This document shows positions 1-64,000 of a stretch of DNA of 64,000 bases, one piece after another. The DNA comes from a virus. Numbering within the stretch: position 1 is the first letter of the stretch; every line of letters begins with the position of its first letter. The notes beneath the pieces were generated by a model, which saw nothing but the letters and a program-made list of their open reading frames with translations, had not been told where the DNA came from and ran no database searches. The translations under genes were made by a program, and so were the position numbers. The stretch spans positions 32,001-96,000 of IMG/VR virus record IMGVR_UViG_3300010885_020782; one strand, given 5' to 3'.

Positions 1-587
1 ATTGGGTCTGGGTTTGGAACCGTCTCCACTGTCAGTGCGCCGAGAATGTCATAAAAATATGGAGCCTGAATTGCAAGTTGTCCCTGCAAATATGGCTTAT
101 GACGACCATCTTGTGCTGTTCTAGACATTGCTGTAAGAACAACAGCCTCAAGAGGGTTTGTAGCGTGCATTGTTAAGTCACGCAAGTCGCGTAGAAGACC
201 ACCCATGTGACGAAGTAACTCGCCCCACTGTTGCATCTTCATTTGTTCGTTACCTGCGATGCTGTCCATACACTTCACTTGTAGTTCAGAGATTGAGTCA
301 ATAATCAAACTCTTGAAGTGATGGCGACCAAGTTGTAGCCATTGATAAGTCTTAATGACTGTGTCGTAATCACGAACTGTGACTACACAAGTATCCCAAG
401 TTCCATCTGCAATAGGTGGTTCCTCCCGCAGTGGGTCCCAATACTTGACAACGATAGGGAGGAAGCGGTGTCCACCCTCAACGTCAAGCATGAGTCGTGG
501 GTATGGTGCAGTTACAGCAAAGGAGGATTTACCAACCTTTGATTCCCCATAAACCATAACCGTCAAAGAGCGTTGAATTTCGCTCAT
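1..587 (-). CDS. Sak4-like ssDNA-annealing AAA/P-loop ATPase (3' end runs off window; missing from ORF track)
   Basis: Manual translation gives MSEIQRSLTVMVYGESKVGKSSFAVTAPYPRLMLDVEGG...SLIIDSISE, with Walker A GESKVGKS and Walker B-like LIIDS. It lies next to a Cas4-like exonuclease, the usual Sak4 context. Confidence 0.8.
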   Translation of the reverse strand, partial: MSEIQRSLTVMVYGESKVGKSSFAVTAPYPRLMLDVEGGHRFLPIVVKYWDPLREEPPIADGTWDTCVVTVRDYDTVIKTYQWLQLGRHHFKSLIIDSISELQVKCMDSIAGNEQMKMQQWGELLRHMGGLLRDLRDLTMHATNPLEAVVLTAMSRTAQDGRHKPYLQGQLAIQAPYFYDILGALTVETVPNPDP

Positions 588-592
588 ATATG

Positions 593-1522
593 TCACTCGC
601 TTCCTTTTGTTTCGTTTGTTCCGTAATATGCATAAGGGTCTGTCTCCTCATACATTTCGCTAAGTGCTTGTTCAGCGGCGCTTCCGTCGTCAAACATTGG
701 GCATATAGCGAAAAATTGGCACTTCCATTTGCAGTCACGACTTGCTTTTGGATAAGCAAGAAATGCGTGGTCTTCACCAGCATCTAGTCCTGTGCGAACT
801 CTCATTAAATCTGCAATCGTTCCGTGGATTCTATTCCAGAAAGAACGCATAGTAAAGATGTTGTGTCTAATTTCTACTTGGTCATAGAACGGCGGCTTAG
901 CAGCAGCAGTGCGACGAACCTTTTTTAGTAATGTAAAAATTCCGCCATCGCTGCGCTCTTTTTCATCAACCTTAGTTGATTCAAGAAGCATATAAGTCAT
1001 AACTTGCTCATTCATATGAGCCATATTAGAAAACTCTGCAAGAGAGCCTCCAACAGTCTTAAAGTCACGGAACATACGCACACCATCAGCCTTACGACGA
1101 ACACGCATATCTAACTTACCTTGAAGTTCTACTTCACCATTAAATAGTGGAGCAACAATTGTTTCTTCTGTTGAAATCATTTCCAGTTCTGCATCAATGC
1201 CTTCTTCTTCAACCCATTGTTCGTAGCCTTCCAGCATAATGCGACCAAGTTCGGCTTCAGTTTCTAGGTTTGCTACATCACGAAAATCTGCAAGAAGAAG
1301 TTGTTTGTCAGTCTCAACTAGGTCCGAGTGTGCCTTGAGTAGCGGAATACCTTTTGCATAGTGGTCATCAAGTGCTTGGTGGATACGACTACCAAGTGCC
1401 AGTGCGCCAGTCATATCTTGTTGCTTAGGCTTTAGACGGCGATAGTAAGTAAGCCACCAGCGACGGCGACAATCTTTAAATGTTTGTAGTTCTGAGTTTG
1501 AAAGTCTTACGATTCCACTCAT
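593..1522 (-). CDS. Cas4/RecB-family PD-(D/E)XK exonuclease
   Basis: N-terminal S.S.L.TFKDCRRRW, central LQGKLD...RDFKT nuclease motif and C-terminal C.WKCQF..IC cysteine cluster. Confidence 0.85.
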   Translation of the reverse strand: MSGIVRLSNSELQTFKDCRRRWWLTYYRRLKPKQQDMTGALALGSRIHQALDDHYAKGIPLLKAHSDLVETDKQLLLADFRDVANLETEAELGRIMLEGYEQWVEEEGIDAELEMISTEETIVAPLFNGEVELQGKLDMRVRRKADGVRMFRDFKTVGGSLAEFSNMAHMNEQVMTYMLLESTKVDEKERSDGGIFTLLKKVRRTAAAKPPFYDQVEIRHNIFTMRSFWNRIHGTIADLMRVRTGLDAGEDHAFLAYPKASRDCKWKCQFFAICPMFDDGSAAEQALSEMYEETDPYAYYGTNETKGSE

Positions 1523-3321
1523 AGTTTCCCTGCCTTATCGTCTTGTAGAAGTTTGAGCAGTTGGTTTTTATCTCTAACAATTTGCTCAAAGTTGTCGGCT
1601 TTAGTTTCAAGAACTTGAATAACTCGCTCCTCGATAGTTCCGTCTGTAACGTAGTCAGTAATAACAATTGAGTCGTGTATCTCACTACCAATACGATGGA
1701 CTCTATCAAGAACTTGTTTGTAATCAACAAGAGACCAAGGTCGTTGAAGCATAATCAATCTACGAGCAGCAGTCAAGGTAATACCAACGCCACCTGCCTG
1801 TGCCGTAAAAAGAATCCATTTAATCTTTCCTGCTTGGAAGTCATCAACTGCTTGCTGACGCTCATCTTCATCTTGGTCACCAGTAATTAGTCCGTGAGCA
1901 ATTTTCTTCTTTGTAAGTTCTGCACTAAGAAGATTAATAAGTTGCTTAGATACAGCCGAAACAGCAACAGAATCGTCTCCAAAGTCTCCATTGTCAATGT
2001 CATCCATAAGAGCATCAATCTTGCAAGAAGGAGCATTTAGGATAGTTTTCTGCTCTCCAGTAGTCTCATCAACTTCTAAAGTAGCGTATGAACTAGCAAA
2101 CTGCAACAATCTAATTGTTTGTGTGAGAACGCTAGGTGCAGTAACAACATCGCCATCATCACCAAGTTCAGCAATCATTAAGTCACGCATCTGCTCATAT
2201 GCCTTCTTTTGTTTTGTAGACATCTCAACATCTCTGCGTTCAGTAAGAACTGGTGGCAGATGTGGAAGCACAACTTTTTTTAACATACGACGCATATAAG
2301 GATTGACGCTCTTATAGAACTCATCCTGCATATGTGCTTTAACTCCAAGAACCATCATTCCGCCAAAGGCGTTGAGCATCGTGTCAACCATACGGTCAAT
2401 CCACTTTGTTTTTGAAGGCCAGTCTTTAGGAGATAGCCAGTGAAGAATTGCCCACAAGTCAACAACATTGTTAGCAATAGGTGTTCCAGTAAGTGCAAAA
2501 CGAATATCTGCATCTCCTGTAGCAGCCCAAAGAGCACGGCTCTGCTTTGACTTAGGGTCTTTAGAGCGGTGAATCTCATCAGCAATTACAGCCTTGAAAT
2601 CAATCGCATTAAGTTCTCGTAGGTGAACTTCACAACGAGCCTCGGTTGTCTTTTCATCTTGACCGCCACAAGCCTTGCAACGAGTTAAAGCAATAGAGCC
2701 ATAGCCTGATAGTCGTGAATGTGAGCGAAGCGATTCCCAGTTAATAATAAATATTTGTGCTGGTTCTTCAAATTGGTTTTTGCGTTGAACCGCTGACCCT
2801 TTGATAACTTGTGTTATTACCCCTGGCCACCAGATATTAAACTCACGAGCCCAGTTCTTCTTGAGGGTATTAGGGCAGACAATCAAAATAGGAAAAACAT
2901 CTTCACCCTTATCGTGCAACTCTTTAAGAGCACGAATGGCTTGAGCGGTCTTTCCAAGCCCTGGTTCATCGGCTAAGAGTGCTCGTCTGGCTGTGCTGAG
3001 AAAGGCTACTCCAGCCCTTTGGTGAGGGAATAGAACAGGGTCACCTTCATACGACTCTAACTCTCTAAGGGCGTTAGAAGGGTTTATACGGGTTTCTAGA
3101 AGGCTTCCAGCCCAAGTTGCTAAAGATGGCTGAATCTCTAAATCATTGCGAAATGTAGAGCGTAAAGCGAGACAGGTAGTCCAACTTAAAGGAGCACGCC
3201 AAATCTGTTCTTTAGGGCTCCAAGAGGCCCCTGGGAGGCTCTTACAGAGTTCTTTATAACGCCAGTCAGCGTTTATGACGATATGTTCTCCAGCGGAGTC
3301 AATATCTACTGAAACTGTCAT
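1519..3321 (-). CDS. SNF2-family (SF2) DNA helicase
   Basis: LADEPGLGKT (motif I), IADEIH (II), LTGTP (III), QVLDRVHRIG (VI). ATG at 3321 follows RBS TAGGAG. Confidence 0.93.
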   Translation of the reverse strand: MTVSVDIDSAGEHIVINADWRYKELCKSLPGASWSPKEQIWRAPLSWTTCLALRSTFRNDLEIQPSLATWAGSLLETRINPSNALRELESYEGDPVLFPHQRAGVAFLSTARRALLADEPGLGKTAQAIRALKELHDKGEDVFPILIVCPNTLKKNWAREFNIWWPGVITQVIKGSAVQRKNQFEEPAQIFIINWESLRSHSRLSGYGSIALTRCKACGGQDEKTTEARCEVHLRELNAIDFKAVIADEIHRSKDPKSKQSRALWAATGDADIRFALTGTPIANNVVDLWAILHWLSPKDWPSKTKWIDRMVDTMLNAFGGMMVLGVKAHMQDEFYKSVNPYMRRMLKKVVLPHLPPVLTERRDVEMSTKQKKAYEQMRDLMIAELGDDGDVVTAPSVLTQTIRLLQFASSYATLEVDETTGEQKTILNAPSCKIDALMDDIDNGDFGDDSVAVSAVSKQLINLLSAELTKKKIAHGLITGDQDEDERQQAVDDFQAGKIKWILFTAQAGGVGITLTAARRLIMLQRPWSLVDYKQVLDRVHRIGSEIHDSIVITDYVTDGTIEERVIQVLETKADNFEQIVRDKNQLLKLLQDDKAGKL

Positions 3322-3394
3322 TTTTACTCCTAATGTCATTAAGTATATATACTAGCAGAAATATTTAAGTTTTTTGTTTTTTCTTGCTAGTAAC

Positions 3395-3862
3395 CTACTC
3401 TAGCAGAACTCTTGGCTTCCAACCTAACTTAGTCAGTTTTAAAAGGGCGTGTCGGATGGCATCTAGAGCATGACCTTCTCCGCCCCTATGCCAAGTTCCT
3501 ACCTTACGAAGTGCTTCGTTTGGGAAAAGTGCTTTGGCATCGGCAGGAGTCTGAAAACTAATGTCTTCTGGAACATATCCGTTAATGCGACATAGGTGTT
3601 TAAGAACCCCTATCTGCTCTAGTGAGTAGGGCGCTTGAGAGTTACGAACAGTTTGGGCATTGATAGTAAATCGCTCGCAAGAGATAGCAAACTTTTCATA
3701 TTGTCTCCAAGCAGTAAGACAAGTTGTTACGTTGTCAGCAAACTGTTCTGGCTGAGCCTCAAAAGAAAGTTCTAACTTTGGCAAATCTTCTTGATTACCA
3801 GACCAAGAGATAAGAGCAACACCACTGGCTTTTCCAGGGTCTACAGCAAGAACAGTTATCAA
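3395..3862 (-). CDS. RuvC-like Holliday junction resolvase
   Basis: VLAVDPGKASG at the N-terminus, central CERF, C-terminal HALDAIRH. A TTG start overlapping the polymerase stop (TTGA) is inferred. Confidence 0.75.
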   Translation of the reverse strand: MITVLAVDPGKASGVALISWSGNQEDLPKLELSFEAQPEQFADNVTTCLTAWRQYEKFAISCERFTINAQTVRNSQAPYSLEQIGVLKHLCRINGYVPEDISFQTPADAKALFPNEALRKVGTWHRGGEGHALDAIRHALLKLTKLGWKPRVLLE

Positions 3863-5679
3863 TATTTGTCGCCCCAAGTCTCTAGTGGCCCATCAATTCC
3901 CGCAGTAAGTGGAACATCCCAGCCGTCAGTCGTTGTCATACATTCTTGCACGATGCGTTTAATTTCTTCTGCTTGGTCACGAGGTGCTTGTAGAACAATT
4001 TCATCGTGAACAGGAACAATAAGATTTTCAGTAAGGTCTGCTTGGTCTAACTTAATCAGGTTACTCTTAAAAACTTCTGCTGCTCCACCCTGAATTAAGT
4101 AGTTAATAAGTGTGTAGACACGGTTCTCGTCGCAAGGAATCTTACGACCAGTCCATGTGTGAATGTAGCCTTGACCCTCATCGCGTTCACGACGAGCACC
4201 AATGTTTTCAATTTCTTTCTGGAACTTAATCATTCCTGGATATCGCTGGTCAAAAGCATCAGATACAGCCTTCATCTGAGACTCTGCAACGCCAGCAGTA
4301 AGTGCTTGCTTGGCAACACCAGCCCCGTAAAGACGACCATAGACCATTCCCTTGATAAGAGTTCTGCGCTTATCAGAGCGAGTCATATCAGGTTCTTGGT
4401 AAACCTCACGACCAATTTCAGTAAACGGGTCAGAGCCAGTTGCATCAGCACGGTTGAATAGCGTGATGAGATTCGGGTCCTTAGATAGAGATGCAAACAT
4501 ACGAAACTCAACTTGGTCTAAGTCCGAGGTGATAATGACGTGGTCTTTATCTTTAGGGATAAATGCACGACGCACTGTGTCATCACCCTTTGGCAAAGTT
4601 TGTAGCGCAGGGTCGGTAATAGACATACGAGAAGTTCTAGCACCAAGAGTCTTCACTGACGGGTGAAGGATGCCGTCAACATTTTTGTTGAGGAAGTTGA
4701 GGAAGTATGTGTTAGCCAACTTATCTGCTTTACGTTGCTTTAGAACAGTCTCAGCAAGGTTTTTAACTTCTTCATTGCCAGTAATTGTGAGCATTTTAAG
4801 TTGGTCTTTAGATGCAGACTTTTGACCAGATGGAGTTGTCTCGGTAATTTCTGCACCAAGATTTTCTAATAAACGAACTAGTTGAAGATTGCTAGTAATG
4901 CTTGTTCCGTTATAGGTCTTTGCAGCCCACTCTTTAACCTGCTCTGTGTAGGTAAGAAGTTCTTCATACTTCTTTTTTGAGTATTCAAGGTCAACACGAG
5001 CGCCATTGATTTCCATACGAGTAACAATTTTTCTAGCAGCCATTTCAATCTCATACGCCTTGTGATAAGACTTACCAGGACCACACTTCTCGTAAAACTT
5101 TTCCCAGAGGCGCATTGTAAGAATTGTGTCGAGTGCGCCATAAGACCAGTAAGGTTCAAAGTTAGTTGGAACAGTTCCCCAAGTCCAACCATTTTTAGTT
5201 AAGTCAATATCAAGTTTGTCTTGTAGATACGCTGCTTGTGGGTCAATCAAAAGTGCAGAAAGGGGCTTCAAGCCACCAGGTCCTAGCGGGTCAATGAGGT
5301 GCGCCATAATCATTGTGTCATGTGCACGTTGCCAAGGCATTTCCCAACGGGACTTAACTGCAAACCATCGTGCTTCAAATGCAATGTTATGGCAAACAAG
5401 TGGTCCATCAAATTTATTCATTGCTTCATAAAAAACACCGCTCCACTCTTCCCAAGGAATAGACCAGCCGTGCATACCATCACCAACTTGAACAAGACGT
5501 AAATCGCCATGCCAAGGAGATAAAGCGTGGTCACGAGGCATTCCAGGACGTTCGCCAGTTTCTGTATCTATAGCAATTGCATTGTGTGGGCGACGCTCGC
5601 TAAGCCAAGAAATAAATTGATTGGCTTTTTCTACAGAGTCAACAAGAGTTACTTCAATACCTGAAAGACCTTCATTCAT
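3859..5679 (-). CDS. polA: DNA polymerase I-like (family A) with 3'-5' exonuclease domain
   Basis: Exonuclease motifs IDTET, HNIAFE and YGALD. Polymerase motifs RTSRMS.TDPALQTLP, DLDQVEFR, KGMVYGRLYG, NYLIQGGAAE and VHDE. Confidence 0.97.
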   Translation of the reverse strand: MNEGLSGIEVTLVDSVEKANQFISWLSERRPHNAIAIDTETGERPGMPRDHALSPWHGDLRLVQVGDGMHGWSIPWEEWSGVFYEAMNKFDGPLVCHNIAFEARWFAVKSRWEMPWQRAHDTMIMAHLIDPLGPGGLKPLSALLIDPQAAYLQDKLDIDLTKNGWTWGTVPTNFEPYWSYGALDTILTMRLWEKFYEKCGPGKSYHKAYEIEMAARKIVTRMEINGARVDLEYSKKKYEELLTYTEQVKEWAAKTYNGTSITSNLQLVRLLENLGAEITETTPSGQKSASKDQLKMLTITGNEEVKNLAETVLKQRKADKLANTYFLNFLNKNVDGILHPSVKTLGARTSRMSITDPALQTLPKGDDTVRRAFIPKDKDHVIITSDLDQVEFRMFASLSKDPNLITLFNRADATGSDPFTEIGREVYQEPDMTRSDKRRTLIKGMVYGRLYGAGVAKQALTAGVAESQMKAVSDAFDQRYPGMIKFQKEIENIGARRERDEGQGYIHTWTGRKIPCDENRVYTLINYLIQGGAAEVFKSNLIKLDQADLTENLIVPVHDEIVLQAPRDQAEEIKRIVQECMTTTDGWDVPLTAGIDGPLETWGDKY

Positions 5680-6505
5680 CTACAGGCTCCTCTTTATTTT
5701 TTTCTAATGTGGCAGTGTCCAAGGCTAGAGGACCACCATTAAATCTATAGTATCCAGTATGAATTAGGGATACGGTAGGGTCTATCCATGTAAATTCTCC
5801 TAGGTGCAACCATCTTCTAGTAAAGAAGTAGTCCTCGCTTAAATACTCCCTAGTTTGTTCTTCAATAGCAGTATCAAAAAATAAATGAACTTTTTTATCT
5901 TTATACAAAAACCAATCGTTATCATAATATTTTTGCATTTTTTCAAAAACTTCTCTTTTAATAAGAACAAAGCCAGTGCCAAGTCCAGTCACTTCTAAAA
6001 GCCCATTGTCTAATTCAATTTTTCCTCCAAGTGTGACTGATTTTTCAACACTATACTGAGGAATATTTACAACATAACTAGAAGAAGAATACATAAGCCC
6101 TTCAACAGAGTCTATTGAATCTTTATTCTTTAAAATAGTCTCCCAATTAATTTGCTTAATTGGATATGCTCCACCGACAATTTCTTTTTTTCTAAGAATA
6201 AGTTTAATAATATCTATAGGCTCAAAAGATATGTCAGCATCAATAAACATTAAATGAGTGCCATCAGTTTCTTTTAAAAAATGGTCAGCAAGTAAGTTTC
6301 TGGCCCTTGTTATTAAACTTTCATTAGAAAGTTGTTGAATACTAACTTGTAACCTAAGAGATGCTGCTAAATTTATAAATTTAAATATTGACATTGCATA
6401 GTCAGAACCGCACATTCCGCCATAACAAGGAGTTGCTATATGTAATTTTACCTTTTGTAGGTAATCTAAATCTTCTTGTGTAATTTCAAAAGTGTCGTTT
6501 GTCAT
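5672..6505 (-). CDS. GT-A fold (family 2-like) glycosyltransferase
   Basis: IATPCYGG, ESLITRARN, THLMFIDADI (DxD), GTGFVLIKREVF and YLSEDYFF motifs. Confidence 0.8.
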   Translation of the reverse strand: MTNDTFEITQEDLDYLQKVKLHIATPCYGGMCGSDYAMSIFKFINLAASLRLQVSIQQLSNESLITRARNLLADHFLKETDGTHLMFIDADISFEPIDIIKLILRKKEIVGGAYPIKQINWETILKNKDSIDSVEGLMYSSSSYVVNIPQYSVEKSVTLGGKIELDNGLLEVTGLGTGFVLIKREVFEKMQKYYDNDWFLYKDKKVHLFFDTAIEEQTREYLSEDYFFTRRWLHLGEFTWIDPTVSLIHTGYYRFNGGPLALDTATLEKNKEEPVDE

Positions 6506-6525
6506 TTATTTTCCTTCTATTGGTT

Positions 6526-6996
6526 TTACGGAATCATTTCAATGCGGTAAAGCGAGTCTATCCTCTCATCAAGGGTTGCTGCACGCTCTAGTAGCCTCTG
6601 AGCAACGTTAGTAAGGTATCTTGCACCACCTTGGTCATATTTGTAAAGAGCGTCTAGAACAGGACGAGGGTCTTCACTTACCTGAGCCCAGTGACGATAC
6701 TTTTCAGGAAAAACAATTGGAAGAGTTCTAATAGGATTACATTCTTCGCAAGGAAGAGCGTCCTTAGATAAAACATCTGAAGTTTCTTCAGTTAGTGCAT
6801 ATCTTTTTACCAACGGACAAGCAGCACCATGAAAAACTAAAGATACACCAATACGAGAAAGAATGTAAGAACCGTTCTCTGTTCTGTAAAGTTCAAACTC
6901 AATCCATCGAGTAGAGCCGCGACGCCAAGAAGAAGACTCACCTAGTAAGCGACCTTTAAATTGAAGGGTTCTAGAGCCGTCTTTAACTTCAAACAT
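6526..6996 (-). CDS. hypothetical protein, possible Zn-binding (C...CEEC)
   Basis: Clean ORF with RBS AGGAG; no family recognised with confidence. Confidence 0.6.
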   Translation of the reverse strand: MFEVKDGSRTLQFKGRLLGESSSWRRGSTRWIEFELYRTENGSYILSRIGVSLVFHGAACPLVKRYALTEETSDVLSKDALPCEECNPIRTLPIVFPEKYRHWAQVSEDPRPVLDALYKYDQGGARYLTNVAQRLLERAATLDERIDSLYRIEMIP

Positions 6997-7020
6997 TACG
7001 AACTCCTTCTGTCATTACTG

Positions 7021-8793
7021 TCATTTGTTTTCTAATGCTTCTAGTCTAGCGGATAATTCTTGCACTGCCTTAACTAAGGGAGCAATAAATTCGTCATATG
7101 CCAAGGCTTGCTGTGAGTCAGGGTCATTAATATCTCCAATAGACCAGCCAGCAAAATCCATATCAGGAGTGTTACTTAGTTCATCTAGAACTTCTTTGAC
7201 TTCCTGAGCAATAAATCCGTAGTGTCTTCTTCTTCCAGGAATTTCTATGACTGAATCTGGATTAATATTCCCTTCTTCGTCTTTTTCTATATTTGATAGG
7301 TCAACCCTACCTTTATTGATAAGGAAAGATACAGGTCTAATTTTTTTAATAAAATTTAATCCTAAAGTTGCATTTTGTATGTCATTTTTTGTTCTAACAT
7401 CTGATGTTGTCAAAAAAGAACCTGCTCTAGCAACGCCCCAACGATAACTAGAACTACCTAAATCATATGCTGTATCAAATGCTGTAGGGTTTCCACTTGT
7501 ATTTAAAAACCCTGGAGCAATGTTTCCTTGAGAATACATTTGGTTAGAAGAGCCTTGAATTCCATACCCATTTGTTTGGAAACCTCTCAGGGCTGAAATT
7601 GTTCTATCCGTAATAATTGCGTACGGGCTAAATCCGCTACTTGGATATAAAATAGTTGAAGAGCCAACGTTCGAGATAGTTCCTCCAGAAGAAAATCTCC
7701 AACCATCGGTTGCAGAGCCAACATATCCACTAGTGGCATTGATAGTTCCAGTAATTGTTGCGCTCGACGCAGTCAATGCACCAGCAGCCGTAACCTTGAA
7801 AGTTCCATTGCCATTATCAATAGCACGGCTGGTAATTGTTCCAGCACTTATATTGTCCGCATTTAAGTTTGAAACTGTAATTACAGCAGCATTGATTGTT
7901 CCAGCATTAATTTTGCTAGCGCTAAGACTCCCAATCTGAGTATTGGTGATAGTTCCATCAACCAGACTCCCGCCAGAGATGACGTTAGTTCCAGAAAAAG
8001 ATGATGCAGTTACAGCGCCAGTAAAAGATGCTGACCCATCGCTAGAAATATTTACTGTTGTTGTTCCAGAAGCATTAATTGCTCTAATACCACTAGTATC
8101 AAAAATAACTCTACTGTTAGGACCAGCACTTGTTCTAATAGTTGAACCAGTAATTGTTTTGGCATCTAGTGCTGTAGAAGCAATCATTGTTGCCGTGATA
8201 GTTCCAGCATTAATACGAGCGGCATCAAGAAAACCAGTAGTAATTTTTCCTGCATCTAAGTTTGCAACTACAGCATTTCCTATAGTATTTGCTTGCCAAG
8301 ATGTGCCACCCAAGCCAGTCCACTGACCACTAATAATGTTTCCACTGGTGTATTGCCACCATATATCTCCAGCAGTATTTGCTGTTGTTCCAGGTGCAGC
8401 CAGAGAGTATGTAATTTTATTCTTGCCGTTTGCTGTTGTAATAGCAGTATTTGCAGCAGCAAAGGCTGTTACAGAAAGGTCAAAAGCAGCGGGGTCACCA
8501 ACATCAATAAATGCTCCGTTGTTGTCGTCATAGACTGATACTGAGCCGTCATTTGGGTTAACAACTAATTGACCGTCTTTAGGGTCTGTAATGTCTCCAG
8601 GAGAACCAACAACTACTGTTCCAAAGTTAACTTGTTCAGGAGTGATAACTTCAGCACCGATTGCTTCAGTTGTAACAGACTTTGCTCCAAGTCTGCTTCG
8701 AGCAGGACGACGTTCTAGATAACGTATTCTGCGTTGAACATCAGAAAGGTTGTTACCTAGATTTTTATTGGCACTGCGGCGTCTACTTGGCAT
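7021..8793 (-). CDS. tail fibre/receptor-binding protein with C-terminal peptidase S74 intramolecular chaperone
   Basis: G/T/A/S-rich repeats (A.KI.AGTI) followed by TSDVRTKNDI...RHYGFIAQEV...IAPLVKAVQELSARLEALE. True start is probably ATG 8793 after GGAGA. Confidence 0.85.
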   Translation of the reverse strand: MPSRRRSANKNLGNNLSDVQRRIRYLERRPARSRLGAKSVTTEAIGAEVITPEQVNFGTVVVGSPGDITDPKDGQLVVNPNDGSVSVYDDNNGAFIDVGDPAAFDLSVTAFAAANTAITTANGKNKITYSLAAPGTTANTAGDIWWQYTSGNIISGQWTGLGGTSWQANTIGNAVVANLDAGKITTGFLDAARINAGTITATMIASTALDAKTITGSTIRTSAGPNSRVIFDTSGIRAINASGTTTVNISSDGSASFTGAVTASSFSGTNVISGGSLVDGTITNTQIGSLSASKINAGTINAAVITVSNLNADNISAGTITSRAIDNGNGTFKVTAAGALTASSATITGTINATSGYVGSATDGWRFSSGGTISNVGSSTILYPSSGFSPYAIITDRTISALRGFQTNGYGIQGSSNQMYSQGNIAPGFLNTSGNPTAFDTAYDLGSSSYRWGVARAGSFLTTSDVRTKNDIQNATLGLNFIKKIRPVSFLINKGRVDLSNIEKDEEGNINPDSVIEIPGRRRHYGFIAQEVKEVLDELSNTPDMDFAGWSIGDINDPDSQQALAYDEFIAPLVKAVQELSARLEALENK

Positions 8794-8801
8794 TATTTCT
8801 C

Positions 8802-11801
8802 CTATACCGTAATCTTCAATGTAGAGATGCGACGGTCTTCTTTCCATTCACTAATAAGTTCAAGGTCAACTTTTTCAGGGAAAGCAACACCATCTGGAAC
8901 ATTTACTTTATAACCAACTATTTTACGCACAATTACGTCCCCTCTAGGCTCTAAGTCACTAGCAAGACGCATACGAACAAACTCATCATCAATAATAAGT
9001 GAGCACCAATCTCCAGGTAAAAAGTCTCCAACATACGGCCCAATTGAACCGTTAATTGCAATTGTAAAATTGCCCTCTGGCGGACGTGCTTCGTCAACAA
9101 AATCTTTAGCATATGAATAAAGAGCACTCTCTCCATAGGCTGTTGTCTGCGTATCATTTTTTGTTTCAACTTGGTCAAGGACTGGCCATCCTTTATCCAT
9201 TAAATCTGTAGATGCTGCTGCTGCATATGGCTGACTTGGGTCCCCATCAATATTGTCAGCGTTTCCAGCAACCCACATACGAGTAGCAGAGTTTTCTGCC
9301 GTCTCTGTTATCCCAAACTCAAGAACATTCCCTGGATATTCAAAGACATACTGGTCTGCGCCAAGAACACTAATAGGGTGCACCGAGCCAATATTTCCAG
9401 TAGATGCGCTTCCAGGAACATTTGCCTTAATTGCACTAAATGTGAATGTTGTTGTAGTTGGTGTTCCCGTTACCACCTGAGTTCCATCAAAAGATGTACC
9501 TACATCACTAACTACAATTTCTTGTCCTATAACTAACCCGTGGGCAGCGGCTGTAGTCAATGTTGCTACATTAGAAACAAGAGTTTTGTAGGTAACAGAT
9601 ATTCTATTAGGAGGTGGAATAAAGGGAACAAAGGTAAGTGTTTTAGAAAATTGACCAATATTTTTATCAAAATCACAGTCAATACGATACTCAAAACCAT
9701 TTACATCTTTTGAAAATTCTTCAAGAATTTCTCCAAATGATTTTAAATCAGAGCCTCTAAATATTTGCTGAGAGACCCCAATGTACTTACCGCTCAAGTC
9801 TTGAGTAACATCTATGCCAATATCTGAATTTCCAGAGTAGGCTCCAAAAGTTCCAGCAACTGCTCTTCCACCCCATTTAACTGTGCCGCCATAGACTGCC
9901 TCAGCCTGAGCGTTGACTATTGAAGTTGAGTTAAATTTAAAAGTTCTAGTGTTAACAATTGTTGATACGGTTTTGACGCCATCATAGTCAGAGCCTACAT
10001 TTTCAATAACAACTTTTTTACCCTGTGTAAGACCGTGATTAGTTGACGTAGTGATAAGGCCAGATTTGTATGAGACAGAGCCATAATCTGTTACGTTAAT
10101 TACTCCAGCCATGCTGTTTGTCTGTTGAGCCTGATAATACAAAGTTGAAGGTGCATTTAAGGGGACAACAAATGTAATTGTTCCACTTGCTGTTCCGTTA
10201 TTAGTTACTCCAGTCGAGTAAACTTTTCCAGCAGCATATCCTCCTCCAGAACTTTGAATCCAAAAGTTATAACCAGGGGAATTAATAGTAAGAGTGTATG
10301 TATTTCCACGAATAAAATATAAATTAGGATTATTAGTTGCTGTAGCAGAACCTTGAATTGTAGAGGCATAAGCAAGGTTATTACTATTTGTGAAGGCGTA
10401 TGTAGTCTGCTCTCCCACTTTAGTTACTGCGGTAGAGGCAACATCACGAGAAGTTTTAGCAAAACTAAACTGTGTAGTAGAAGGAACTGCAATCACTGTC
10501 TGAGGACCATTAAGAACTGATTCATAGAAGAAGGTGAGTGTTCCAGTCACAGTTCCAACGTTCTCTACTCCTAAAGTAAGAATAAGTCCGTTAATAGATT
10601 GAATAGTTGCGTTAGAGCCAATACCTGCACCAGTCACACCCATACCAACTAGAAGACCACTATTCGAACCTACAATAGTAACTGTTACCGCTCCTGAACT
10701 TCCAGAAGCAGCGGTTTTTGTTACAGAGATTGTATTAGTAATATTTGAAATAGATACAGCATCTCCCACAGCCAAACCATGAGCAGATGATGTTGTCATT
10801 GTTGCTATGTTATTTAAGACTTGCTTAGTTGTAATTTTTAGTGTTGTTGTCTGTATTTCAGCGGATGTAATGTTGTATGTAGTTAGTGGAGTTAGGGCAG
10901 TGCTAGCAAAACTTGATGTTACTCCAGCAGGTTTGACTACAAAACTTGTTGTTGTTGGTATTGCTGTTATAACTTGATATCCATTAAGTAGTGCATCAAC
11001 ATCAACTAATTCTACTTGCTGACCTAAAAGTAGGTCGTGAGGTAGGGCGGTAGTAAGAGTTGCAGTCCCTGTAGCCATCACTTTATTTGTTAGAGAATAT
11101 AGCAATTCGTTTGCTGGTTTTATTGTTTCGTTAGCAAAAGCAAGATTAGAAAAGTCATCTGACATATACCCAATTAAGTCACGGGCTAGGTCATATGTGT
11201 CAACAATTGTTCGTGCAAGACCAGTTGTTGATGGACTAGAGGCTAAAGTAACTCCGCTTACACCAAAAGTAAAACTTGCCGGGGATGGGACCGTAGAAAT
11301 TGTCTTATCTCCGTTGAGAGCGGGGTTTAAGTTACGAACTCTTACTTTTTCTCCTGGTTTAAATCCATGGTCTACCTCTGTATATATAGTCGCTATTGAG
11401 CCGTTAGCCTCATAGCGTGAGCAATAATATTGCTCTGAGCCGTAATAAAGGGTCTGCCACAATGCACGATGATATAAATAACTTACAAACTCATTGGCAT
11501 CAACACTAAGAGTTTTATTTGTTGGAGAATATTGACGTCCCCAGATAATGCCACCCCAAACGCAAACGCCATCTCTAAGAACATAAAGGGCAGTTTTTCC
11601 AGGCATTGTGTTGTCATAAAGTTCCAAATGTGTTGTTGCCTCAATAAGTGGAATAGTTCCAGAAAAAGAACCAGCCTTACTTAAAGCACGTTCATAGGAT
11701 ACACCTATAAAAGGAATTTCTGCAAGAACTTCGTTGGTCAACAAATCAGCAACGTAGTAGCGATACTCAGGGGGAGTTATCGAGTGATAATCAATTGCCA
11801 T
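8802..11801 (-). CDS. minor tail (hub/Tal-like) protein with inserted repeat beta-domains
   Basis: Siphovirus minor-tail N-terminus (YYVADLLTNEVLAEIP...CVWGGIIW), directly after Dit. Contains five ATLTT..AHGL..G repeats. Confidence 0.8.
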   Translation of the reverse strand: MAIDYHSITPPEYRYYVADLLTNEVLAEIPFIGVSYERALSKAGSFSGTIPLIEATTHLELYDNTMPGKTALYVLRDGVCVWGGIIWGRQYSPTNKTLSVDANEFVSYLYHRALWQTLYYGSEQYYCSRYEANGSIATIYTEVDHGFKPGEKVRVRNLNPALNGDKTISTVPSPASFTFGVSGVTLASSPSTTGLARTIVDTYDLARDLIGYMSDDFSNLAFANETIKPANELLYSLTNKVMATGTATLTTALPHDLLLGQQVELVDVDALLNGYQVITAIPTTTSFVVKPAGVTSSFASTALTPLTTYNITSAEIQTTTLKITTKQVLNNIATMTTSSAHGLAVGDAVSISNITNTISVTKTAASGSSGAVTVTIVGSNSGLLVGMGVTGAGIGSNATIQSINGLILTLGVENVGTVTGTLTFFYESVLNGPQTVIAVPSTTQFSFAKTSRDVASTAVTKVGEQTTYAFTNSNNLAYASTIQGSATATNNPNLYFIRGNTYTLTINSPGYNFWIQSSGGGYAAGKVYSTGVTNNGTASGTITFVVPLNAPSTLYYQAQQTNSMAGVINVTDYGSVSYKSGLITTSTNHGLTQGKKVVIENVGSDYDGVKTVSTIVNTRTFKFNSTSIVNAQAEAVYGGTVKWGGRAVAGTFGAYSGNSDIGIDVTQDLSGKYIGVSQQIFRGSDLKSFGEILEEFSKDVNGFEYRIDCDFDKNIGQFSKTLTFVPFIPPPNRISVTYKTLVSNVATLTTAAAHGLVIGQEIVVSDVGTSFDGTQVVTGTPTTTTFTFSAIKANVPGSASTGNIGSVHPISVLGADQYVFEYPGNVLEFGITETAENSATRMWVAGNADNIDGDPSQPYAAAASTDLMDKGWPVLDQVETKNDTQTTAYGESALYSYAKDFVDEARPPEGNFTIAINGSIGPYVGDFLPGDWCSLIIDDEFVRMRLASDLEPRGDVIVRKIVGYKVNVPDGVAFPEKVDLELISEWKEDRRISTLKITV

Positions 11802-11828
11802 GTCGTCTTTTCCTCGTGTCGTTTAGTA

Positions 11829-12974
11829 TTACGCTAGCCAGCCAGAGCGGTATTCCACAGATAGTTTAGCAGTCGAGTTAGCACTCCCGTTGTCGTAGAA
11901 ACTAATAACATTTTCTCCTGGAGATAGTGTCACCCAGTCGTTGTATACCTCTAACTTCATACGAGCGCCGTAATACTCTCCATTAAGAGCAGTCTCTCGA
12001 TTGTATGTGTCAATTTCAAGAATGTCTGGACCAAAAGTATATGTTCCAGAGACTGAAACTACGTTGACAGTATCAGTAGCAGTTCCAATAAAAGTAAATG
12101 TATTACTTGTTCTTGCTGTGATATATCTGTCGCCATCTATACCCGTTCCTAAACTAAATACTTCTACAGAATCGCCTATTTGCAGGATATGAGCAGCAGA
12201 TGTAGTCAGGGTAACAACGCCACCAGTGATAGATTTAGAGATAATTGAGCCAGATACTATTGTTCTTAGTGGCTCAACAATTGTTATTGATTCACCATTT
12301 GTTTCATTAAGAATAATTGCTGGACCAGTGATTGGACCTGTAACTCTAAAGTAAGCACTGACAGGGTAGTCACCTTGATTTGTTAACACGGATTTACCGC
12401 TTCTTAGTGGAGTTGTTGATTTTGCAAGAATTTCTTCAACATCATATCCATCTTGATTAAGTTCATTCCAAGAATACTTTATAGGGTCAGCAGCACGAAG
12501 ACCGATGGAAAAATCAATTCGACCACGAGCACTGACTGTCTCAAAGTTTGGTTCTCCACTAAGGCGAACCCAAGATGCTTTAAGTGGGTTTTCATTTGTT
12601 TTTAACCAGCCTCCTTGCCTTACTAAGTTAATTTGAGCAACTAAACGTCTTCGAGCCTCTGCCATCAATGACGGGTCAGTACACAGGATAGAACCTTCTA
12701 AGGTCAAATCACGAGCGTTGTAGCGACCTTTTACATCATATGAGCCATCTGCCCATCCACGTTTAATATCTGGCATATCAGGTGCTGGAGGACTCCACCA
12801 ACCTTTAATATCGGTGACTACCCAAAGAACACCATAGTCATCAACAGTATTTAATACAAAATCATTGAGGATAATGTCTTCCTGCAACTTCATACCAGTC
12901 AGGTGCGGCTGTGGAAGTGGAGTCAGCGCTTGCTGAGTAATCCTATTTTTCTGTGCTTGATTAAGTTGTGCCAT
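11829..12974 (-). CDS. distal tail protein (Dit)
   Basis: Follows the tape measure gene. Has GWWSPPA...R..ADGSY, the LRAADPIKY motif and a C-terminal L.PGEN.I motif. Confidence 0.8.
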   Translation of the reverse strand: MAQLNQAQKNRITQQALTPLPQPHLTGMKLQEDIILNDFVLNTVDDYGVLWVVTDIKGWWSPPAPDMPDIKRGWADGSYDVKGRYNARDLTLEGSILCTDPSLMAEARRRLVAQINLVRQGGWLKTNENPLKASWVRLSGEPNFETVSARGRIDFSIGLRAADPIKYSWNELNQDGYDVEEILAKSTTPLRSGKSVLTNQGDYPVSAYFRVTGPITGPAIILNETNGESITIVEPLRTIVSGSIISKSITGGVVTLTTSAAHILQIGDSVEVFSLGTGIDGDRYITARTSNTFTFIGTATDTVNVVSVSGTYTFGPDILEIDTYNRETALNGEYYGARMKLEVYNDWVTLSPGENVISFYDNGSANSTAKLSVEYRSGWLA

Positions 12975-15900
12975 TATGCTGCTCCCTTACGCATTGCATA
13001 TGAAAGTTGACGAGAAACGATTGCCGCAAGTTCACGTTCATCCATACCAGCAGAAGGATTAACAACAATAGTGACACCTCTACCAGTGCCGCCCATATAG
13101 TCAATCATTGCCTTATCGCGCTTAGAAAGCCCATCTGGGTCAAGAGGCTCTACACGCTCTGGCTTTCCTGCTTCTCCGATACGAGCCAAAGTTCCGCCTA
13201 TAGAAGGTTGAACTACTCCACCTTTAGCAAAAGGTTGAACATATGGTGCTTGGATTGTAAATCCTTTACCAGCAATATTTAAAAATCTAGTTACAGCATT
13301 ATCTGGAATGTTAAGTTCAAGTTTAAAACTATTCCACCAGCCAATCATTTTATTTATGACAGCCTTAAATCCATCGCCAAGCGGTCCAAATATATTAACT
13401 TGTTTAATTATGCTAGTTATTGGATTGATAAAAAATGCTTTAAAGAAATCTAAGAACCCTGATAAAAGAAGTTTTACACCCTTAATTGGGTCAGTAAATA
13501 TGTACCACAGACCAGCAACAACCTTAATTACTCCTGAAATAATATCTGAAAGTGTGTCTATAGCATTAACAAGAATAACTTTAAATAGAGGGACTATGTA
13601 CTTACCAACAAAGTCACCCATTGTTTTAAAGATATCACCTAGCCCCTTAATTTCAGGAGCAACCATTTTGACGGCATCCATAATTTGTTTAAAGGATGCT
13701 TGAATTTCTTTAAATACACCATCTATTAAATCTTTTATTGCTTTTCTTAAAGTTTCACTATTTTGATACATCAAAACAAATATTGCAACTAAAGCAGCAA
13801 CAGCGGCTACGATTGCAATAATTGGTCCCATGCCAGCGCCAAATATAGGAGCCAGAGCCATCTGAGCCCTACCAGCAATACCAGAAGTATAGGTTAGTTG
13901 TGCCCATGCCTGAGAAAGTTTTGCCGGGGCAGAAGCAACTGCCTCAACTCCACCTTTAAGTTTTAAGAAGTTTCCATAAACTACTTTGCCAAAGAAGTCT
14001 GCTCCTTGACCGATAGTCTTCATTGCTAAGATAAATGGCAAAATTACTGCTGTTGCTTTGAGCAGACCTTGACCAAAGTCTGTATTTAAAAAGTCAGTTA
14101 TAAACTTTAAAGCAGTTCTTAAAGTATTAAAGAAAATAGTTACAGCACCGCTATCAGTGACAGTTTTAACAAATCTAATAAACTCTGCAATAAACTTTCC
14201 AAATGCTGGAAGGCTGTCTGCAAGTGTCTTTCCTAGAGATTCAATATCAGGCATTGCTCCCTTTAGCGCATCAAGAAATCCTGACATACCCGTACTTGCA
14301 CCAATTTTTATAATAATTCCTAAAAGTCCACCAACAACATCTAAAACCTTACCAGCGTTAATTGCACCTTGAAGAAAGAACTCTTTAAGAGGTGTTCCAT
14401 CAATTTCTGTAAGATTCTTTAATTTAGTTGCAGCATTTGTGAGGTAGTCAAGGAGATAGAAACCGCCGCTTCCTTCTCCAACGTTTGCCTTGATTAAGGT
14501 TCCAATTGCGCCAAATGTTTCTCGAAAAAGTTTTCCAAGTCTGCGAACAACCTCTGCTGCTGTCTCTAGAGTTTTACTAAGTTTTCCAGACTTAGTATCT
14601 GCCTCAAGGGTTGCCTTCCAAGCACCAGTAATATTTTTAGTCCAAGTAGCAAACTCGATAACAAGAGGTCGTGCTGCATCTGCAATAAGAAGGAAAGAAT
14701 CAATAAGATTGGCAATAGTGTCACCAAAAATAAGCAAAGCCTCGTTGTTGGTCTTCCAAATTCTTTCAATACGTTCTATGTTGTCTGCTCTTGTAAGGAC
14801 ATCAGCAATTTTATTTGCTACATCTCCAAGAACACTGCCCGTTTCAGCAAAAAGAGGTTTTAAGCGTGGAAGAAGTTTTGTTACAAGTTTATCTATCGCT
14901 TCTTCAAGTTTAGGAAATAGTTCATCACCAATAGCAGCCTGTAAATCTTTAAATGCACCTTTAAGACTAACAATATATTTAACAAATTCTTGAGCAGATG
15001 CTGGAAGATTGGACAATGCATCTTGAAAAGCATCAAAACCTGGACCCATCTTTAGGTTTGCTAGGTCATCCATTTGAATTTTTAAATCTTCAGTGGCACG
15101 AGCCAATTTAATTTCATTATCTTCTCGTGTTTGTGTTGTGTTGACAGATGCTTGTTCAGCAGCATACTGAGCATCCATAACACTCTTTTGACCTTTAATC
15201 TGGTCTTCTATTGTGCCACTGCCCATCTGAGCATTTTTTGCTTCTGTCTTTTTAAGGTCATTGTTTTTATCAATAGCACGGCGATAATTAAGGTCCGCCT
15301 GTGAAAATGCAAGTTCTGCTTCTTTACGAGCACGAGAGTTTGGTGGAAGGTCTGAAACACGAGCAAGAGTTTCACGAGCCTTTTCTAGTTCAAGAGCAGC
15401 CTTCTGCTCATTGATGGCAGCATCTTCTGAATCAAAAGCAAGTTGTTGAAGTTGCTCCATAGCATCTGCACGAGCCTTGTTAAGTGCAGTCTGAGCCTGT
15501 TCTTCATCATAAAGAGCCTTTTCATTTGATTTGGCAGCGTCTTTATATGAACGTGCTAAGTCTTCCGTGGCTCTGTCAACTGCTAGTTGCGCTTTTACTA
15601 TTGCTCTTGCATTTGATATAGATTTCTTTTGATTCTTTAAACCAGCACCGATTGCTTCGGTTACCCCGTTAAATGCAATTTTTACAGTTGCTAATAGTCC
15701 AATTAAGCCAGCAAAACCATTAGCAAGTACAGCAAGGGCTGGTCCTGCTGCTGCAACTACGCTAACCAAAGAAATTAAACCGCTGCCTAAAGCACCAACT
15801 ATCCCCACTACAGCAGTAATTGCTGGAGCAAGAACATAGCCAGCCCTTGTTAGGCTAGAAAATGCATCTGCTGCTGCCAACGATTGAGCCTGTAGAGCAG

Positions 15901-16084
15901 ACGTAAAAAACATATTATTATTTTTTGGCATAGCATTTGACATACCAGCACTAATTGTTTTACCTAAACGAGAACCAACCCGCTCACCAACTTGGTCAAC
16001 ACCTTTAAAACCATTTTCAATGTCTTTTTTGACACCAGAAGTGATGGCGTGGACAACGACATATGCGTCACCGACTACAGCCAC
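12974..16084 (-). CDS. tape measure protein
   Basis: 1036 aa, Ala/Leu-rich helical sequence with a coiled-coil segment. Lies after the tail chaperones and ends in the typical PFAKGGVV...GEAG.PE motif. Confidence 0.93.
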   Translation of the reverse strand: MAVVGDAYVVVHAITSGVKKDIENGFKGVDQVGERVGSRLGKTISAGMSNAMPKNNNMFFTSALQAQSLAAADAFSSLTRAGYVLAPAITAVVGIVGALGSGLISLVSVVAAAGPALAVLANGFAGLIGLLATVKIAFNGVTEAIGAGLKNQKKSISNARAIVKAQLAVDRATEDLARSYKDAAKSNEKALYDEEQAQTALNKARADAMEQLQQLAFDSEDAAINEQKAALELEKARETLARVSDLPPNSRARKEAELAFSQADLNYRRAIDKNNDLKKTEAKNAQMGSGTIEDQIKGQKSVMDAQYAAEQASVNTTQTREDNEIKLARATEDLKIQMDDLANLKMGPGFDAFQDALSNLPASAQEFVKYIVSLKGAFKDLQAAIGDELFPKLEEAIDKLVTKLLPRLKPLFAETGSVLGDVANKIADVLTRADNIERIERIWKTNNEALLIFGDTIANLIDSFLLIADAARPLVIEFATWTKNITGAWKATLEADTKSGKLSKTLETAAEVVRRLGKLFRETFGAIGTLIKANVGEGSGGFYLLDYLTNAATKLKNLTEIDGTPLKEFFLQGAINAGKVLDVVGGLLGIIIKIGASTGMSGFLDALKGAMPDIESLGKTLADSLPAFGKFIAEFIRFVKTVTDSGAVTIFFNTLRTALKFITDFLNTDFGQGLLKATAVILPFILAMKTIGQGADFFGKVVYGNFLKLKGGVEAVASAPAKLSQAWAQLTYTSGIAGRAQMALAPIFGAGMGPIIAIVAAVAALVAIFVLMYQNSETLRKAIKDLIDGVFKEIQASFKQIMDAVKMVAPEIKGLGDIFKTMGDFVGKYIVPLFKVILVNAIDTLSDIISGVIKVVAGLWYIFTDPIKGVKLLLSGFLDFFKAFFINPITSIIKQVNIFGPLGDGFKAVINKMIGWWNSFKLELNIPDNAVTRFLNIAGKGFTIQAPYVQPFAKGGVVQPSIGGTLARIGEAGKPERVEPLDPDGLSKRDKAMIDYMGGTGRGVTIVVNPSAGMDERELAAIVSRQLSYAMRKGAA

Positions 16085-16106
16085 ACCATCACCACCAATC
16101 TACTAC

Positions 16107-16526
16107 TTAGCCCAGCGGGGCATCAATATCCATACCAAAAGGTTTAACAGATTTTTCATCAGGATTTGTTGGAGCAAAGTAAGGTTTGATAGGAGCCTTT
16201 GTAGGGTCAAAAGGCTGCAAGTCGTCTTCTTCGTCTCCAACAAGGCCTTCTTGTAAAACCTCGTTAGACATATTATAATCGTTTTTTCCAGACCCATATT
16301 TATACTTATGGTCATAAAAGTCCCGATAAATAATACTTCTAACTCTATCTTTTGCTTCAAGTTGTTCAGCATTTGATGAACTGGTCAAATCTTCTTCAAA
16401 GAGATAGTGAATTACATCAAGCATTTCACTAGATTCCATAGAAGAGAGTTGTAGGCCGCTCATCAGTGCCTTACCGTTAACGTAGGGCCAGAGGTCTACT
16501 GCCCACTCTGTAAGTCCTCTGACCCC
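16107..16526 (-). CDS. tail assembly chaperone, C-terminal (T) part, probably expressed by -1 frameshift
   Basis: Overlaps the upstream chaperone in the -1 frame, has no convincing start of its own and sits just before the tape measure gene. Confidence 0.65.
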   Translation of the reverse strand, partial: GVRGLTEWAVDLWPYVNGKALMSGLQLSSMESSEMLDVIHYLFEEDLTSSSNAEQLEAKDRVRSIIYRDFYDHKYKYGSGKNDYNMSNEVLQEGLVGDEEDDLQPFDPTKAPIKPYFAPTNPDEKSVKPFGMDIDAPLG

Positions 16527-16849
16527 TGTGTAGGGCGCGAGGAATACTGCTCCACCAACCAAGTAACAATCTCGCCAAGGGTGTCAACCGTGACAATTCG
16601 TTCTGGGTCATTAATTAAAGTATCAAAGTTCTTCTTACTTTCTGGCTGAAGAGTGTTAGCAAAAAAAGTATTGATAACATCTACTGCCATAGAAGAATCT
16701 TCTTTCATTGACTGAGAAACCATATCCAACATTACTTTGCCTTGGATATTTGGATAGCAATGAAACTCTTCTCCATGAATCTTAAAAGAGAGCGGTTCAG
16801 AAGTATTTTCTCCACCTGAACCAAAATCTTTAAATCTTCCTGTTGTCAT
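16496..16849 (-). CDS. tail assembly chaperone (G)
   Basis: Small acidic protein two genes upstream of tape measure, ending ...EQYSSRPTQ... Confidence 0.75.
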   Translation of the reverse strand: MTTGRFKDFGSGGENTSEPLSFKIHGEEFHCYPNIQGKVMLDMVSQSMKEDSSMAVDVINTFFANTLQPESKKNFDTLINDPERIVTVDTLGEIVTWLVEQYSSRPTQGSEDLQSGQ

Positions 16850-16901
16850 ATTTTTCTTCCTTCACTTGTGTCTTTTGTTTTCTGCTTTTGCAGTAAACGC
16901 T

Positions 16902-17288
16902 TTATTTTATTAACCCTAAGTTATCTGTTAAATAACGGTTAGGCTTGGTTCCTGGATGCATGACCGCATGGGCATACATGACTTTTCCACGACTAGTAAA
17001 CTTCAAGACTTGAGCCCTATCAGGCTTAATCATGTGCGGTTTACTTCCTTCGTGATGAAGGAGTGCGTAGTTCATAGCCGAACCAATTCTAATGTATTGA
17101 CCTCTAGTATCTCTAGAGTGGCGCATATGAATTGATGCTCTTAGGGCACCAGTTCTTACACCAACTTGCGCTTTAGCGGCACGAACAATTAAGTTACCTC
17201 TAAGCGCTAAATATCTTCCAACTTTTCCAGAAGGCTCGTTAAAGAAAAATTCATACTCTGCTTTACGAAGAACTACTTTTGTTGCCAT
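16902..17288 (-). CDS. HK97 gp10-like neck/tail-completion protein
   Basis: Basic protein with the VRTGALRASI motif and YAL.HHEG. Confidence 0.7.
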   Translation of the reverse strand: MATKVVLRKAEYEFFFNEPSGKVGRYLALRGNLIVRAAKAQVGVRTGALRASIHMRHSRDTRGQYIRIGSAMNYALLHHEGSKPHMIKPDRAQVLKFTSRGKVMYAHAVMHPGTKPNRYLTDNLGLIK

Positions 17289-17794
17289 TATGGGACACCA
17301 GCAGTCATAGTAAGGACAGCAGTTTGAAATCCGCCTTCAGCAGTTCTTACCTCAACTGTAGCGATAACGCCAAGACCAAAACCAGTTTCTTCCCATGCAT
17401 CAAATTTTGCTGCACCTTCCATCATCACCCAAGCATCGTATGCAGATAGACGAGAACCTGCCTCGATAGTTTCGGCTGAGGGTGGGCGACCATTTTGTCC
17501 TACTGTAGGGACTTGACGTGAAACAGAAATATTTATTGTTGCACTTCGTGGGTCCGCGCAACGGCGAGGCTGTGTTGCTTCATCCCCTGGAGAACCAACA
17601 TACATCTGAAGGAAAGATACTACAAGTTGTTCGCAATCAACAACTGGCTCACCTAAAGTCCAGTAGCGTCGGGCTGGAAGTGGCATACCGTAAGAAGCGT
17701 AGGTCGAAACAACTTTATCAAGTACAGCCTGTAAAAAGTTAGCAAGATGCTTTGCATCGTCGTCTACCTGTGAAAGGTCTGGTAACCCACTCAT
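17288..17794 (-). CDS. putative tail terminator/head-tail joining protein
   Basis: Position between adaptor and neck genes; assignment is positional. Confidence 0.45.
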   Translation of the reverse strand: MSGLPDLSQVDDDAKHLANFLQAVLDKVVSTYASYGMPLPARRYWTLGEPVVDCEQLVVSFLQMYVGSPGDEATQPRRCADPRSATINISVSRQVPTVGQNGRPPSAETIEAGSRLSAYDAWVMMEGAAKFDAWEETGFGLGVIATVEVRTAEGGFQTAVLTMTAGVP

Positions 17795-17821
17795 ATGTCT
17801 CTCCTTCTTAAACTTTTATAC

Positions 17822-18961
17822 TTAGAAAGTATAGATGGTCTCTGTTCGTGTTCCGAGTTGAATAGAGATGTTTGCTGTAAGAAGGTTGATAACTTCGTCA
17901 ACGGCAGGGTTGCCTAGACTTGGTCGAGTACAGTAGATATCAAAACTTCCTGGCTCACGAGGTCCAAGAATAGCAAGAATATCGCTGTAATCTACGGATA
18001 AGGCAATCTTTCCAGTAGCACGATTGAGAGTTGCTGCTCCAGGAACACTTACTGTTTTAGAATTTGTATAGTCTGAAACTGTTAAAGACACTGCCCAAGC
18101 GTTGTCTTGAAGTAGGAAATCTCCACTAACTTCATCAAGGAAGATTTCTGTATCTCCGCCTGTAGGCAGCACTTTGAGGTCAAATGCTGTTTCAGTAAAT
18201 AAGTATGGCTTAGGTGTCATACGACGAGCACGAGGCTGGTCAGGGGAGAATACTCGTGAACGAGCACGAGCATTGTCTGGGTTAGTAGTTTTTAAAAATA
18301 AGTCAACTGAATATAAGCCAGTTTTGCCTTGGTCAATAAAATCTTGTTGGTCAAGGATTGTGTAAGAAACACCTTGACGGGACACTGAAGTTACACGCTG
18401 CGGAAGAGCGCAGGTATCGTCGCCTTCATACAACTTAACTAGTTCAAGAGCAAGCATACGAGCAGCATTTTTACCTGCTGTAGGTGGCTCTGTTCCATAT
18501 GTGTATGTAATTTCTACGTTAGATGGAGTCCAACTTGCCCCTGGAATTGCAAGCATTGTTGAGTGCTCAACTAAGTAATATTCTTTAGGGTCCACCACAT
18601 TACCGTTTGTATCTCTTACGGTGTGGATTTTAATTACTTTGCGCCCACGCAAACGGACACGAGTTGCAGCAGATGAACCATCTCCTGCAAAGTCGCTATC
18701 GTTATATCTACCAAAAACGTTCACTTGAACGTTCTGAACTTGCCCCTGCACAAGTACCGGAGAGAAGTTAAGGCTTGATGCCCCCACTCTCAGGTAGGGA
18801 GAAAAAGACGATATGTAGCGCTCTGTAACTGTAGTTGTTCCAGAGTATTTACGACCTGACATTGCCCACATTAAGTAAGAGGCTGTTTTTACAGCATCAT
18901 AGGCGTATTCAGAATTAGCATAAGACCCTAGGTCTTCTGCGTTAGTCCAAAGATGGCTCAT
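17822..18961 (-). CDS. head-to-tail adaptor with C-terminal extension
   Basis: TASYLMWAMSGRKY, YTYGTEPP.AGK.AA..LA.EL and LPQRVTSVSRQGVSY are typical actinophage adaptor motifs. Confidence 0.8.
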   Translation of the reverse strand: MSHLWTNAEDLGSYANSEYAYDAVKTASYLMWAMSGRKYSGTTTVTERYISSFSPYLRVGASSLNFSPVLVQGQVQNVQVNVFGRYNDSDFAGDGSSAATRVRLRGRKVIKIHTVRDTNGNVVDPKEYYLVEHSTMLAIPGASWTPSNVEITYTYGTEPPTAGKNAARMLALELVKLYEGDDTCALPQRVTSVSRQGVSYTILDQQDFIDQGKTGLYSVDLFLKTTNPDNARARSRVFSPDQPRARRMTPKPYLFTETAFDLKVLPTGGDTEIFLDEVSGDFLLQDNAWAVSLTVSDYTNSKTVSVPGAATLNRATGKIALSVDYSDILAILGPREPGSFDIYCTRPSLGNPAVDEVINLLTANISIQLGTRTETIYTF

Positions 18962-18980
18962 GTCTCTCCTACTTTAATGA

Positions 18981-19032
18981 GAAAAGCGGACGACTTCCTT
19001 GTGTAAAAATACACGACTGGAATGTCGTCCGC
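18981..19032 (-). terminator. intrinsic terminator after major tail gene
   Basis: GCGGACGAC...GTCGTCCGC stem followed by TTTTC on the minus strand. Confidence 0.6.
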
Positions 19033-19047
19033 CCTCCTTTTTACTTA

Positions 19048-20091
19048 TTAGACTGTTGGGTCCTGTGATGAAGCAATGATGAAGTCAACAGGTGAATCAG
19101 CGTTATAAGTGATTCCACCAGGAACGTTATAACCTGTTGTAGATGACTGATAAGCAAAACTATTTACAGGTAAATAACCACGCTGGCGAACTGCTGTTCC
19201 AACTGGTGATACTGCTGCTGAAGCAACATCTGTTGCTGTCTTAGCATATGTAAATGTGTTGTTGGTCTTATTAGTAATTAGATAAGTACCATTGAATGTA
19301 GAATCTACACCAGCAACAGTAACGGTCTGGCCAATATCAAAGCCATGCGCTGCTGAAGTAGTAAGAGTTGCTACGTTAGAAGTCAAAGACTTGTTGCTAA
19401 CTGATACTGACTTAGCGTCAAACCAGTCGTAGAAGCCCTTGAGACCTGTTGGAGCCCATGAACCGCGAGCGTATGAGTATGGACGCTGCGCTGCAACTGG
19501 GAACTCCCAACGACCATCTGGACCTGTTCCAAAGAACTGGTTTCCAAGGCCGTAACCTTCAAATGTGTTTGCAAGCATTCCGTTTTCAATTACACGGTCA
19601 CCTGACTGGCGTAACTTGACGTATGGGAATACCCAGTAGAAGTATGGATTTGTTGTTGCACGCTTTCCATCTTTTACTGCAAATGACCAAACTTCTAGAG
19701 CAACACCGTTTCCTGCTGGATTATCGCCAACTGCTGGTGCGGCCCAGCCGACTGACTGATTGTCAGGTGTTCCAAGTGTTCCAAAGTTCTTACGAAGTAG
19801 CAAGCCACCTGAAAGAAGTGATGTTAATTCTGGGTCTGGTTCGCAAATTGCGAGTTCCATTGTGATGCGCTTGAGTGTGTCTGGTGCCTTGTATGAAACG
19901 CAAATTGTTCCATCGGCTGACTTCTCAACAATTTCGTCACCCTCTTCGTATTCTGGGGTAAATGAAGCGCGAAGGAACGCCGAGGTTGTGTAACTGTCAC
20001 CATCGTTAGTGAGTAGGTTACCCGAGGCGTCGAGTCGTGTGACTCGAATCGCCACACCTTGGACGGAAGCCGCGTAGTCCTGAGTGGCCAT
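19048..20091 (-). CDS. major tail (tube) protein with C-terminal accessory domain
   Basis: IRVTRLDASG...YEEGDEIVEKSADG.ICV, Y.YWVFP actinophage tail-tube motifs. Confidence 0.85.
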   Translation of the reverse strand: MATQDYAASVQGVAIRVTRLDASGNLLTNDGDSYTTSAFLRASFTPEYEEGDEIVEKSADGTICVSYKAPDTLKRITMELAICEPDPELTSLLSGGLLLRKNFGTLGTPDNQSVGWAAPAVGDNPAGNGVALEVWSFAVKDGKRATTNPYFYWVFPYVKLRQSGDRVIENGMLANTFEGYGLGNQFFGTGPDGRWEFPVAAQRPYSYARGSWAPTGLKGFYDWFDAKSVSVSNKSLTSNVATLTTSAAHGFDIGQTVTVAGVDSTFNGTYLITNKTNNTFTYAKTATDVASAAVSPVGTAVRQRGYLPVNSFAYQSSTTGYNVPGGITYNADSPVDFIIASSQDPTV

Positions 20092-20116
20092 TCTGTATCT
20101 CCTTAGTTAGTTTTTA

Positions 20117-20998
20117 CTATGCAAGCGCAGGTACTGCTACCCGCACTGCAAAATGGATAGATGGGTCAAAGTAGACCGCAGCAGCACGGACGCCCTTGAT
20201 AATCATGTCATTAATTCTAGCATTTATGCCCTGAGCGAGATTCTCATTTACAATCTCTGACTTACTTAGGTGAACCTCTAATGCTCCTGTAGCAAACATC
20301 CAACGATTTGTAAGCGACGCTGCTGCGTTGGCATTACCTATTGGACCTGCTCCTGTGTATCCAGAACCGATTACTACATCAGTTCCAAGACGAGTCATAA
20401 CTCTTCCAGGCTTTGATTCCGTTCCTGGAATGTAGACAAGTTTTGCTCCAAGAATTGAAGCAACATCTCTTGTCATGTGAATGACTCCAGATGTACCAGT
20501 TGGTGAATCAGCGATGGATTGCTCCAAATGGAACAAAGCATCTGATGCTGAATATGCACCTGCAACTGGAATAGTTGATGCCCCTGTTTTACTTAAAAAT
20601 CTATTTGTATTACTTGCCGCTAGTGCAGCACTTCCAGCCCACAACTCACGCTCTACGGCTTTTTGAGTTGCTGCTTCTAACTTCTTTAGTGCTTCATCAA
20701 AACGGTCTTCCCCAAGAACGCCAAGAGCACTACGAGAAACTTCTGATTCAATAAAGAATGGGTTGTAATCTTCGTAAATTGCCAAACTAGTAGCATCAAA
20801 TAAAGTTCCACCAGAAACGGTGTCATCATTTTCAGTTAATAGTCTTACTGTTGCACGAGAATTAAACTTGTGAGAAAAGCCACGAACCCAGGTCTCGTCG
20901 TTTGCACGAGCCCCGTGTTCAGTCACATTGGCAACGCTCAAGAGTCCGCAAGGAGCAGGGACTAATTTAGGGGCCTCAAAGACTCCATCAAATGCCAT
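20117..20998 (-). CDS. second capsid-like protein (candidate pentamer/minor capsid protein)
   Basis: 293 aa directly after the major capsid gene, with capsid-like L...TQKAVERELWAG. Assignment is by position and resemblance to cluster-B-like actinophage layouts. Confidence 0.55.
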   Translation of the reverse strand: MAFDGVFEAPKLVPAPCGLLSVANVTEHGARANDETWVRGFSHKFNSRATVRLLTENDDTVSGGTLFDATSLAIYEDYNPFFIESEVSRSALGVLGEDRFDEALKKLEAATQKAVERELWAGSAALAASNTNRFLSKTGASTIPVAGAYSASDALFHLEQSIADSPTGTSGVIHMTRDVASILGAKLVYIPGTESKPGRVMTRLGTDVVIGSGYTGAGPIGNANAAASLTNRWMFATGALEVHLSKSEIVNENLAQGINARINDMIIKGVRAAAVYFDPSIHFAVRVAVPALA

Positions 20999-21061
20999 AT
21001 TTCTACTCCTTCAACTCTTGAGCGTTACCTAGTGAATTAATTTTTAACTATCGGGTACGGT

Positions 21062-23131
21062 TTAGTACTCAACAGCCGCAGCAGTTGCTCCACCAGTTGT
21101 GTCGCGGAGGGCAGCAGCCACACCGTTAACAGAGATGGTAGATGTAATGGCGAGAGACTCGACACCAACAAATGCGATGTTTTCGAATGTTTCAACGAAC
21201 ATCTTGTAGTCGTTAGTTCCGACTAGAGATGAATCGCGGATGATTCCGAGGTCAAGAGTACCGCCATCAAGGAACAAGAATGAACCTTCTGCGAATAGGT
21301 ACCATGTGAATGAATCTGCGAACTCGACAAGTGCGCCTGTGCTCTGTGCACCAAAGACTGTTGCGTCAAGAGCGGTAGTTAGGTTAACTCCGCGAGCCTT
21401 AACGTAGCCATTGATTTCTGACTGAGCAACAGCAAGACTGCTGTCACCAGGCATATTGAGAGTAAGGTCTGCTTGCATTGCGTCAAGAACCCAGCCAGGG
21501 ATGATTGCACGAAGTGGTGCATCAGTCTCTAGACGGTGACGTGAACGGTAAGCAGCAGCAGCGCGGCCAATCTGGACGAGGAAGTCACGACCAAAGCCGA
21601 TAAGGCTTGTAGTTGTAACTGCTGTTGAAGCAGTACCAATCTTTGAAAGAAGGTTCTGCTCTGCTTCACGAGCGTGCTGGATAAGACCCAACTCGTTGTG
21701 ACGAGCGATTAGTTCTGGGTAAGCACGAGTCATCAAGTTACCAAACTGCAACTGTAAAGTTACAGCATCTGTTGCAACAGTGTTTTCCTGTGCAGCAGAA
21801 ACAGTAAGTGATGTCTTGGTGTCTGTGCCAGGAGTAATATCCTTAGCGTTTGTCCAGATTCCTACAGCGTCTCCATATGATGAAAGAACTGGTGGTGTTA
21901 CGAAGCGGATACCGCCACGGTCAGCCTGGAATGTTGGAAGTGAATCGCGTACTGGACGTGCAGTGGTACCAAGACCAAAGATGTCGTACTTGATTGTGTA
22001 TGGTGCTGCGTGACCACCTGAAGCAACAAGTGCTTCTGGGCCAGTTACAGCCTGGATTTTTGCCCAGTTAGATTCAGCATCCTGAGTAAGGGTGCGTGAT
22101 TCTGGGAATGAAGTAGTGACAGATGCAACAATGTGCTGCTCTCCATCTCCACCGTTTACACGACGTAGGCCGTGTAGGCGCTTTGACATTGCTTCCGCAA
22201 CAGCGCTCATGTCGTTCATTGGGCTGCCGGCTGTATATCCAGGAATATCTGCGCCCGCTGTGATTGCCACAGGTGCGGCAGAAGACTGGGAGATAAGACG
22301 ACGGTCAGCCGGGACCTCAATGTTGAGGTTGTCTGCATTTTCGGCAGCGGCGGTCACAGGTGCCTCCATAGTTTCTTGAACCAAAGTTGGTTCACTTGCT
22401 TCTGATTTGGTTGATGCTTCTGAACCATCAACTGCGTCTGCAACTGCTGCGTCTGCTGCTGCATCATCTGATGCTGCTGCTTCCTCTGCTGTTGCTTCTG
22501 CTGCTGGTGCTTCTTCTGCTACTGGAGCGGCAACTTCTGCTGCTACTTCAGTGGTTGCTTCAGCAACGGGCGCTGCTTCTGCGTTTTCAGTCGAGAACTC
22601 TAAGTTCTTCTCTGCATTAGTTGATGATGATTCGGTCATGGAATATTCCTTCTTGTCCTTTTTCTCCGTGTCTTCTTCAGCAGGAGTTTCTTTTGCTTCT
22701 TCTTCGGGAGTTCCTTCTTCAACAACAGGAGCATCAGCAACAGGTGCTTCTTCTTCCATTGGTGCAGCAGCAACTTCTTCTTTAGGCATTTCTTCTACTG
22801 GAGCAGCAGGTGCTTCTGCATCTGCTGGTGCGGCATCAGGATTTTCTTCATCCATTGACTTATCCGCTGCTTCGCCATCTTGTCCGTGTACGCGGTTAGC
22901 GGCCTCGGCTGCTCGCTGTGCGAGTTCTTTGGCCGCAGTTTCGCGGCGCATGACTTCGTTTCTAACTCCGTCAAGCATATCGGCAAGCGACGTCATCGCG
23001 TCAACTGTTGCAAGAGAAGGTTCTTCTTTCTCAACCGTTTCAAACTCTTTGATGATTGAACTCTGTAGTTCGCTGACTTGTGAGTCATCGAGGTCTGAGA
23101 GTTGGTCCATCATTGTTTTGATTTGGTCCAT
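21062..23131 (-). CDS. major capsid protein with long acidic N-terminal scaffold (delta-like) region
   Basis: About 250 aa A/E/P-rich acidic N-terminus, then ALVASGG...YDIFG...RPVRDSLPTFQADRGGIRF and FLFLDGGTLDLGIIRDS.L..TNDY..FVETFE. Confidence 0.88.
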   Translation of the reverse strand: MDQIKTMMDQLSDLDDSQVSELQSSIIKEFETVEKEEPSLATVDAMTSLADMLDGVRNEVMRRETAAKELAQRAAEAANRVHGQDGEAADKSMDEENPDAAPADAEAPAAPVEEMPKEEVAAAPMEEEAPVADAPVVEEGTPEEEAKETPAEEDTEKKDKKEYSMTESSSTNAEKNLEFSTENAEAAPVAEATTEVAAEVAAPVAEEAPAAEATAEEAAASDDAAADAAVADAVDGSEASTKSEASEPTLVQETMEAPVTAAAENADNLNIEVPADRRLISQSSAAPVAITAGADIPGYTAGSPMNDMSAVAEAMSKRLHGLRRVNGGDGEQHIVASVTTSFPESRTLTQDAESNWAKIQAVTGPEALVASGGHAAPYTIKYDIFGLGTTARPVRDSLPTFQADRGGIRFVTPPVLSSYGDAVGIWTNAKDITPGTDTKTSLTVSAAQENTVATDAVTLQLQFGNLMTRAYPELIARHNELGLIQHAREAEQNLLSKIGTASTAVTTTSLIGFGRDFLVQIGRAAAAYRSRHRLETDAPLRAIIPGWVLDAMQADLTLNMPGDSSLAVAQSEINGYVKARGVNLTTALDATVFGAQSTGALVEFADSFTWYLFAEGSFLFLDGGTLDLGIIRDSSLVGTNDYKMFVETFENIAFVGVESLAITSTISVNGVAAALRDTTGGATAAAVEY

Positions 23132-23134
23132 ACT

Positions 23135-23236
23135 GTCCCTCCTCTGGGCCAGTCACGACAGGCTAATAATTCCTGTCTCGCTGTCAGTCGAGGCCGAGGG
23201 ACTCCAATACGCAATAAATGCGTGGAGGCACTCCAC
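23135..23236 (-). promoter_or_regulatory. structured 5' leader of major capsid gene pairing with its Shine-Dalgarno
   Basis: mRNA GUCCCUC-GGCC can pair with GGCC-(5 nt)-GAGGGAC, which includes the SD. Internal GACAGG/CCUGUC hairpin and two upstream hairpins. Confidence 0.5.
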
Positions 23237-23301
23237 CTAGTACTGAATATTACATTAGTTTTATTAGTGTGATTTTTGGTTTTGTACGATTTTTATAGAA
23301 C

Positions 23302-26300
23302 TTAGGTAAGTAAGCGAAGGAGTTTTGACATCTGGCTAGAAATCTCTCCCTGGTTGAAATAGTCCCCACCAGACATAAAAGTCTTTAGCCCTTGCGTAGC
23401 CTCAGCCGCGTCCTTATCACCAATTTTGTCTTTTACACGGGAAATCATATCTCGCATAAGGTCTTGTAGTACGGGTGGGACATCAGAAAAACGAATTTTT
23501 TGAGCATCTTTTCCAAAGGCAAAAGGTAAGTTTGCAATGGTCTTGCCAAGCATTCCAGCCGTAATTCGAACGTTTTCTAAAGATTGAGCATTTAGTGCCC
23601 CAGAGTCAAGACGGTCAACCATGCCAAGAAGTTCGCCAGCAGCCTTAGCAGATGCTAGATAATCACCAGTGTCACCTAGTTGTTCTATTTTCTCAATTTT
23701 GGCAAGGGCTTCAGCAGAACCATTTGGTCCTAAGTCAGCCTTAAGTCTTGCCAGCACAGTGCGGAATTTTCCTGAAGTATCTCTAGGCTGAGTCTTTCCA
23801 GGAACATACTTTCCACCAACCTTGCGCTCTACTTGACGCTTAGCCTTAAGTTCTTGTTTTAGAGCCTTAAGTTCTTCATCTGAGAGGTCTTTAATATCTT
23901 TATCAGTAATTTTAACTACTGGCTTTTCAACTCCAACAGGTGCAGGGGTTGCTGGTTGAGTAGGAACTTCTGCTTCTGGTGCTGCCGCAGTAATTGGTCC
24001 GCCAACTACCCAGGCATCGCAGGTGCGAGATGATGCACACTTAAAATCAAATGCTTCGCAGTATCCAAGTTCTGCTGTATCAATTGCATCCCAAGCATTT
24101 GCCTTACTTGAATCTCCTGCTTCTAAACCAGCAGAGATACAGTCCAACATTTTTGGTGTACGGATAAACATTACACAGTTTCCACATACAGATTTTTTAG
24201 CCTCTTGAATATCTACAGACCAACGAGTTGCTTTGGCTTGCCAAAACTTATCATTAGGTTCTTGTGGATTAAGAGGACCATAGCCACCATTGTCAATTGC
24301 CTTTTGGCGATTGGCTAAGTTGATAGAAATATCTCCCGTTGCAGGAGGGCAAGCGTCAGCAGAATCTGCTGATACTGGTGCCTGACCCCCCTCAACGAAA
24401 GGGAGTTCTTTAACATCTCCTGATGCTAAAACTGCTTCTACAATTGCAATTCTTTCACGCAAACTTGCAGTTACAGTAGTGTCTGATGCTTCTTTCCATG
24501 CTTCAGGAATAATATCTTTGCGGTCTAGAGCGCGAGCCATTTTAACAATATGGCGACGAACTAGTCCACGCTTTCCTGGCTTAGCGCGGCCAAAAGCGTG
24601 AATTGCATTACGCAAATCGCTTTCGTTACGAATAGGGAAAGAGCCATCCTTAAGTGCCTTTCCTTCTTCAGCCAATTTAATACGTTCACGACGTGGGATT
24701 ATTGCTAACTCAGTTGTGTCGTCGTCCAGCATCTGAGTCATGTAAAAAGAATCTGCATCCTTGATACTTTTAAAACGCTTTGAAAGTTCTCCTGCTTTTA
24801 CAGCAGCAGTCATTGATTCCATACGAGCCTTTGCATCATTAGCAGCAGCAACTAGTGGTTCAGTTGTTACTGACTCAACGCGGTCTAGGCGAGCCTGAAT
24901 ATCTGCAAGAGGGTCATGCTTTAGTTGAGCAAGAACACTTGCACCTGCTGCAACAAGAGCCATTACCTGGCCTGATGCAACGCGAGCGCGAGCAATTGGG
25001 AATCCTGGAACGTTTACTTGGCAAACAGCAACAAGTTCAAGACCACCCTTAATTGGACGCCAATCACCTGATGGTGCTGATGCACGAAGTGAACGAATCT
25101 GTTCTGGAGTTGTCCCTGGGCGTAGTGCACCAGAAACATAAATTCCGTATGCGTCTTCACCTGCATGAACATCTGCAATTGCTGAAGCAGTGTCGTCATA
25201 GTGACGAACAGCCTCTGATGCTGATGCTTCAAGTGAAGCGTGTCCACCAGCAAGAGTTAGTTGACCAACAGGCACATCGGCGCCTTCTTCAGTCTTTACA
25301 ACTCCTGTATGGAAGTAGGCGTAGTTGCTACGACTACGAGGTGGCTTTGTTCCAAAAGCCATTCCAATGTGGTCAACGTGCCATGCGGCAATGTGACCAT
25401 AAACTTTTCCATCATCAGTTACTGTCAGAGCAGTTGGCTTTGTCAACTTAGGGTTGTCGAACCACTCTTTTGGTGGAGTTACTGGAATCATTCCAGCAAC
25501 TAGTCCACAAGCGACAAGTGCTGATGCGTCGAGAGGGTTTACACCTTCGACATATACACCGTCAGATAGCATTGCTTTTTCCTCCTGCTCTGGGGCCTTT
25601 GCTTCAGCAATCTTAATGGTGCATTCCTGAAACGCTGGCTTTGGGACAATAGTTACAGCCATAACTCTTGCCTTTGTTATCTTCATTTTACCTGCTCCGA
25701 CCTTGGTGTCAGCGCCAGGTTCTGAAGCATTTGTTTCTTCATCTGCTTCAAAATTATCCATATCAGCGGATACGCCACGGATAAACCCACCGCGAACTAG
25801 TCTTTCCGCTTCTTTTCCGTGCTCTCCAGTATCAAACCAGCCACGAGCATTTCCAATACCGTTTTCTGTTCTTTCCATCTCGGTAATCTTGCCCACAACA
25901 ACTGACCCAGAATGTCCCTCGCCAGTAGCAATTTGCCACATCAAAGGAAGAGGAAGTTCACGCATTGTGATTACTCCACTATCAAATTTACGTCCATCTC
26001 CAGACTCAACTCCTTCTGGAATCACTAGAGGAATAAAGAATGGTGCGCCTTTTTCCCCAGTAGGAGCAGACTCTGTCTGCTGTGCACGCCATTCGGCAGA
26101 TGCAATAACTGAATCCTTTGAAATGATAAAGTCATTGCTATACAAGCGTTTTCCACTTGCAGTGACTTTATCAATTTGACGATGTTCTTTATCGCCAGTC
26201 CACATACCTGTTGCTTCGTGATGACGAAGAGCACAATAGCCTTTAGCACGAGGACCCATGTATTTAGAAAGTTGACGAACGCAGCGTGTCCAGTCTCCTG

Positions 26301-28974
26301 GAGTATTCCAACGAATCTTTGCTGCACCTTTTCCGTGTAGCCAATAGTCACGAAGGTCTTCTGCATTACCACGGTTCTTATCAATACCGCCCGCAGCCAT
26401 CATTGAAACAATTGCTGAAGCAGTTGCTGCTTCTGGACCATCAATCTGTCCCAAAACATCTGCCAAAGTTGGGTTATCTAAAACAACAACTGGTGGTGGT
26501 GTAGGGCTGTTTAGGTCATTAAGAATTGCTTCATCCTTAACCCATTTACTTTCTTTACGCTTAAAAGTTGTAGGAACTTCTGATTGAGAATTTTTTGGAA
26601 CAAGAGCAATAAGGTCCATTACAGCCTGTGCATCATCTGGTGCAACAATAGCCATATAGACAGGTGGAACATCAGAAGTATCTGGAGTAAGTTCAACGTT
26701 TTCTCCAGATGCAATAATTGCTGAAGCAGTCTTTGGCTTATCAACAATAGTTCCAGAAGAAGTCATCATCTTGCCAGCAGGAACTACAACACCTTTACGT
26801 CCATAGTAGACAGTTCCATCAGCAGCCTTATACTCTCTAATTCCGTCATAATTTTTGTCATATTTTTCTTTAGAAGTTCCAAGTTCACCAGTATCTCTAA
26901 GAGCACCATAAGACTCTCCTGGTTTAACTACAGCACCAGCATACTTATATCCTTCTTTAGGAATTTCTACATAGACACCCTTGATAGGGGTTCCTTCTTT
27001 ATCTGTTTCAACAGGATTTCCGTTAATCATTGCTGTATAAATTGGAGCCTGTGGTGTACCAGTTTGAACTACTCCATTAGGAAGTGTCTTACTTGTAGAT
27101 ACAGTCTTTGCTGGAGCGGCAGGCTGAGCAGTTGGCTTAGAAAAACCTTTTGCTGGTTGCTGATATGCAGGACTAGTCATAGAAGGCATTGCTTCTTTGT
27201 TTTTAATAAAATTGCCAACACTAGATGTCTTATCTTTATATGCCTCAACTGAATTTGGATTAATACCAGCAAGGTCAGGGCGATACCAGATAGCGTTTGG
27301 ATAACTTACTTCACCTGTAGGAGAAACAACTTTCTTTTCAAGAAAGTTTCTTAGCAATGGATTGTTATAAGCATTAGGTGTCTGATAAGCATTTTTTGCA
27401 GTAAGTGGTGCAGGAGGAGTTGCTGGAGCCTGAGTCCCCGCTTTAAGACTTGCAGCACGCTCTCCACCAACAAAATTAGGGTAGTCAGCAACAACGGTAG
27501 ATGTTTGCTGAGGTGTCATAGAAGACATACGCTCTGGAAGACGAGCACCTGCTTTATCGGCAGGAGGTTTTGTTTCGCCAAGAATATTACGAGTTAATGC
27601 TTTTGCTTGCTCTGGAGTTGGAGCAGATGCTTCTGGTGCTTCTACAAATCCTTCGGCTTCTTGAGTAAGGTTTCCTGGAACATCAACAGTTACGCCATTA
27701 TCTAATTCAACTCTGACAGTCTGAGTATCAGCATTCATTCCAACAATCTTGCCTGTGTATTTAGACTTTCCACCAATAACAACTTGTGAACCAGCCTTAG
27801 CAAACATACCTAGTTTGTTGCGAACCTGTCCGCTAGCGTTCTGTGAGCGTTCTGCTGGGGTATATTTTCCATCGCCTTTTTGAATATCTCCAGTAGGTGC
27901 ATCCCCTTGTGTAGGAGCAGCAACTGGTGCGCCAACAGCAAACATAGCCTCTTCATACTCTGGGTCATCGCCCATAGATAGACGATAAATTTCTTCCCAG
28001 TCAATATCATCTACTGCTTCTGATACAAGCCCTGACTCTTCAGGATTTACTTGAGTGACACCAACATACTTATATGGGTCAACATCAAACATTCCAGAGA
28101 TTGCAATAGCAGATTCAATATCTACAGGAACGTGCATCTTTTCTACAACATCTGAAGCGTCATCTAATGATTTGTCGTATGTGAGGAAGTCATGGTTAAG
28201 GTTTCCAAGGTCTTCCCACATTCCGTCATCCCAAACAGCAACTTCTCCTGTTGGTTCACACTTATAAAGACGGTCAATACCTGTACCATCTAAACGAATA
28301 CGAATAAAAAATTCTGGAGCAAGTTCTGCTGGTAAAGTGCGAGCAAGTTCAAAAGCATTTAATTCTACTGCTGTAGGGTCATTCTGCTCGGACATGATGT
28401 ATCGGTATGAAGCAGTAATAGAGTTTGATTGCGCTTTTTTGTTTTCACGTTCAACAATTGCTGATGCCCAGCGTTTTGCGGCATCCCCGCCCCAAAGAGC
28501 CCAGGCAATACGACCATTAGATGGATAAGACTTCTGACCTGGCTTGTAACCAGTGCCTTTCTTATCCACTTCGTGGCGTGGGAAATATTTTGCAATATGA
28601 CGAATCTTTTTAATGCCAATCTGTCCACCCTTAGCAAGAGTGCGAGCAGTATTCATACCAACTGGTGTGCCACCGCGGTGATGTTCTTTATGCCAATCTA
28701 AAGCACGCTGTGCTTCAGCCTTAACAGCATCTGGAATCGTATACATACGGTCATTGCTTGAGAAGACTTTAATATCTAAATCTGTTGTTGCAGATAATGC
28801 TAGTTCGTAAGGCACTGAGTCAGGCTTATCTTGGTGCCCTTCTGGAACGAATGAAGCCAGCACTGTAGAAGCAGTGCTTATGTTAGATACAAGATTCTGT
28901 TTTTCGTTAACAAAAACAGCCGTGTTATCAATTACAAATAGAACTTCATCGCCTTTGCGACCTACGAACTTCAT
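23302..28974 (-). CDS. capsid maturation protease within an 1890-aa multidomain head protein
   Basis: Protease core IPEGVESGDGR...GHSGSVVVG...IRGVSAD (His/Ser) at about 25620-26045, plus several small head-associated modules. Confidence 0.8.
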   Translation of the reverse strand: MKFVGRKGDEVLFVIDNTAVFVNEKQNLVSNISTASTVLASFVPEGHQDKPDSVPYELALSATTDLDIKVFSSNDRMYTIPDAVKAEAQRALDWHKEHHRGGTPVGMNTARTLAKGGQIGIKKIRHIAKYFPRHEVDKKGTGYKPGQKSYPSNGRIAWALWGGDAAKRWASAIVERENKKAQSNSITASYRYIMSEQNDPTAVELNAFELARTLPAELAPEFFIRIRLDGTGIDRLYKCEPTGEVAVWDDGMWEDLGNLNHDFLTYDKSLDDASDVVEKMHVPVDIESAIAISGMFDVDPYKYVGVTQVNPEESGLVSEAVDDIDWEEIYRLSMGDDPEYEEAMFAVGAPVAAPTQGDAPTGDIQKGDGKYTPAERSQNASGQVRNKLGMFAKAGSQVVIGGKSKYTGKIVGMNADTQTVRVELDNGVTVDVPGNLTQEAEGFVEAPEASAPTPEQAKALTRNILGETKPPADKAGARLPERMSSMTPQQTSTVVADYPNFVGGERAASLKAGTQAPATPPAPLTAKNAYQTPNAYNNPLLRNFLEKKVVSPTGEVSYPNAIWYRPDLAGINPNSVEAYKDKTSSVGNFIKNKEAMPSMTSPAYQQPAKGFSKPTAQPAAPAKTVSTSKTLPNGVVQTGTPQAPIYTAMINGNPVETDKEGTPIKGVYVEIPKEGYKYAGAVVKPGESYGALRDTGELGTSKEKYDKNYDGIREYKAADGTVYYGRKGVVVPAGKMMTSSGTIVDKPKTASAIIASGENVELTPDTSDVPPVYMAIVAPDDAQAVMDLIALVPKNSQSEVPTTFKRKESKWVKDEAILNDLNSPTPPPVVVLDNPTLADVLGQIDGPEAATASAIVSMMAAGGIDKNRGNAEDLRDYWLHGKGAAKIRWNTPGDWTRCVRQLSKYMGPRAKGYCALRHHEATGMWTGDKEHRQIDKVTASGKRLYSNDFIISKDSVIASAEWRAQQTESAPTGEKGAPFFIPLVIPEGVESGDGRKFDSGVITMRELPLPLMWQIATGEGHSGSVVVGKITEMERTENGIGNARGWFDTGEHGKEAERLVRGGFIRGVSADMDNFEADEETNASEPGADTKVGAGKMKITKARVMAVTIVPKPAFQECTIKIAEAKAPEQEEKAMLSDGVYVEGVNPLDASALVACGLVAGMIPVTPPKEWFDNPKLTKPTALTVTDDGKVYGHIAAWHVDHIGMAFGTKPPRSRSNYAYFHTGVVKTEEGADVPVGQLTLAGGHASLEASASEAVRHYDDTASAIADVHAGEDAYGIYVSGALRPGTTPEQIRSLRASAPSGDWRPIKGGLELVAVCQVNVPGFPIARARVASGQVMALVAAGASVLAQLKHDPLADIQARLDRVESVTTEPLVAAANDAKARMESMTAAVKAGELSKRFKSIKDADSFYMTQMLDDDTTELAIIPRRERIKLAEEGKALKDGSFPIRNESDLRNAIHAFGRAKPGKRGLVRRHIVKMARALDRKDIIPEAWKEASDTTVTASLRERIAIVEAVLASGDVKELPFVEGGQAPVSADSADACPPATGDISINLANRQKAIDNGGYGPLNPQEPNDKFWQAKATRWSVDIQEAKKSVCGNCVMFIRTPKMLDCISAGLEAGDSSKANAWDAIDTAELGYCEAFDFKCASSRTCDAWVVGGPITAAAPEAEVPTQPATPAPVGVEKPVVKITDKDIKDLSDEELKALKQELKAKRQVERKVGGKYVPGKTQPRDTSGKFRTVLARLKADLGPNGSAEALAKIEKIEQLGDTGDYLASAKAAGELLGMVDRLDSGALNAQSLENVRITAGMLGKTIANLPFAFGKDAQKIRFSDVPPVLQDLMRDMISRVKDKIGDKDAAEATQGLKTFMSGGDYFNQGEISSQMSKLLRLLT

Positions 28975-28976
28975 TT

Positions 28977-29267
28977 TTAACCTACCTTATATTCTTTTAT
29001 GTATTCTTTTAAAGCATCAATGCCAATGGCATCTCCAGCCTTTTCCGATTCGTCATAAACAGAAATAAACTTTGAATCTATAAAATAAATTTCGTCATTT
29101 TCATCTTCTTCTGGAGTCGGTCCTGTCATCTCATTCCAGTTACCGTCTTCACGATAAAAAAGACCTTCGTCAGACCTATAGAAAATAGTGACAACTTCAT
29201 CTAGTTCAGGGTCCAACTGAGCCCATAGTGAATCTACATATTGTGGTTTGTCAGGTGTAAACGCCAT
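28977..29267 (-). CDS. small acidic hypothetical protein
   Basis: Clean ORF, translationally coupled (TAATG) to the upstream ORF. Confidence 0.65.
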   Translation of the reverse strand: MAFTPDKPQYVDSLWAQLDPELDEVVTIFYRSDEGLFYREDGNWNEMTGPTPEEDENDEIYFIDSKFISVYDESEKAGDAIGIDALKEYIKEYKVG

Positions 29268-29443
29268 TACTTCATCTCCTTAAGGTCTTCTTCAGTTGGC
29301 TCTGGTTCGCCTTCAGTTTCAGCAAGTTGTCCAACTGCTTCATCATCGGCGCCATAAGCAGGTTCCCACTCCTCTTTAAGCGATTCAATTCGCTCTGGAG
29401 TCAGTTCTGCATCTGTGTATAACTTTTCAAACTCGATAGTCAT
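29267..29443 (-). CDS. 58-aa very acidic protein (missing from ORF track)
   Basis: MTIEFEKLYTDAELTPERIESLKEEWEPAYGADDEAVGQLAETEGEPEPTEEDLKEMK, with RBS AGGAGAG. Confidence 0.6.
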   Translation of the reverse strand: MTIEFEKLYTDAELTPERIESLKEEWEPAYGADDEAVGQLAETEGEPEPTEEDLKEMK

Positions 29444-29453
29444 TTTATCTCTC

Positions 29454-32400
29454 CTATTCCTTGTTCTCGTCAGCGATTTCTTTACCAGTTTTGCCGTATT
29501 TACCTACGCCAGAACCTGGTTTCTTGCCTTCAAGAATGTATTCAAGAATCTGACTAGCACCGCCAGCAGCCTTGAAAATCATTTCTCTATCATTTCTTAG
29601 GGCCTTTAGCCATGATTGAACATATGCAGCAGTGTGCTTTGTGTCAAGGTCAAGACCGAGTTTAGCACCAATCATTGCAGCAGCAATTTCTGCCATAAGT
29701 TCTTCTGTTGCTCTATTTGGACCAGAAGGATTGCCCATAGATGTTTCAGTTTTAATTCTGTCAAATAAATCTGAACGGTCTAAGCGGTCTTTATGACCTG
29801 AACTGTGTGAAAGTTCGTGAAGAAGTGTCTTAATATATCCTGCTTGGTCTTCTCCATACTGACCACGCTCAGGCATAGTAATTCCATCAGACTCCCAGTT
29901 GTAATGAGGAGCGCTTCCAGGTGCCATCGAGACAAACTCAATTTCAGGATGGTCCTTGTAGAGTTTAAGAATTTCTGCTTCTGCCTCTGACATAGGAACT
30001 GGAACTAGTTCTGGAATTTCAGGAAGAATTAAATTATCAAACTGGTCTACGTTGTAAACCTGTAGGAATGAAGAAGATGATTTTCTAAAGTATGCAACTT
30101 CAGTAGTATCTTTTCCAGCAGCATCTTTTTTAAATACTGGCCCACCTGGCTGATAAAGAAGAATGTCAGTTGGCTTAGCGCCATCCTTCAACACTCCTCC
30201 CATTTCGGAGGCTTGCTTCTTACCTAACCAGCGATTGCTTGAGAAGCCACCGCGGTCTTGAGCATATGCCAAGATGAATAAGTTAATGCCGTTATATTGC
30301 TTCTTTGTTAAAGGATTAAATGGAAGGCTGCCAAGCATTGCTTTCCACTTTGCTTCCCAAGGAAGAACGCCATTTTCAATATCAGCAAATATGTCATCAA
30401 GAAGTTGTTGCTTTATATCTTCAACTTTCTTTTCTTTCCATGCTTTCTTGTCGTCGTCAGAGAACTTAGTTTTCTTTACGACTTCTTTTTGCTCTGGCAA
30501 ATCTTCTTCAGAAGGTGTAGCCTGGTTTAAACGAGTTCCTTCAGATGAAGAAGGAGTTTCGGTTGACTCTTCGTATTCTAATTTAGGAGGTCTTTGATTT
30601 CTAGGTCCTTCAAATGCCTTTGGAATCTCTCCATTAGGGCCAACAGGGAATACGTTGTTTGCTTGCCACTTACGAATAACTCCATTTGGATGCTCTTCTG
30701 AAGGTGGGAATTGAACAAAGATAAAGTCTAGATATACAACACCATCACGAACATCTCCACCATGCTTTTGGTCGCCAGAGAAGTTAATAACTGTTCCAAC
30801 CTGGTTTCCAACCTTGTCACGGAAGTTCTGAGAAACGTGAACTACTCGTGTAGCCTCTGCAAATCCAACTTCATCTGCTGGCTTTAATTGATTACCCATA
30901 CGGTCTTCATAACGACCAGCATTGGCACGAGCCTGTGGATTAAGTTTTACAGCAGCATCAACAATTACGCGGTCACTGTAGCGAGAACTTCTCTTTCCAT
31001 AACCACGGCCTTTTCTCTTGCTCTTTTCAGCATCTTCTGGCGCGGCTGCTCTCTTGTTTGCTTCCTCTGTTGTCTGGTCTTCAATGCCAGGACGACGTGG
31101 GTTTGTGATGTCAGAGCCTTTGTCAAATTTACGCTCGTAAATGTTTCCGTCTCGTGGGTCACGAACGCGGAATAGCAACTTACCTTTTTCAGTTGGATGT
31201 TGATAAATCTCAACAATTTCTTCATAAACTTTATTAACATTGTGCTTAATAAAGTCACCAACCTGTAGGTCTTTTGCATCTGTATTAGGGAGCAAACCTG
31301 TAGAATCAAGAATAGCATCGTTACTGATACGAATTGCATCCAACTCTGCTTGACGCTCTGGACTAACCTTGCGTGGTTTAGAAGACTTCTTTCCTAAATC
31401 TTCAGGAACTTCTGCTGAAGAATATGCATCTGCTGAACGACTAATGAACTCGCGTCCACTTGATTCTGCTTCTGAGCGAGAGGTGTGAACTGTCTTTTGG
31501 ACATCAATAACATCTCCATCTGAATCTATAAGAGCAGAGTCTGATGTGTATTCAGGCTTATCTTTATCTGGAGATGATGGAGTAATTTGAATGTCTCCAG
31601 TAAATCCACCAGGCAAATCTGAGATTTCAACACGCTGAGGAGCACTGTCAGCGTTGGCTGGAACTGTTCCACGAGATACAGGAGTATCTTCTTGCTTAGT
31701 GGCTTCTTCGCCTTGCTCCTTGGCTTTCTGTGCCTCTGTAGAACGAACATGGTCTTGAATAAGAGCCTTACCTTCAGCCTCAGCGCCTTCACGAGTGCGA
31801 TATGAGTCTTCTACCTGATATGCAACATCCCCGTTGTCATCAAAGAATGTAGCAACCATCTTGTATCTACCATCTTCTGATGGCTCAACCTTAACAGTTG
31901 CACTTCCTGTAGAAACTGGAACGTATTGATTAGATGACTCACCGTCAGTGGCACTGTCATTAATTGGAGAATCTGTCGTATCTTCTGGAAGAAGCAAGTC
32001 ATCTGGATTCTTAGGACGACGAACGCCATCCATCTTTGTTGGAGCCCAGTATTCAACCATGTGAATCTCGCCGTTTTCAAGGTCAGCGCGATATGCACGA
32101 ACTCGTCCTGCTTGGAATCCAAAGTCTTCACCAGCGCGAACTGCAACAACTTGATACATACGGTCTCCGCTAGCAGATGCCATAAAGTCACCTGGTAGAA
32201 GGTCTTTCATACGAATATCTTCACGAGGAAGTAGTGTTGTATTTGCATCATCTACTGCCCACTCACGAGGCATCAACTTCATCTTGCCCTGTGGATATGT
32301 TCCAGCACCCTCAAAGTCAATAACTGCTGGCTCTGTAGATGTCTCACTCTTTTCAGATTCTTGCTGACCATCTGGGTTTGGCTTTGCAGCACCCTTTGCA

Positions 32401-35400
32401 TCATCAATAACTTTATCTAAATCAACTTTCTTTCCAGCAAGTGCATCTTGGAATGCTTTAGCAGCAGCAAAGTCAGCCATCTTTTGTTCGTAGTCAGCCA
32501 TAGCAGTCTGGAACTCTGTTTGAGCATTTTCCCAATCGGCTTGACGAGCATCTACATCAAATGTATCTGCGCCAGTCTTTTCCTTACTTGCTTGGTCAGC
32601 AAGTTTAGTAAAGAGTTGTGCAGTTGCTTCAGAATCATAATCAGCAGAGTGCGCTCTTTCTAAATCAATTCCAAAGTGTGCAGCAAGACTTGTAAGTTTA
32701 TTGTCTTTTTCACCGTTGTATACATAAGTAGGTGCAGATGCATCATCTTTAAGAACATCTCGCGCAATAGGCAGTGTATCTAAAAGACCAGCAGGTGAGT
32801 ATGGTGTGCCATGCTTATCTGCCATACGACGAGCAACTTCATCATCAAAGACCATGTTGTGTGCAGCAAGAAGAGGATTCTCTCCAGCCCAAGCAGCGAA
32901 CTGCTCGTGTGCACTCTTCTGGTCAGGCTGAGAGGCTAAGAACTCGTCTGTAAGTTTTTCTCCATCGCCATTAACAGCGTTTGGCTTACCAGCAGTATCT
33001 CTTGAAGCATAGGTTCCTTCAATAGAACGACCTGGATTCATAAATACATTAAATCGGTCAACAATTTTTCCATTAACAACTTTTACAGCGCCTAGTTGCC
33101 ATGGCTCATTGCCATCAGCAGCATCTACGCCAGTTGTTTCATAATCAAAGAAAATAATTTCTCGGTCTTTAATAAGTTCACGGAACTTATCCCAATCGCC
33201 ACCTGCTTCACGAGCAATAGCAGCAAACTCGCCTTGGAACGCTGGCATTGTTGGTGAGCGAGGAGACTTTGGCTTCTTTACAACTGTTGCTTTAGTTGCA
33301 GTAGCGTCGGCTGTATCAGAGTCAGTTGCGGATGGCTCAATAGTTGGAAGTTCTTTTGGAACTTCCCACTTAGATGCAACATCAGCAATTTCTTTTTCAT
33401 ACTCTGCACGCTTAGCAGGGTCTTTATCTGGAACCCAGTTTCCCTTAGCGTTTGTCTTAGATGGTTGATGAATTTCTGGAAGTTCACCCTTTGCAGGTGC
33501 TTCAACATTTCTAATTACATCAATGTCAGTTCCGACTTTCCATTCCTTACGCTGTGAAACGTGTCCTGGATAGTAACCTTCAACGCTAACAAATCCTGGC
33601 TTTGTTGTCTCGTCTGTAAAGGTGCGCTCAATAACAAAGTGACCCTTTTCTGGCTTAGCAGAAACATCACCTGGTTGTAGGTCAGCAGCCTTAACACGAA
33701 CTTGATGTGGAGCCTTTGTATTGTCTTTATTTGTTGGGTCTTCAAAACGAGCAATCGCTTCTGCTTTTCTTGCGTTGTATTCTTCCCACGCTGCATCAAG
33801 TCTTGCTTGGTCTTCTGGCTTAGACATAGCCCATTTGCCATCTTTGTTTTTATATGGCTTACCAAAGTCTTTTGCAAATGGCTTGCTAAGTTCTGGCAAG
33901 TCTCCCTTTTCAGGAGCCTGTGCACCACGAATAACAGTCATTTCTGTAGAAGCGTTCCACTTCTTTGTATTTTGTGTAACGTGTCCTGGATAGTAACCAG
34001 CAATCTCTAACTTGCTTGGGTCTCCTGGGAAAGGTCCACCAACAGATTCAATTACAAAGTGGTCATCAGCAGTAATATCACCAGGCTGTAAATCAGAAAC
34101 CTTAGACACAATGCGATAAGGACCAGTTACGTTATCTGGCTCTAAGTTTGGAGACTTAGGGGATGCCTCAATACCATCTGGGATTTCTTGTTCAGATGAG
34201 ACTTCAAAGTCAGAATCTAAGAAACCATCAAGTTGCTTTTGTAAACGAGCCATATCTTCATCATCAAGATATTGCTGCTCTTCCTGGGTCTTTGGAGTAG
34301 AGCCTTGCTGAGCCATCATGTCCTCAACAAGTTTGATGCCTTCTGCATTACTTACACCAATATCTGTAACTCTATCAAAAAACTCACGCTCTTCTGGAGT
34401 CATAATGCTTCTAGGGAAAGATTGACCATTAATGCTTGTACCCTTACGAAGAGCACTTAGAAGAGAGTCTAAAAATCCTTCACTAATATTTGGATTCTTA
34501 GGTGGAGTAGGGGTCTCTACAGCAATAGGTGCAGAAGGTGCAGCAGGTGCAGTTTGAAGTGTTGCAATCTCATCTGCAATTGTCTTCGAGATGGATTCAA
34601 CAACTGCACGCTCTTCATCAGATACGTCATTTCTCATATCAGGATTTTCTAGTGCATGAAGAATATCTTTAAGAGTCTCTAATTTATCTACAGGTGCATT
34701 CATCTTAGAAGATGATGACTCATAGTGATTAGGGTTGTAGAAGAGGTTCTTAGCAACGCTTATTGCGTCACCTGGGCTTGGAGCATATCGGTAGCCGTCA
34801 TACTCACGGCGATATAGCGCTTCATCGGCATCATAAAAATCTCCAGGAATATTTTCATCTCCAGATTGAGTGCTTGACTGCATATCTGTGTAGAAGTCTC
34901 CGCTATCTGCCCATGCAAAAAAGCGAGCAAATGCTTCAGGATTTTTACGAACTAGTTCTTCAAACTCTGGAACTACAGTTCCATCTTTGATTACTTGGTC
35001 AATGTCATAAATACCTTCGTATGCTGGGTCAAGAGGGTCGGCAGGTCCTCGTGGAGGCTCTTTCTCAGCGGGCTTCTTTGTATAACTCTCACGCTGCCAC
35101 TTACGATGAGCAGCAATAATTTTTTTGTTCTCTTCAATTTCTTGTTCTGGTGTGACAATCTTTGCAATTGGCTGTTCTTGACCGACAACTTCTTGCTTCT
35201 GTCCTTCAAAGCCTTCATCTGCAATTTTCTTAGTAAGAGCGTTTGTATCTACGCCTTGTAGTTGCAATGCATCACGAACTGCTTCGCCTGGAACATCTGC
35301 AACAAACTCTTCACCAGAGTCTGTCTTAAGTGAAATCTTTGCAGTTCCTGGAATGTCATTACCTGGCTCAAGAGCGCGAGTAAATTCTTTTTCTAGTTCT

Positions 35401-37361
35401 GGTGTAGGAATGTTCTGTGCAATAAATACAGGGTTGTCACTAAAACCTTCTGGAAGGTTAGGGTCTGGATTTTCTGCTGTTACTTTCTTCCACGCAGCGT
35501 ATGGTTCTGGGCTAAGGGATGCGTAGCCAATAGGCATTTCAACTTGTTCATTCTTTGGAAGGTAAGGAGTGTGGTCCTCTGATTCCATAAAGCGAGCAAG
35601 TTCGCTCTCTGACAAACCTTCTAGAAGTACAGGAAGTGGAGCAGCATCAAACTTTTCTGCATCAAATGCAGGTTCTTCTGTTGCTGGCTCAATGTCTGGG
35701 CCAAGTTCTTTTGTCTCACGGATAAATGCTTTATCAAGTTCAGGAGTTGGCTCCGAGATAGTTTCTTGCTTGCGTGAGGCAATAAGATTATCTTCGTTTT
35801 CAGATGTTCCAAGTTGCTTGTCGTAAATGCGGGCAACTTCTAACTCTGGGTCTCCGCCCATTTCTTGAAGTGCAAGGTAAAGATTTTCAACAGGAACTAA
35901 TTGTTCTCCATCATAAGTATCAATGTTTCCGTAGCCAGTAGCGTTCTGACCTTCCTTCTTAGGAAGAAGTCCTTCTTCCATAGCGGCAATAAGGTCGCGC
36001 TCATCTGCATTCTGTGCAATTACTGTTGGGTCTTCGTATGACTCTTCAATGTCTGCATCAGGGTCTTTAGAAATCTTGTAAGCGCCTTCAGGGTAGTTGA
36101 AAGCAAACTTTTTAGGGAACGCATCTCTAGCAGGGCCTTTTGCTTTTCCATCTTTATCTAACTCTACTACTTGAATATTTTCATCAGGGTTAGGAAGTTT
36201 TACACGACGCTCATCTTCTTCTCGTTCTTTTTTTCTTTTGGCGTCTGTTTTTTTAGAACTTTCCTCAAGTTCTTCATCCCAAGCATTAATTCCATCAAAT
36301 GCATCTTCCCAATCGCTAAAATTACCAATCTCTTGCGATGAGCCACTCATAAACTCAAATTCAACATTTAAAGAGCCGTCTTCGGCTTTTCTAACAACAA
36401 TCCCAGCATTCTTTTCATCAATGCCTTGCCACTTATTTTCACCAACTTTTTTGAAACCAGCAGGTGAATCAACAAACTTTAAATCTGCTTCATTGATAAT
36501 TACATCATTGTCTTCTGAAGAAACTTTTGCAGGAACTGGCGAGAAACCGTCCTTTGTAGGATTGATAATTGCAGAGATAAACTCACCCTTAGATGCAGGG
36601 ATATTTGCAATACGACCATCTGGAAGTTCTACTTGAACATCATCACCATCAGGACCATCTGCAATAGGACGACCTGTAAGGCTACGAACTTGTCCATCTT
36701 TAGCCATACGAATAAGAGCACGCATACCGCCACCCATAAAAGCAAACTGACCGAAGCGGTCACGACGCTGTAAGCGAGCACGAAGAGAACGTTCTGCTGA
36801 AGAGTTTCCATCAGCAGTAAGAGATACAAGAATGTCTTGTGGAACTGAGCCCTGTGGAAGAGATGCAAGAACTGCTGAGTAATAAGAGTGTTCTACAGAA
36901 CCAGGAGTTGCTGTATATGCAGAGGCAACAATTGACTTTACTTTTTCGTTAGTGATGCGTGAATCATCGGCATACCAGTTTGCTCGTGCTGAAATAAGAG
37001 CAGATGCTGTAAGTGTGTTCATCTTTGTTGAGCGTGGGTGCGCTACAGGGAGAAGGTCAGTATGGCTTGGCTTAATCGCAGCGACTTTATTGTTTTGAAG
37101 AAGTGTCACATATTGTGAAAGGTCCTTCATTGCGATGTGCTCGCGGATTGAGAATGGTAAATCTTTTGTTGCAACAAGTGAGCGGTGGACAACTGCAAAC
37201 GCAGCACCACGAGTTAGGCGACGAGATGTAGATGCTTCAGCATTAGTTGAGTCAATAAACTCAATAACCTTCTCACGCAAATAGGCAGCCTGTTTGAAGG
37301 TGCTGGCCTGTGCTCCATTAGGAGAGATGGCATAACCAAAGCGACGCACTACTCTACTCAT
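29454..37361 (-). CDS. 2635-aa polyvalent protein: DnaQ/DEDDh exonuclease + SH3/KOW-like repeats + ArdC-like ssDNA-binding and zincin metallopeptidase domains
   Basis: FFDYETTG...AAHNMVFD...LDTL...AHSADYD (about 32600-33165). LPW...PFNPLTKKQYNGIN...WLG.KQ (ArdC-N), then TLLHELSH...EELMAE...AAYVQSWL (about 29530-30400). Confidence 0.85.
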   Translation of the reverse strand: MSRVVRRFGYAISPNGAQASTFKQAAYLREKVIEFIDSTNAEASTSRRLTRGAAFAVVHRSLVATKDLPFSIREHIAMKDLSQYVTLLQNNKVAAIKPSHTDLLPVAHPRSTKMNTLTASALISARANWYADDSRITNEKVKSIVASAYTATPGSVEHSYYSAVLASLPQGSVPQDILVSLTADGNSSAERSLRARLQRRDRFGQFAFMGGGMRALIRMAKDGQVRSLTGRPIADGPDGDDVQVELPDGRIANIPASKGEFISAIINPTKDGFSPVPAKVSSEDNDVIINEADLKFVDSPAGFKKVGENKWQGIDEKNAGIVVRKAEDGSLNVEFEFMSGSSQEIGNFSDWEDAFDGINAWDEELEESSKKTDAKRKKEREEDERRVKLPNPDENIQVVELDKDGKAKGPARDAFPKKFAFNYPEGAYKISKDPDADIEESYEDPTVIAQNADERDLIAAMEEGLLPKKEGQNATGYGNIDTYDGEQLVPVENLYLALQEMGGDPELEVARIYDKQLGTSENEDNLIASRKQETISEPTPELDKAFIRETKELGPDIEPATEEPAFDAEKFDAAPLPVLLEGLSESELARFMESEDHTPYLPKNEQVEMPIGYASLSPEPYAAWKKVTAENPDPNLPEGFSDNPVFIAQNIPTPELEKEFTRALEPGNDIPGTAKISLKTDSGEEFVADVPGEAVRDALQLQGVDTNALTKKIADEGFEGQKQEVVGQEQPIAKIVTPEQEIEENKKIIAAHRKWQRESYTKKPAEKEPPRGPADPLDPAYEGIYDIDQVIKDGTVVPEFEELVRKNPEAFARFFAWADSGDFYTDMQSSTQSGDENIPGDFYDADEALYRREYDGYRYAPSPGDAISVAKNLFYNPNHYESSSSKMNAPVDKLETLKDILHALENPDMRNDVSDEERAVVESISKTIADEIATLQTAPAAPSAPIAVETPTPPKNPNISEGFLDSLLSALRKGTSINGQSFPRSIMTPEEREFFDRVTDIGVSNAEGIKLVEDMMAQQGSTPKTQEEQQYLDDEDMARLQKQLDGFLDSDFEVSSEQEIPDGIEASPKSPNLEPDNVTGPYRIVSKVSDLQPGDITADDHFVIESVGGPFPGDPSKLEIAGYYPGHVTQNTKKWNASTEMTVIRGAQAPEKGDLPELSKPFAKDFGKPYKNKDGKWAMSKPEDQARLDAAWEEYNARKAEAIARFEDPTNKDNTKAPHQVRVKAADLQPGDVSAKPEKGHFVIERTFTDETTKPGFVSVEGYYPGHVSQRKEWKVGTDIDVIRNVEAPAKGELPEIHQPSKTNAKGNWVPDKDPAKRAEYEKEIADVASKWEVPKELPTIEPSATDSDTADATATKATVVKKPKSPRSPTMPAFQGEFAAIAREAGGDWDKFRELIKDREIIFFDYETTGVDAADGNEPWQLGAVKVVNGKIVDRFNVFMNPGRSIEGTYASRDTAGKPNAVNGDGEKLTDEFLASQPDQKSAHEQFAAWAGENPLLAAHNMVFDDEVARRMADKHGTPYSPAGLLDTLPIARDVLKDDASAPTYVYNGEKDNKLTSLAAHFGIDLERAHSADYDSEATAQLFTKLADQASKEKTGADTFDVDARQADWENAQTEFQTAMADYEQKMADFAAAKAFQDALAGKKVDLDKVIDDAKGAAKPNPDGQQESEKSETSTEPAVIDFEGAGTYPQGKMKLMPREWAVDDANTTLLPREDIRMKDLLPGDFMASASGDRMYQVVAVRAGEDFGFQAGRVRAYRADLENGEIHMVEYWAPTKMDGVRRPKNPDDLLLPEDTTDSPINDSATDGESSNQYVPVSTGSATVKVEPSEDGRYKMVATFFDDNGDVAYQVEDSYRTREGAEAEGKALIQDHVRSTEAQKAKEQGEEATKQEDTPVSRGTVPANADSAPQRVEISDLPGGFTGDIQITPSSPDKDKPEYTSDSALIDSDGDVIDVQKTVHTSRSEAESSGREFISRSADAYSSAEVPEDLGKKSSKPRKVSPERQAELDAIRISNDAILDSTGLLPNTDAKDLQVGDFIKHNVNKVYEEIVEIYQHPTEKGKLLFRVRDPRDGNIYERKFDKGSDITNPRRPGIEDQTTEEANKRAAAPEDAEKSKRKGRGYGKRSSRYSDRVIVDAAVKLNPQARANAGRYEDRMGNQLKPADEVGFAEATRVVHVSQNFRDKVGNQVGTVINFSGDQKHGGDVRDGVVYLDFIFVQFPPSEEHPNGVIRKWQANNVFPVGPNGEIPKAFEGPRNQRPPKLEYEESTETPSSSEGTRLNQATPSEEDLPEQKEVVKKTKFSDDDKKAWKEKKVEDIKQQLLDDIFADIENGVLPWEAKWKAMLGSLPFNPLTKKQYNGINLFILAYAQDRGGFSSNRWLGKKQASEMGGVLKDGAKPTDILLYQPGGPVFKKDAAGKDTTEVAYFRKSSSSFLQVYNVDQFDNLILPEIPELVPVPMSEAEAEILKLYKDHPEIEFVSMAPGSAPHYNWESDGITMPERGQYGEDQAGYIKTLLHELSHSSGHKDRLDRSDLFDRIKTETSMGNPSGPNRATEELMAEIAAAMIGAKLGLDLDTKHTAAYVQSWLKALRNDREMIFKAAGGASQILEYILEGKKPGSGVGKYGKTGKEIADENKE

Positions 37362-38182
37362 TATTCGCCGTCCTCCTCAAGGATTGGAAGTAAATTTCCA
37401 TCAAGACTGTCTTGTCCAAAAGATGCAAGCATCCCTGCTCGCATAAATGGGTCATCTCCATTACGCACTGCACGAAGCCAAGATGCGCGAATGGCGCTCT
37501 CTGCTTCATACCCATAACCAGAAAACTCAGCCATAGCAATGATTGCTTCTTCTGGATATTGATAATCTTCTCTTGTTCCTAGTGTAACTAACAATTCTTC
37601 TTCGTAATCTGAATCCAAAGCAGAAGCCTTTACACCTCGTGAACTCTTTGGATGGGCTGCTGGAAGCAAATCATTATCTGTCTTGTATGCAGAGTTTGAT
37701 GGCTTGCCAGACTTTAATAGTTTAAGAAATGCATTGACGCGGCCCATAGCCCACTGATTACGGTTCATACCTGGGCGATGCGATACAGAAAATGCTCCTG
37801 CACCACGGCGATATACAGCCTTAAGCATTCCAAGTGTTGCTTTGCGGCCTTCAGGTGCTTTTGCATTGTGAGTCTTAACTTTTTCTGCCAAAGATGCTTC
37901 TGTTGCTTTACTAAATACAACTTTCTTAGAACCAGATGCAGAGCCCTTTTCATTTTTATCTGAGCCCTTAATCTGGTCTTTCTTTGGTGCAGATGTTTGA
38001 GAAATAGTTTTTTTACTAGCAAACTCTGAATTATCTGAAGCATCAACAGGAACGCAGTTAGGAACCATTTTTCCATCTTTTTCTTTCATTCCAACTTGCT
38101 TATAGCCGTCCCAGCAAGGACCGTTGTTAGAGGCAGCAGTAATTACTGCGTTATCTATATCATCAATCCATTTTTGTGCCAT
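37361..38182 (-). CDS. head-associated hypothetical protein
   Basis: PCWDGYKQVGMKEKDGKMVPNCVP and LGMLKAVYRRG.GAF...QWA.GRVNAFL...DLLP..HP motifs, typical of phage head-region proteins. Confidence 0.65.
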   Translation of the reverse strand: MAQKWIDDIDNAVITAASNNGPCWDGYKQVGMKEKDGKMVPNCVPVDASDNSEFASKKTISQTSAPKKDQIKGSDKNEKGSASGSKKVVFSKATEASLAEKVKTHNAKAPEGRKATLGMLKAVYRRGAGAFSVSHRPGMNRNQWAMGRVNAFLKLLKSGKPSNSAYKTDNDLLPAAHPKSSRGVKASALDSDYEEELLVTLGTREDYQYPEEAIIAMAEFSGYGYEAESAIRASWLRAVRNGDDPFMRAGMLASFGQDSLDGNLLPILEEDGE

Positions 38183-38183
38183 T

Positions 38184-38657
38184 TTAGAATCCTTGTCCTA
38201 CTGAATCTTCTGCTGTGAGGTATGCATTTAACTGCCAGCGCCACTTTTGGTGCATATCAATACGCTCTGCAAGTAGGTTTGCAATTCCTTGTTCGTTAGA
38301 ATCATTTGCAGCAGCAAAAGCGTTATTTAAAGAAGTAAGCATTGTGTCGTTAGCATCGTAAAGGTCTTTGCACATTGCCATAGCGTTCTGGCCAACCTCT
38401 GTATCCTGAATATCAGACATACGAGCAAACTCAACAAGACGATATGGAGCAACAGCGCCCATCTTACGAATACTTTCTGCAATTGGGTCTAGAGAGCCAT
38501 AAACATCTTCGTAGATTGATGCAAAGAAGTCATGGAACTGTGAGAAGTCATTACCAACAACATTCCAGTGATGCCCGTGAGCCTTGAAATACATTACAAC
38601 GGCATTGCTAAGTGAATTAGCAAGACTATTTACTACTTCTGGCTTCTCTACGTTCAT
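38184..38657 (-). CDS. dps: Dps ferritin-like protein
   Basis: KAHGHHWNVVG.DF.QFHDFF..IYE....DPIAE.IRKMG and C-terminal ERIDMHQKWRWQL. Confidence 0.9.
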   Translation of the reverse strand: MNVEKPEVVNSLANSLSNAVVMYFKAHGHHWNVVGNDFSQFHDFFASIYEDVYGSLDPIAESIRKMGAVAPYRLVEFARMSDIQDTEVGQNAMAMCKDLYDANDTMLTSLNNAFAAANDSNEQGIANLLAERIDMHQKWRWQLNAYLTAEDSVGQGF

Positions 38658-38659
38658 TG

Positions 38660-40408
38660 TTATTCTCCTTCTGGTGCTGGTGCTTGTTCACCAGTTGCTT
38701 GGTCAAGAATTTGTTGGATATCTGTCGGGATAGGTGCAACTGATGCCGCCTGTTGTGCTTGCTTAACAGCATCCATAATCTCTGGAGCAAGTGCTTGAAG
38801 CATTGCCTCAGTAAGTTCAGGTGTAATTGCTCCACGCTCAGACAAAAGACGAAGCGCCATTTCATTTGAAGTAGGTGCATCTGCTGCTGAGAAACCGTGA
38901 GCACGACGCCATGCATCAAGTGAGATTGCATTACGGTCTAGACCACTATCTGCATCTGCTGCACGGTCATTGCGTGTTGCAACTGCTGATGGGTCATACC
39001 AAATAACAATCTTCTCAACATCGGTGACGCTATATCCCTGTGCAATAAGGTATGGGCGAAGATAAACAACTGTAAGAGCATCGCAGATGAGCAACATCAT
39101 TGGCTCAATGTGTGCCTTATACAGTGCTTCATCAATCTGAAGTGCGTTTGAATACTTAACGTTTGCAAGTCCTGTTACAACATCCTTTGGAACGTCTAGT
39201 CCTTGAAGGATTCTTTCTAGAACACGGTCTGAACGCTCTGCAAGTGATGGGTCAAATGAACGCTCGAACTTAAATTGCTTAATCTTGTCGCCAAGTTCTG
39301 CTGGACCACGAATAATAAGTGGAACAACTGCTGATGCTGACTCTTCATCACGAATTGGAGTCGTCATAGCATCAATTAATTGCTCTTCAAACTCATCCTC
39401 TGCCTCCTCGGCAGTAAAGTTTGGATTCAATTCATTATCTGAATCGTATGGCTGGTCTGGGTCGCCCTGTGCAGCAACTGATAAACCATCTGGAAGATAA
39501 AGTGCGCCAGCATTTAGGCGAGAGCGTGCTGTTGCACGGAATGTGCGGTTAAGAAGTAAAAGTTCTGCACACATATCAAGCAAACCGCGAAGTGATGAAT
39601 CTGCTTCGTCTGAGTAGCGTGGGTGTGAGCGCCAGATGCGTCCTACAAATGCATTCTTTGAAAGACGATTTGTTGCGTTGTTCTGATTCTGTCCGCCAGA
39701 AGATTGCTCACGGCGACCAATGATATTAAATCCACCACGAGCATCTGCCATAACTTCATCAACGGAACGAATATCCCAAGACTCAGGTAATCCTGAACCT
39801 GGACGCTCTGGCATTTGAACTAAGTAACATTCACCAGCAACTGAAAGATTAAGTGCTGCATCTTTAAGAAGACCAGCCTGTCCACCATATGCAGAATCAA
39901 GACGAGCAAGTGCACGTTCTGCTGCTGCTCCCAATCTTGGGTCAATCTGTGTAGATGACTTTACTGAAACTGGAGTTTCATGTGCATTCTCAATAACGGC
40001 AGAGTAAATACGAATACGAGATACAACAGATGCAACTAAGTTAAATGCATATTTGATTTCACCAATTGCGTCGTAATATTCCCAAGCCTCTGCTTGCCAT
40101 GCTGACGATGCAGCAGTGCGACGATGCTTAAACTGTTCGAACTCGCCCTTGTCATTAATCTTTACTTGGGCTGCTGCGGCAGTAAGTGTTCGTGGTGTTG
40201 AATAGTTAGCAGCCTGTGCTGAGTTTGGCTGAGATAAAAATACTGATGCTGCACCAGTTACTTTTGGTGTCTGACTTAAAACTACTTGACGAGAGCGACC
40301 TGTTTGTTTTGATTTATTAGTGCGCTTCTGTGGCTTTGCTTTAGGGGTGACGGGAGTAGAAACAACCTCGGCAGATTCGCCTTGTTCATCGCGCTTGAAA
40401 ACGCCCAC
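38660..40408 (-). CDS. portal protein
   Basis: WQAEAWEYYDAIGEIKY...VSRIRIY, IWRSHPR...ADS, LNAGALYLP and SAVVPLII actinophage portal motifs. Confidence 0.88.
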   Translation of the reverse strand: MGVFKRDEQGESAEVVSTPVTPKAKPQKRTNKSKQTGRSRQVVLSQTPKVTGAASVFLSQPNSAQAANYSTPRTLTAAAAQVKINDKGEFEQFKHRRTAASSAWQAEAWEYYDAIGEIKYAFNLVASVVSRIRIYSAVIENAHETPVSVKSSTQIDPRLGAAAERALARLDSAYGGQAGLLKDAALNLSVAGECYLVQMPERPGSGLPESWDIRSVDEVMADARGGFNIIGRREQSSGGQNQNNATNRLSKNAFVGRIWRSHPRYSDEADSSLRGLLDMCAELLLLNRTFRATARSRLNAGALYLPDGLSVAAQGDPDQPYDSDNELNPNFTAEEAEDEFEEQLIDAMTTPIRDEESASAVVPLIIRGPAELGDKIKQFKFERSFDPSLAERSDRVLERILQGLDVPKDVVTGLANVKYSNALQIDEALYKAHIEPMMLLICDALTVVYLRPYLIAQGYSVTDVEKIVIWYDPSAVATRNDRAADADSGLDRNAISLDAWRRAHGFSAADAPTSNEMALRLLSERGAITPELTEAMLQALAPEIMDAVKQAQQAASVAPIPTDIQQILDQATGEQAPAPEGE

Positions 40409-40446
40409 TTAAAACTCCTCGTCTTTGTTACGGAATACTGAGGACA

Positions 40447-40746
40447 TTATTTCTCCTCGTATGCAGTTAACAGCCCCGCAAGGGCAGACAGTGCGAACAC
40501 TGTTTGGATGCCCAATGTGATGCTGGGATTAATGATACGGGATATTTCAGATAGTGATGCGACCCAAATGGACGTACACCAAGTGCAAGTAAACCAGTAT
40601 CCAAACTTTGAAGTCTCAGGTGGAAACCTCTTCCATATCCTATCTCGGATTGGGTTAAAAAGGGTGTCTGTCGTAATAAATCTAGAGACTCTATAAACGG
40701 CTAATGCTGCTATTACAAAGGTAAGTGGCTCAGTCATTTTCGCCAT
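40447..40746 (-). CDS. DUF1360-like membrane protein
   Basis: LAVYRVSRFITTDTLF.PIR...GYWFTCTWCTSIW pattern with hydrophobic segments. Confidence 0.7.
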   Translation of the reverse strand: MAKMTEPLTFVIAALAVYRVSRFITTDTLFNPIRDRIWKRFPPETSKFGYWFTCTWCTSIWVASLSEISRIINPSITLGIQTVFALSALAGLLTAYEEK

Positions 40747-41098
40747 CCATAGCCATCAATATGTGCCCGTAAGGATTCCATGTCCTGAGTCTAGAGCCAC
40801 ATCCGCAGTTATCGTCCTTACGAAAGGAAACAATCTTTCCACTCTCGGTAATTACCCTGTGAATTTTCTGGTCATCTTTAATGTAGGAGTGGCACGCTTC
40901 ACGAAAGACAAGTTTTGCTCCCTCTGGGGAATCAACAGCAACCATCAACATATCGTTGAAAACCACAACGCGGCAACGGTCTAGACGTCGAGTTCCTTCA
41001 GGAGCAGCGCCTTTTGGAGTCAACTCCATATAATTTTCTAAGGAGCCTGGTTCGGCAAGAGCAATCACTGCTGGAAAGACATCTGCCTTAACGTTCAT
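40730..41098 (-). CDS. hypothetical protein with CGCGS motif
   Basis: Clean ORF in the operon. Confidence 0.6.
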   Translation of the reverse strand: MNVKADVFPAVIALAEPGSLENYMELTPKGAAPEGTRRLDRCRVVVFNDMLMVAVDSPEGAKLVFREACHSYIKDDQKIHRVITESGKIVSFRKDDNCGCGSRLRTWNPYGHILMAMDGEND

Positions 41099-41445
41099 TA
41101 TTTCTCCGTATATTCTGAAGGGATATGGAAATCTTGCCAGCCTAGAGCCTTTTTAGCAATCGTCAGCGGGACTAGCAAAGGTTTCTCCCTAGTTGCTCCA
41201 TTTTCTAGAACTAGCCAGAGGTCTAAATCTGATGGGTCGTGAGCCACAGGGCAGAACATCCACGACTGAATTTTTTGAAGTGTTTCTAAAGGAAATGCAA
41301 TAGGGATACTTGAATTATCTGTTGTAAGTGTTTCAAGAAGTCTAGCCTGAGAGCGTCCCTTTTTACGATTTGGATTAATCCAAACGGCAACAACTAACTC
41401 TGATTCAGAGTATGTTCCAGATGCTGTTTTATATACCCTAGCCAT
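41098..41445 (-). CDS. hypothetical protein
   Basis: Clean ORF coupled to both neighbours. Confidence 0.6.
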   Translation of the reverse strand: MARVYKTASGTYSESELVVAVWINPNRKKGRSQARLLETLTTDNSSIPIAFPLETLQKIQSWMFCPVAHDPSDLDLWLVLENGATREKPLLVPLTIAKKALGWQDFHIPSEYTEK

Positions 41446-41956
41446 TACTCAACCGCCGAGCCATTGCACGATAGGTAACTCCAGCCGCTTCTGCAATATC
41501 AGCAGCAGGAACCCCTCTGTGATAGAGCGTGAGCGATAGTTCTGTTAGTTCCCTATTTGCTTGGGCTAGCGGGCTATCGTTAGAAGTCTTGGCGCGATAG
41601 CGTTTTGCTAGCGCTGAGAGTTCCTGTAAGCGTGGTCTCAGTTCTAGAGGAACCGTAGGGGAAATAGAACGAGTTCTAGGGGTCCCCAGAAGTGGGGCAG
41701 AGACTGTAAGAGATTTTGGTGGTGGCATTGGTATCTGGCGACGCTGCTCTGTAGAGGGAGCGTTCTTTACCCAGAAATGCACAGTTGATTTTGGCTTGGC
41801 TGGTTTGATTGAGGAAGCAATAATTCCTAAAGACCAACCTGCTTCCCACAACGCTCGAAGGCGAGAATGAACTAGATTCGGGTCGAGAGCAGAGATAAAA
41901 CGAACCTCATCGTCGGGGAGTTTTACCTTCTGTTTCATTACCCTATTGTACAGCAT
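41438..41956 (-). CDS. helix-turn-helix DNA-binding protein (two HTH-like segments)
   Basis: LWEAGWSLGIIASS...KSTVHFWV and HRGVPAADIAEAAGVTYRAMARRL. First gene of the late/structural block. Confidence 0.7.
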   Translation of the reverse strand: MLYNRVMKQKVKLPDDEVRFISALDPNLVHSRLRALWEAGWSLGIIASSIKPAKPKSTVHFWVKNAPSTEQRRQIPMPPPKSLTVSAPLLGTPRTRSISPTVPLELRPRLQELSALAKRYRAKTSNDSPLAQANRELTELSLTLYHRGVPAADIAEAAGVTYRAMARRLSNG

Positions 41957-42655
41957 TTTAAAAAGCCGTACAGGGATGGGCTAAGACTATTGGACGAAAG
42001 CATTGAAACTATGAACCTTTCCATTAAATGCTTTTGGCCTGTGAGAAGGTACCGCTTATATTTGGGGTCTTTCCAAATCGTTTCCGGGAAAATAACATTT
42101 TGTTATCAAAACTTTTGTTTTGTAACTTTTTGTTATAGAAAGGCAAGGGCATATAGATTTTATTTTATTTATATAACAAAAAGTTATTTTTTAACATAAC
42201 TAATGTGTATCAACAAACTTGAGTCAATGCGACTCAACTTTCTTATGAACTATGACTCAAGGTGGGTCTTAGTTATTTATTTATCTATCTAATAGGCTTG
42301 CTTAGGTCTAATAACTATAAACAACTTCTCAAAGTAAAGGCTTGCCAAGATGTCTAGTAAGAAATCTAAAGCAAGGTAGTCAAGTAATAATTTCTAGCAG
42401 GGGGGTGGGGGTCTAGATATATGTAACAGGTCTTTACTTGTCTAGGCTCTAACAGGGGGGTAGGTCTGCCTAGAAAAGTAAAGGGGGTAGTAGGTATCTA
42501 ATAACTTTACTACTCATTAGTAACATAGGATGGAAATGTGGGGTAAATCACAGGGGAGATAGTGCTAATGGTCTTGCGTTATCTCTATGCAGATGTAATA
42601 CTTTAGACATACAGAAACCGCAGGGGTTATGTATAGAAAAGAAAAGGGGAAACAA

Positions 42656-42910
42656 ATGTCAGCATATGGAACCGCAGTTACTATCAAGGGAACTACTTAC
42701 CGCTACATCATTGACACAAAAGAGCAGGTAAGAGAACTTCTACTAGGTGCTACCGCACCTATCGAGAAGGTAGAAATCCAAGAAGAAACTCGCGGAGAAC
42801 CTCACCGCGAGATGAGTGCAGAGGAAATCCTTTACCTCGTCCTCAATCACCCAACACCCGCAGAGGTTGAAGAGAAAGATGTCGTAGTCCTAGCGACTAC
42901 ATCAGCCTAA
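42656..42910 (+). CDS. cassette hypothetical protein
   Basis: Own promoter, RBS AAAGGGGA and terminator. Confidence 0.75.
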   Translation: MSAYGTAVTIKGTTYRYIIDTKEQVRELLLGATAPIEKVEIQEETRGEPHREMSAEEILYLVLNHPTPAEVEEKDVVVLATTSA

Positions 42911-42922
42911 AGAGTTACAGAG

Positions 42923-42950
42923 AAGCCCCCGCAGAAATGTGGGGGTTTTT
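42923..42950 (+). terminator. intrinsic terminator
   Basis: AAGCCCCCGCA...TGTGGGGGTTTTT. Confidence 0.8.
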
Positions 42951-43055
42951 CTATGTGGTGCAACTCACACGAAATAGGAAAGAAAAATCGTCAATGAACT
43001 TGCACTATCCGTAAAAAGATTATATGCTTAGGCTAACAAAGAAAGGGGGAACAAA

Positions 43056-43277
43056 ATGTCAGTAGTTGAAATCCAAGTCAGCCCGCTACAACTCTTCATC
43101 TTGAAGCAGGGTCTAGAACTTGAAATCAAAACGGAATTGCGTATGCAAATGTCCGCAGAGTCAAGCCTAAAGGCGTTCAAGCGTCTAACAGGTATTGACA
43201 CAGGCAGAGGTCTAAAGGGTCGTGAAAAGGCTCTAGACATAGTTATAGACTTCCTGAAGCAAGTAGGGGAAGAATAA
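43056..43277 (+). CDS. cassette hypothetical protein
   Basis: Own promoter, RBS and terminator. Confidence 0.75.
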   Translation: MSVVEIQVSPLQLFILKQGLELEIKTELRMQMSAESSLKAFKRLTGIDTGRGLKGREKALDIVIDFLKQVGEE

Positions 43278-43288
43278 GTCTGGAAAGG

Positions 43289-43316
43289 AAAGCCCCCCGC
43301 AAGGGGGGTTTTCTCT
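43289..43316 (+). terminator. intrinsic terminator
   Basis: CCCCCC-GCAA-GGGGGG followed by TTTTCTC. Confidence 0.8.
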
Positions 43317-43546
43317 TGCAGGAAAAGACAGGTAAAAAGTAAAAACTTGCGAGCGCAAAGTTATCCACACCCTGTGGATAACTTTCACTTCCCAACAACT
43401 TCCGCAGGGGTGCAAATGTGTGGTGCAACTCACACGACATTTTTAATCTTTTTTGCCAAATGTGGTTGCGTTACCCGTAGCCAACCCTTATACTTCAGTT
43501 AGTGGAAATCGCAAGGGGCGATGGATACAAAGGGGAGATGATAGAA

Positions 43547-43921
43547 ATGTCTTACGGCTCATTTCACAATCTACTTGCTGGGAACAGTAAGTCCCTTACC
43601 GAAATTGAAATCGGTATGGGCGCAACACAAATCGGCTGGTCTGACCGCTACGCCTACACAGTAGTAGGGTTCGAGCGTTTCAAGACAGGTGCAAAGGCTG
43701 GACAAATAAAGGCAGTAATTGCCACTCGCGACATTGCAAAGCGCACAGACTCAAACGGCTACTACACAGAGAGCCAAGATTACGAGTTCACTACCAATCC
43801 AAACGCTAAGCAAGAACGCTACACACTCCGCAAAGATGGTCGCTTTATGCGTGAAGGCGCAACTAATTCAGGCGTTCTCCTAGTCGGTGTGCGAATGGAA
43901 TACTTCGACCCACACTTCTAA
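43547..43921 (+). CDS. cassette hypothetical protein
   Basis: GMGAT..GWSDRYAYTVV motif. A leaderless GTG start at 43502 is an alternative. Confidence 0.75.
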   Translation: MSYGSFHNLLAGNSKSLTEIEIGMGATQIGWSDRYAYTVVGFERFKTGAKAGQIKAVIATRDIAKRTDSNGYYTESQDYEFTTNPNAKQERYTLRKDGRFMREGATNSGVLLVGVRMEYFDPHF

Positions 43922-43932
43922 AGTCGGAAAGG

Positions 43933-43963
43933 AAGCCCCCTCGGAAGAGGGGGTTTCTTTTTT
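43933..43963 (+). terminator. intrinsic terminator
   Basis: CCCCCTC-GGAA-GAGGGGG followed by a T-tract. Confidence 0.85.
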
Positions 43964-44144
43964 GCTGGAAAAATTAAAACTATGTAAAAAGTAAAAACTT
44001 GCGAGCGTCAAAAAATGTGATGCAACTCACACCAGCACATCTAAACAATTTTCCCAAATGGTCTTGCAACTACTCAACTAATTAGATACACTTAGACCAA
44101 GAAGCCAAGCCACAGGGGGCAAGGCAACTAACAAAGGGAAGCAA

Positions 44145-44408
44145 ATGTCTAAACTAATCACAGACGCAGAACTAATCGCAGTAATGAACGGCACAAACAA
44201 AGACGGAAAGAAAGTCTTTCTTGCACTTTTTGAGCCACGAAAGAACTCACTTCCACAAATGGACGGACGCTCCGTAACCTTCCACGCAGACACTAAGGCA
44301 GAGGCAGAACGCCTAGCCAAAGAATACGGCAGAAGGATTTTGGATAGACGCTTAGCGTATCTAATGTCTTGCGAGGTTGAGGAAGCCCGCTACGGACTTC
44401 GCTACTAA
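44145..44408 (+). CDS. cassette hypothetical protein
   Basis: Own promoter, RBS AAAGGGA and terminator. Confidence 0.75.
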   Translation: MSKLITDAELIAVMNGTNKDGKKVFLALFEPRKNSLPQMDGRSVTFHADTKAEAERLAKEYGRRILDRRLAYLMSCEVEEARYGLRY

Positions 44409-44418
44409 AGTTAGCGAG

Positions 44419-44450
44419 AAGCCCCCGAGAAATCGGGGGTTTCTTTTTTT
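44419..44450 (+). terminator. intrinsic terminator
   Basis: CCCCCGA-GAAA-TCGGGGG followed by a T-tract. Confidence 0.85.
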
Positions 44451-44612
44451 GCATTTTATTTTTTGATTTTGAGTAAAAAGTAAAAACTTAGTGGCTAGTG
44501 CTCGCAACTTCCAAACAACTTTTAGACACCGCACAGGGGGTGGAGAGAAATGGGCTTGCATTGTTGCAACATATCTTGTATGCTATATCTACCAACTACG
44601 AAAGGAAACAAA

Positions 44613-44906
44613 ATGCAATTCACAATTGACCCGCAACTAGGTTCAGGCACTTCACTCAAAGGTTATGTAACTTCAACACTTGCAGAACTTATTGAAACCT
44701 TCGGAGAGCCCGAATACTTCGCAGAGGGCGACAAAGTAACAGTAGAGTGGTCAATCCTTTTTGATAACGGCACAGTCGCAACAATCTACGACTGGAAGCG
44801 TTACGAGATGGGAAGACCTGCACTCACCGAGGTATTCCAATACAACATTGGCGGACACGACCACGAGGCAGTAACGCTAGTAAAAAAGGCACTCCGCAAG
44901 GGGTAG
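44613..44906 (+). CDS. conserved phage hypothetical protein
   Basis: GTSLKGY...FGEP...DKVTVEW...ATIYDWK...NIGG pattern. Confidence 0.75.
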   Translation: MQFTIDPQLGSGTSLKGYVTSTLAELIETFGEPEYFAEGDKVTVEWSILFDNGTVATIYDWKRYEMGRPALTEVFQYNIGGHDHEAVTLVKKALRKG

Positions 44907-44973
44907 TCTCCCGACTTGCAATCAGTAATCCTATGGGTTATGCTTGCTATAAGACAAACTACGAAAGGAACAA

Positions 44974-45585
44974 ATGACAACAGAGACAACGAAAAACGCT
45001 ATACCGAAACGAGTTACATATAAAATTGTGGCTAGTGGGGAAGGAAAAATCATCAAGCGAAAGCAAGAACTTCCGCAAGATGTATTAGATATCTTCAAGG
45101 GTATTAGCGACATAAAGCAACGCAACCAATACATAATTGCATTGGGCGAGGCTGGCTGGACGGACTCTTCTATTGCAAGGGCAGTAGATGTTTCACGGGA
45201 ACGAGTAAGGCAACTTGCTCAACAAACAACGAGCGACACTTCTCTCATTGGTGATTTACCAATCCCAAAGCCACCGCGAGAAACAAAGTATTCTAAAGTC
45301 TATCCCGAACTTCCAAAAGAAATGCTTGACAGACTATTAGAACTAAAACCACTTGCCCAACAGGTAAGAGGACACGGCAAGATGTATCGTGCAGAGGCAG
45401 ATGAATACACCTACCTTCTCAATCAAGCAATAACAACTCAAGGCATTTCCGTATATCGTCTTGCAAAGTTATTGGGTGTAACTATTGGTGCAATCCAATT
45501 CCGCTTGACACGATACGGCTACCGAACAACAACAGGAAAAAGTAAGTGCTTCCAACCAATTCTAGAAAAGAACCGCCGTGGCTAA
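44974..45585 (+). CDS. double helix-turn-helix DNA-binding protein
   Basis: GWTDSSIARAVDVSRERVRQL and GISVYRLAKLLGVTIGAIQFRL. Confidence 0.8.
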   Translation: MTTETTKNAIPKRVTYKIVASGEGKIIKRKQELPQDVLDIFKGISDIKQRNQYIIALGEAGWTDSSIARAVDVSRERVRQLAQQTTSDTSLIGDLPIPKPPRETKYSKVYPELPKEMLDRLLELKPLAQQVRGHGKMYRAEADEYTYLLNQAITTQGISVYRLAKLLGVTIGAIQFRLTRYGYRTTTGKSKCFQPILEKNRRG

Positions 45586-45697
45586 ACCGCAACAATGTAG
45601 TAAATGTCAGGCGTGGTTCAATCCTAAGTTCGGTGGTGGTGGAGAGGGGTTATGTAAACCCTGCCACTATATTGAAATGAAGAAGGACAAAGAGTAA
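45578..45697 (+). CDS. 39-aa CxxC...CxxC microprotein
   Basis: Manual translation: MAKPQQCSKCQAWFNPKFGGGGEGLCKPCHYIEMKKDKE. Confidence 0.5.
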   Translation: MAKPQQCSKCQAWFNPKFGGGGEGLCKPCHYIEMKKDKE

Positions 45698-45847
45698 ATG
45701 AAAGAGTTAGACGACCACGAGTTTCTTGGTGCTTGTCCAAAGTGCCAACAACTTATACAAGGTGCAGAGGTGTATGACCGCGAGCGTGGGTGGATTACAG
45801 TATGGATTCACGCACACTCAAGACGAAGGCTCTGCTTAGTGGCATAA
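45698..45847 (+). CDS. 49-aa Cys/His microprotein
   Basis: MKELDDHEFLGACPKCQ...WIHAHSRRRLCLVA; follows the previous stop directly. Confidence 0.5.
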   Translation: MKELDDHEFLGACPKCQQLIQGAEVYDRERGWITVWIHAHSRRRLCLVA

Positions 45848-45883
45848 GAAAACCCCCTAGACGAATAATCTAGGGGGATTCTT
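45847..45883. terminator. bidirectional terminator at convergent junction
   Basis: AAGAAAA-CCCCCTAGA...TCTAGGGGG-ATTCTT between convergent genes. Confidence 0.75.
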
Positions 45884-45892
45884 ATTTATAAA

Positions 45893-46195
45893 CTAATCAG
45901 CAGACTTACGCTTATCTACAAGCGAAAAGGCTTCGTTGATTTCAGATGTAGTCAATTTTCCATCAGCAAGGTAGGCACGGGATAGAGCCTCTACAACAGT
46001 AGCGACACCCAAACCACCCGCAAGGGCAATAGATTTCCAAACTTCAATACCAAACAAAGAACCTGCTCCGACCACTGATAGTCCCGAGGCAGCGAAAGTA
46101 GCGATGACGCGACCAATGAGCATTTTTGCTTTCTCAATAGCCTTGTCGTCCCGACTTACTTCAACCTCTCCTTTTGCTTTTGCCATTTGTGCCGT
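45893..46195 (-). CDS. putative holin-like membrane protein
   Basis: Two hydrophobic segments and a charged C-terminus. ATG start (MAKAKG) follows GGAAGG. Confidence 0.5.
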   Translation of the reverse strand, partial: TAQMAKAKGEVEVSRDDKAIEKAKMLIGRVIATFAASGLSVVGAGSLFGIEVWKSIALAGGLGVATVVEALSRAYLADGKLTTSEINEAFSLVDKRKSAD

Positions 46196-46289
46196 CCTTC
46201 CTTGTCCTGCACAGAGCGTAAAAAGTAAAAACAACGCTCGGCTAGTCAATTTTAGATGACCAACCGAGCGTTGATTATTGAAAAGGTGT

Positions 46290-46721
46290 TTAGGCTACGA
46301 CTTCTACCGCAGTGTTCTTGAATAACTTAGTAATAAGTTTCTCATCTAGGACGAGTTCTTGGGTAGAACAACCACAAAAGTCAGCAAGGGCTTTTTTAGT
46401 TCCTTCGCTTAGGTGTCCGCGACTATCAGAACCTGCGTCATCAAACCCGAGAACAATAAGTTGTTCTTGAACTAAGGCGACAGACGCAGAGTTGTGAGCA
46501 AACTTGTTTCCAAGCGCAGACAACGAAACAACTCCCGCAGTTGTTGAAACAACAGCAGGGGACTTTTTACTTTTTACTACTGGTTCAGGCTCGACAGCCA
46601 CAGCAAGAACAGGGGCAGGTTCTTCAACCACAGCCACAACCTCTACAACGGCGTCAGAAGCCTTTACTACTTCAGGCTCTACCGCAGGGGTAAAGACACT
46701 ATAAAGGTCTTCATTACTCAT
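46290..46721 (-). CDS. protein with C-terminal peptidoglycan-binding-like domain
   Basis: SASVALVQEQL..LGF...G.L..GTKKALADF resembles PG_binding_1. Confidence 0.5.
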   Translation of the reverse strand: MSNEDLYSVFTPAVEPEVVKASDAVVEVVAVVEEPAPVLAVAVEPEPVVKSKKSPAVVSTTAGVVSLSALGNKFAHNSASVALVQEQLIVLGFDDAGSDSRGHLSEGTKKALADFCGCSTQELVLDEKLITKLFKNTAVEVVA

Positions 46722-47310
46722 TTACGACTCCTTCAGGGAACTTGGCATACCACTCTTTGAATCTAATCTCATCACTATTTGTGAGAGTGCCAGAGATTTT
46801 CCAAGCAGTCCAATCATCTCCACCACCGCTCATATGAAAGGCGACTTGAGCATTGACTACTGGGTCAAAGAGTTCTACATTGCTATTGAGGTCAAACTTG
46901 TCTCGGCGTGTAACACCAAGACCACCAATCATATTGATTTGGAATATGCCATAAGACGAATCGCCTGTTCTCCTATTGCCATTGAAGGCTAGAGGGCGAC
47001 CATTAGACTCCTTCTTGACAACAGCCCAAGCAGTTCTAAGGGCTTTACCCTCAAAACCAACCGCGTGAAGCAGTCTGGCTAGGTCTTCATCAGTCAGGGT
47101 TGTCTTTTGCTCGGAGAACTTCTTGAGTTCTAGCAAGCGTATTTCTTCATTCTTCTTTGCTATTTCAGCCTCTACCGAAGCGATAGATACTGGCATAGGT
47201 TTTTGCTCGGCTCTGGAACTTTGAACAAAGGTAGAAAATACCGATAGAAGAATGACCGAGATGACCACACTTACTATTTGTTCAACAGTCTTACTTTCGA
47301 GTTTCTGCAT
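46714..47310 (-). CDS. lytic transglycosylase (SLT/lysozyme-like) with N-terminal signal/TM segment
   Basis: AWAVVKKESNG (catalytic E), SYGIFQIN, LFDPVVNAQVA and WTAW. Confidence 0.85.
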   Translation of the reverse strand: MQKLESKTVEQIVSVVISVILLSVFSTFVQSSRAEQKPMPVSIASVEAEIAKKNEEIRLLELKKFSEQKTTLTDEDLARLLHAVGFEGKALRTAWAVVKKESNGRPLAFNGNRRTGDSSYGIFQINMIGGLGVTRRDKFDLNSNVELFDPVVNAQVAFHMSGGGDDWTAWKISGTLTNSDEIRFKEWYAKFPEGVVNE

Positions 47311-47499
47311 TGATTATTCCTTTGTTAGGGGACAGGACAAGGTGGCTACTTAGCCCACCTGTATCACCCGCTCTGGGGAGATAGGTATTGCGACCTACTT
47401 TCTAATGCGTCTTGCATCATTTCTACTAGACCACCTTAGCACACTAAAGTCAGGAAAGTCGCCCCCAAGCAGGGTCAGAGGCGACCTTCCATCATAGAG

Positions 47500-47916
47500 T
47501 TACTTGGTGTAGCCAAACGCCTTACGGCACTCCGGCCCTAGGGATAACTCACGACTACGCTCATCAGTGAGTTCAGCACCGCACTTTGCACAGCAACGAT
47601 AGTGCTCACCAAAGATACGAGCGTATTTGTGAGGGTCAGAAGCCAAGATACGCACAAACGCAAGCGTGTCGAGCGCATTAGGCTTGATACGGGTAAAAGA
47701 ACCAATAGAACCTAACAACTTGCGTAGGTATGTGGTCTTCTTGAACTCACGAACCTCTACAAACAGTAGGTCTCCGTGAATTTTATCCGCTAAGAAGTCC
47801 GAAATAATCTCGGAAGTTGGGATAGCGTATTTAGATTTAGGAAGTTTAGAAAGTGCCTCATAAAGTTCCGCCCATTCGGACTTAGAAGGCAATCTTGTTG
47901 CAACTTGAGTATTCAT
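47500..47916 (-). CDS. DUF6011-like Zn-binding protein
   Basis: C-terminal CAKCGAELTDERSRELSLGPEC. Confidence 0.65.
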   Translation of the reverse strand: MNTQVATRLPSKSEWAELYEALSKLPKSKYAIPTSEIISDFLADKIHGDLLFVEVREFKKTTYLRKLLGSIGSFTRIKPNALDTLAFVRILASDPHKYARIFGEHYRCCAKCGAELTDERSRELSLGPECRKAFGYTK

Positions 47917-48116
47917 TTGATACCCCCCTTTCAAGACAAAGCATATAACACTCCATCATAGAAGTCAAGGGCAATTAGAAAGGAATCAGGAAGAAGTTGT
48001 TGGGAAGTTGTGAAACCTGGCGAGCGCGAGGGCTTGGAGATACGCATAAAAAGTAAAAACTTACCCGCACAAAAAGAAACCCCGCACAAGGCGGGGCTTC
48101 TTCGTGGCAAAGTTAT

Positions 48117-48248
48117 TTATTCAAGACCTAACCACATCTCAAAACCTGCGTCTTCAACAACAACGACATCTTCAACTTCAAGAGTGTCGTCTTCGTCTTC
48201 AGCCCAAGGGTCATATTCAAGACCATTGTTATCAATATTTACAGACAT
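48117..48248 (-). CDS. 43-aa highly acidic microprotein (missing from ORF track)
   Basis: MSVNIDNNGLEYDPWAEDEDDTLEVEDVVVVEDAGFEMWLGLE, with own promoter (48277-48305), RBS AAAGGGGA and terminator (48071-48100). Confidence 0.7.
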   Translation of the reverse strand: MSVNIDNNGLEYDPWAEDEDDTLEVEDVVVVEDAGFEMWLGLE

Positions 48249-48384
48249 TGGAATCCCCTTTCAATTTGTTAGGCACAATATAACAGTCTTCAGGCAGTAA
48301 AGCAAGGAAGTTGTTTAGAAGTTGCCCGCAGCGAGGCTTGGACTCACGCATAAAAAGTAAAAAGTCCCACGGGAAAAAACGCTA

Positions 48385-48651
48385 CTAATCTTCGTAGTAG
48401 CGATTTTCGCAGGAACGCGAACCACAGTTGGCATAGCGAACCCCCGCAAGGCGGAAGGGAATGTCCCCGCCACAAATCTCGCATAGGGGAATGCACTTCG
48501 AGCAGAAATCGCCCAAAGACTCTGCGGGCTTACCGCAGTCAGGGCAGGTGTGCGACAACTCCGCACAACGCCCGCATAGGTGCGAACCACGCACCACAGA
48601 AATATCATCAGAAGCGTAGCCACAGTTGGCGCAAGTGTTGGAATCGAACAT
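48385..48651 (-). CDS. multi-CxxC zinc-finger protein
   Basis: Six Cys pairs in 88 aa; own promoter. Confidence 0.65.
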   Translation of the reverse strand: MFDSNTCANCGYASDDISVVRGSHLCGRCAELSHTCPDCGKPAESLGDFCSKCIPLCEICGGDIPFRLAGVRYANCGSRSCENRYYED

Positions 48652-48797
48652 AAAAATACCCCCCGAGAATTAGATGAACAACGCAATAATAACTAACATC
48701 ATCTAAAAAGTCAAGCAAGCAGAAGAAAAGAAAGGCTGTAAGTGGGGGAAGTAACCTACAGCCTAACTCTCGGAGAAGTAGGAAAAAGGGGTTTAGC

Positions 48798-48950
48798 CTA
48801 CTTCTCTCGACTTGCTAAGGTTGCAGAGGCAACCGCAGACAAGCCCAAACTAATAGACCACGCCACACTACCTTGCCAAGACGCCACGAAAGACGCCACG
48901 ATAAACAAGATAGTTCCAACAGCAGTCCAAACTATATTCAAGTTGTTCAT
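48798..48950 (-). CDS. 50-aa two-TM membrane microprotein
   Basis: Manual translation: MNNLNIVWTAVGTILFIVASFVASWQGSVAWSISLGLSAVASATLASREK. Confidence 0.6.
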   Translation of the reverse strand: MNNLNIVWTAVGTILFIVASFVASWQGSVAWSISLGLSAVASATLASREK

Positions 48951-49153
48951 TTGTTTCCCTTCTTTCCTTTAGGACTTGTGCGTCCTTTAGTTCTAGCAGA
49001 GGGGTTTCTTATTTCAGCCCCACCACCTTGAATTGCTTTGCGAGCGCAACGATAGGACACGGCAAGTTCTCTAGCCACATCATCTATCGAAAGACCACCG
49101 CGATACAAAGAACTTGCGCTGGCTTCTAACTTTTTACTTTTTGCTACTCTCAC
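48947..49153 (-). CDS. small helix-turn-helix DNA-binding protein
   Basis: LYRGGLSIDDVARELAVSYRCARKAI plus a basic tail. Confidence 0.75.
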   Translation of the reverse strand: MRVAKSKKLEASASSLYRGGLSIDDVARELAVSYRCARKAIQGGGAEIRNPSARTKGRTSPKGKKGNK

Positions 49154-49635
49154 GCAGACTTGTCCTCTTCATCTTCGTAAGGTCGTTGAACCGCGTTACG
49201 AATTACCGCAGGGTCTAATCCCTTGTCCCTCAGCCATTGAGCAGTCTGTGGGTCTTGTGCGTTGTCTGTAACGTGCCTTCCTTCGTTCCAAGTAAAGAAA
49301 GAAGTTGTTCCTTCAGGTAGAACCCAAAGATGGTATTGGTTAGAGGTATCAACAAGTTGGCTTTCAGGTGGAAAGATTTCTACGGCTTCTCTTTCAGAAC
49401 CTGCAAGTTCGTTCTTGATACGCTGGAAGTGTCGCCAATCTCTAATAGCCTTGCGTTCGTTATGACGAATCGAAAGGTGAAGACCACTGGTTTCTCCAAG
49501 TTCAGGTTCTAAAATTGTCTTGACGACAACATAAAACCTGTTCTTCCAAATTGTTTGATGGGGTTCAAGGTCAATCTTCTTCCCATTTACAGTTGGAGTT
49601 GCTTCCTCGAACTTATCCCAAAGGGGCTTAGTCAT
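49150..49635 (-). CDS. conserved hypothetical protein
   Basis: HLSIR...DWRHFQRIKNELAG.EREAVEIFPPESQLVD..N.YHLW widespread motif. Confidence 0.7.
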   Translation of the reverse strand: MTKPLWDKFEEATPTVNGKKIDLEPHQTIWKNRFYVVVKTILEPELGETSGLHLSIRHNERKAIRDWRHFQRIKNELAGSEREAVEIFPPESQLVDTSNQYHLWVLPEGTTSFFTWNEGRHVTDNAQDPQTAQWLRDKGLDPAVIRNAVQRPYEDEEDKSA

Positions 49636-49802
49636 TATCCGCGCCTCTTCTTGATAACTCGATAGATTCCATAACCAAGCAGAGCAACAATTAGTGCTGG
49701 GGTATAGACAGATACGCCAAAGAAGTTTGACGAAATTTCAATCCACTCGAACTGGCAAGTGAAACTACAGTTAGCGTCAGAAATTACCTGTGTTGTTTCC
49801 AT
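49635..49802 (-). CDS. 55-aa single-TM protein
   Basis: METTQVISDANCSFTCQFEWIEISSNFFGVSVYTPALIVALLGYGIYRVIKKRRG. Motif A overlaps its ATG. Confidence 0.6.
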   Translation of the reverse strand: METTQVISDANCSFTCQFEWIEISSNFFGVSVYTPALIVALLGYGIYRVIKKRRG

Positions 49803-49956
49803 TTTTACTTTTTACTCCTTTCGTCTCGTAGAAGTTTCCGCAACCGATAATTCTCTTTTGTGAGATTTCGGTGGGACATTATTGAGATTACCATTACGGC
49901 GCACGAACTGGCGAGCGCAATAGTAATTCCGATTAGCGTTCCTGTATCTAAATACA

Positions 49957-50205
49957 TTAGTTTCCCTTCTCTAGTTTGATAAACACTTCATCTTTTTTTA
50001 GATGAGGCATAGGTAATGCTTCCATAAAGGCTTTTACTTCCGCTTTTGTTTCCAGTTTGCACCACTTCTCGAACTGTTCATCACTCATAAACGCGAACTT
50101 GAGCAAGAACTCCGCACGATTAGTTGGTATTGGGGTTCTCTCTTTTAGGAGAGATTCTTTATTTTTTTCTAAAGTATTTCTTTTTTTAGTTCTCCAGCCC
50201 GACAT
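49957..50205 (-). CDS. hypothetical protein
   Basis: ORF with RBS AAGGGGGA. Confidence 0.55.
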   Translation of the reverse strand: MSGWRTKKRNTLEKNKESLLKERTPIPTNRAEFLLKFAFMSDEQFEKWCKLETKAEVKAFMEALPMPHLKKDEVFIKLEKGN

Positions 50206-50216
50206 TTTATTCCCCC

Positions 50217-50372
50217 TTATGGATACAACAGGTCTAGGCAGAATTGGTTCATCTGCTCTGTTGGAACTTTACACATTTCAGGTGTTGTGGCGTCTAACGC
50301 CCACGCCATAAGCGCGAGAAAGATAAGCCCAACCGCAATACGGCGTCTTACATACTTTGCTTCTGTTTTCAT
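50217..50372 (-). CDS. 51-aa membrane microprotein
   Basis: MKTEAKYVRRRIAVGLIFLALMAWALDATTPEMCKVPTEQMNQFCLDLLYP; promoter at 50426-50454. Confidence 0.55.
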   Translation of the reverse strand: MKTEAKYVRRRIAVGLIFLALMAWALDATTPEMCKVPTEQMNQFCLDLLYP

Positions 50373-50469
50373 TTCTTGCCCCTTTTCATTTTGTCTTTTT
50401 GTTAGTCCCCTTGACCAACAAGATAAGCATACAACACTTTACCCTTTTAGGCAACTTCCCTGCCTTTTA

Positions 50470-50796
50470 TTATTTTGGCGTGTCGCTCTTTTTCTCACGC
50501 CAAATTACAGGCATAGTTTCTTTTCTTGGCTCTCGCTCGGCACGCTTCTTATTAGAACGCTCTGCCAACCAAATCATAGGCATTGCTATCATAATCAGAG
50601 CCTCTACGAAGCCTTGACCTTCGGAGCGATAAGGCTTAGGTGTTTCCTCAACCACGATAGTAATTGAGCCTTGTGAGCGTTCAGGCTTTTCAGCCTTTAC
50701 CTTGTGAGCCTTTGCCTTTTTCTTAGCACTCTTTTTTACAATACTCTTTACACGCTTGGCAGTTCCTAGAACCGCACTATCAGGTAGTCCATACAT
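50470..50796 (-). CDS. basic hypothetical protein with one TM segment
   Basis: Own promoter and RBS AAAGGGGA. Confidence 0.6.
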   Translation of the reverse strand: MYGLPDSAVLGTAKRVKSIVKKSAKKKAKAHKVKAEKPERSQGSITIVVEETPKPYRSEGQGFVEALIMIAMPMIWLAERSNKKRAEREPRKETMPVIWREKKSDTPK

Positions 50797-50919
50797 CTTG
50801 TTCCCCTTTCGTTGTTGTTAGCCCAAGTATAACACTCTCTCCCCCCGAAAGTCAAACAGGGGGTTCGGGGAGAGAGCGTGTCGTTTAGGGGGCACATAGA
50901 AAGTTTTTACTTTTTACTA

Positions 50920-51060
50920 TCAACCCCAGTTAGTTTGGCACAGTTTCCATATTAGTTCTAAGACATTGTTCTTAGCCTCATAACTCTTTTCTGTTTCCAA
51001 CACTTTCGCATACTCCTCTAGTGCGAATATGATTGTGCCCTTCTCTTTAGTGTCTAGCAT
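50920..51060 (-). CDS. 46-aa hypothetical protein
   Basis: MLDTKEKGTIIFALEEYAKVLETEKSYEAKNNVLELIWKLCQTNWG, with RBS AAGGGAGA. Confidence 0.55.
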   Translation of the reverse strand: MLDTKEKGTIIFALEEYAKVLETEKSYEAKNNVLELIWKLCQTNWG

Positions 51061-51185
51061 TGTTCTCCCTTTTCTTTTTAGTGTTTAGCATTTACCGCAG
51101 ACCAAACCATTATAGTAATTGTCTTGGTCAATCCTCATTGACTTACCGCACTTCCAGCAAGCGACATAAATCATCACCTTCCGCA

Positions 51186-51551
51186 TTAGCGTAGCCCTCT
51201 CACCAAAGTAATCACATTGACCGCTTTGTAAGTAAAGAGTTCATAAGAGCCTTCGCAATCGCACTTGGCTTTTATTTCATCACCTTTGTAGTCATACATA
51301 CAATCGCAGTTGTCGTGGCGATAGTAAACATAAATAGTTCCTTCGCAATCCTCTATCTTGTAGATAGTTCCGCTAATCGCATAGTTGTTTTGATTATCTA
51401 CAACATCACGAATAAAAACATCAAGAGCAGAAAAACCTTCTCCACCTTGATACATAACATCGTCAATCATCAAAGTAGTTTCATCATCATTGTAGATAGA
51501 ACCCTTGTATGAAAGAGTTTCATTTACATCGTAAAGAGTTTCTGTTTCCAT
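51186..51551 (-). CDS. acidic hypothetical protein
   Basis: RBS AAGGGGGA and clean ORF. Confidence 0.65.
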   Translation of the reverse strand: METETLYDVNETLSYKGSIYNDDETTLMIDDVMYQGGEGFSALDVFIRDVVDNQNNYAISGTIYKIEDCEGTIYVYYRHDNCDCMYDYKGDEIKAKCDCEGSYELFTYKAVNVITLVRGLR

Positions 51552-51637
51552 TTTAGTTTCCCCCTTAGAAAACTTGTTGTTAGATGAAGTTTACCCTACT
51601 TGCCATTTTTTAGCAAGTAGGGCAACCTCGGCGTGTC

Positions 51638-51898
51638 TTAGGCTTCGTAGGCTAGTGCGTAGCCTCTGTCGTAAACCTTTGCGTTTTTCTTATCAAGAGC
51701 AAACCAGCGAGCCTCTTGTGTGCTTCCAAGAACAACAACCTTGCTTTGGCGTTGTGGCTTTTCTGCCATTCCCCAAACCATTGTTACCTTGTTACCCTCT
51801 AGGGTAATTTCGTAAATCTTTTTCTTACCTGACTGACCGCGACTTCCGTCGCTTTGCTTGACCAAGACCCACTTGGTCGTTGTTAGTGTTGTGGACAC
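51638..51898 (-). CDS. WGR-domain-like protein
   Basis: KIYEITLEGNKVTMVWG...Q.K......EA......K..K...GY matches the WGR fold pattern. Confidence 0.65.
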   Translation of the reverse strand: MSTTLTTTKWVLVKQSDGSRGQSGKKKIYEITLEGNKVTMVWGMAEKPQRQSKVVVLGSTQEARWFALDKKNAKVYDRGYALAYEA

Positions 51899-52303
51899 TT
51901 GTTTCCCCTTTTTCTTTTTGTAGTTGTGTCGTTGTTTTATTTAGTTGTTATTTAGTTGTTGGTGTAAGTATAAAACTTTTTTCTTGATAAGTCAAGTTAT
52001 TAGTTTTACCTAGTGGCGGGGTTTCGCCTAGTTCCTCACTTTTCTACCCTGTTTAGTTGTTGTAGGAGTATTGTAGCGTTTTGGATACCATAACGCAACT
52101 TATACTCGGCGTGTCGTGGTGTGAGTTACATCACACGATTACAACCTGTGGATAACTTTTGGAAGTTGAGGCGAGGCGGGCACCGGAGCGTGTAAAAAGT
52201 AAAAACTCTCCCCTGAGTCCCCACTTCGCAACAACCTACCCGCGAGCGCAATAAAAAAATCCCCCACCTCTCGGCAGGGGACTTTTAGGGAAGTTATCTG
52301 TAT

Positions 52304-52777
52304 CTACTTGGCACTTTCCTTTATGAAAGTTAGTAGGCAGTCGTCGCAACGAATTAGTAATTGACCCTCTGAACCAATAGTTTGTCCGCAGTCGGTGCAG
52401 TCAATTTCATAGTAAGGCGCGAATCGGAATCTTGCTCCACCCATAGGCTCATCGTGCGATGAACGCTCCGCAGTCAATTCATTACCCTCTAGTGTGAAAG
52501 TAATTGTGAAGTCGCCATTCAAGGTTACGGCGCGATGAAGATTATCGTAATCAACCTCTGCCGACCCGCTTGTCTTTCTCCATCCCATTCCTTTTCCGAA
52601 TGAGATTACTTTAGAGAAGTCTTTGCCGACTCTCTTAGTCCATTCTTTCTTTAGATAATCTAAGTTATCTAGAGAGTCTTGGTAACAACCGAAGCATTCT
52701 TCGGAAGGACTTTCATCCTCATTAGTGCAATTGCAGTTACTTTCGAGAGTAACTACTTGTGTTTCAAGTGTGTCCAC
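52304..52777 (-). CDS. hypothetical protein with Cys pairs
   Basis: Own promoter, RBS and terminator. Confidence 0.65.
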   Translation of the reverse strand: MDTLETQVVTLESNCNCTNEDESPSEECFGCYQDSLDNLDYLKKEWTKRVGKDFSKVISFGKGMGWRKTSGSAEVDYDNLHRAVTLNGDFTITFTLEGNELTAERSSHDEPMGGARFRFAPYYEIDCTDCGQTIGSEGQLLIRCDDCLLTFIKESAK

Positions 52778-52962
52778 TTGTCCCCCTTTCTTAGGTAACC
52801 GAAGTATAACAACCTATCACGAAGAAAGTCAAGTCAAGACACGAAAGTTATTGTGAAGTGCAGGACCGGCGAGGGCCCGGACTGAACAAAACTTTTTACT
52901 TTTTACTTTCATAGGGAGATGCAAAAGCCCCCGCATCTCTGCGAGGGCTTCCGCGTCAACCT

Positions 52963-53103
52963 TTAGAGATACTTCATCGGGTCGGCATCTTCAAAGATAT
53001 CTTCGATATCAGTGAAAGACCAAGTCTCCCAATTTATCTCTTTCATATTGAACTTGATACGGCAGTCTTGGCAGGTATCAAGGTCGCAATTAGAGTGTTG
53101 CAT
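52963..53103 (-). CDS. 46-aa Cys/acidic microprotein
   Basis: MQHSNCDLDTCQDCRIKFNMKEINWETWSFTDIEDIFEDADPMKYL; own promoter and terminator. Confidence 0.65.
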   Translation of the reverse strand: MQHSNCDLDTCQDCRIKFNMKEINWETWSFTDIEDIFEDADPMKYL

Positions 53104-53296
53104 ACTTCCCCCTTTCTCTAATGTAGCCTAAGTATAATAGTCGGCTAGAGATAAGTCAAGGGCAGACACGAAAGTTATTATGAAGTCGAATGCACTTGGT
53201 TGCTGTTGCTGAAGAAAGTTTTTACTTTTTACTGTTACCGCAAAAAAAAAGAAAGAGAGCGCGGGGGGAACCGCGCCCTCTCCTTGTGGGGGAAGA

Positions 53297-53671
53297 TTAG
53301 TTGTAGAGCGAACCTAGTAGGTAGGCTGTCGGAATAATATGCTTGTCGTATGCAAGCCAGTGAGCCACTTGCTCATCTGTTAGTCCGAGTGTTTCCCCTT
53401 CATCGTCCGCACCGCCAGTAATGATTACATTACCGAGGATAGGATTACTTGCCTTGAACGCTTCATAGTAGATAGCCGAAGCAACCATATTGAGAGGCAG
53501 ACCCTCTGCAATACCATTCTCGTTGCACCACATATCCGCACCTTCAAGACCAACACATTCGATATATCCACCAACGGCATCGCTTAGTGTCTTATATGAG
53601 TTTTTGAACTCGAACTCGACCACGGACTTTTTGCCATCTGTGTCTATAACTATTGCTTTTTGTTTTTGCAT
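53297..53671 (-). CDS. DUF3846-like protein
   Basis: LSDAVGGYIECV...MWCNENG...LPLN..A...ILGNVIITG. Confidence 0.75.
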   Translation of the reverse strand: MQKQKAIVIDTDGKKSVVEFEFKNSYKTLSDAVGGYIECVGLEGADMWCNENGIAEGLPLNMVASAIYYEAFKASNPILGNVIITGGADDEGETLGLTDEQVAHWLAYDKHIIPTAYLLGSLYN

Positions 53672-53708
53672 ATACTCCCTTTCTCTTTGTTGGTGTAAGT
53701 ATAACTAA

Positions 53709-53936
53709 CTATTTATTGCAAGTCAAGTCGGGACACTCCGCACACTCGCAACACTTTGCACCTTGTGGGATTAGTTGGTGAGTCGCGGGTTCGCTGTCCC
53801 CTTTATGGCAACCAACGCAATACTTTTCCGCGCAACCTAAACACACGGGATAATCAAAACGATAATCAAAACCTTCATCGTCAAAGTTTTCATTACAACG
53901 CTCGCAATAAGTTCTCTCGTCTTCCACCTCACTCAC
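53709..53936 (-). CDS. zinc-finger microprotein
   Basis: CERC, CLGC, CVGC and CCECAEC. Confidence 0.55.
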   Translation of the reverse strand: MSEVEDERTYCERCNENFDDEGFDYRFDYPVCLGCAEKYCVGCHKGDSEPATHQLIPQGAKCCECAECPDLTCNK

Positions 53937-54147
53937 CCCCTTCCGAGAAGTGGCAAGAGCAAAGGCAACAAGTTGCCTTCGCAAAGTCGAAGCCGAATAT
54001 ATCGGCAAGGTATTGTGGAGAAGAAAGGCAGAGGCTGTGCTCCGCAATAGAGCAAGCATTAGTTGAAAGGCGTGAGGCAGGGACGAAGCCCTTGTATGTA
54101 TAAGTTTTGTTTGTTGTTGGGTTTTTTAGGTTTTGTGTTTGGGTCAT
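53929..54147 (-). CDS. Cys-containing hypothetical protein, probably leaderless
   Basis: ATG lies about 7 nt after the -10 box at 54154-54159. Confidence 0.55.
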   Translation of the reverse strand: MTQTQNLKNPTTNKTYTYKGFVPASRLSTNACSIAEHSLCLSSPQYLADIFGFDFAKATCCLCSCHFSEGGE

Positions 54148-54391
54148 AGTTGAATAATAAACCATCAACCGCAATAAGTCAAGTATCTAATAAACCGAAA
54201 GTGTGTTCTACATCACATAAAAAGTTCTCGAAAACATTAACATTTATTTTGCTAAGGGTTTTAGCCAATAGGCGTGAGAAAGTTGTTTGGAAGTCCAGCA
54301 CCGCTAGGGGACAGCCCCGCATAGTTTTTACTTTTTACTTTCCTATTGCAAAAGAAAAACCCCGTATTTCTACGGGGCTTCTCTCTAAGGC

Positions 54392-54580
54392 TTATATTGC
54401 CTCTGCCATAAGGCAACGCATTTCTTCTTCCGCAACATCTATTGCGTATTCAAAGTTCTCCGCGTTTGCGACATAACCTGCACGATAGGAATACTCCCCA
54501 CCGAACACGCCACGCCAAAGTTCAAGATGGTTCTCTACGCGATAGAGCCTGTATTCGCCTTGCTTCTTGATAGCACGCAT
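54392..54580 (-). CDS. cassette hypothetical protein
   Basis: Own promoter, RBS AAAGGGGGA and terminator (54349-54380). Confidence 0.65.
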   Translation of the reverse strand: MRAIKKQGEYRLYRVENHLELWRGVFGGEYSYRAGYVANAENFEYAIDVAEEEMRCLMAEAI

Positions 54581-54762
54581 TGTGTTCCCCCTTTCTGTTG
54601 CCCTAAGTATAACCCTAGAAAGGTTCATAAGTCAAGTCAAGACACGAAAGTTATTGTGAAGTCCAGCACCGCTAGGGGTAAGTCCGCGTATAAGTTTTTA
54701 CTTTTTACTGTTTCACCGCAAAAGAAAAAACCCCACCCGAAGGTGGGGCTTCTCCTAATTGT

Positions 54763-54945
54763 TTATCTGTAACCCGCAGCGTGGAGAGCCTTGAAAATAT
54801 TGTTCACTCTTTCAACATTTATTTTCTCGTGCTCGTTCTCTTGCTTGTAGTTCATCATTTCAAACTCTTGAAGAACGCAATCAAGTTGTGCTATTTGGCG
54901 TGCGTCAAAAGTTACTGTAATGGTAGTGCCTGTTGCTATACCCAT
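54763..54945 (-). CDS. cassette hypothetical protein
   Basis: Own promoter, RBS and terminator (54720-54752). Confidence 0.6.
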   Translation of the reverse strand: MGIATGTTITVTFDARQIAQLDCVLQEFEMMNYKQENEHEKINVERVNNIFKALHAAGYR

Positions 54946-55010
54946 TTGGTATCCCCCTTTCCCTGTAAGGCAATAATAACACTAGGTGCAACCCTAAGTC
55001 AAGTCCATTT

Positions 55011-55340
55011 TTATTCCGTGTCGTCCTCGAAATCCTCGCCATCAAGGTCGAAGAAGCCCTGTCCTATGAGAGTTTCAAAACCCTTGTTCGGGTCTGTTGG
55101 GTGAGAGTTCACCGCGTCAATAAACCTAAGACCGCAAGAACCCTCGAACCACTCTTTTAGAAGTTCTAACATCTGTTCGGGTGTTGCTTCCGCATTAGTA
55201 ATAAGTGGGTCATAACCATAACCGCGCATTACCTCTACCTGCTCATCGTCCATTAGCAAGTAAATCTTGTGGCAAGTATCGAACGCAATAGCCTTTGCGT
55301 CCTGCACTCTTTCTTCTACCAAACTGTAATCAACACTCAT
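55011..55340 (-). CDS. acidic hypothetical protein
   Basis: AIAFDTCHKIYLLMD motif; coupled to the upstream ORF. Confidence 0.65.
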   Translation of the reverse strand: MSVDYSLVEERVQDAKAIAFDTCHKIYLLMDDEQVEVMRGYGYDPLITNAEATPEQMLELLKEWFEGSCGLRFIDAVNSHPTDPNKGFETLIGQGFFDLDGEDFEDDTE

Positions 55341-55561
55341 TTCTTTTCCTTTCCAAACTCACAACGGCATTTGGTGTAATACTCACCGCAACTCTTGTGG
55401 CAAGCAAATTCATCTACAAGTCCCGACAACATCATTTCTTCAAAGTCCGAGAATTGTCCGACAATACCTTTCGGCACATATTCCTCTACAACATCTTCCT
55501 CGTCATAGATTTCTTGCTCCCGCATAATCCAAGCGTCTAACGCTCTTTTATCAAGGCTCAT
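55337..55561 (-). CDS. hypothetical protein with C-terminal Cys cluster
   Basis: Clean ORF. Confidence 0.55.
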   Translation of the reverse strand: MSLDKRALDAWIMREQEIYDEEDVVEEYVPKGIVGQFSDFEEMMLSGLVDEFACHKSCGEYYTKCRCEFGKEKK

Positions 55562-55659
55562 TTTTTCTCCCCTTCTTCTTTTTCTAGTAGCCCCATAAGT
55601 TCCATTTCTTCAAAGTAATCTAATGCTTCATTAGGTTCATCTATAAAGAAAAGCATTAC

Positions 55660-55767
55660 TTACGCCTCGCAATCGTGTCCATAAGCCCACTCGTTAGCAT
55701 CGTTGCTATCTAGTAGGTCAAACACTCTTGAACACTCTACGCATTTTGCTTTAGTTGAAATCTTCAT
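55660..55767 (-). CDS. 35-aa CxxC/HxC microprotein
   Basis: MKISTKAKCVECSRVFDLLDSNDANEWAYGHDCEA; own promoter and RBS. Confidence 0.6.
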   Translation of the reverse strand: MKISTKAKCVECSRVFDLLDSNDANEWAYGHDCEA

Positions 55768-55827
55768 TTCATTTCCCCTTTTCATTTGGTCTTGCTAAGG
55801 CAAGTATAAGACCTGCCATAGCAAAAG

Positions 55828-56064
55828 TCAAGTATTCTTTTTATTCTTTTTTGACTCTTGAAACTTTTCTTCGCAAGAGTAGTTGTAGCAAACATTGTCC
55901 TTGTCGGTGTTATACATAGAAAGTTTCTTTTCGCAGATAACGCAGAAGCGAGTGTTTTTATTTATTTGCGTTGGTGTTCTACCCGGCCCCGCAATACCGC
56001 GACCCGCGTAATGAGTTGGGCGAATATAAACTCTGCCAAACTCGTCAAACTCTACTGAATCCAT
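55828..56064 (-). CDS. hypothetical zinc-finger protein
   Basis: CVICEKKLS.YN...C..YSC. Confidence 0.55.
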   Translation of the reverse strand: MDSVEFDEFGRVYIRPTHYAGRGIAGPGRTPTQINKNTRFCVICEKKLSMYNTDKDNVCYNYSCEEKFQESKKNKKNT

Positions 56065-56279
56065 TTCTTCCCCTTTTCTTTATTAGGTTCAGTAGGGGAG
56101 TCGTATTGTTTCCGCCCCTTGCAAGTTATAGGCGTTCAGGTGACCAGCGACTTTCCCCCTACTGAATACCCTAAGTATAACCAAAAGGGGAAGAAAGTCA
56201 AGTCCTCTAGGCACGACACGCCAAAGTTATTTGGAAGTTGCCCTCGCAGCGAACGCCGGCGAGCGCAAGTTTTTACTTT

Positions 56280-56855
56280 TTACTTCTCCCCGTAATACTG
56301 AACATTTATGTAAATCGGTGGGGCAGAGTTCGGGTCAAGTTTGGTGGCAATAGTTAGGGCTTGTCTAACCAAAGTCTTAGCCGTAGATAAAGTTCTTTTA
56401 CGGGTTTCCATAGTTCCAAGTAAAGAACCAAGTGCGTAGGAAGAACCTGTTCCGATAGCGTAGATACCGCTTTCATCTCTAGCCCAAGAGTAGTCGTTGC
56501 CTATCTCATAGATAGTCCCGTTGATTACGACCATCACATTACTGTCGTTATCGCTATCTTTGGAGTAAGAGTTTTCCTCAAAACATTTCTTCATTTCAGG
56601 GATAAAGGAAGCCGTCATAAATTTGTCTAACCTTAGACCATAGGTTGAGGGGCTAATGATGGGCGGTTTGAATATGTAGCAAAGAATATTTATGGCTCTA
56701 ACATCTCCAGCCACGCCAATGATGTAGTTCCCGTTCTTGAACATCTTGCCATTATCTTTTGGAAGTGAGTAAATCTTTTCGTTCTCCTCGGTTACCCGTG
56801 AGTCATATCCAACGACAGCCCAGTTCTCCCCTTGCACGCCAGCAATAGTCGTCAT
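56280..56855 (-). CDS. proteasome beta-subunit/HslV-like Ntn-hydrolase
   Basis: N-terminal M-TTIAG, YDSRVT, conserved K (GKMF), GVAG and AIGTGSSYALG. Confidence 0.8.
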   Translation of the reverse strand: MTTIAGVQGENWAVVGYDSRVTEENEKIYSLPKDNGKMFKNGNYIIGVAGDVRAINILCYIFKPPIISPSTYGLRLDKFMTASFIPEMKKCFEENSYSKDSDNDSNVMVVINGTIYEIGNDYSWARDESGIYAIGTGSSYALGSLLGTMETRKRTLSTAKTLVRQALTIATKLDPNSAPPIYINVQYYGEK

Positions 56856-56893
56856 CTTCTTCTCTCCCGTTACCCTTCAGTTTTTACTTTTTA

Positions 56894-57145
56894 CTACTTC
56901 CAGAAGCCGTCCCAGAGTTCTTCTCTAAGTTGTTCATACTTATCGCCGTGATGCCCGTTGTATTTCGCAGAAATATCTTCACCTCTAATGAGATAGTCTA
57001 GCGAAAGAACGGCGGTATAGTCAGTATCGCCAAACATAATAACAAGTTTAGCGTCCCCGTCAGAGGGGTCATCTACAATAGCAACAACGAAAGGCTCGCC
57101 AGAGCCGTTAGCGTGAAAGTCCTTAGCAATAATATCCATACCCAA
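56894..57145 (-). CDS. hypothetical protein
   Basis: DFHANGSGEPFVVAIV motif; stop codon overlaps motif A. Confidence 0.6.
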   Translation of the reverse strand: MGMDIIAKDFHANGSGEPFVVAIVDDPSDGDAKLVIMFGDTDYTAVLSLDYLIRGEDISAKYNGHHGDKYEQLREELWDGFWK

Positions 57146-57226
57146 AAGGGTAGGGGTTTTTTATACAGGTGATTTGGACAAAAAGAAACCCCTGCCGTTA
57201 GACAGGGGCTTCCTAAGTGTTTGCCG

Positions 57227-57424
57227 TTAGGAAACGGACACCCATTTGTGAGCCGTGCGAAGAACATTAGCGTAGTCGCCAGCCATACTTTCATCAAGGA
57301 AGCGGTTGATTTCTTCCTGTGAAACGCTTGCTCGGCGCAGAGCCGTAGCCACTCGTCCCATAATCGCAACGGCGTTGCCGTCTTGACCTGATAGCGCAAC
57401 TTCTATGTGGTCGTATTTTGCCAT
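57227..57424 (-). CDS. conserved small phage protein
   Basis: LSGQDGNA.AIMGRV..ALRR...GDY..VL pattern; own promoter and terminator (57180-57212). Confidence 0.7.
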   Translation of the reverse strand: MAKYDHIEVALSGQDGNAVAIMGRVATALRRASVSQEEINRFLDESMAGDYANVLRTAHKWVSVS

Positions 57425-57473
57425 TTGGTTTCCCCCTTTCTTTCCTCTAATTTTACTCGCTTGCTATCGTAAG

Positions 57474-57596
57474 TCAAGAACCGCACTCGGCGTGTCGCCT
57501 ACAATGAGTCCAGCAAGTTCCGCATACTCCGCAATGGTCTATCTGTGAGCCAACATCATAAGTTGTTTGGCAGTAGTCGCAAGAGCCAATGTCCAT
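57474..57596 (-). CDS. 40-aa Cys/His-rich microprotein
   Basis: CDYC...HCGVCGTCWTHC; own promoter and RBS. Confidence 0.6.
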   Translation of the reverse strand: MDIGSCDYCQTTYDVGSQIDHCGVCGTCWTHCRRHAECGS

Positions 57597-57816
57597 TTGT
57601 TTCCCCTTTTTGTTTGTAAGAGCAAGTATAGCAAAATAATTTAGAAAGTCAAGAATAGATACACACCGACTTCCCACAAGACAGGGGAAGGGGAAGTCGG
57701 CGGAGCAGAGAAGGGTATGTCTGCTCTCATCTAGGCAAGGCAGAAAGGGGAACGCCTCGCACTAGGTGGTTCTATTTTACACCGAAGTTTTTACTTTTTA
57801 CTTCGGCAAACCGCGT

Positions 57817-58164
57817 TTAGATTTTATCCACAATGGCTATGGGGACAATGACCTCGGCAGAAATAGTTTCGCCATTACCCGACTTTCGGGCGAACCGCCC
57901 TGTGGGGTTATCCAGCATTACAGTAATCTTGCTTCGCCTAATGCCAACAATTTGTGCTGTTTCGCCGACAAGGTATTTAGTTCCGCAACGCTCGTTGATA
58001 CGAACCTTGTCGCCAACTAGGAAGTCAGAAAGTTTTAGCGAACCGCGCTTCTCCTCAATTCGTTTATCAACCGCTTGACGCAAGATTTGTAAGTGGCTAT
58101 CAAGTTCTCCACTCTCTATCTTGTCTGTAAGTGAAACAATAAAGTCTAAGTTAGTCGTCGTCAT
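57817..58164 (-). CDS. hypothetical protein with KOW/SH3-like C-terminus
   Basis: DFLVGDKVRI...LVGETAQIVGIRRSKITV. Confidence 0.6.
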   Translation of the reverse strand: MTTTNLDFIVSLTDKIESGELDSHLQILRQAVDKRIEEKRGSLKLSDFLVGDKVRINERCGTKYLVGETAQIVGIRRSKITVMLDNPTGRFARKSGNGETISAEVIVPIAIVDKI

Positions 58165-58387
58165 TTTCTATCTCCTCTCCATTTTCATCTACGACACCAA
58201 TGTCGTTAGATACTTTGGCAACATCAAACCCATAGTATTCTTCCATAAAGATAGAAGCGCAACGAATAGCGAAGTCGTTATCGCTCTCTCCTTCGTTTCG
58301 CAATTCATTATGAAGAACGATAGTGGTCATTAGCGTAAAGTAATCGCCAACGAACATTACTGTTCTTGAAAGATTTATCTCGTCCAT
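58151..58387 (-). CDS. acidic hypothetical protein
   Basis: Clean, coupled ORF. Confidence 0.6.
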   Translation of the reverse strand: MDEINLSRTVMFVGDYFTLMTTIVLHNELRNEGESDNDFAIRCASIFMEEYYGFDVAKVSNDIGVVDENGEEIENDDD

Positions 58388-58617
58388 TAGTTATTTAGCC
58401 TACTTATGAACTCGCCAAACTTTTGGTCAAGGTCGTCAGAGGTTGAGCCATCAGGTAAGGTGAAAAACTTTTCACTACCTTGATAAGAGTATGTCCAAGT
58501 GCCTGTCTTCTCGTCCCAAATAGTTCCATCAGGAAACCGCACTTCTTCACTCTCAACATCAACCGACCAATGGTTTAGGTTGTCGTCATACTTCACTACG
58601 AAATGGTGTTCAGCCAT
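58387..58617 (-). CDS. hypothetical protein
   Basis: Own promoter and RBS AAGGGAGA. Confidence 0.6.
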   Translation of the reverse strand: MAEHHFVVKYDDNLNHWSVDVESEEVRFPDGTIWDEKTGTWTYSYQGSEKFFTLPDGSTSDDLDQKFGEFISRLNN

Positions 58618-58677
58618 TTTATTTCTCCCTTTCTTTCTTTGACTTATTATTCCACTACCCTAGTGGAAAGTCAAATC

Positions 58678-59829
58678 CTATTTTGCTAGGACATAAACCT
58701 TGTCTTTCATAACCAAAGGTTTGTCGTCCGGCCCCTTTACATAAGGTGCTATCCAAATCCGCTTCTTAGTATTGTCCTTGTAAGGTTGCCATCTCCAATG
58801 ACCGCCGACTACCCATCTGTGCGACCAATCTATGAAGCGACCATCATCAGACTTTTCTCCACTCTTGTATTCTGTTTTGCGAAGTTGCACAACAACATAC
58901 TCGCTAGGAAGTTTTGCCTTCTCCATAGACTTTCTAATTCCGCGTTGAGGTGTTTTCTTTTCAGTAGATACAATAGTTTGCGACATCATCAAAAAGTATG
59001 CGTGCATAAATCGTGGAAAGTTATCCATACCAACGAAATCGTTTTGATAGTTCTCTTTCCAATAGTCCGCGTCTAACTCAAATTGTTCTTGTCGCTTTTT
59101 TCCGCCGACCTTTTCTCCGTGTCCAGCAGACTCAACGGAAGAGAGCAACCACTTACCAACATTTCTACGGAACTCCGCAACACTCTTTCCTGTTGCCTCT
59201 GCTGTTCTTTCTAGCATAGGCATAGAGTCGTCAGCCATTACATCAAAATTATTGAATAAGTAATAAACAATTTGTCTATCTTGCATTTCCCAAAGAACGG
59301 CGTGGATTATGTATTTGTTTCCTTCTATGTCGTTTGTTTCTACGCCCTTCTCAAAGTAAGCAAAGCCTCTAAGACTAGGGACAAGTTCTAAGTCAAAGGT
59401 ATCTGTTTCATCTAGTTGATTAGAAGCGAACGCAATTACATCTGTCATTTCGCCTTTTACTAAATAAACATCAGCCTCTTCAGTAATCGTAACCATTTCC
59501 TTGACCATAGTTTCGGCAAGGTCAATTTTTGTTTTACCTGTTCTCATAGTCCCTGTTAGAGATAGAGCCTTCTTCTCTGTATCAAAAGTAACCGCAGAAC
59601 CATACTGCGCTACATTGTTTAGGCAGAATAGTTTTTGTCCATAGAAGAACAACGCACCTTTTTTGCCAGCAAGTTCTGTTTTGTATTTAGCAAAAATATC
59701 CCTAACAATTTCATCTTCTTCATCTCTGCACTTTACAGATAGGACATTAGTTAGGACATAACCCGCATTACCTTTTAGGCGCAGGTTTAGGTCGTTGAGT
59801 AGCGTAAGCGTTTCATCAGGTCTAATCAT
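58678..59829 (-). CDS. conserved phage protein with C-terminal HRWVVGGHWRWQ...IWIAPYVKGP motif
   Basis: 383-aa ORF with own promoter TTGACT-N17-TATACT. Confidence 0.75.
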   Translation of the reverse strand: MIRPDETLTLLNDLNLRLKGNAGYVLTNVLSVKCRDEEDEIVRDIFAKYKTELAGKKGALFFYGQKLFCLNNVAQYGSAVTFDTEKKALSLTGTMRTGKTKIDLAETMVKEMVTITEEADVYLVKGEMTDVIAFASNQLDETDTFDLELVPSLRGFAYFEKGVETNDIEGNKYIIHAVLWEMQDRQIVYYLFNNFDVMADDSMPMLERTAEATGKSVAEFRRNVGKWLLSSVESAGHGEKVGGKKRQEQFELDADYWKENYQNDFVGMDNFPRFMHAYFLMMSQTIVSTEKKTPQRGIRKSMEKAKLPSEYVVVQLRKTEYKSGEKSDDGRFIDWSHRWVVGGHWRWQPYKDNTKKRIWIAPYVKGPDDKPLVMKDKVYVLAK

Positions 59830-59883
59830 TTGTTTCCCCTTTTCATACCCTAAGTATAAAACTATCTTTCCCCAAAGTCAAGT

Positions 59884-60336
59884 CTATTCTTCGTCCCACT
59901 CTTCCGAGTCTTCGTCCGAGTTTTCTTCCTTAGACTTATAGACAACTTCCTCAACAGGCATAAAGTCCAATAAGTCTAAGTCCTGCGTCAAGTCAAGAAC
60001 TAGACACTCTTCGCACCTCTTGTAGTCAATAGACCTCTCAAAGTGGCGAAGTTCCTCTATGGAAACATCTAAACCACTCTCCATCTTGGCAAGAATAATT
60101 CTTGTCCGCAAAGCCCTATGCTCTAACATATTTTGAGCATAGACATAATCTTCGTGGCGAATAAGGTCAGAGTCTTTGATTTGCTTTTCCTGTGTCTTGC
60201 AAGTCGGCAACCAAAGTGTGTCTTTATCTATGATTAGTTCGTAACCATCATCAGAAGTTTTAGTTGAGATAGGTTCGTAACTATGTAGAACTTTGCTAGT
60301 TAGTGGGTTGTGCGTGTATTTTCTTTTGTTAGTCAT
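59884..60336 (-). CDS. hypothetical protein, probably leaderless
   Basis: ATG 6 nt after the -10 box at 60343-60348, with no RBS. Confidence 0.6.
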   Translation of the reverse strand: MTNKRKYTHNPLTSKVLHSYEPISTKTSDDGYELIIDKDTLWLPTCKTQEKQIKDSDLIRHEDYVYAQNMLEHRALRTRIILAKMESGLDVSIEELRHFERSIDYKRCEECLVLDLTQDLDLLDFMPVEEVVYKSKEENSDEDSEEWDEE

Positions 60337-60468
60337 AGTGCAACCTTATCAAATAGTTTTTGGTTTTGCAACTTATCTCTCCCCTGCGTGTCGTTTGTGT
60401 TTTTACTTTTTACTATCCCTGTTTTGTAAGAAACCCCCCACCCTTTCGGGTGAGGGGCTTCCTCGCAA

Positions 60469-60855
60469 TTACTTGCCTGTCTTGAGAGCCTTGTAAGGGG
60501 CTGGAATTGTGAAGTCCTTGAGTAGGGCTTCAACTGTTGGGTGTGTCTTGAAAAGGTTTTCCTTATCAAGTTTTGTAGCGTTGATTGTTGCAACACGCAC
60601 AACAACATTACCTGCAACTGTTCCTGCTTCCGCAGTTCCTACCCACTCATCATTTACGAGTGTGTATCCGAGTAGTGCATAGAGTTCAGCCTTTAGAGCC
60701 TTCTCTGTATCTTGATTGGCTTTGATAGTGTCTTTCACGCTATCAAGTTTTACAAGCAGTTCGCTTGCATTAGTTGCGTCAAGCGCAACTTGCGTTGTAG
60801 TAACAGATGTAACAACCTTTGTTGTTACTTCTGTTTCAACTTTGGTTCTAGGCAT
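60469..60855 (-). CDS. coiled-coil hypothetical protein
   Basis: Own promoter; terminator at 60428-60462. Confidence 0.65.
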   Translation of the reverse strand: MPRTKVETEVTTKVVTSVTTTQVALDATNASELLVKLDSVKDTIKANQDTEKALKAELYALLGYTLVNDEWVGTAEAGTVAGNVVVRVATINATKLDKENLFKTHPTVEALLKDFTIPAPYKALKTGK

Positions 60856-60989
60856 AAGCCCAATTCCCTTCGTCGTTTTGTATTTTTACTTCATTAGGTA
60901 TCTGACCTAACAAAGAGAACTTTACCCTTTTGCCAAGCGATAAGCAAATCCAAATGAGCGTGTCGCCAAAAAATCTTTTGTGATTTGGC

Positions 60990-61205
60990 TCACACCTTTC
61001 CCCACGCTCGGGCTTCTGTGTATGGCTCTGCCACAAAGTCAGCCCCTTTGATTAGGTCATAAGGAAAGTCAGCCTTAGCCCTTGCTTCTCCAATGCGCTC
61101 GGCTTCGGCTTCGGTTTTGGCTTCTACTTCGTAATAAGCATTTGTTGCGGTTTCATCTTCAGAGAAGTATCCACGCACTATCCACTTTTTACTTTTTACT
61201 TTCAA
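60990..61205 (-). CDS. hypothetical protein (start uncertain)
   Basis: A TTG start near 61205 is inferred from an upstream GGAG; motif A lies in the first codons. Confidence 0.45.
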   Translation of the reverse strand: MKVKSKKWIVRGYFSEDETATNAYYEVEAKTEAEAERIGEARAKADFPYDLIKGADFVAEPYTEARAWGKV

Positions 61206-61355
61206 TCCAGTTTCTCCACTTCTATCTCGGTTGAGCGTGAGAGGTCGTGTCCATACTCGTTCTCCAACCACTCTCTTGCTTGTGTTTCAGCACCCCGTTG
61301 CGTTTCGGAACTCACCTCTGTCCCGAAGTGGGAGATGAAGGTGGCTTTCCAGCGG

Positions 61356-61601
61356 TTAGTCATTAGGGCTTGCCGTTTCTGCTAATACCTCGTTCGCTAA
61401 ATCTACGAAGTCTTCGGCAGCAGAACTTTGGAAATACCACTCGCCGTCTTCATACTTGTCGCAGACTTGCTCCCATTGTTCGTCCGTCAAGGTCAAGCCG
61501 TCTGCGTATCCTTCAACACACTCTTTGTCCCAGTATGCAACAAGCAACTCGGTTTCAGGTGCGTATGCCGTTAGTTGTTCTATTAGTTTTTTTACTTGCA
61601 T
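61356..61601 (-). CDS. acidic hypothetical protein
   Basis: Motif A lies 1 nt upstream of the ATG. Confidence 0.65.
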   Translation of the reverse strand: MQVKKLIEQLTAYAPETELLVAYWDKECVEGYADGLTLTDEQWEQVCDKYEDGEWYFQSSAAEDFVDLANEVLAETASPND

Positions 61602-61763
61602 AGTTTTTACTTTTTACCTTTCTTGGTTATGCGCTCGCCAGTTGTCGGTTAGGTTCGTGCGGTAGTGGAACATCTCCACGCCAATCACAAACCGAGCCGT
61701 TGTATGTATCTATCCACATACCAAAATCTTGCTTTACTTCCCAGCCACACTTGCGACAGATAT

Positions 61764-62003
61764 TCACTCTTGCCACCCGCCCGTCATAACTTCCCAACAA
61801 CTTGGGTGCGTGCCTGTAATCATTTGCTCACGCAACGCCTTATCCATTTCAGGGTAAGCGTCTTGAATAGCACCGCCTAATTGGCGAATAAGAAATCCCT
61901 TCATAGGAACTTCAACTGTTCCACCCTTGCCACACATTGTGCAAGTAGGGGTTTCAACTATGTAAGTTGTTTCCTCTACTACCTTTCCGAACTCTGTTTC
62001 CAT
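61764..62003 (-). CDS. zinc-ribbon phage protein
   Basis: CTMCG...IQDAYP...REQMITGTHPSCW. Confidence 0.7.
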   Translation of the reverse strand: METEFGKVVEETTYIVETPTCTMCGKGGTVEVPMKGFLIRQLGGAIQDAYPEMDKALREQMITGTHPSCWEVMTGGWQE

Positions 62004-62042
62004 TTGTTTCCCTTTCTAGTTGGTTGGCTAATAATAACAAAA

Positions 62043-62570
62043 TTAAAAGTGGAAGTCAATCGGCACTAGGTATTGGCGTGTCGGGTCTTTCTCCACTCGT
62101 TCCCAAAAGAACTCTAGGCTTGCCGAGTGTTCCTTTAGGTCATAAACACCTGTATCAGAACACCAATCATTAGAGAGAAGTCGTCCTAACCGCAGTAAAG
62201 ACCAAGCGTCCATAGTTGAGCCATAGTTATACTTGTTTGGGTTGTAGTCCTCAACAAGTTGTTCTAGGTTGAAGCCTTCTGTTTTTATTTGTTCTAGGTA
62301 TCGCAACATTTCTTTTTTACGATAACTAGCAAAGTCTTTGATAATGTCGTTTGCAAGAACGGGGTTCTCTGTGTATGCAAGAACATCTCTGTTCTCTTCC
62401 CAGCCTTCAAACAATCCTGACCAGCGACCAGCAAGCCCTTCGTCAAGACCCCCGTGCCAATCTGACCACGCAGGGTATGGAGTTTCTGAATAAGTAATAG
62501 TTGTTTTGGCGTAGTCAATAGCGTCCTGTGCGCTATCCGCTTCAATCAACATAATCTGACAAGTGTGCAT
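62043..62570 (-). CDS. conserved hypothetical protein
   Basis: WSDWH....AGRWSG and C-terminal YLVPIDFHF; motif A overlaps the ATG. Confidence 0.7.
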   Translation of the reverse strand: MHTCQIMLIEADSAQDAIDYAKTTITYSETPYPAWSDWHGGLDEGLAGRWSGLFEGWEENRDVLAYTENPVLANDIIKDFASYRKKEMLRYLEQIKTEGFNLEQLVEDYNPNKYNYGSTMDAWSLLRLGRLLSNDWCSDTGVYDLKEHSASLEFFWERVEKDPTRQYLVPIDFHF

Positions 62571-62625
62571 TTTTACTTTTTACCCTTTCTTTCGTTCTTG
62601 GTTGAGAACTATTATCCCATTTTAT

Positions 62626-63066
62626 TTATGCAAAGTCAAGTAGCAACATCTTTTCATTTTCATACTGTTCCTTCACATAGGAACTCGCACTTTGGAGAGC
62701 CTCTGAAATACTGTCGCATACCCAATCTAAATGCTCTCCGCGACAATACAAGTCAAACCAGTTGTTGTTGTCCCAGTTCAAGGCGTTCTCGCCATTAGCA
62801 AGGCGTAAGTCCTCATCACAATTTATACCTAAGCCATAAAAATCTGACGCAGTTCTAAGGATTGTTTCTGTTGGTTCGTGGATTACACGAACTTCTCCAT
62901 CTGCATAAACATCTACCTCAAACCCTTTATAGGAAACTTGGCAGATAAATCCATCACCTTCATACCAAAGGCTATCGTCTTGTTTTTCTAAGTTGGGAGC
63001 AACTCCAGAAAACATAGAAGCCCAAACAACTTTTGAACCTTCTAATAATTCTTCTACTGTTTTCAC
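62626..63066 (-). CDS. hypothetical protein
   Basis: GTG start after GAAAGGA. Confidence 0.6.
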   Translation of the reverse strand: MKTVEELLEGSKVVWASMFSGVAPNLEKQDDSLWYEGDGFICQVSYKGFEVDVYADGEVRVIHEPTETILRTASDFYGLGINCDEDLRLANGENALNWDNNNWFDLYCRGEHLDWVCDSISEALQSASSYVKEQYENEKMLLLDFA

Positions 63067-63236
63067 TTCTATCCTTTCGTCATTGGTTTTTACTTTTTAC
63101 TAAGTAGTAAGTGAAACCCCACAAAGGGGGTAAGGGGGCTTCACCTACTTAGGGTGTTGGTTCGCAGGTTCAGTTGTGGTGGAACTGACTTGCGTTGGAA
63201 GGACGCACCACACGAACCAACACTTCTTTTAGAACA

Positions 63237-63998
63237 TTAGGCAACCGCCCTCTGTCCAACTCTAGTTAGAGCGTCTGCACACGCCTTGCCAATTACTTCA
63301 CTTGCTTCCGCAGGATTAGTAATGTCGTCAATAACTTTAGCGTATCCACCGCCTAAATCGTTTGCTCTGTGTCCATTACTGAAAGGCAACCAAACAATTG
63401 CAACGCCAGCCTTCTCACATTGAGCCATAGCCCTACGAACATTGGCAGGTTCGTTGCCTGAATAGCAACCATCAGAAACGATTACGAGTAATTTCGCACC
63501 ACTTCCATTTAGTAAGTTGAGAGAACCTTCTAGTGCTTTGTATGCTCGCTCAAACTTTTCAGTTCCGTCCTCTGCTGAATAAACATTTACTTGTTCTAAC
63601 TTTTGTCCTGACTTTAGAACAGGGAAAACATCATTACCGAAATAAACCATAGCGCACTCACCTTGAATACGATTTACTGCTGACGACATTACCCAAGCAG
63701 TTGTAGCCATTGGGTTCATAGCACTTCCCATTGAACCTGAAATATCAACCATAATTCCAACTTTGAGAGTTGGGTCGTCTGTGTGCTTGCGAACTTTCTT
63801 TCGGAAAGGTTCTACCTTTGTATGAATACCGCGAGAGCGTAATGCTTCGCGTTGAATAAGTGCGCGAGTGCGTAAGCGTCCGGGTGGAACTTCACTAGAC
63901 TTCTCAACAACATCTCGCTCACGATACTTAGCCTTCTCTAACCAGCGACCAATAAGAACTGACGCAGAACGCTCCGCACCTGTTGGGTTGCGAGTTTC
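63237..63998 (-). CDS. von Willebrand factor A (CobT-like) domain protein, 5' end outside window
   Basis: Frame is open to the window edge. MIDAS motif VGIMVDISGSM, GTE and LLVIVSDG. Confidence 0.85.
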   Translation of the reverse strand, partial: ETRNPTGAERSASVLIGRWLEKAKYRERDVVEKSSEVPPGRLRTRALIQREALRSRGIHTKVEPFRKKVRKHTDDPTLKVGIMVDISGSMGSAMNPMATTAWVMSSAVNRIQGECAMVYFGNDVFPVLKSGQKLEQVNVYSAEDGTEKFERAYKALEGSLNLLNGSGAKLLVIVSDGCYSGNEPANVRRAMAQCEKAGVAIVWLPFSNGHRANDLGGGYAKVIDDITNPAEASEVIGKACADALTRVGQRAVA

Positions 63999-64000
63999 AA

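What the first reader, a model, noticed from the sequence alone, without database searches (positions are those of the whole stretch)
29454..37361. 2635-aa polyvalent protein in the head operon: DnaQ exonuclease + repeats + complete ArdC-like module
Seen: an intact DEDDh motif set (DYE...HN..FD...H.A..D, about 32600-33165), and a C-terminal ArdC-like N-domain plus zincin (HELSH at 29805-29819, EELMAE). Its N-terminus resembles the neighbouring 273-aa head protein (DLLPVAHPRS vs DLLPAAHPKS), and it has an R-D-x-x-G-x-F motif shared with the protease polyprotein. Known: ArdC of IncW plasmids is an ssDNA-binding anti-restriction protein with a metallopeptidase-like domain, and polyvalent proteins of phages and plasmids concatenate such effectors. 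Inference: its position between portal and protease suggests it is packaged, possibly cleaved by the capsid protease, and injected with the DNA to protect it or counter host defences. The DnaQ + ArdC pairing in a head gene is unusual.
Basis: partly seen in the sequence, partly recalled or inferred. Interest (0 to 1): 0.78.

Follow-up and report, generated by a model that had tools for sequence, protein, structure and literature searches.

The report
Giant multi-enzyme phage head-cargo protein
An uncultured lake phage of actinobacteria encodes, among its head genes, a real 2,635-residue cysteine-free protein that joins an intact DNA/RNA-trimming exonuclease and a complete ArdC anti-restriction unit to a conserved "header"; it is probably packed into the capsid and shot into the next host, and is a new family within an already known class.

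Summary
Window 29454-37361 (-) is one intact 2,635-aa ORF. It has a DEDDh exonuclease (aa 1391-1645; all five catalytic residues are invariant in 85 of 85 relatives) and a complete ArdC module (aa 2314-2610; colinear with the R388 ArdC structure; HExxH and EE kept). Internal repeats are present, as are both motifs shared with the neighbouring proteins.

It belongs to a large uncultured family: 391 clusters at 50% identity and 375 IMG/VR stretches. The family is defined by an N-terminal header that is always at the protein start. The gene always lies in the order portal, (Dps), DUF5824 protein, giant, p96, protease polyprotein, capsid. The cargo is shuffled: exonuclease in most, then ArdC or a PI3K-like kinase, plus helicase, primase, ADP-ribosyltransferase and Nudix.

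New indirect support for packaging:
- It has 0 Cys in 2,635 residues (P about 7e-11), like this phage's virion proteins and unlike its cytoplasmic enzymes.
- A conserved TA[SA][AG] motif also marks the capsid-precursor boundary.
- The gene is translationally coupled within a late operon.

No direct evidence of packaging, cleavage or activity exists.

It is a new variant of Iyer et al.'s (2017) polyvalent proteins. This scan has already reported the same family in at least seven other genomes.

The parts
29454..37361 (-). Whole 2,635-aa polyvalent protein gene (P0001). It has no cysteine.
37077..37325 (-). Header part 1 (aa 13-95): DUF5824-like three-helix bundle, paralogous to the 273-aa neighbour.
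   Evidence: BLASTP E 3e-8. AF2 helices at aa 21-90 with pLDDT about 80. Only generic helical-bundle matches, Z at most 7.5.
36996..37061 (-). Invariant linear motif T-DLLPxxHPRST followed by xTASAL (aa 101-122), in a predicted disordered linker. Candidate docking and prohead-protease site (TA|SA, aa 119/120).
   Evidence: Invariant D102, L103, L104, H108, P109, S111, A119, S120. pLDDT below 50 at aa 91-119. Motif statistics.
36576..36809 (-). Header part 2 (aa 185-262): GNSS..RSLRAxLQRRDRFGQFA motif plus a small beta-barrel. It is shared with the protease polyprotein and sits at the very N-terminus of Microbacterium phage Pumpernickel gp82.
   Evidence: Invariant R200, D201, R202, G204, F206, A207, G210-212; strands at aa 213-261.
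36204..36479 (-). Header part 3 (aa 295-386): beta domain plus long helix.
   Evidence: conserved in the family
35772..36116 (-). Family-specific alpha/beta module, copy 1 (aa 416-530).
   Evidence: AF2 pLDDT 77 for aa 416-725. No PDB match.
35202..35456 (-). Family-specific alpha/beta module, copy 2 (aa 636-720).
34137..35201 (-). Poorly conserved spacer (aa 721-1075), unassigned.
   Evidence: Only 14-23 of 120 relatives align here. No family hit.
33450..34136 (-). Two tandem beta-rich repeats (aa 1076-1165 and 1213-1304) that travel with the exonuclease.
   Evidence: 44% identity, E 1e-20; co-occurrence
32427..33191 (-). DEDDh (DnaQ/PolC-like) 3'-5' exonuclease domain (aa 1391-1645), with D1406, E1408, D1506, H1571, D1576.
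30642..32225 (-). Unassigned region (aa 1713-2240) with two DLxPGD Tudor/SH3-like barrels (aa 1713-1792, 2023-2098) and a conserved beta-rich domain (aa 2099-2240).
   Evidence: weak Phage_tudor hit E 0.034; conservation
30108..30419 (-). ArdC-N ssDNA-binding domain (aa 2315-2418).
29565..29918 (-). ArdC-type zincin (MPTase-PolyVal, aa 2482-2599) with H2515-E-x-x-H2519 and E2553-E2554.
   Evidence: ligands as in R388 ArdC H201, H205, E229 (PMC7213743)
37361..38182 (-). 273-aa DUF5824 protein. It is a paralogue of header part 1, its stop overlaps the giant's start by one base, and it carries two invariant DLLP motifs.
23302..28974 (-). 1,890-aa protease/scaffold polyprotein. It shares the RDxxGxF + barrel module and is enriched in TA[SA][AG].
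38660..40408 (-). Portal protein gene, the upstream anchor of the conserved gene order.
   Evidence: phrog_776 E 3.8e-108; synteny
21062..23131 (-). Major capsid protein precursor. The candidate maturation motif PVTA|AAEN (aa 258-265) lies at the boundary between the acidic N-terminal region and the body.

Best explanation
This is a phage-type polyvalent cargo protein of a roughly 127-kb siphovirus of actinobacteria.

Shown:
- It is one intact gene in the late head operon, translationally coupled to its upstream neighbour.
- It starts with a family-defining header (about 390 aa) followed by two copies of a family-specific module (to about aa 720).
- The header is built from modules also found in the adjacent DUF5824 protein and in the protease/scaffold polyprotein.
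- Behind the header lie exchangeable cargo domains. Here these are a DEDDh 3'-5' exonuclease with an intact, invariant active site and a complete ArdC unit (ssDNA-binding domain plus zincin with intact metal ligands).

Inferred:
- The header recruits a few copies into the procapsid.
- The prohead protease may trim it at the conserved TA|SA site (aa 119/120).
- The rest is stored with the DNA and ejected into the next host with or ahead of the genome.
- There the ArdC part binds single-stranded or entering DNA and blunts type I restriction.
- The exonuclease trims 3' ends of a nucleic acid whose identity is unknown. Candidates are the phage's own DNA ends or host defence RNA, DNA or signalling nucleotides.
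- The zincin may release the domains or cut a host protein.
For: Domains and active sites:
- Pfam, PHROG and PDB matches.
- The five DEDDh residues are invariant in 85 of 85 relatives.
- HExxH..EExxAE is kept in 30 of 37 ArdC modules of the family.

Family structure:
- There are 122 clusters at 90% identity and 391 at 50%.
- The header is always at the protein's N-terminus.
- Cargo changes many times on a header tree: at least 21 C-terminal swaps, 13 for the exonuclease and 5 for ArdC.
- Relatives carry ADP-ribosyltransferase, UvrD helicase, DnaG primase, Nudix and kinase-like domains. This fits the effector-delivery pattern of a constant N-terminus and a variable C-terminus.

Genomic context:
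- The order portal, (Dps), DUF5824 protein, giant, p96, protease polyprotein holds in all 80 IMG/VR loci checked.
- The same slot is occupied in DSL-LC01 (3,289 aa) and in cultured Microbacterium phage Pumpernickel (gp82).
- Start and stop overlap, and there is no promoter or terminator signal inside the module.

Other support:
- Header modules are shared with head-operon proteins.
- It has 0 Cys in 2,635 aa, against 8.8 per 1000 in the rest of the proteome (P about 7e-11).
- 151 of 222 long family members have 0 Cys.
- This phage's capsid, tape-measure and fibre proteins also have 0 Cys, whereas its polymerase, SNF2 helicase and nuclease have 6-13 per 1000.
- The phage has its own PolA with a proofreading domain, so the exonuclease is not needed for replication.

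Precedents (papers):
- Polyvalent proteins are predicted to be packaged (PMC5512222).
- The giant Burro gp27 is virion-associated (PMC7302621).
- phi24B gp47, a large polyvalent protein, is in the virion proteome (bioRxiv 10.64898/2026.04.10.717836).
- N4 vRNAP is ejected (PMC13434306).
Against: - There is no proteomic, structural or biochemical evidence for this protein or any family member.
- The header has no detectable relationship to MuF/gp7 or any solved structure.
- R388 ArdC works when simply expressed in the recipient. Neither export nor its protease activity was needed there (PMC7213743).
- ArdC-N binds ssDNA, but this phage presumably injects dsDNA.
- The TA[SA][AG] site is kept in only 144 of 207 family members that have the DLLP motif.
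- The target of the exonuclease is unknown.
- Some 'absent' cargo in the architecture tally may reflect truncated metagenomic ORFs.
Confidence: 0.6

Rival explanations
1. The protein is mainly structural or mechanical. It would be an internal head or ejection protein (inner body, DNA-spooling core, trans-envelope conduit or pilot protein) whose conserved roughly 720-aa front part does the essential job. The enzyme domains would be optional add-ons.
For: Only aa 1-720 is near-universal in the family. Several members have no recognisable enzyme domain. The slot is conserved even where cargo differs completely (DSL-LC01, Pumpernickel). phi24B gp47 was proposed to be such a conduit.
Against: The catalytic residues are under strict conservation wherever the exonuclease is present. 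Siphoviruses already have a tape-measure protein for channel formation (window 12974-16084). No membrane-spanning feature was looked for in the sequence. This rival overlaps with the best explanation rather than excluding it.
Confidence: 0.2
2. The protein is a late cytoplasmic DNA-processing enzyme that is never packaged. An example would be trimming or protecting replicated concatemer or ssDNA regions at the portal during genome packaging. In that case it is encoded in the head operon only for timing.
For: The exonuclease, helicase, primase and ssDNA-binding domains are classic DNA-metabolism activities. R388 ArdC does not need transport to act. Nothing here shows packaging.
Against: - Complete cysteine exclusion matches the virion proteins, not the phage's cytoplasmic enzymes.
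- Relatives carry ADP-ribosyltransferase and kinase-like effector domains that make little sense for packaging.
- An anti-restriction unit made late cannot protect the genome that encodes it unless it is carried over.
- Header modules are shared with protease/scaffold proteins.
Confidence: 0.15
3. The long ORF is an artefact: a mis-assembly, a fusion of separate genes or a decaying gene.
For: It comes from a metagenome-type single contig. The spacer regions are poorly conserved.
Against: Near-full-length relatives of 2,531-2,888 aa with the same three Pfam domains come from independent samples and sources (P0002-P0010, 68-87% identity in the header). There is no stop in 7.9 kb. Active-site residues are intact.
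Confidence: 0.01

Closest known systems
Phage-type polyvalent proteins (Iyer, Burroughs, Anand, de Souza, Aravind 2017, J Bacteriol; PMC5512222)
   Same: It is a huge single polypeptide that strings unrelated effector domains. The MPTase zincin acts as hub and is paired with ArdC-N. The gene lies among portal/terminase-type late genes. Packaging and delivery with the DNA are predicted.
   Different: The N-terminal header and the two aa 416-720 modules match no Pfam family, including the LPD families in Pfam. A DEDDh exonuclease is the commonest cargo, but I did not find it discussed as a polyvalent-protein domain in that paper's main text. ArdC sits at the C-terminus, in a phage. One relative (P0109) carries a DnaG/Toprim primase, which the paper says is never found in phage polyvalent proteins.
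ArdC of IncW plasmids R388/pSa (PDB 6I89, 6SNA; PMC7213743)
   Same: The alignment is colinear with residues 7-285 of the 297-aa protein (E 4.9e-31). Both domains are present, as are HExxH and the EE of the glutamate helix.
   Different: Here it is the last 12% of a 2,635-aa phage protein in a head operon, not a stand-alone leading-region plasmid gene. Anti-restriction activity was not tested.
DnaQ / PolC-type DEDDh proofreading exonucleases (PF00929; PDB 2P1J)
   Same: Exo I, II and III-epsilon motifs are present with D, E, D, H, D. The best solved relative is the PolC exonuclease domain (E 2.6e-8).
   Different: It is not attached to or next to a polymerase. The phage's PolA has its own exonuclease domain. 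Two family-specific beta repeats flank it.
Giant virion proteins of phages: N4 vRNAP, phi24B gp47, Microbacterium phage Burro gp27, P1 DarB/DdrB, T4 internal proteins with cleaved targeting sequences
   Same: These are very large or enzyme-bearing proteins carried in the capsid and delivered at infection. Some are processed by a protease. Some protect against restriction.
   Different: No sequence relationship was detected. The evidence for those proteins is experimental; here it is only comparative.
MuF / SPP1 gp7 head proteins with C-terminal toxins
   Same: The gene lies just downstream of the portal gene. The N-terminus is constant and the C-terminal effectors vary.
   Different: No MuF domain was detected by Pfam or PHROGs.
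Syntenic giants of Actinomycetia phage DSL-LC01 (3,289 aa) and Microbacterium phage Pumpernickel gp82 (2,235 aa)
   Same: They occupy the same slot between portal and protease. DSL-LC01 shares the header (29% identity over 429 aa). Pumpernickel shares the GNS..RDRFG core at its N-terminus (51% over 47 aa).
   Different: Neither carries the exonuclease or ArdC. Both are annotated 'hypothetical protein'.

Membership tests
ArdC (ArdC-N + zincin) | N-terminal ssDNA-binding ArdC-N domain (PF08401) | tested here: met
   71.1 bits against a cut-off of 22.6, aa 2315-2418. It aligns to the R388 ArdC N-domain.
ArdC (ArdC-N + zincin) | C-terminal gluzincin domain with HExxH and a glutamate-helix metal ligand | tested here: met
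   PF18818 at 96.1 bits against a cut-off of 27.5. H2515-E-L-S-H2519 and E2553-E2554 align to H201/E202/H205 and E228/E229 of R388 ArdC.
ArdC (ArdC-N + zincin) | Anti-restriction activity against type I R-M systems; ssDNA binding | not testable with these tools
   This needs binding and plating or conjugation assays.
DEDDh (DnaQ-like) 3'-5' exonuclease | Pfam RNase_T match above the curated cut-off | tested here: met
   64.8 bits against a cut-off of 24; phrog_192 E 2.9e-31.
DEDDh (DnaQ-like) 3'-5' exonuclease | Exo I (DxE), Exo II (D) and Exo III-epsilon (HxxxxD) catalytic residues | tested here: met
   D1406, E1408, D1506, H1571, D1576. All are invariant in 85 of 85 family members with the domain.
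DEDDh (DnaQ-like) 3'-5' exonuclease | Exonuclease activity and substrate (DNA or RNA) | not testable with these tools
   This needs an enzyme assay.
Phage-type polyvalent protein (Iyer et al. 2017) | Two or more functionally unrelated effector domains in one very large polypeptide, with the MPTase zincin as hub | tested here: met
   Exonuclease, ArdC-N and MPTase in 2,635 aa. Relatives add helicase, primase, ART, Nudix and kinase-like domains.
Phage-type polyvalent protein (Iyer et al. 2017) | Encoded among late virion or packaging genes of a portal-terminase phage | tested here: met
   It lies between portal and protease/capsid genes in the window and in 80 of 80 related loci.
Phage-type polyvalent protein (Iyer et al. 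2017) | Packaged in the capsid and delivered at infection | not testable with these tools
   Only indirect indicators are available: Cys exclusion, shared header modules and the candidate cleavage motif.
MuF / SPP1 gp7 head-protein family | MuF domain at the N-terminus | tested here: inconclusive
   No Pfam or PHROG MuF hit, even at E up to 1 on aa 1-430. Fold searches found nothing. Remote homology is not excluded.
DUF5824 (PF19141) | Pfam match above the cut-off | tested here: not met
   The giant's aa 1-430 gives no Pfam hit. The link is indirect, through the 273-aa neighbour: that protein scores 31.5 bits against a cut-off of 25 and aligns to the giant at E 3e-8. So the header is DUF5824-like, not a scored member.

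The most novel reading that the evidence does not exclude
The header is a modular capsid-loading tag. A DUF5824-like pro-domain plus the invariant DLLPxxHPRST docking motif would bring the protein into the procapsid. An assemblin-like prohead protease would cut it off at x-T-A|S-A, the same motif that separates the capsid protein from its scaffold-like N-terminus. After ejection, the cysteine-free cargo would act as an escort kit on the entering genome. That kit is exonuclease plus ArdC here, with helicase and primase in relatives. It would process and shield DNA ends or single-stranded stretches and destroy a nucleic-acid component of host defence. This would define a general, engineerable rule for loading arbitrary enzymes into actinophage capsids.
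Probability: 0.3. Interest if true: 0.75.

Novelty: new variant of a known kind. Interest (0 to 1): 0.55.

Why it matters
These phages infect abundant freshwater actinobacteria and spend about 6% of a 127-kb genome on this one gene. The family has hundreds of members and no experimental data.

If the header is a capsid-loading tag with a defined cleavage site, it explains how large enzymes are delivered with phage DNA in Gram-positive hosts. It would also give a handle for loading cargo into capsids.

The commonest cargo is an intact DEDDh exonuclease, which I did not find discussed among polyvalent-protein domains in the main text of the 2017 survey. This points to an unrecognised early step, either counter-defence or DNA-end processing.

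The finding also widens where ArdC, UvrD-type helicases and DnaG primases are found. They were known from conjugative elements and now appear in phage heads.

Tried and rejected
- Megablast of the gene against 50,697 phage records gave no match. tblastn of the 96-aa RDRFG/barrel segment also gave no match.
- I folded the header (aa 1-430, pLDDT 68). Foldseek against PDB gave no hit at E of 0.001 or better. BFVD gave one, an unrelated Marseillevirus SprT-like protein (E 2.9e-4, TM 0.14). VIA-align gave only generic helical bundles (Z at most 7.5) and weak Tudor/spindlin-like hints.
- I folded aa 416-725 (pLDDT 77) and found no PDB relative: Foldseek E above 1 and VIA Z at most 4.0.
- ESM Atlas on aa 1-400 gave no usable hit. 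The first try was a size-limit slip.
- Pfam and PHROGs on six sub-segments at relaxed thresholds gave only a weak Phage_tudor hint, E 0.034.
Synteny therefore came from IMG/VR loci, whose 10-kb flank often ends inside the giant gene.
- I rejected a replicative proofreading role, because the phage's PolA has its own exonuclease domain.
- I rejected the artefact or pseudogene reading.
- The looser motif [VILM]xA[SA][AG] is enriched in the polyprotein (5.8 against 1.08 per 1000 aa). In the giant it is not enriched overall. Only the site at aa 117-121 and one at aa 144-148 exist, so cleavage into many pieces is not suggested.
- Gene splits in DSL-LC01 coincide with a motif site at only one of the polyprotein boundaries (aa 1662).
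- A literature search for DUF5824 returned no papers.
Full report
**What is there.**
Window 29454-37361 on the minus strand is one open frame of 2,635 codons. The window is part of a single 127,375-bp contig.

- The capsid protein is 73% identical to that of the metagenome-assembled Actinomycetia phage DSL-LC01.
- More distantly, the capsid protein matches those of Microbacterium, Arthrobacter, Gordonia and Mycobacterium phages.
- The tail genes (tape measure, SPP1-type Dit, no sheath) indicate a siphovirus.
- All genes from portal (38660-40408) to capsid (21062-23131) lie on the minus strand and are tightly packed.
- The stop of the 273-aa gene overlaps the giant's start by one base.
- An unlisted 58-aa acidic ORF (29267-29443) bridges the giant to the next gene.
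- The consensus scan shows fewer promoter-like sites than shuffles and terminator-like sites at chance level. The block therefore reads as one late operon.

- Pfam finds RNase_T (aa 1403-1584), ArdcN (aa 2315-2418) and MPTase-PolyVal (aa 2482-2599), all far above their curated cut-offs.
- PHROGs gives 'anti-restriction protein' at 1.9e-52 and 'DNA polymerase exonuclease subunit' at 2.9e-31.
- The last 320 residues align colinearly with residues 7-285 of the 297-residue R388 ArdC structure (E 4.9e-31), including HExxH and the EE of the glutamate helix. Those are the metal ligands H201, H205 and E229 described for ArdC (PMC7213743).
- The exonuclease's nearest solved relative is the PolC proofreading domain (E 2.6e-8).
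- Its five DEDDh residues (D1406, E1408, D1506, H1571, D1576) are invariant in all 85 family members that have the domain.
- Two beta-rich repeats (aa 1081-1161 and 1218-1300; 44% identity, E 1e-20) precede the exonuclease.
- Two weaker DLxPGD copies lie at about aa 1720 and 2031. One gives a weak Phage_tudor hint.
- A further module is duplicated at aa 421-526 and 640-715.

**The family.**
A search with aa 1-430, restricted to proteins of 1,449-4,612 aa, found 122 clusters. A profile search of 1.84 billion representatives found 391 clusters at E of 0.001 or better and 197 at E of 1e-30 or better.

- The header is always at the very start of the protein, and sizes reach 7,004 aa.
- IMG/VR holds 375 matching stretches.
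- Only aa 1-720 is near-universal. The repeats plus exonuclease occur in about 70% of members, and ArdC in about 18%.
- The C-terminal module alternates between ArdC (22 of 121) and a PI3K/PI4K-like kinase-type domain (60 of 121).
- Other members add UvrD-type helicase, DnaG/Toprim primase, ADP-ribosyltransferase, Nudix, SprT, WYL, KTSC and sigma-70 region 4.
- On a FastTree of the header, the C-terminal module changes state at least 21 times, the exonuclease 13 times and ArdC 5 times. Truncated metagenomic ORFs may inflate these counts.
- The exonuclease + ArdC pairing is therefore one combination in a shuffling family, not a singular oddity.

**Context.**
In all 80 related loci the order is portal, (Dps/ferritin in some), DUF5824 protein, giant. 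Wherever the flank reaches far enough, p96 and the protease polyprotein follow.

- DSL-LC01 has a 3,289-aa gene in the same slot. It shares only the header (29% over 429 aa) and the aa 421-526 module, and has no exonuclease or ArdC.
- The cultured Microbacterium phage Pumpernickel has the same layout.
- Its 2,235-aa gp82 begins with GNS..RS.RA.LQ.RDRFG, which is 51% identical to aa 185-231 of the window protein. It ends in the same kinase-like domain.
- The slot and the core of the header therefore predate the split between soil and freshwater actinophages.

**The header.**
AlphaFold with 24 sequences gives a moderate model (pLDDT 68):
- a three-helix bundle (aa 21-90);
- a disordered linker (aa 91-119);
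- a second helical region (aa 119-197);
- a small beta-barrel (aa 213-261);
- a beta domain (aa 295-348);
- a long helix.

None of these finds a convincing solved or predicted relative.

Two short stretches are invariant across the alignment: T-DLLPxxHPRST, followed by xTASAL, and QRRDRxGxFAxGGG.

- The first stretch, with the bundle before it, is paralogous to the DUF5824 region of the 273-aa neighbour (E 3e-8).
- That neighbour's family carries a second invariant DLLP at its C-terminus. It swaps N-terminal modules with the protease polyprotein and, in P0084, with the giant itself.
- The second stretch, with its barrel, recurs in the protease polyprotein and heads Pumpernickel gp82.
- The header is thus assembled from parts that circulate among head-operon proteins. 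This fits a role in joining the assembling head.

**A candidate processing site.**

- TA[SA][AG] occurs five times in the 1,890-aa polyprotein, against 0.5 expected. None of 2,000 shuffles reached five.
- It occurs once in the giant, at aa 118-121, where A119 and S120 are invariant.
- The same motif sits at the boundary between the acidic, low-complexity N-terminus and the conserved body of the capsid protein. It reads PVTAAA in the window phage, MTAAA in DSL-LC01 and VTASA in Pumpernickel, although the flanks are not conserved. That is also where similarity to other phages' capsid proteins begins.
- Of 207 family members with the DLLP motif, 144 keep the site. Three members start exactly there, with MTASA.
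- The protease region scores as 'head maturation protease' in PHROGs (3.5e-55) and weakly as Peptidase_S78 (E 0.007).
- From general knowledge, prohead proteases share the herpesvirus assemblin fold, and assemblin cuts at (V/L/I)-x-A|S.
- This makes cleavage at TA|SA plausible, but it remains an inference. The motif is not universal, and only one DSL-LC01 gene boundary coincides with a site.

**Cysteine exclusion.**
Earlier notes on relatives (e1-5797963 and others) called them cysteine-free, so I tested this here.

- The window protein has 0 Cys in 2,635 residues. The rest of the proteome has 8.8 per 1000, giving P of about 7e-11 under independence.
- 151 of 222 long family members have none, and 216 have at most two.
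- Within this phage the capsid protein, tape measure, tail fibre and collagen-like fibres also have none. PolA, the SNF2 helicase and the PD-(D/E)XK nuclease have 6.6-12.9 per 1000.
- An enzyme-bearing protein that follows the virion pattern is independent, though indirect, support for an extracellular (virion) phase.

**Mechanism.**
The best-supported reading has these steps:
1. The protein is made late.
2. It is loaded through its header.
3. It is possibly trimmed at aa 119/120.
4. It is stored in the capsid.
5. It is ejected into the next cell.

A gene in the late operon cannot protect the genome that encodes it unless its product travels with the particle. That logic favours delivery for an ArdC unit. 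The ADP-ribosyltransferase and kinase-like cargo in relatives recalls known injected effectors.

- The exonuclease is not needed for replication, because PolA has its own exonuclease domain. Its substrate is unknown.
- Its frequent company (UvrD helicase, primase, ssDNA-binding ArdC-N) suggests work on DNA ends or single-stranded DNA at entry. A counter-defence target is equally open.
- R388 ArdC acts without being transported, and its protease activity was dispensable there.
- No virion data exist for any family member.
- Rivals are a chiefly structural ejection or internal protein (compatible with the above), a non-packaged late DNA-processing enzyme, and an artefact (excluded).

**Comparison and novelty.**
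The concept is that of Iyer et al. 2017 (PMC5512222): large multidomain proteins with MPTase and ArdC-N hubs, encoded among late genes and predicted to be packaged.

Experimental precedents for giant virion proteins are:
- Burro gp27 (PMC7302621);
- phi24B gp47;
- N4 vRNAP.

What is new is the family itself:
- It has an unannotated header and unannotated modules.
- A DEDDh exonuclease is the main cargo. I did not find this domain discussed in the survey's main text.
- ArdC, UvrD and even DnaG primase domains appear in a phage head gene. The survey states that Toprim primases are never phage-borne.
- Cysteine is excluded.
- There is a candidate shared cleavage motif.

This scan has already reported the same family in at least seven other genomes, with the same reading. 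Those are unchecked AI notes, not independent evidence. I class the finding as a new variant of a known kind, of moderate interest.

Noticed in passing
window 38184-38657 (-): A Dps/ferritin-like gene (Pfam Ferritin 4e-19; PHROG 'DNA binding protein') sits between portal and the DUF5824 protein. It is present in only about 15 of 80 related loci. DSL-LC01 has a DUF3626 protein in that place. It may be another optional head cargo or a DNA-condensing protein.
   Followed up: partly
window 37361-38182 (-) and alignment A3: The 273-aa protein is modular. It has a CWxGYKQVG..VPNCVP knuckle, a Lys/Ser-rich linker, DUF5824, DLLPxxHPRST + xTA[SA][AG]L, and a C-terminal helical domain ending in a second invariant DLLP. 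Relatives insert a Zn-ribbon domain, or replace the N-terminus with the CPPATQDI..CGNC module that lies at aa 1541-1660 of the window's protease polyprotein.
   Followed up: partly
window 29267-29443 (-): An unlisted 58-aa, very acidic ORF lies between the giant and p96. Its own RBS-like GGAG sits upstream, and a TAATG overlap joins it to p96. A tblastn homologue was not detected in the closest ArdC-type locus L004.
   Followed up: partly
related loci such as L045, L047, L023 (between the giant's stop and the p96 homologue): Loci whose giant ends in the PI3K-like kinase-type module carry an extra 250-270-aa gene (start MA[IL]x[IV]YR[VA]Y) just downstream. ArdC-type loci (the window, L004) lack it. 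It could be a partner or antidote of the kinase-type cargo.
   Followed up: partly
window 23302-28974 (-) and 21062-23131 (-): TA[SA][AG] is tenfold enriched in the 1,890-aa protease/scaffold polyprotein (5 against 0.5 expected). It also marks the boundary between the N-terminal region and the body of the capsid precursor in three diverged phages. It is a candidate maturation-cleavage motif.
   Followed up: partly
protein P0109 (relative, 2,975 aa): A family member carries a DnaG-type primase (DNAG_N + Toprim, E 4e-28) with the exonuclease and a UvrD helicase behind the same header. The 2017 survey states that Toprim primases occur only in conjugative-element polyvalent proteins.
   Followed up: no
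whole genome G000 (gene list): Virion proteins of this phage (capsid, tape measure, tail fibre, collagen-like fibres) have no cysteine at all. Replication enzymes have 6-13 per 1000 residues. Cys content might serve as a crude virion-protein predictor in this phage group.
   Followed up: partly
window 593-5679 (-): The replication block holds a PD-(D/E)XK nuclease (593-1522), an SNF2-family helicase (1519-3339) and a family A DNA polymerase with its own 3'-5' exonuclease domain (3859-5679).
   Followed up: no

Follow-up and report, generated by a model that had tools for sequence, protein, structure and literature searches.

The array of small genes in a 127-kb freshwater actinophage genome (a siphovirus) probably consists of early-region cassettes that are separated by promoter–terminator linkers and exchanged by recombination within these linkers, much like the promoter-early stem-loop (PeSL) cassettes of T4-like myoviruses (Arbiol et al. 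2010, PMC2839356; Comeau et al. 2014, PMC4122927). The linker elements exist and occur far above chance frequency, near-identical genomes differ in cassette content and order, and crossovers are located within the linkers. As PeSL cassettes have so far been known from T4-like phages only, the array would be a PeSL-like system outside that group.

In the arrangement that we propose, small genes, mostly without known relatives, would be driven by about 20 strong host sigma-A-type promoters, with intrinsic terminators insulating the units. About half of the promoters would be situated in linkers of about 100–150 nt, which run from the terminator through motif A, a G+C-rich spacer, motif B and CGTGTC to the −35/−10 and a very strong SD. 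Such linkers would punctuate and probably co-regulate transcription and, because they recur, would also provide short homology patches for general recombination. Recombination at the linkers, presumably by the phage's own Sak4-like protein and exonuclease, would allow entire cassettes to be lost, gained, replaced or moved and leave the genes intact.

Source phage and layout of the array

The genome contains siphovirus-like structural genes, and the portal is best matched by that of Actinomycetia phage DSL-LC01 (74% identity), followed by Microbacterium phages. Judged from its genes, the source is an uncultured lake phage that infects actinobacteria. There is no tyrosine integrase, only a small serine recombinase, and the lifestyle looks lytic. 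The Sak4/exonuclease pair that the earlier note had placed at 1–1522 is encoded at 3–1522 of the window (the whole stretch of 64,000 nucleotides that was analysed; Table 1).

The array extends past the window to about 73 kb (window coordinates), and its expression is presumably early. Spacers of at least 45 nt are found on both flanks of 25 of the 52 array genes. A Pfam scan of 40 array proteins left nearly all without a family, and matches were limited to an HslV-like peptidase, an SLT lysozyme-like domain, an HTH protein and DUFs; a host-takeover or anti-defence role, which the earlier note had proposed for the array, gains no support from the scan. The array had been described as autonomous single-gene cassettes that share one control block. 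Single-gene units are indeed present (about 10–15), but the approximately 52 genes are distributed over about 25 units, some of which hold two to eight genes. The A–B block does recur, but at about 10 promoters, i.e. about half of them, and the uniformity was overstated.

Table 1. Positions in the window of the array and its elements
Feature	Position	Strand	Remarks
Hyperplastic early/non-structural array	42537–63142	both
Divergent block of seven genes	42656–45847	+	substitutions vs G001 mainly at third codon position
Its genes 1–4	42656–42910, 43056–43277, 43547–43921, 44145–44408	+
Its genes 5–7	44613–44906, 44974–45585, 45698–45847	+
203-aa protein, two HTH motifs	44974–45585	+	candidate array regulator
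Bidirectional terminator hairpin	45853–45877		divides plus-strand from minus-strand block
HslV-like peptidase gene	56280–56855	−
Sak4-like annealing protein	3–596	−
Exonuclease	593–1522	−
Predicted sigma-A-type promoters	47940–62639	−	consensus matches; conserved −35/−10
−35 starts of these	62639, 62059, 59881, 58674, 57652, 57477, 56201, 55831, 55002, 54635, 54182, 53726, 53159, 52832, 51995, 50855, 48714, 47968	−
Weaker predicted promoter, TTGCGT-N17-TATACT	43466–43494	+	CRP-like palindrome about 75 nt upstream of predicted start
Predicted promoter similar to the preceding one	44064–44092	+
Predicted intrinsic terminators	42922–42953, 43293–43308, 43937–43953, 44416–44445	+
Predicted intrinsic terminators	46232–46273, 48073–48097, 48380–48402, 52253–52280, 52921–52950, 53248–53283, 54351–54378, 54721–54749, 57182–57213, 60428–60461, 63111–63142	−
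Motif A	43332, 43984, 44473, 46218, 48046, 48350, 52192	+
Motif A	46564, 49131, 49802, 50904, 52893, 53219, 54325, 54695, 56270, 56881, 57788, 60400, 61186, 61604, 62570, 63087	−
Motif B, nine listed copies	43387, 44507, 47994, 48308, 52845, 53172, 54280, 54648, 56224
CRP/GlxR-like palindromes, TGTGRTGYAACTCACA	42537, 42954, 43419, 44016	+
Further CRP/GlxR-like copies	52120, 54202	−
Cassette X	54715–55003	−	promoter, 60-aa ORF 54763–54945, terminator
Cassette Y	54175–54640	−	promoter, 62-aa ORF 54392–54580, terminator, A, B
Cassette with 46-aa ORF 52963–53103	52911–53214	−	missing from G002; crossover within motif A
Cassette with 124-aa ORF 43547–43921	43356–43921	+	missing from G002; crossover at terminator 5' flank
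150-nt segment with 46-aa ORF 50920–51060	50927–51076	−	G000 only; bounds are SD and motif A
Replaced block with 88-aa zinc-ribbon-like ORF 48385–48651	48368–48684	−
ORF 55828–56064 block	55833–56063	−	replaced in G001, missing in G002

Promoters, terminators and linker motifs

The predicted sigma-A-type promoters have the consensus CTTGACTT-N16-17-TTATACT. The minus strand between 48.7 and 62.1 kb holds all 14 sites in the window that match the pattern TTGACT-N16-18-TATWMT (0.20 expected), and a generic promoter scan (10/12 matches) gave 16 sites, every one of them on the minus strand. Some 20 promoters are credible, and the figure of about 29 near-consensus promoters in the earlier note was an overcount; its minimum of 14 intrinsic terminators agrees with the roughly 16 strong ones counted here. 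These are the sites with a strong G+C hairpin and a T run among 35 terminator-like sites in the window (18.8 ± 3.5 in shuffles). The hairpin upstream of motif A has a folding energy of −23 to −34 kcal/mol. Promoter and terminator activity, like the autonomy of the units, is predicted from the DNA sequence.

Motif A, GTAAAAAGTAAAAA (≤1 mismatch), is present in 23 copies in the window (0.05 expected) and in 30 copies genome-wide, all within 75.3–105.1 kb of the genome. Motif B, ACTTCNNAAYAACTT (≤1 mismatch), consists of two AACTTY half-sites 11 bp apart and occurs 16 times (0.36 expected), and the CRP-like site TGTGRTGYAACTCACA five times (0.24 expected). The order terminator, A, G+C-rich spacer of about 30 nt, B, CGTGTC, −35/−10, SD and ORF was found at all six places for which it had been claimed, and the linkers at 54278 and 54646, said to be near-identical, share 85% identity over 40 nt. 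A fixed spacing of A, 32 nt, B, 12 nt and −35 occurs three times. In five of the nine listed copies, the end of motif B is 12–25 nt upstream of a −35; the distance is 97 nt at 54280, and for the copies at 43387, 44507 and 48308 no downstream promoter was identified.

Compared with three relatives (85–95% identical), mismatches amount to 0% in the −35, 3% in the −10 and 1.3% in motif A, as against 17.9% in the promoter spacer and 17.4% at codon position 3. By this measure of substitution, the −35, the −10 and motif A are under purifying selection. Motif A is also kept in many relatives with 73–82% portal identity.

Cassette exchange among relatives

G000 was compared with three relatives (85–95% identical) from other metagenomes. 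Cassettes are mosaic among these genomes: some are lacking, replaced or in another order, and the junctions lie within linkers. Cassette X is missing from G001 and is located after cassette Y in G002 and G003, the opposite of the order in G000, with the junctions at the −35 CTTGACTT. Cassette Y is missing from G004; in G002 and G003 its protein has 100% identity, while the neighbouring genes are 73–83% identical. Where G002 lacks the cassette with ORF 52963–53103, its single linker follows the left linker of G000 as far as motif A and from there on the right one. ORF 48385–48651 is swapped for unrelated sequence in G001, G002 and G003, the limits of the block being the −10 of a promoter and an inverted motif A; the block of ORF 55828–56064 extends between this ORF's ATG and the next promoter's −35. 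The comparison of cassette content and order that the earlier note had proposed thus finds both to vary, with breakpoints in the linkers, and its suggestion that the linkers provide homology for cassette exchange is supported by crossovers inside motif A, at the 5' flank of a terminator and at the −35.

The compared genomes were all assembled from metagenomes, and a cassette might be skipped in assembly where linkers are repeated. Every genome is a short-read assembly, the linkers have 24–90 nt in common, and the absences of g55337, ORF 52963–53103 (g52963) and ORF 43547–43921 (g43547) are seen in G002 only, i.e. in one assembly. We nevertheless consider it highly improbable that the cassette differences are artefacts of this kind. 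Several recur in independent assemblies: for Y before X, for the loss of g48117, for the missing 150-nt G000 segment and for the block replaced at 48.4–48.7 kb alike, the evidence comes from two or three assemblies made from separate samples, and the replaced blocks hold different real sequence, which goes beyond mere deletion.

Of 39 unique breakpoints, 23 are located within 12 nt of motif A, −35, −10 or SD (p = 5e-11), elements that cover 13.6% of the region; the breakpoints were taken from BLAST ends, which tend to stop at conserved elements, and since gene-sized indels must end between genes anyway, some of the enrichment would arise with no special mechanism. The array might be an ordinary multi-promoter early region, in which the repeats are needed consensus signals, illegitimate indels are filtered by selection and the linkers are uninvolved. 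In keeping with this, 10 of the 39 breakpoints are inside genes, some replaced blocks have no flanking repeat, and variable genes are only weakly enriched for stand-alone ones (10/25 versus 5/27, one-sided p = 0.08). Relatives that lack motif A are promoter-dense as well, with at least 33 extended −10 promoters in DSL-LC01 and 14 sigma-70-like sites in locus L137. However, the enrichment at control elements holds within non-coding DNA (23 of 29 breakpoints versus 40.6% expected, p = 2.5e-5), three junctions switch cleanly between homologous linkers with 8–90 nt common at the crossover, and one cassette is found at two different positions. An ordinary region of this type is quite unlikely, and exchange through the linkers is the reading that we prefer.

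Motif A and a candidate regulator

Motif A points in the direction of transcription in 26 of the 30 genome copies, the other four being inverted. About a third of the copies adjoin start codons or sit in 5' leaders, and two are inside ORFs; motif A is not merely an upstream promoter element. It may be an operator for the phage's two-HTH protein, acting in the manner of a stoperator or roadblock, a reading that we put forward tentatively. The N-terminal HTH motif of this protein resembles sigma region 4.2 and the C-terminal one ParB/KorB, the structural matches being weak (Z 4.5–6.4), and a paralog is encoded at genome positions 118055–118636. The HTH family is present in genomes with motif A and missing from those without it, namely G007 and DSL-LC01 (both complete) and eight loci. 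About 10 other genes co-vary with motif A just as the HTH family does, and the co-occurrence may reflect a single evolutionary event.

The strong orientation bias, the location of sites just after terminators and just upstream of genes and the likeness of the co-occurring protein to sigma region 4.2 would also suit a phage-specific promoter or start element that a modified host RNA polymerase reads to produce middle transcripts with a short leader or none. Actinobacteria commonly have leaderless mRNAs, and among the relatives there are at least 12 cases in which the motif's final A doubles as the A of the ATG or the ATG comes no more than 4 nt later. Such a role is unlikely, as motif A has neither a T at −7 nor a −35 partner and its distance to the start codon varies from −1 to about 150 nt. 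Furthermore, the four inverted copies are conserved and used as terminator T-tracts, and in three lineages one copy is part of a 5' leader and has a sigma-A-type promoter upstream.

Motif A could instead work in RNA at gene junctions, where it might be a processing site or control translation as an operator or enhancer. Roughly one copy in three sits either between a stop codon and the SD that follows or between the ATG and an SD-like purine run, a placement that is kept at orthologous junctions of diverged relatives; for the HslV-like peptidase gene, motif A is found between its SD and the preceding stop codon in all four lineages examined. The motif also contains TAA in two frames. Against this, in about 10 units motif A precedes the promoter and is not part of the following gene's mRNA, the four inverted copies keep their linker place in G001–G003 (one also in G004), and Rfam gives no family match. 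We regard an RNA role as unlikely.

Comparison with known systems

The stoperators of cluster A mycobacteriophages, bound by L5 gp71 (McGinnis et al. 2022, PMC9283540), resemble motif A in number (20–30 copies), in being an asymmetric 13–14-mer in short intergenic spaces oriented with transcription (PMC9283540), and in the pairing with a candidate cognate protein that is about 200 aa long and has two DNA-binding motifs; both are found in actinophages. None of the motif A copies overlaps a promoter, however, and four are inverted, whereas inversion abolishes stoperator function (PMC9283540). The array phage, unlike stoperator phages, has no tyrosine integrase and looks lytic, and its two-HTH protein is not similar to gp71 in sequence and matches it only weakly in fold (Z 4.5). 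Binding and an elongation block by analogy with stoperators are putative. The RK2 KorB network would be similar in that one HTH regulator serves some dozen operators or more, which vary in their distance from promoters. The C-terminal domain of the candidate best matches the ParB/KorB DNA-binding fold, though weakly (Z 6.0–6.4); the KorB operator is palindromic and belongs to a plasmid rather than a phage.

Start-associated sequences (SAS/ESAS) of cluster K mycobacteriophages are 13–14-mers directly upstream of the start codons of a gene subset. Motif A shares with them a conserved 13–14-mer directly before start codons in an actinophage, but the sequences are unrelated, and motif A is also found far upstream of promoters, inside ORFs and inverted. 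The ribosome-binding site is part of SAS; motif A, by contrast, is found between SD and ATG or before the SD.

The host-takeover module of SPO1 and the pre-early region of T5 likewise place many small genes, each behind a strong host-sigma promoter and with a strong RBS, in a dedicated genome segment; neither Pfam nor PHROGs gave protein homology of the array to them.

From PeSL the array differs in host and phage lineage (an actinobacterial siphovirus), and the sequences look unrelated, as judged without direct comparison. The stem-loop is 100–150 nt upstream of the promoter instead of within or next to it, and motifs A and B and the CRP-like site are located between terminator and promoter. 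Mini-circles and promoter/terminator activity are described for PeSL, whereas the array is known from sequence alone. Both systems nevertheless consist of composite intergenic elements that combine a strong host-sigma promoter with a G/C-rich stem-loop terminator (PMC2839356, PMC4122927), and both are clustered in hyperplastic regions rich in genes without known relatives. Close relatives show indels, replacements and reorderings in either case, with crossovers at various points within the element, and the genes therefore carry their own expression signals along.

Phage identity and relatives

The record is 127,375 bp long (rated 95% complete in IMG/VR), and the window covers bases 32001–96000. 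The portal protein has 74% identity to its counterpart in Actinomycetia phage DSL-LC01 (Dishui Lake), the next matches being Microbacterium, Arthrobacter and Gordonia phages. This placement came from the protein search; a 10 kb query gave no match to GenBank phages (megablast). The actinophage-like portal and the G+C content of 43% point to a siphovirus of a low-G+C freshwater actinobacterium, and an N4-like or T5-like identity is ruled out by the tape measure and the portal. The sole integrase-type recombinase found in the genome is a small serine recombinase of the resolvase family (219-aa open frame); a tyrosine integrase (PF00589) was not found. The counterpart of the serine recombinase in DSL-LC01 led the authors of that study to call their phage lysogenic; they assigned it actinobacterial hosts, and promoters are absent from their discussion (PMC10611076). 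A search for tRNA genes in the window found none.

Relatives were identified in other metagenomes by a composite pattern and the portal protein, a 15-mer scan of IMG/VR being swamped by chance matches; IMG/VR holds more than 590 portal relatives. Three are close to our genome (G000), with 85–95% nucleotide identity: G001 (60 kb), G002 (36 kb) and G003 (17 kb). The more distant G004–G011 share 73–82% portal identity.

Architecture of the array

Reading frames were inferred from codon-position substitution patterns relative to the 90%-identical G001. The array comprises about 52 genes in about 25 units. Seven plus-strand genes (42.6–45.8 kb) are followed by a bidirectional terminator, and the remainder lie on the minus strand. 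Spacers of at least 45 nt are present on both sides of 25 of the 52 genes. The earlier note had described autonomous single-gene cassettes and about 29 promoters. The description is right in kind, and the order terminator, motif A, motif B, promoter, SD and ORF was found at all six places cited for it, but the array is less uniform: by reading of the map, only 10–15 units have a single gene with its own promoter and terminator, the others containing 2–8 genes, and the figure of 29 promoters is an overcount.

A generic scan of the window gave 37 promoter-like sites (26.8 ± 5.2 in shuffles). The 16 best (10/12 matches) are all on the minus strand and all start with TTGACT. Copies of the exact pattern TTGACT-N16-18-TATWMT number 14 (0.20 expected), and the genome has none outside 47.9–62.1 kb of the window. 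Terminator-like sites number 35 (18.8 ± 3.5 in shuffles), about 16 of them strong. Motif A, an oriented 14-mer, has 23 copies in the window (0.05 expected), and the 30 copies of the whole genome span 75.3–105.1 kb; promoters and motif A copies together all lie within genome 75–105 kb. Motif B consists of two AACTTY half-sites spaced by one helical turn and has 16 copies (0.36 expected). The array is a real and statistically strong observation. The SD word AAAGGGGA/AAGGGGAA has 12 copies in the array region (genome 74–106 kb) and none elsewhere in the genome, which gives the array genes a ribosome-binding site of their own, and a very strong one. A CRP-like palindrome is present in five copies (0.24 expected), and its placement suggests host cAMP-receptor-type control of one promoter subclass. 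Perfect DnaA-box words also occur in the region.

Location of features in the phage genome and its relatives
Feature	Location	Remarks
Sak4-like annealing protein, exonuclease, helicase, DNA polymerase, tail proteins, tape measure, major tail, capsid, portal	window 1–42 kb (all -)	
CRP-like palindrome TGTGA-N6-TCACA, CRP/GlxR type	window 42537, 42954, 43419, 44016, 52120, 54202	~62–75 nt 5' of predicted starts, weaker promoters
DnaA-box words TTATCCACA, perfect	window 43361–43381	inverted pair between motifs A and B
DnaA-box word TTATCCACA, perfect	window 52147–52155; 57.83 kb	one copy at each
Block missing in G002	window 43356–43921	
Candidate two-HTH regulator	window 44974–45585 (+)	203 aa
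ORF, peptidoglycan-binding-like C-terminus	window 46290–46721	motif A at 46564–46577, translated V/A-KSKK
Block missing in G002	window 52911–53214	one promoter, 46-aa ORF, terminator
Cassette Y	window 54175–54640	single ORF
Cassette X	window 54715–55003	single ORF
Structured RNA	window 56080–56165 (-)	~85 nt, directly 3' of promoter 56174–56201
Promoter with nearest motif A	window 62611–62639	motif A ~+25 to +40 downstream
Repeat-rich stretch (L247)	genome 103150–103800 (~window 71150–71800, outside window)	~0.7 kb, non-coding
Serine recombinase (L248)	genome 125472–125915 (+)	
Plus-strand homologs of g53297 and g51638 (L218, L219)	G004, 8.8–11.9 kb	by HTH gene
Extended -10 AGATTCTAAAGWTGTTATAATNGAATC within GATTC/GAATC inverted repeat, then leader CAACGACGAAAGGACAA-ATG	L127 (DSL-LC01, OQ999401) 22600–43330	at least 33 copies

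Selection on the control elements

Compared with the three close relatives, the -35 hexamers have 0% mismatches, the -10 hexamers 3%, motif A 1.3% and the SD sequences 5.9%. The promoter spacers (17.9%) and third codon positions (17.4%) are far more divergent, and the 10 nt flanking motif A show 7–13%. The low values in the -35, -10 and motif A relative to the spacers match the footprint that true promoters and a true sequence-specific element should leave. From consensus and selection footprint, both are predicted to be functional.

Cassette exchange among relatives

About 15 of the 52 array genes are absent, replaced or less than 60% identical in at least one genome among G000–G003. Of 39 unique alignment breakpoints, 23 are no more than 12 nt from a control element (motif A, -35, -10 or SD), although these elements make up 13.6% of the region (p 5e-11); for non-coding breakpoints, the proportion is 23 of 29 against 40.6% expected (p 2.5e-5). 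Within the linker, crossovers are spread over four or more distinct parts. Two of the blocks missing in G002 have readable junctions. In place of the one with the 46-aa ORF, G002 has a single linker, which matches the left-hand G000 linker as far as motif A and the right-hand one beyond; the crossover for the other block lies at the purine-rich 5' flank of the terminator. Cassette X precedes Y in G000, whereas Y precedes X in G002 and G003; G001 lacks X, and G004 lacks Y. The X/Y junctions are at the -35 word CTTGACTT, and in G003, X is flanked by a direct repeat of about 23 nt. In other blocks, one ORF has been replaced by another, and the ends of the replacement lie at the -10, the ATG, the -35 that follows or motif A.

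The cassette Y protein is identical between G000 and G002/G003, whereas the flanking genes are 73–83% identical, which points to a recent transfer of cassette Y alone. Several of the cassette differences recur in two to three independent assemblies, arguing against assembly error; those found in G002 only come from one assembly. The earlier note had proposed that cassettes are exchanged via their linkers. Cassette content among the relatives is indeed mosaic, breakpoints are enriched at linker elements and three junctions are readable, and the proposal is supported by this comparative evidence. Integron-type cassettes were rejected: there is no tyrosine recombinase, and crossover points vary rather than falling at a single defined recombination site, which argues against an integron-like site-specific mechanism.

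Two genes of minus-strand cassettes, g53297 (DUF3846) and g51638, have homologs on the plus strand in G004. Over longer time, cassettes seem to have moved between both divergent blocks. The G004 genes could instead be paralogs, as their identity is just 42–49%.

Array proteins

Pfam families are absent for nearly all of the 40 array proteins scanned; those with a family are an HslV-like peptidase, an SLT lysozyme-like protein, HTH and zinc-ribbon-like proteins and three DUFs. For comparison with the SPO1 host-takeover module and the T5 pre-early region, Pfam and PHROGs gave no known host shut-off or anti-defence family, small fast-evolving proteins being easily missed by such searches; only by analogy are host-takeover or anti-defence roles plausible for the cargo. 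The variable cassettes are a natural place to seek host-interaction genes in phages of abundant, still uncultured lake actinobacteria.

Structured RNA and a repeat-rich stretch

The structured RNA has a predicted folding energy of -32.7 kcal/mol (z -2.2). It is near-invariant in G000–G005, with flanks about 70% identical, and two of its helices show compensatory changes. Rfam has no family that matches it (noise only at E up to 10), and none was found across 42–64 kb at E up to 0.1. In G004, it is directly followed by a promoter and not by an ORF; hence, it may be a stand-alone small RNA gene. The non-coding stretch L247 is dense in AACCG words and also holds AAGTTRTTGTGA words (motif B inverted), motif A and a run of 3.5 heptads. 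It might serve as a replication origin or as a regulatory hub.

Motif A and a candidate regulator

Motif A is intergenic in 28 of its 30 copies; the two in ORFs read as VKSKK. About 10 copies are located 48–145 nt 5' of a -35, and about 10 sit either 0–25 nt ahead of a start codon or in the gap from a stop codon to the SD that follows. Motif A is therefore more than a promoter-upstream element. Its orientation follows transcription in 26 of 30 copies (binomial p ~3e-5); the four inverted copies are conserved and double as terminator T-tracts. The variant GCAAAAAGTAAAAA predominates in diverged relatives. Position is kept at orthologous junctions despite diverged surroundings. One such junction, ahead of the HslV-like gene, has motif A in four lineages; in DSL-LC01, which has no motif A, it is a plain 25-nt spacer. 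In the ORF with the peptidoglycan-binding-like C-terminus, the nucleotides of motif A are exact in G004, G005 and G006 while flanking codons have diverged, and selection thus appears to act on DNA or RNA and not on the peptide.

A literature search with the motif A string gave only unrelated matches, and the 18-mer AGTAAAAAGTAAAAACTT gave single chance matches (A+T-rich genomes) among 185,579 prokaryote genomes, with no multi-copy host or prophage signal. Three other functions were rejected: a T5-type strand nick site, as orientation tracks transcription and not one strand; a frameshift slippery site, as there are only five A's; and a sigma-A -10 element, as there is no T at -7.

A family of HTH proteins of about 200 aa is present in motif A genomes (two paralogs in G000, 41% identical) and absent from the complete motif-A-less genomes G007 and DSL-LC01 and from eight motif-negative loci. 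About 10 other genes co-vary with motif A in the same way. The N-terminal HTH of the candidate regulator resembles sigma region 4.2. For the C-terminal HTH domain, the best matches, which are weak, are ParB/KorB (Z 6.0–6.4; VIA-align, model pLDDT 85.6); the match to the cluster A mycobacteriophage repressor 7tz1 is weak as well (Z 4.5 over 44 residues, VIA-align). A sequence match of the protein to the cluster A repressor was not found, and Foldseek against the PDB gave no significant match.

Comparison with known systems

In cluster A mycobacteriophages, stoperators are asymmetric 13-mers in more than 20 oriented copies, to which a monomer binds that has two DNA-binding domains (PMC9283540). 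Motif A likewise has more than 20 copies of an asymmetric 14-mer in short intergenic spaces, tied to the direction of transcription; it differs in that no copy overlaps a -35 or -10, whereas a stoperator site also acts as the operator of the early lytic promoter. Stoperator phages are temperate, and their repressor confers immunity; in our genome, PF00589 integrases were not found, and one resolvase-type recombinase is present. With the candidate two-HTH protein, it forms a close but unproven parallel to stoperators, and it may instead have its role at the promoter or RNA level. The 14-mer in 30 copies and the candidate regulator are a testable pair.

DSL-LC01 has no motif A; in its homologous region, an extended -10 promoter word (AGATTCTAAAGWTGTTATAAT) with a stereotyped leader occurs 33 times or more. 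As DSL-LC01 has a promoter word of its own, the promoter-per-small-gene architecture is family-wide and the cis elements are lineage-specific. A tentative picture, which we hold with rather low confidence, is that this large family of uncultured freshwater actinophages combines PeSL-type linkers, through which single genes could be swapped freely, with a network of the stoperator type that arose independently: a two-HTH protein, present as two paralogs, would bind about 30 oriented copies of GYAAAAAGTAAAAA and gate or shut off the cassettes of an apparently lytic phage, the whole cis-element set being swapped in sisters like DSL-LC01.

To our knowledge, the only phages in which shuffling by PeSLs has been described are T4-like myoviruses, which infect Gram-negative hosts. 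A PeSL combines a sigma-70 promoter with a stem-loop; such composite elements lie in hyperplastic regions, and crossovers occur at varied points within them (PMC2839356, PMC4122927). Promoter and terminator activity in vivo and circular cassette intermediates (mini-circles) also belong to the PeSL picture. The linkers share several of these properties: a conserved intergenic element joins a sigma-70-like promoter and a stem-loop terminator in one recurring unit, the array sits in a hyperplastic region of genes mostly without known relatives, and indels and replacements between close relatives are bounded by the elements, with crossovers inside them. In contrast to PeSLs, the hairpin is 100–150 nt 5' of the promoter with extra motifs between; the lineage also differs, and the sequences look unrelated. 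Given these differences, we read the linkers as an analogue of PeSLs and not as a member by descent, the phage being an actinobacterial siphovirus. The linkers offer a concrete rule by which exchangeable cassettes can be recognised in phage genomes from metagenomes, and the array a set of natural (predicted) actinobacterial promoters, terminators and ribosome-binding sites. PeSL logic in a freshwater actinobacterial siphovirus family suggests a convergent, general mode of accessory-gene turnover in large lytic phages that leaves operons unbroken. By this comparison, the array is best described as a variant PeSL-type system in a phage and host group where none was known, to which a stoperator-like layer has been added.

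Follow-up and report, generated by a model that had tools for sequence, protein, structure and literature searches.

A conserved, oriented 12-mer marks about 30 borders between small early genes of an uncultured 127-kb phage with putative freshwater actinobacterial hosts

Why would a phage carry the same short, asymmetric word at one gene border after another, and what might read it? The DNA analysed here (the window, 64,000 nt) comprises bases 32001-96000 of the 127,375-bp IMG/VR record IMGVR_UViG_3300010885_020782, an uncultured phage whose putative hosts are freshwater actinobacteria. An original prediction described a 15-bp element, here called motif A, in 22 copies, 21 of them with an exact 13-bp core, confined to 43.3-63.1 kb. 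The count was off by one: the 13-mer core has 22 exact matches in the window (0.01 expected; equalled in 0 of 100 shuffles), accompanied by a variant copy at 49130. Allowing up to two mismatches, the 15-mer has 23 matches (0.42 expected). Within the window all copies lie between 43332 and 63100, as predicted, and the first 43 kb hold none even with two mismatches allowed, but the field continues past the window end. The complete record contains 29 exact 13-mer copies, whereas control words have no matches, and the copies occupy some 30 kb of small early genes (genome 75.3-105.1 kb), including a three- to fourfold tandem array at genome 103904-103932; the remaining 97 kb of the record hold no copy. 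Collagen-repeat codons excepted, motif A is the genome's most over-represented word, and it marks about 30 borders between small early genes.

Lack of conservation in related phages had been named in advance as evidence against this element; our scan of relatives found it conserved. In the close relatives G001-3, identity is 97-99% within motif A and 88-93% in its flanks, and in G004, a relative of about 71% identity, the corresponding values are 90% and 69%. Conservation drops sharply at the borders of the 12-15 nt of the motif, and copies occur at orthologous gene junctions in G004 and in the locus L182 amid unrelated flanks. Comparison with relatives also narrows the element: the 15-mer is over-represented as described, but its positions 1, 2 and 15 vary, and the invariant core is the 12-mer A5-GT-A5. 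The core is kept in the four copies that are inverted relative to local transcription (three across G001-3, and the 46218 copy in G004 too), lineage 2 has inverted copies as well, and copies lying in frame within genes are fixed across lineages at synonymous sites. Judging from these alignments, motif A is under purifying selection at orthologous junctions. It occupies orthologous junctions in five deep sub-lineages that together form one clade. In a tree of the phage protein P0001, all motif A-bearing loci fall in a single clade with deep internal branches (99/98 support), indicating a single origin; the nearest named phage, DSL-LC01, has no motif A.

Could such a word persist with no dedicated reader? 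Motif A might be a by-product, either of PeSL-like microhomology that shuffles cassettes or of an A-tract that helps termination or is bound by a host nucleoid protein. In T4-type phages, PeSL (promoter-early stem-loop) cassettes form terminator-plus-promoter junctions around small early genes in a hyperplastic region, and the small-gene region studied here likewise strings together stereotyped terminator-promoter junctions, with relatives differing there by many indels. One inverted copy even doubles as a terminator U-tract. Unlike PeSL, however, motif A is a distinct 12-mer that is neither a stem-loop nor a promoter, and breakpoints do not cluster on it: among 97 breakpoints between relatives, placed imprecisely as the ends of BLAST segments, 20% fall within 100 bp of motif A, whereas positions drawn at random do so in 19% of cases, and in 35% when drawn from intergenic DNA. 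The sharp conservation edge at 12-15 nt is not what gene conversion would yield, and exact 12-nt identity over deep divergence argues for sequence-specific reading. We regard a word without its own reader as highly improbable.

All but two to four of the 29 exact copies sit at gene borders, in settings that the original prediction had listed correctly throughout: past terminators, over or beside stop or start codons, or in first codons. Copies within genes use the sole open frame. On the plus strand, exact copies at 43332..43346, 43984..43998 and 44473..44487 follow terminators at 43293-43308, 43937-43953 and 44416-44445, respectively. The first is succeeded by a box 2 (43387) and the promoter of a 139-aa gene, the second by a box-2-like site and the promoter of an 87-aa gene, and the third by a box 2 at 44507. 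The same cassette of terminator, motif A, box 2 and promoter recurs on the minus strand at 52892..52906 (promoter 52832), 53218..53232 (promoter 53159) and 54694..54708 (promoter 54635), and a minus-strand copy at 54324..54338 lies between a terminator and a box 2 (54294). Two further minus-strand copies are found past hairpins: 60399..60413, about 20 nt beyond a terminator with the next gene's SD and start downstream and an ortholog in G004, and 63086..63100, 19 nt ahead of the GTG start of a 146-aa gene.

Stop codons provide a second setting, again on the minus strand. The copy at 50903..50917 begins 2 nt past a stop and precedes the -35 of promoter 50855 by 47 nt; positions 2-4 of 56269..56283 form the stop of a 191-aa proteasome/HslV-like gene, with a box 2 and promoter 56201 beyond; 56880..56894 adjoins the preceding ORF's stop, with the ATG of that 191-aa gene 24 nt further on, and has orthologous copies in G004 and L182; and 57787..57801, flanked by a 6-bp inverted repeat, lies 15 nt past the stop of a 115-aa gene. 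Minus-strand copies also occur at starts. In 49801..49815, positions 9-11 carry the stop of a 50-aa gene and position 14 begins the ATG of a 55-aa gene, a geometry also found in G004 and L182. The copy at 61603..61617 ends 1 nt ahead of the ATG of an 81-aa gene, and 62569..62583 lies beyond promoter 62639, within the 5' UTR of a 175-aa gene whose ATG is at position 14, as in G004. Three minus-strand copies are in frame: 46563..46577, encoding V-K-S-K-K within a 143-aa ORF, whose nucleotides are kept in G004 and L182 though the protein is just 41-51% identical; the variant 49130..49144 (C at position 2), which forms codons 4-8 of a 68-aa HTH gene; and 61185..61199, close to the 5' end of a 93-aa ORF.

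Orientation follows transcription in 25 of the 29 copies genome-wide and in 18 of the 22 exact copies in the window, the figure originally given. The four inverted copies (~15%) all lie within about 40 nt downstream of a terminator hairpin, and each is a plus-strand word among minus-strand genes. The complement of 46218..46232 serves as the U-tract of minus-strand terminator 46273-46232 (17-bp stem), a layout shared by G004. The copy at 48046..48060 (A at position 1) lies 3-13 nt, depending on the stem call, past a terminator at ~48090-48064 and upstream of a box 2 and promoter 47968; 48350..48364 lies 15 nt past terminator 48402-48380 and upstream of a box 2 (48322); and 52192..52206 lies ~40 nt past a terminator hairpin at a gene junction.

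This bias raises the possibility that motif A acts as RNA, with a protein or nuclease reading the A-rich word in mRNA as a RegA-like translational operator or enhancer between SD and AUG, or as a RegB/RNase E-like processing site that separates cistrons after terminator hairpins. All copies in clearly transcribed positions are co-oriented, including the four intragenic ones (4/4, about 0.004 if orientation were free), which are always sense even though the inverted form has no stop in any frame; their fixed synonymous sites point the same way. In five junctions from three lineages the ATG lies at position 14 with a purine-rich, SD-like run directly upstream, and this layout of SD, motif A and ATG, with a 12-13-nt gap, is kept in all three. 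T4 RegA translational operators and RegB cleavage sites, which bring about early shut-off, are also numerous, sense-oriented and near the translation starts of early genes. Those sites, however, are degenerate and act on RNA, whereas motif A is exact, is sometimes inverted and also occupies poorly transcribed gaps: about 10 copies come after a strong terminator and before the next promoter, so that only read-through RNA would contain them. Conserved inverted copies are not what an RNA signal predicts, and the distance to the start codon ranges from overlap (0) to >100 nt. No Rfam family fits motif A, and the motif A-linked proteins showed no RNA-binding or RNase domain. On balance we consider an RNA-level signal rather unlikely.

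Proximity to promoters suggests another role, that of an upstream activating or UP-like site for strong sigma-A-type promoters, or of a promoter used by a phage-modified polymerase, which might make leaderless mRNAs from the copies with ATG at position 14. In those copies the first T-A5 hexamer occupies precisely -12 to -7. Strong promoters are preceded by 8-10 copies, and in sister lineages an A6-type word is fixed 28-29 nt upstream of the -35 at every terminator-promoter junction. The sister-clade words keep the constant distance expected of a promoter element, but motif A does not: 39 forward copies stand at distances of 48-135 nt from the -35 and show no phasing at 10.5 bp (Rayleigh R 0.15, p ~0.4). 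About half of 15 strong promoters lack an upstream copy, and many copies are intragenic, sit on the downstream side of a promoter or have none in the vicinity. No copy overlaps any -35 or -10 hexamer, the closest being the 5'-UTR copy downstream of promoter 62639, and in the T-A5 hexamer the conserved T is missing from -7. The phage has no RNA polymerase that we could find, and its sole sigma-like protein is universal in the phage family rather than motif A-linked. A promoter element is, in our estimation, very unlikely.

The explanation we favour, tentatively and with somewhat less than an even chance of being right, is that motif A serves as a DNA operator: the small phage protein bound there would insulate early units or shut them off, much as at a stoperator, but motif A lies outside that family. 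One small sequence-specific phage protein would bind motif A at the borders of small early transcription units and, as a roadblock reinforcing terminators and cutting operons, would block or insulate transcription across them. Early expression would thereby be shut down or partitioned, including that of the regulator's own gene. We infer this binding, the roadblock effect and the timing. A single DNA-level reading fits every context, because the ~10 copies between terminator and promoter sit where little RNA is expected, and the variable, unphased spacing to promoters and starts suits a block that tolerates different positions better than it suits a promoter element. The extreme over-representation in one region, the conservation of motif A at orthologous junctions, its confinement to one deeply branching clade and the inverted copies that keep the core also favour an operator. 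Against it, the arrangement of SD, motif A and ATG resembles a translation signal more, and the uniformly co-oriented intragenic copies suit an RNA-level role too.

Which protein might bind? The original prediction offered three HTH proteins, at 41438, 44974 and 48947. The first two are universal in the phage family, with or without motif A, and were set aside as readers; the second is P0001 (44974..45585, plus strand), a 203-aa protein with two sigma-region-4-like HTH units, whose universality means that it is not motif A-specific. The third, P0125 (48947..49153, minus strand), is a 68-aa Hin/homeodomain-type HTH protein with a basic Gly-Arg-Thr-Ser-Pro-Lys tail, and is a plausible monomeric binder and the leading candidate. 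HTH_23, HTH_28 and HTH_7 matches occur in 8-10 of 10 family members, and the family profile matches an IS21 transposase HTH in the PDB. Every lineage whose P0125 has a Ser-Tyr-Arg-Cys-Ala-Arg recognition helix carries motif A, with a copy in the first codons of the P0125 gene itself, whereas in motif-free lineages, DSL-LC01 included, the helix reads Thr-Tyr-Gly-Lys-Ala-Arg and the first codons contain no motif A. Because motif A arose once on the tree, this association amounts to one phylogenetic contrast. There is also one counter-example: the G004/G005 lineage has motif A, and a 34-kb fragment covering its entire motif A field lacks a P0125 homolog. Taken together, the family and its co-distribution with the motif make P0125 the most likely reader. 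As a monomer it may insert its helix into the major groove and run its basic tail along the minor groove of an A-tract. A structural precedent, and only that, is the DNA-binding domain of Hin recombinase, a small resolvase-type HTH with a basic arm, which binds the hix half-site, an asymmetric site of ~12-13 bp, as a monomer with the arm in the A-tract minor groove. P0125 differs in lacking a recombinase catalytic domain, and motif A sites are not paired inverted half-sites.

How closely does this resemble the stoperators to which the original prediction compared it? In Cluster A phages, stoperators and operators are recognised by repressors such as L5 gp71 and that of TipsytheTRex (PMC9283540, PMC6550527), and a monomer makes two-part contact with a 13-bp asymmetric site to impose an orientation-linked block to elongation (PMC9283540). 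Motif A shares with these sites a short (12-13 bp), asymmetric sequence, >20 copies per genome, short intergenic settings, mostly transcription-aligned orientation, an actinobacteriophage dependent on host polymerase and, putatively, a small monomeric HTH reader. The general notion of a network drew support from the conservation, the early-region confinement, the orientation bias and the plausible reader at 48947; several features speak against membership of the stoperator family. The sequence of motif A is unrelated and A/T-rich, and it is limited to 30 of 127 kb, whereas Cluster A sites are genome-wide, in both arms and among structural genes. No copy covers a promoter hexamer in the way that the Cluster A operator overlaps the early lytic promoter, ~15% of copies are inverted yet conserved, and many directly follow intrinsic terminators. 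Neither candidate matched the solved gp71-type immunity repressor (N-terminal HTH plus Stoperator domain) when the PDB was searched by sequence and fold for P0001 and by sequence profile for P0125. Cluster A sites serve prophage silencing in temperate phages with integration or partition functions; here no integrase or immunity cassette was found; the sole recombinase found is a 219-aa resolvase-type serine recombinase, and the relative DSL-LC01 has been classed as lysogenic by software alone (PMC10611076).

Other actinobacteriophages carry comparable words, namely the SAS/ESAS of Cluster K mycobacteriophages and Cluster EF Microbacterium phages and an 18-bp asymmetric motif in Cluster EC (PMC3203893, PMC7302621). 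Like motif A these are conserved, asymmetric and co-oriented; they are 13-18 bp long and are repeated 10-19 times beside the starts of non-structural genes. SAS, however, lies in the ribosome-binding site at a fixed 3-8 nt from the start, with complementarity to the 16S rRNA 3' end, and the EC motif at 21-30 nt, whereas motif A ranges from 0 to >100 nt. Many motif A copies go with the ends of units and not with starts, and motif A has no SD core or complementarity, any SD-like run lying upstream of it.

To our knowledge, repeated oriented intergenic words occur in many actinobacteriophage clusters, with the mechanism known for Cluster A stoperators only. Motif A is most likely a fresh example of this known but poorly understood type of phage control signal, and it offers a clean system: a conserved 12-mer, ~30 sites, a defined clade, sister clades with other words at the same junctions, and a short list of candidate readers headed by the 68-aa P0125, which is easily made and tested. 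If binding is confirmed, motif A would be a second mechanistic case of genome-scale boundary control in host-polymerase-dependent phages, and actinobacterial genetics would gain a portable part for insulation or roadblocking. Should it instead act as RNA, a new signal for translation or processing would have been recognised in phages whose hosts, freshwater actinobacteria, are abundant.

A broader scheme, bolder than the operator reading and in our view unlikely, is that of a lineage-specific junction code, A5-GT-A5 in one clade and A6-type words in its sister, through which small monomeric HTH readers with a minor-groove arm would insulate or silence dozens of single-gene early cassettes, extending stoperator logic beyond temperate Cluster A. 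Quick turnover of such a code in the sister clade might set regulatory incompatibility or exclusion between co-infecting relatives; that clade holds at least five different A6-type words.

Motif A, an A-rich 15-mer with a 13-mer core, is the most over-represented word in the genome, collagen codon repeats excepted. The window contains 22 copies of the core, where 0.01 would be expected, and 23 of the 15-mer when up to two mismatches are allowed (0.42 expected). The original prediction placed all copies at 43.3-63.1 kb. Within the window this holds (43332-63100), but the field itself continues for about another 10 kb: the whole genome carries 29 exact cores (reversed control, 0), all at genome 75.3-105.1 kb. 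Three to four tandem heptamers at genome 103904-103932 form part of the field.

The virus record is 127,375 bp long and about 95% complete (IMG/VR), and the window is its bases 32001-96000. It encodes a T4-type large terminase, portal, tape measure, Dit, major tail protein and collagen-like fibres, along with a primase-helicase, family A DNA polymerase, helicase, class II ribonucleotide reductase, Mom-like protein, CHAP endolysin and small serine recombinase; no RNA polymerase gene was found in the genome. Two giant virion-module proteins are encoded on the minus strand (window 29454-37361 and 23302-28974), one of 2635 aa with exonuclease-like and anti-restriction-like segments and one of 1890 aa with portal/MuF/protease-like segments. 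Megablast against deposited phages gave no match. Among deposited genomes the nearest is DSL-LC01, an Actinomycetia phage assembled from a metagenome, with about 75% protein identity in terminase and polymerase; large Microbacterium, Gordonia and Arthrobacter siphoviruses come next. GC content is 43% in the present phage and 54.6% in DSL-LC01. These relatives and the GC content suggest a large siphovirus of a low-GC actinobacterium, probably from freshwater. The host and lifestyle assigned to DSL-LC01 are software predictions only (PMC10611076).

The expectation that motif A would be conserved in related phages was borne out. Relatives were found by a 17-mer scan of viral contigs, a plain 15-mer scan being swamped by single chance matches, and five related contigs were recovered with 4-26 exact cores each (control, 0). 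Three of these are 88-91% identical to the present genome; in the other two, G004 and G005, identity is about 71% and covers less than half of their length. Alignment of orthologous regions gives 97-99% identity at the 15 motif positions and 88-93% in the flanks, with a conservation minimum directly adjoining motif A; in the G004 alignment the values are 90% and 69%. The G004 copies occupy the same junctions as in the present phage, within surrounding sequence that is unrelated. We also compared viral-contig loci encoding relatives of the neighboring 203-aa protein P0001. Among the 44 long loci, 12 have four or more copies and the other 32 have none. One motif-bearing sub-lineage, lineage 2 (e.g., L182), repeats the same contexts, with a cassette, an ATG at position 14, an in-frame copy and a copy after a stop codon. 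Positions 1-2 vary in lineage 2, so the invariant core is A5-GT-A5, and reading the motif as a tandem heptamer (G-T-A5 twice) is weakened because the first G-T is not kept there. In a tree of the 203-aa protein, motif-bearing loci all fall on one side of a branch with 99/98 support and form five sub-lineages with long branches between them. DSL-LC01 has no copies, even allowing one mismatch. Motif A is a real, strongly selected and clade-defining element.

The early region consists of small minus-strand transcription units that extend over genome positions from about 108 to 78 kb, on which a short plus-strand operon at genome 74-78 kb converges. One or a few small genes are driven by each of fifteen sigma-A-type promoters that are nearly identical, agree with the consensus at 10 of 12 positions and all lie on the minus strand (window 48.7-59.9 kb; 48686-59881). 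Promoters of a second flavor, distinguished by their -10, are found at genome 97-105 kb. A typical junction between units has the following architecture: a G+C-rich terminator hairpin with a T-run, a spacer of 7-20 nt, motif A, a G+C-rich spacer of 27-41 nt, a conserved 16-mer that we call box 2, a spacer of 11-24 nt, the -35 and -10 hexamers, and a purine-rich SD containing a G run ahead of the start codon. Motif A lies upstream of only about half of the strong promoters. Strong hairpins precede only 8-10 copies and the gap past the T-run is variable (7-20 nt), and tight terminator-to-motif spacing was accordingly rejected. The early-cassette SD, a run of purines that includes four or five G, occurs 12 times at genome 73.9-106 kb versus 0 times in the other 95 kb. 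Box 2 is A/C-rich and sits in front of the -35 of strong promoters at window 43387-43402, 44507-44522, 47993-48008, 52844-52859, 53171-53186, 54279-54294, 54647-54662 and 56223-56238.

The placements originally described for individual copies, at junctions, stop codons, start codons and first codons, proved accurate on re-examination. Copies lie on or beside stop codons at window 49801, 50903, 56269, 56880 and 57787, and on or just ahead of start codons at window 49801, 61603 and 62569 and genome 105085, the one at 62569 falling in a 5' UTR downstream of a promoter. In-frame copies encoding V-K-S-K-K/N are found at window 46563, 49130 and 61185 and genome 104633. One early gene (window 56280-56855, minus strand) encodes a 191-aa proteasome/HslV-like protein, the homolog of which is annotated as an ATP-dependent protease subunit in DSL-LC01; one motif A copy lies on its stop codon and another ahead of its start.

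Other repeated words occur in and around the early region. The word G-C-G-A-G-C-G-C is present 13 times at genome 73.9-106 kb versus once elsewhere, often no more than 30 nt from motif A. The late and plus-strand operons, which diverge, are separated by a long non-coding stretch (window 42200-42620) with repeated G-rich words and small hairpins. DnaA-box-like 9-mers lie at window 43355-43385 and at about 52150 and 57830, one site being a perfect inverted pair immediately downstream of a motif A copy. At genome 103050-103850 (L129:9050-9850), five inverted box-2-like 15-mers at about 70-bp spacing, with many A-A-C-C-G words, fill a 750-bp gap that is free of genes and bounded by a 40-aa zinc-ribbon gene and a minus-strand whiB gene (genome 102.8-104.1 kb). 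This array may be regulatory or a replication origin.

Motif A might itself be a promoter element, but its distance to the next -35 spans 48-135 nt with no 10.5-bp periodicity (39 non-redundant forward copies), and many copies have no promoter nearby. A promoter role is thus not supported, and we regard it as improbable. A recombination-junction role was also rejected, as 97 synteny breakpoints were no closer to motif A copies than random positions were.

Orientation bears on whether motif A acts as DNA or as RNA. Transcription and motif run in the same direction for 25 of the 29 copies. Each of the four inverted copies follows a minus-strand terminator hairpin by no more than about 40 nt, and in three cases by no more than about 15 nt; one copy doubles as the U-tract of the region's best terminator. 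The sense orientation is the only one used by the four in-frame copies, though the inverted form is stop-free in every frame. These data fit an orientation-dependent mechanism, either stoperator-like or an RNA signal, and orientation dependence is known for stoperators (PMC9283540). They are also compatible with a bidirectional site, if transcripts were to tolerate a U-rich tract only directly downstream of a terminator. The core of the inverted copies is kept in three of four cases across the close relatives G001-3, the copy at 46218 is also found in G004, and lineage 2 has inverted copies too. This conservation favors recognition on DNA. A search for known RNA families (Rfam) returned no match, only sub-threshold chance rows. 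An RNA-level role is the main rival to a DNA site, and we judge it unlikely.

Three HTH proteins had been proposed as possible binders. One of these, P0001 (window 44974-45585, plus strand), contains two sigma-region-4-like HTH units and is not linked to the motif: it is present at similar identity in all 44 long loci, both motif-positive (12/12) and motif-negative (32/32), which rules it out as a motif-specific reader. Being universal and near-invariant in its recognition helices, it offers no explanation for a clade-specific word. A fold search with P0001 yielded nothing beyond weak, non-significant matches of sigma-like and paired-domain-like type. P0001 may read box 2 instead.

Five proteins are found in 12/12 motif-positive and 0/32 motif-negative loci: a 115-aa protein, a 143-aa protein whose gene holds an in-frame motif A copy, proteins of 50 and 55 aa, and a 161-aa DUF7694 protein. 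The 50-aa and 55-aa proteins are small membrane proteins and were rejected as readers. The DUF7694 protein has a confident model (pLDDT 86) with no significant match in a fold search; as its family is large and widespread (>556 proteins, on many kinds of contigs) and its fold uninformative, we drew no conclusion about it as a reader.

The best candidate reader of motif A is P0125, a 68-aa HTH protein (window 48947-49153, minus strand). Of 10 family members, 8-10 match homeodomain-like and resolvase-type HTH models; among solved structures the family matches the HTH of the IS21 transposase, and a basic Lys-Gly-Arg-Thr-(Ser/Arg)-Pro tail is kept in all members. Every lineage with one type of P0125 recognition helix has motif A, and in these lineages a copy supplies codons near the start of the P0125 gene itself. 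In motif-free lineages, including DSL-LC01, the helix differs and the gene lacks a motif copy. Hin-type domains bind a 12-13-bp asymmetric site as monomers, with an arm in an A-tract minor groove, and by analogy such a binding mode would suit A5-GT-A5. Motif A arose once on the tree, and the association with P0125 is therefore a single contrast. The association also has a counter-example: G004 and G005 possess the motif, and a P0125 homolog is absent from a 34-kb fragment covering the whole motif field. That motif A is a by-product with no reader at all seems to us quite doubtful.

Intergenic words that are repeated and oriented have good precedent in actinobacteriophages, including the stoperators of Cluster A, Cluster K and EF start-associated sequences, a Cluster EC 18-mer, and Cluster EG and O inverted repeats (PMC9283540, PMC7302621). 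Motif A is a new word within this already known class. The originally predicted likeness to stoperators stands as a resemblance in working, in which motif A would be most like a stoperator among known systems. It does not extend further: Cluster A stoperators are genome-wide whereas motif A is not, no motif A site overlaps a promoter hexamer, and neither candidate reader matched the solved stoperator repressor in searches of the PDB. Start-associated sequences have a fixed start-codon distance and SD complementarity, and motif A has neither. The most likely mechanism, which we put forward tentatively, is that motif A is a DNA operator bound by a small phage regulator that would insulate or shut off early units; the remaining probability we assign to mechanisms beyond those considered here.

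Junctions in sister lineages carry other elements. Those of the DSL-LC01 and L204 type have only highly conserved extended -10 promoters, while the L172 type has a local iteron-like tandem array. In one sister sub-clade, five different A6-containing 12-14-mers occupy terminator-promoter junctions. The L231 junction is invariably a terminator with its T-run, 18 nt, the word, 28-29 nt and the -35, with the T-rich strand of the word running in the direction of transcription. In this phage family, therefore, an A/T-rich word recurs between terminator and promoter, and which word it is depends on the lineage. The A6-type words are carried by L231, L241, L216, L211 and L196, and the word changes even among fairly close relatives. 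In L172-L174, L197 and L199, a dense array beside the P0001 homolog (at about 10.5-11.3 kb in L172) repeats an 11-12-mer, itself with heptamer substructure, about 19 times and resembles an iteron field or origin.
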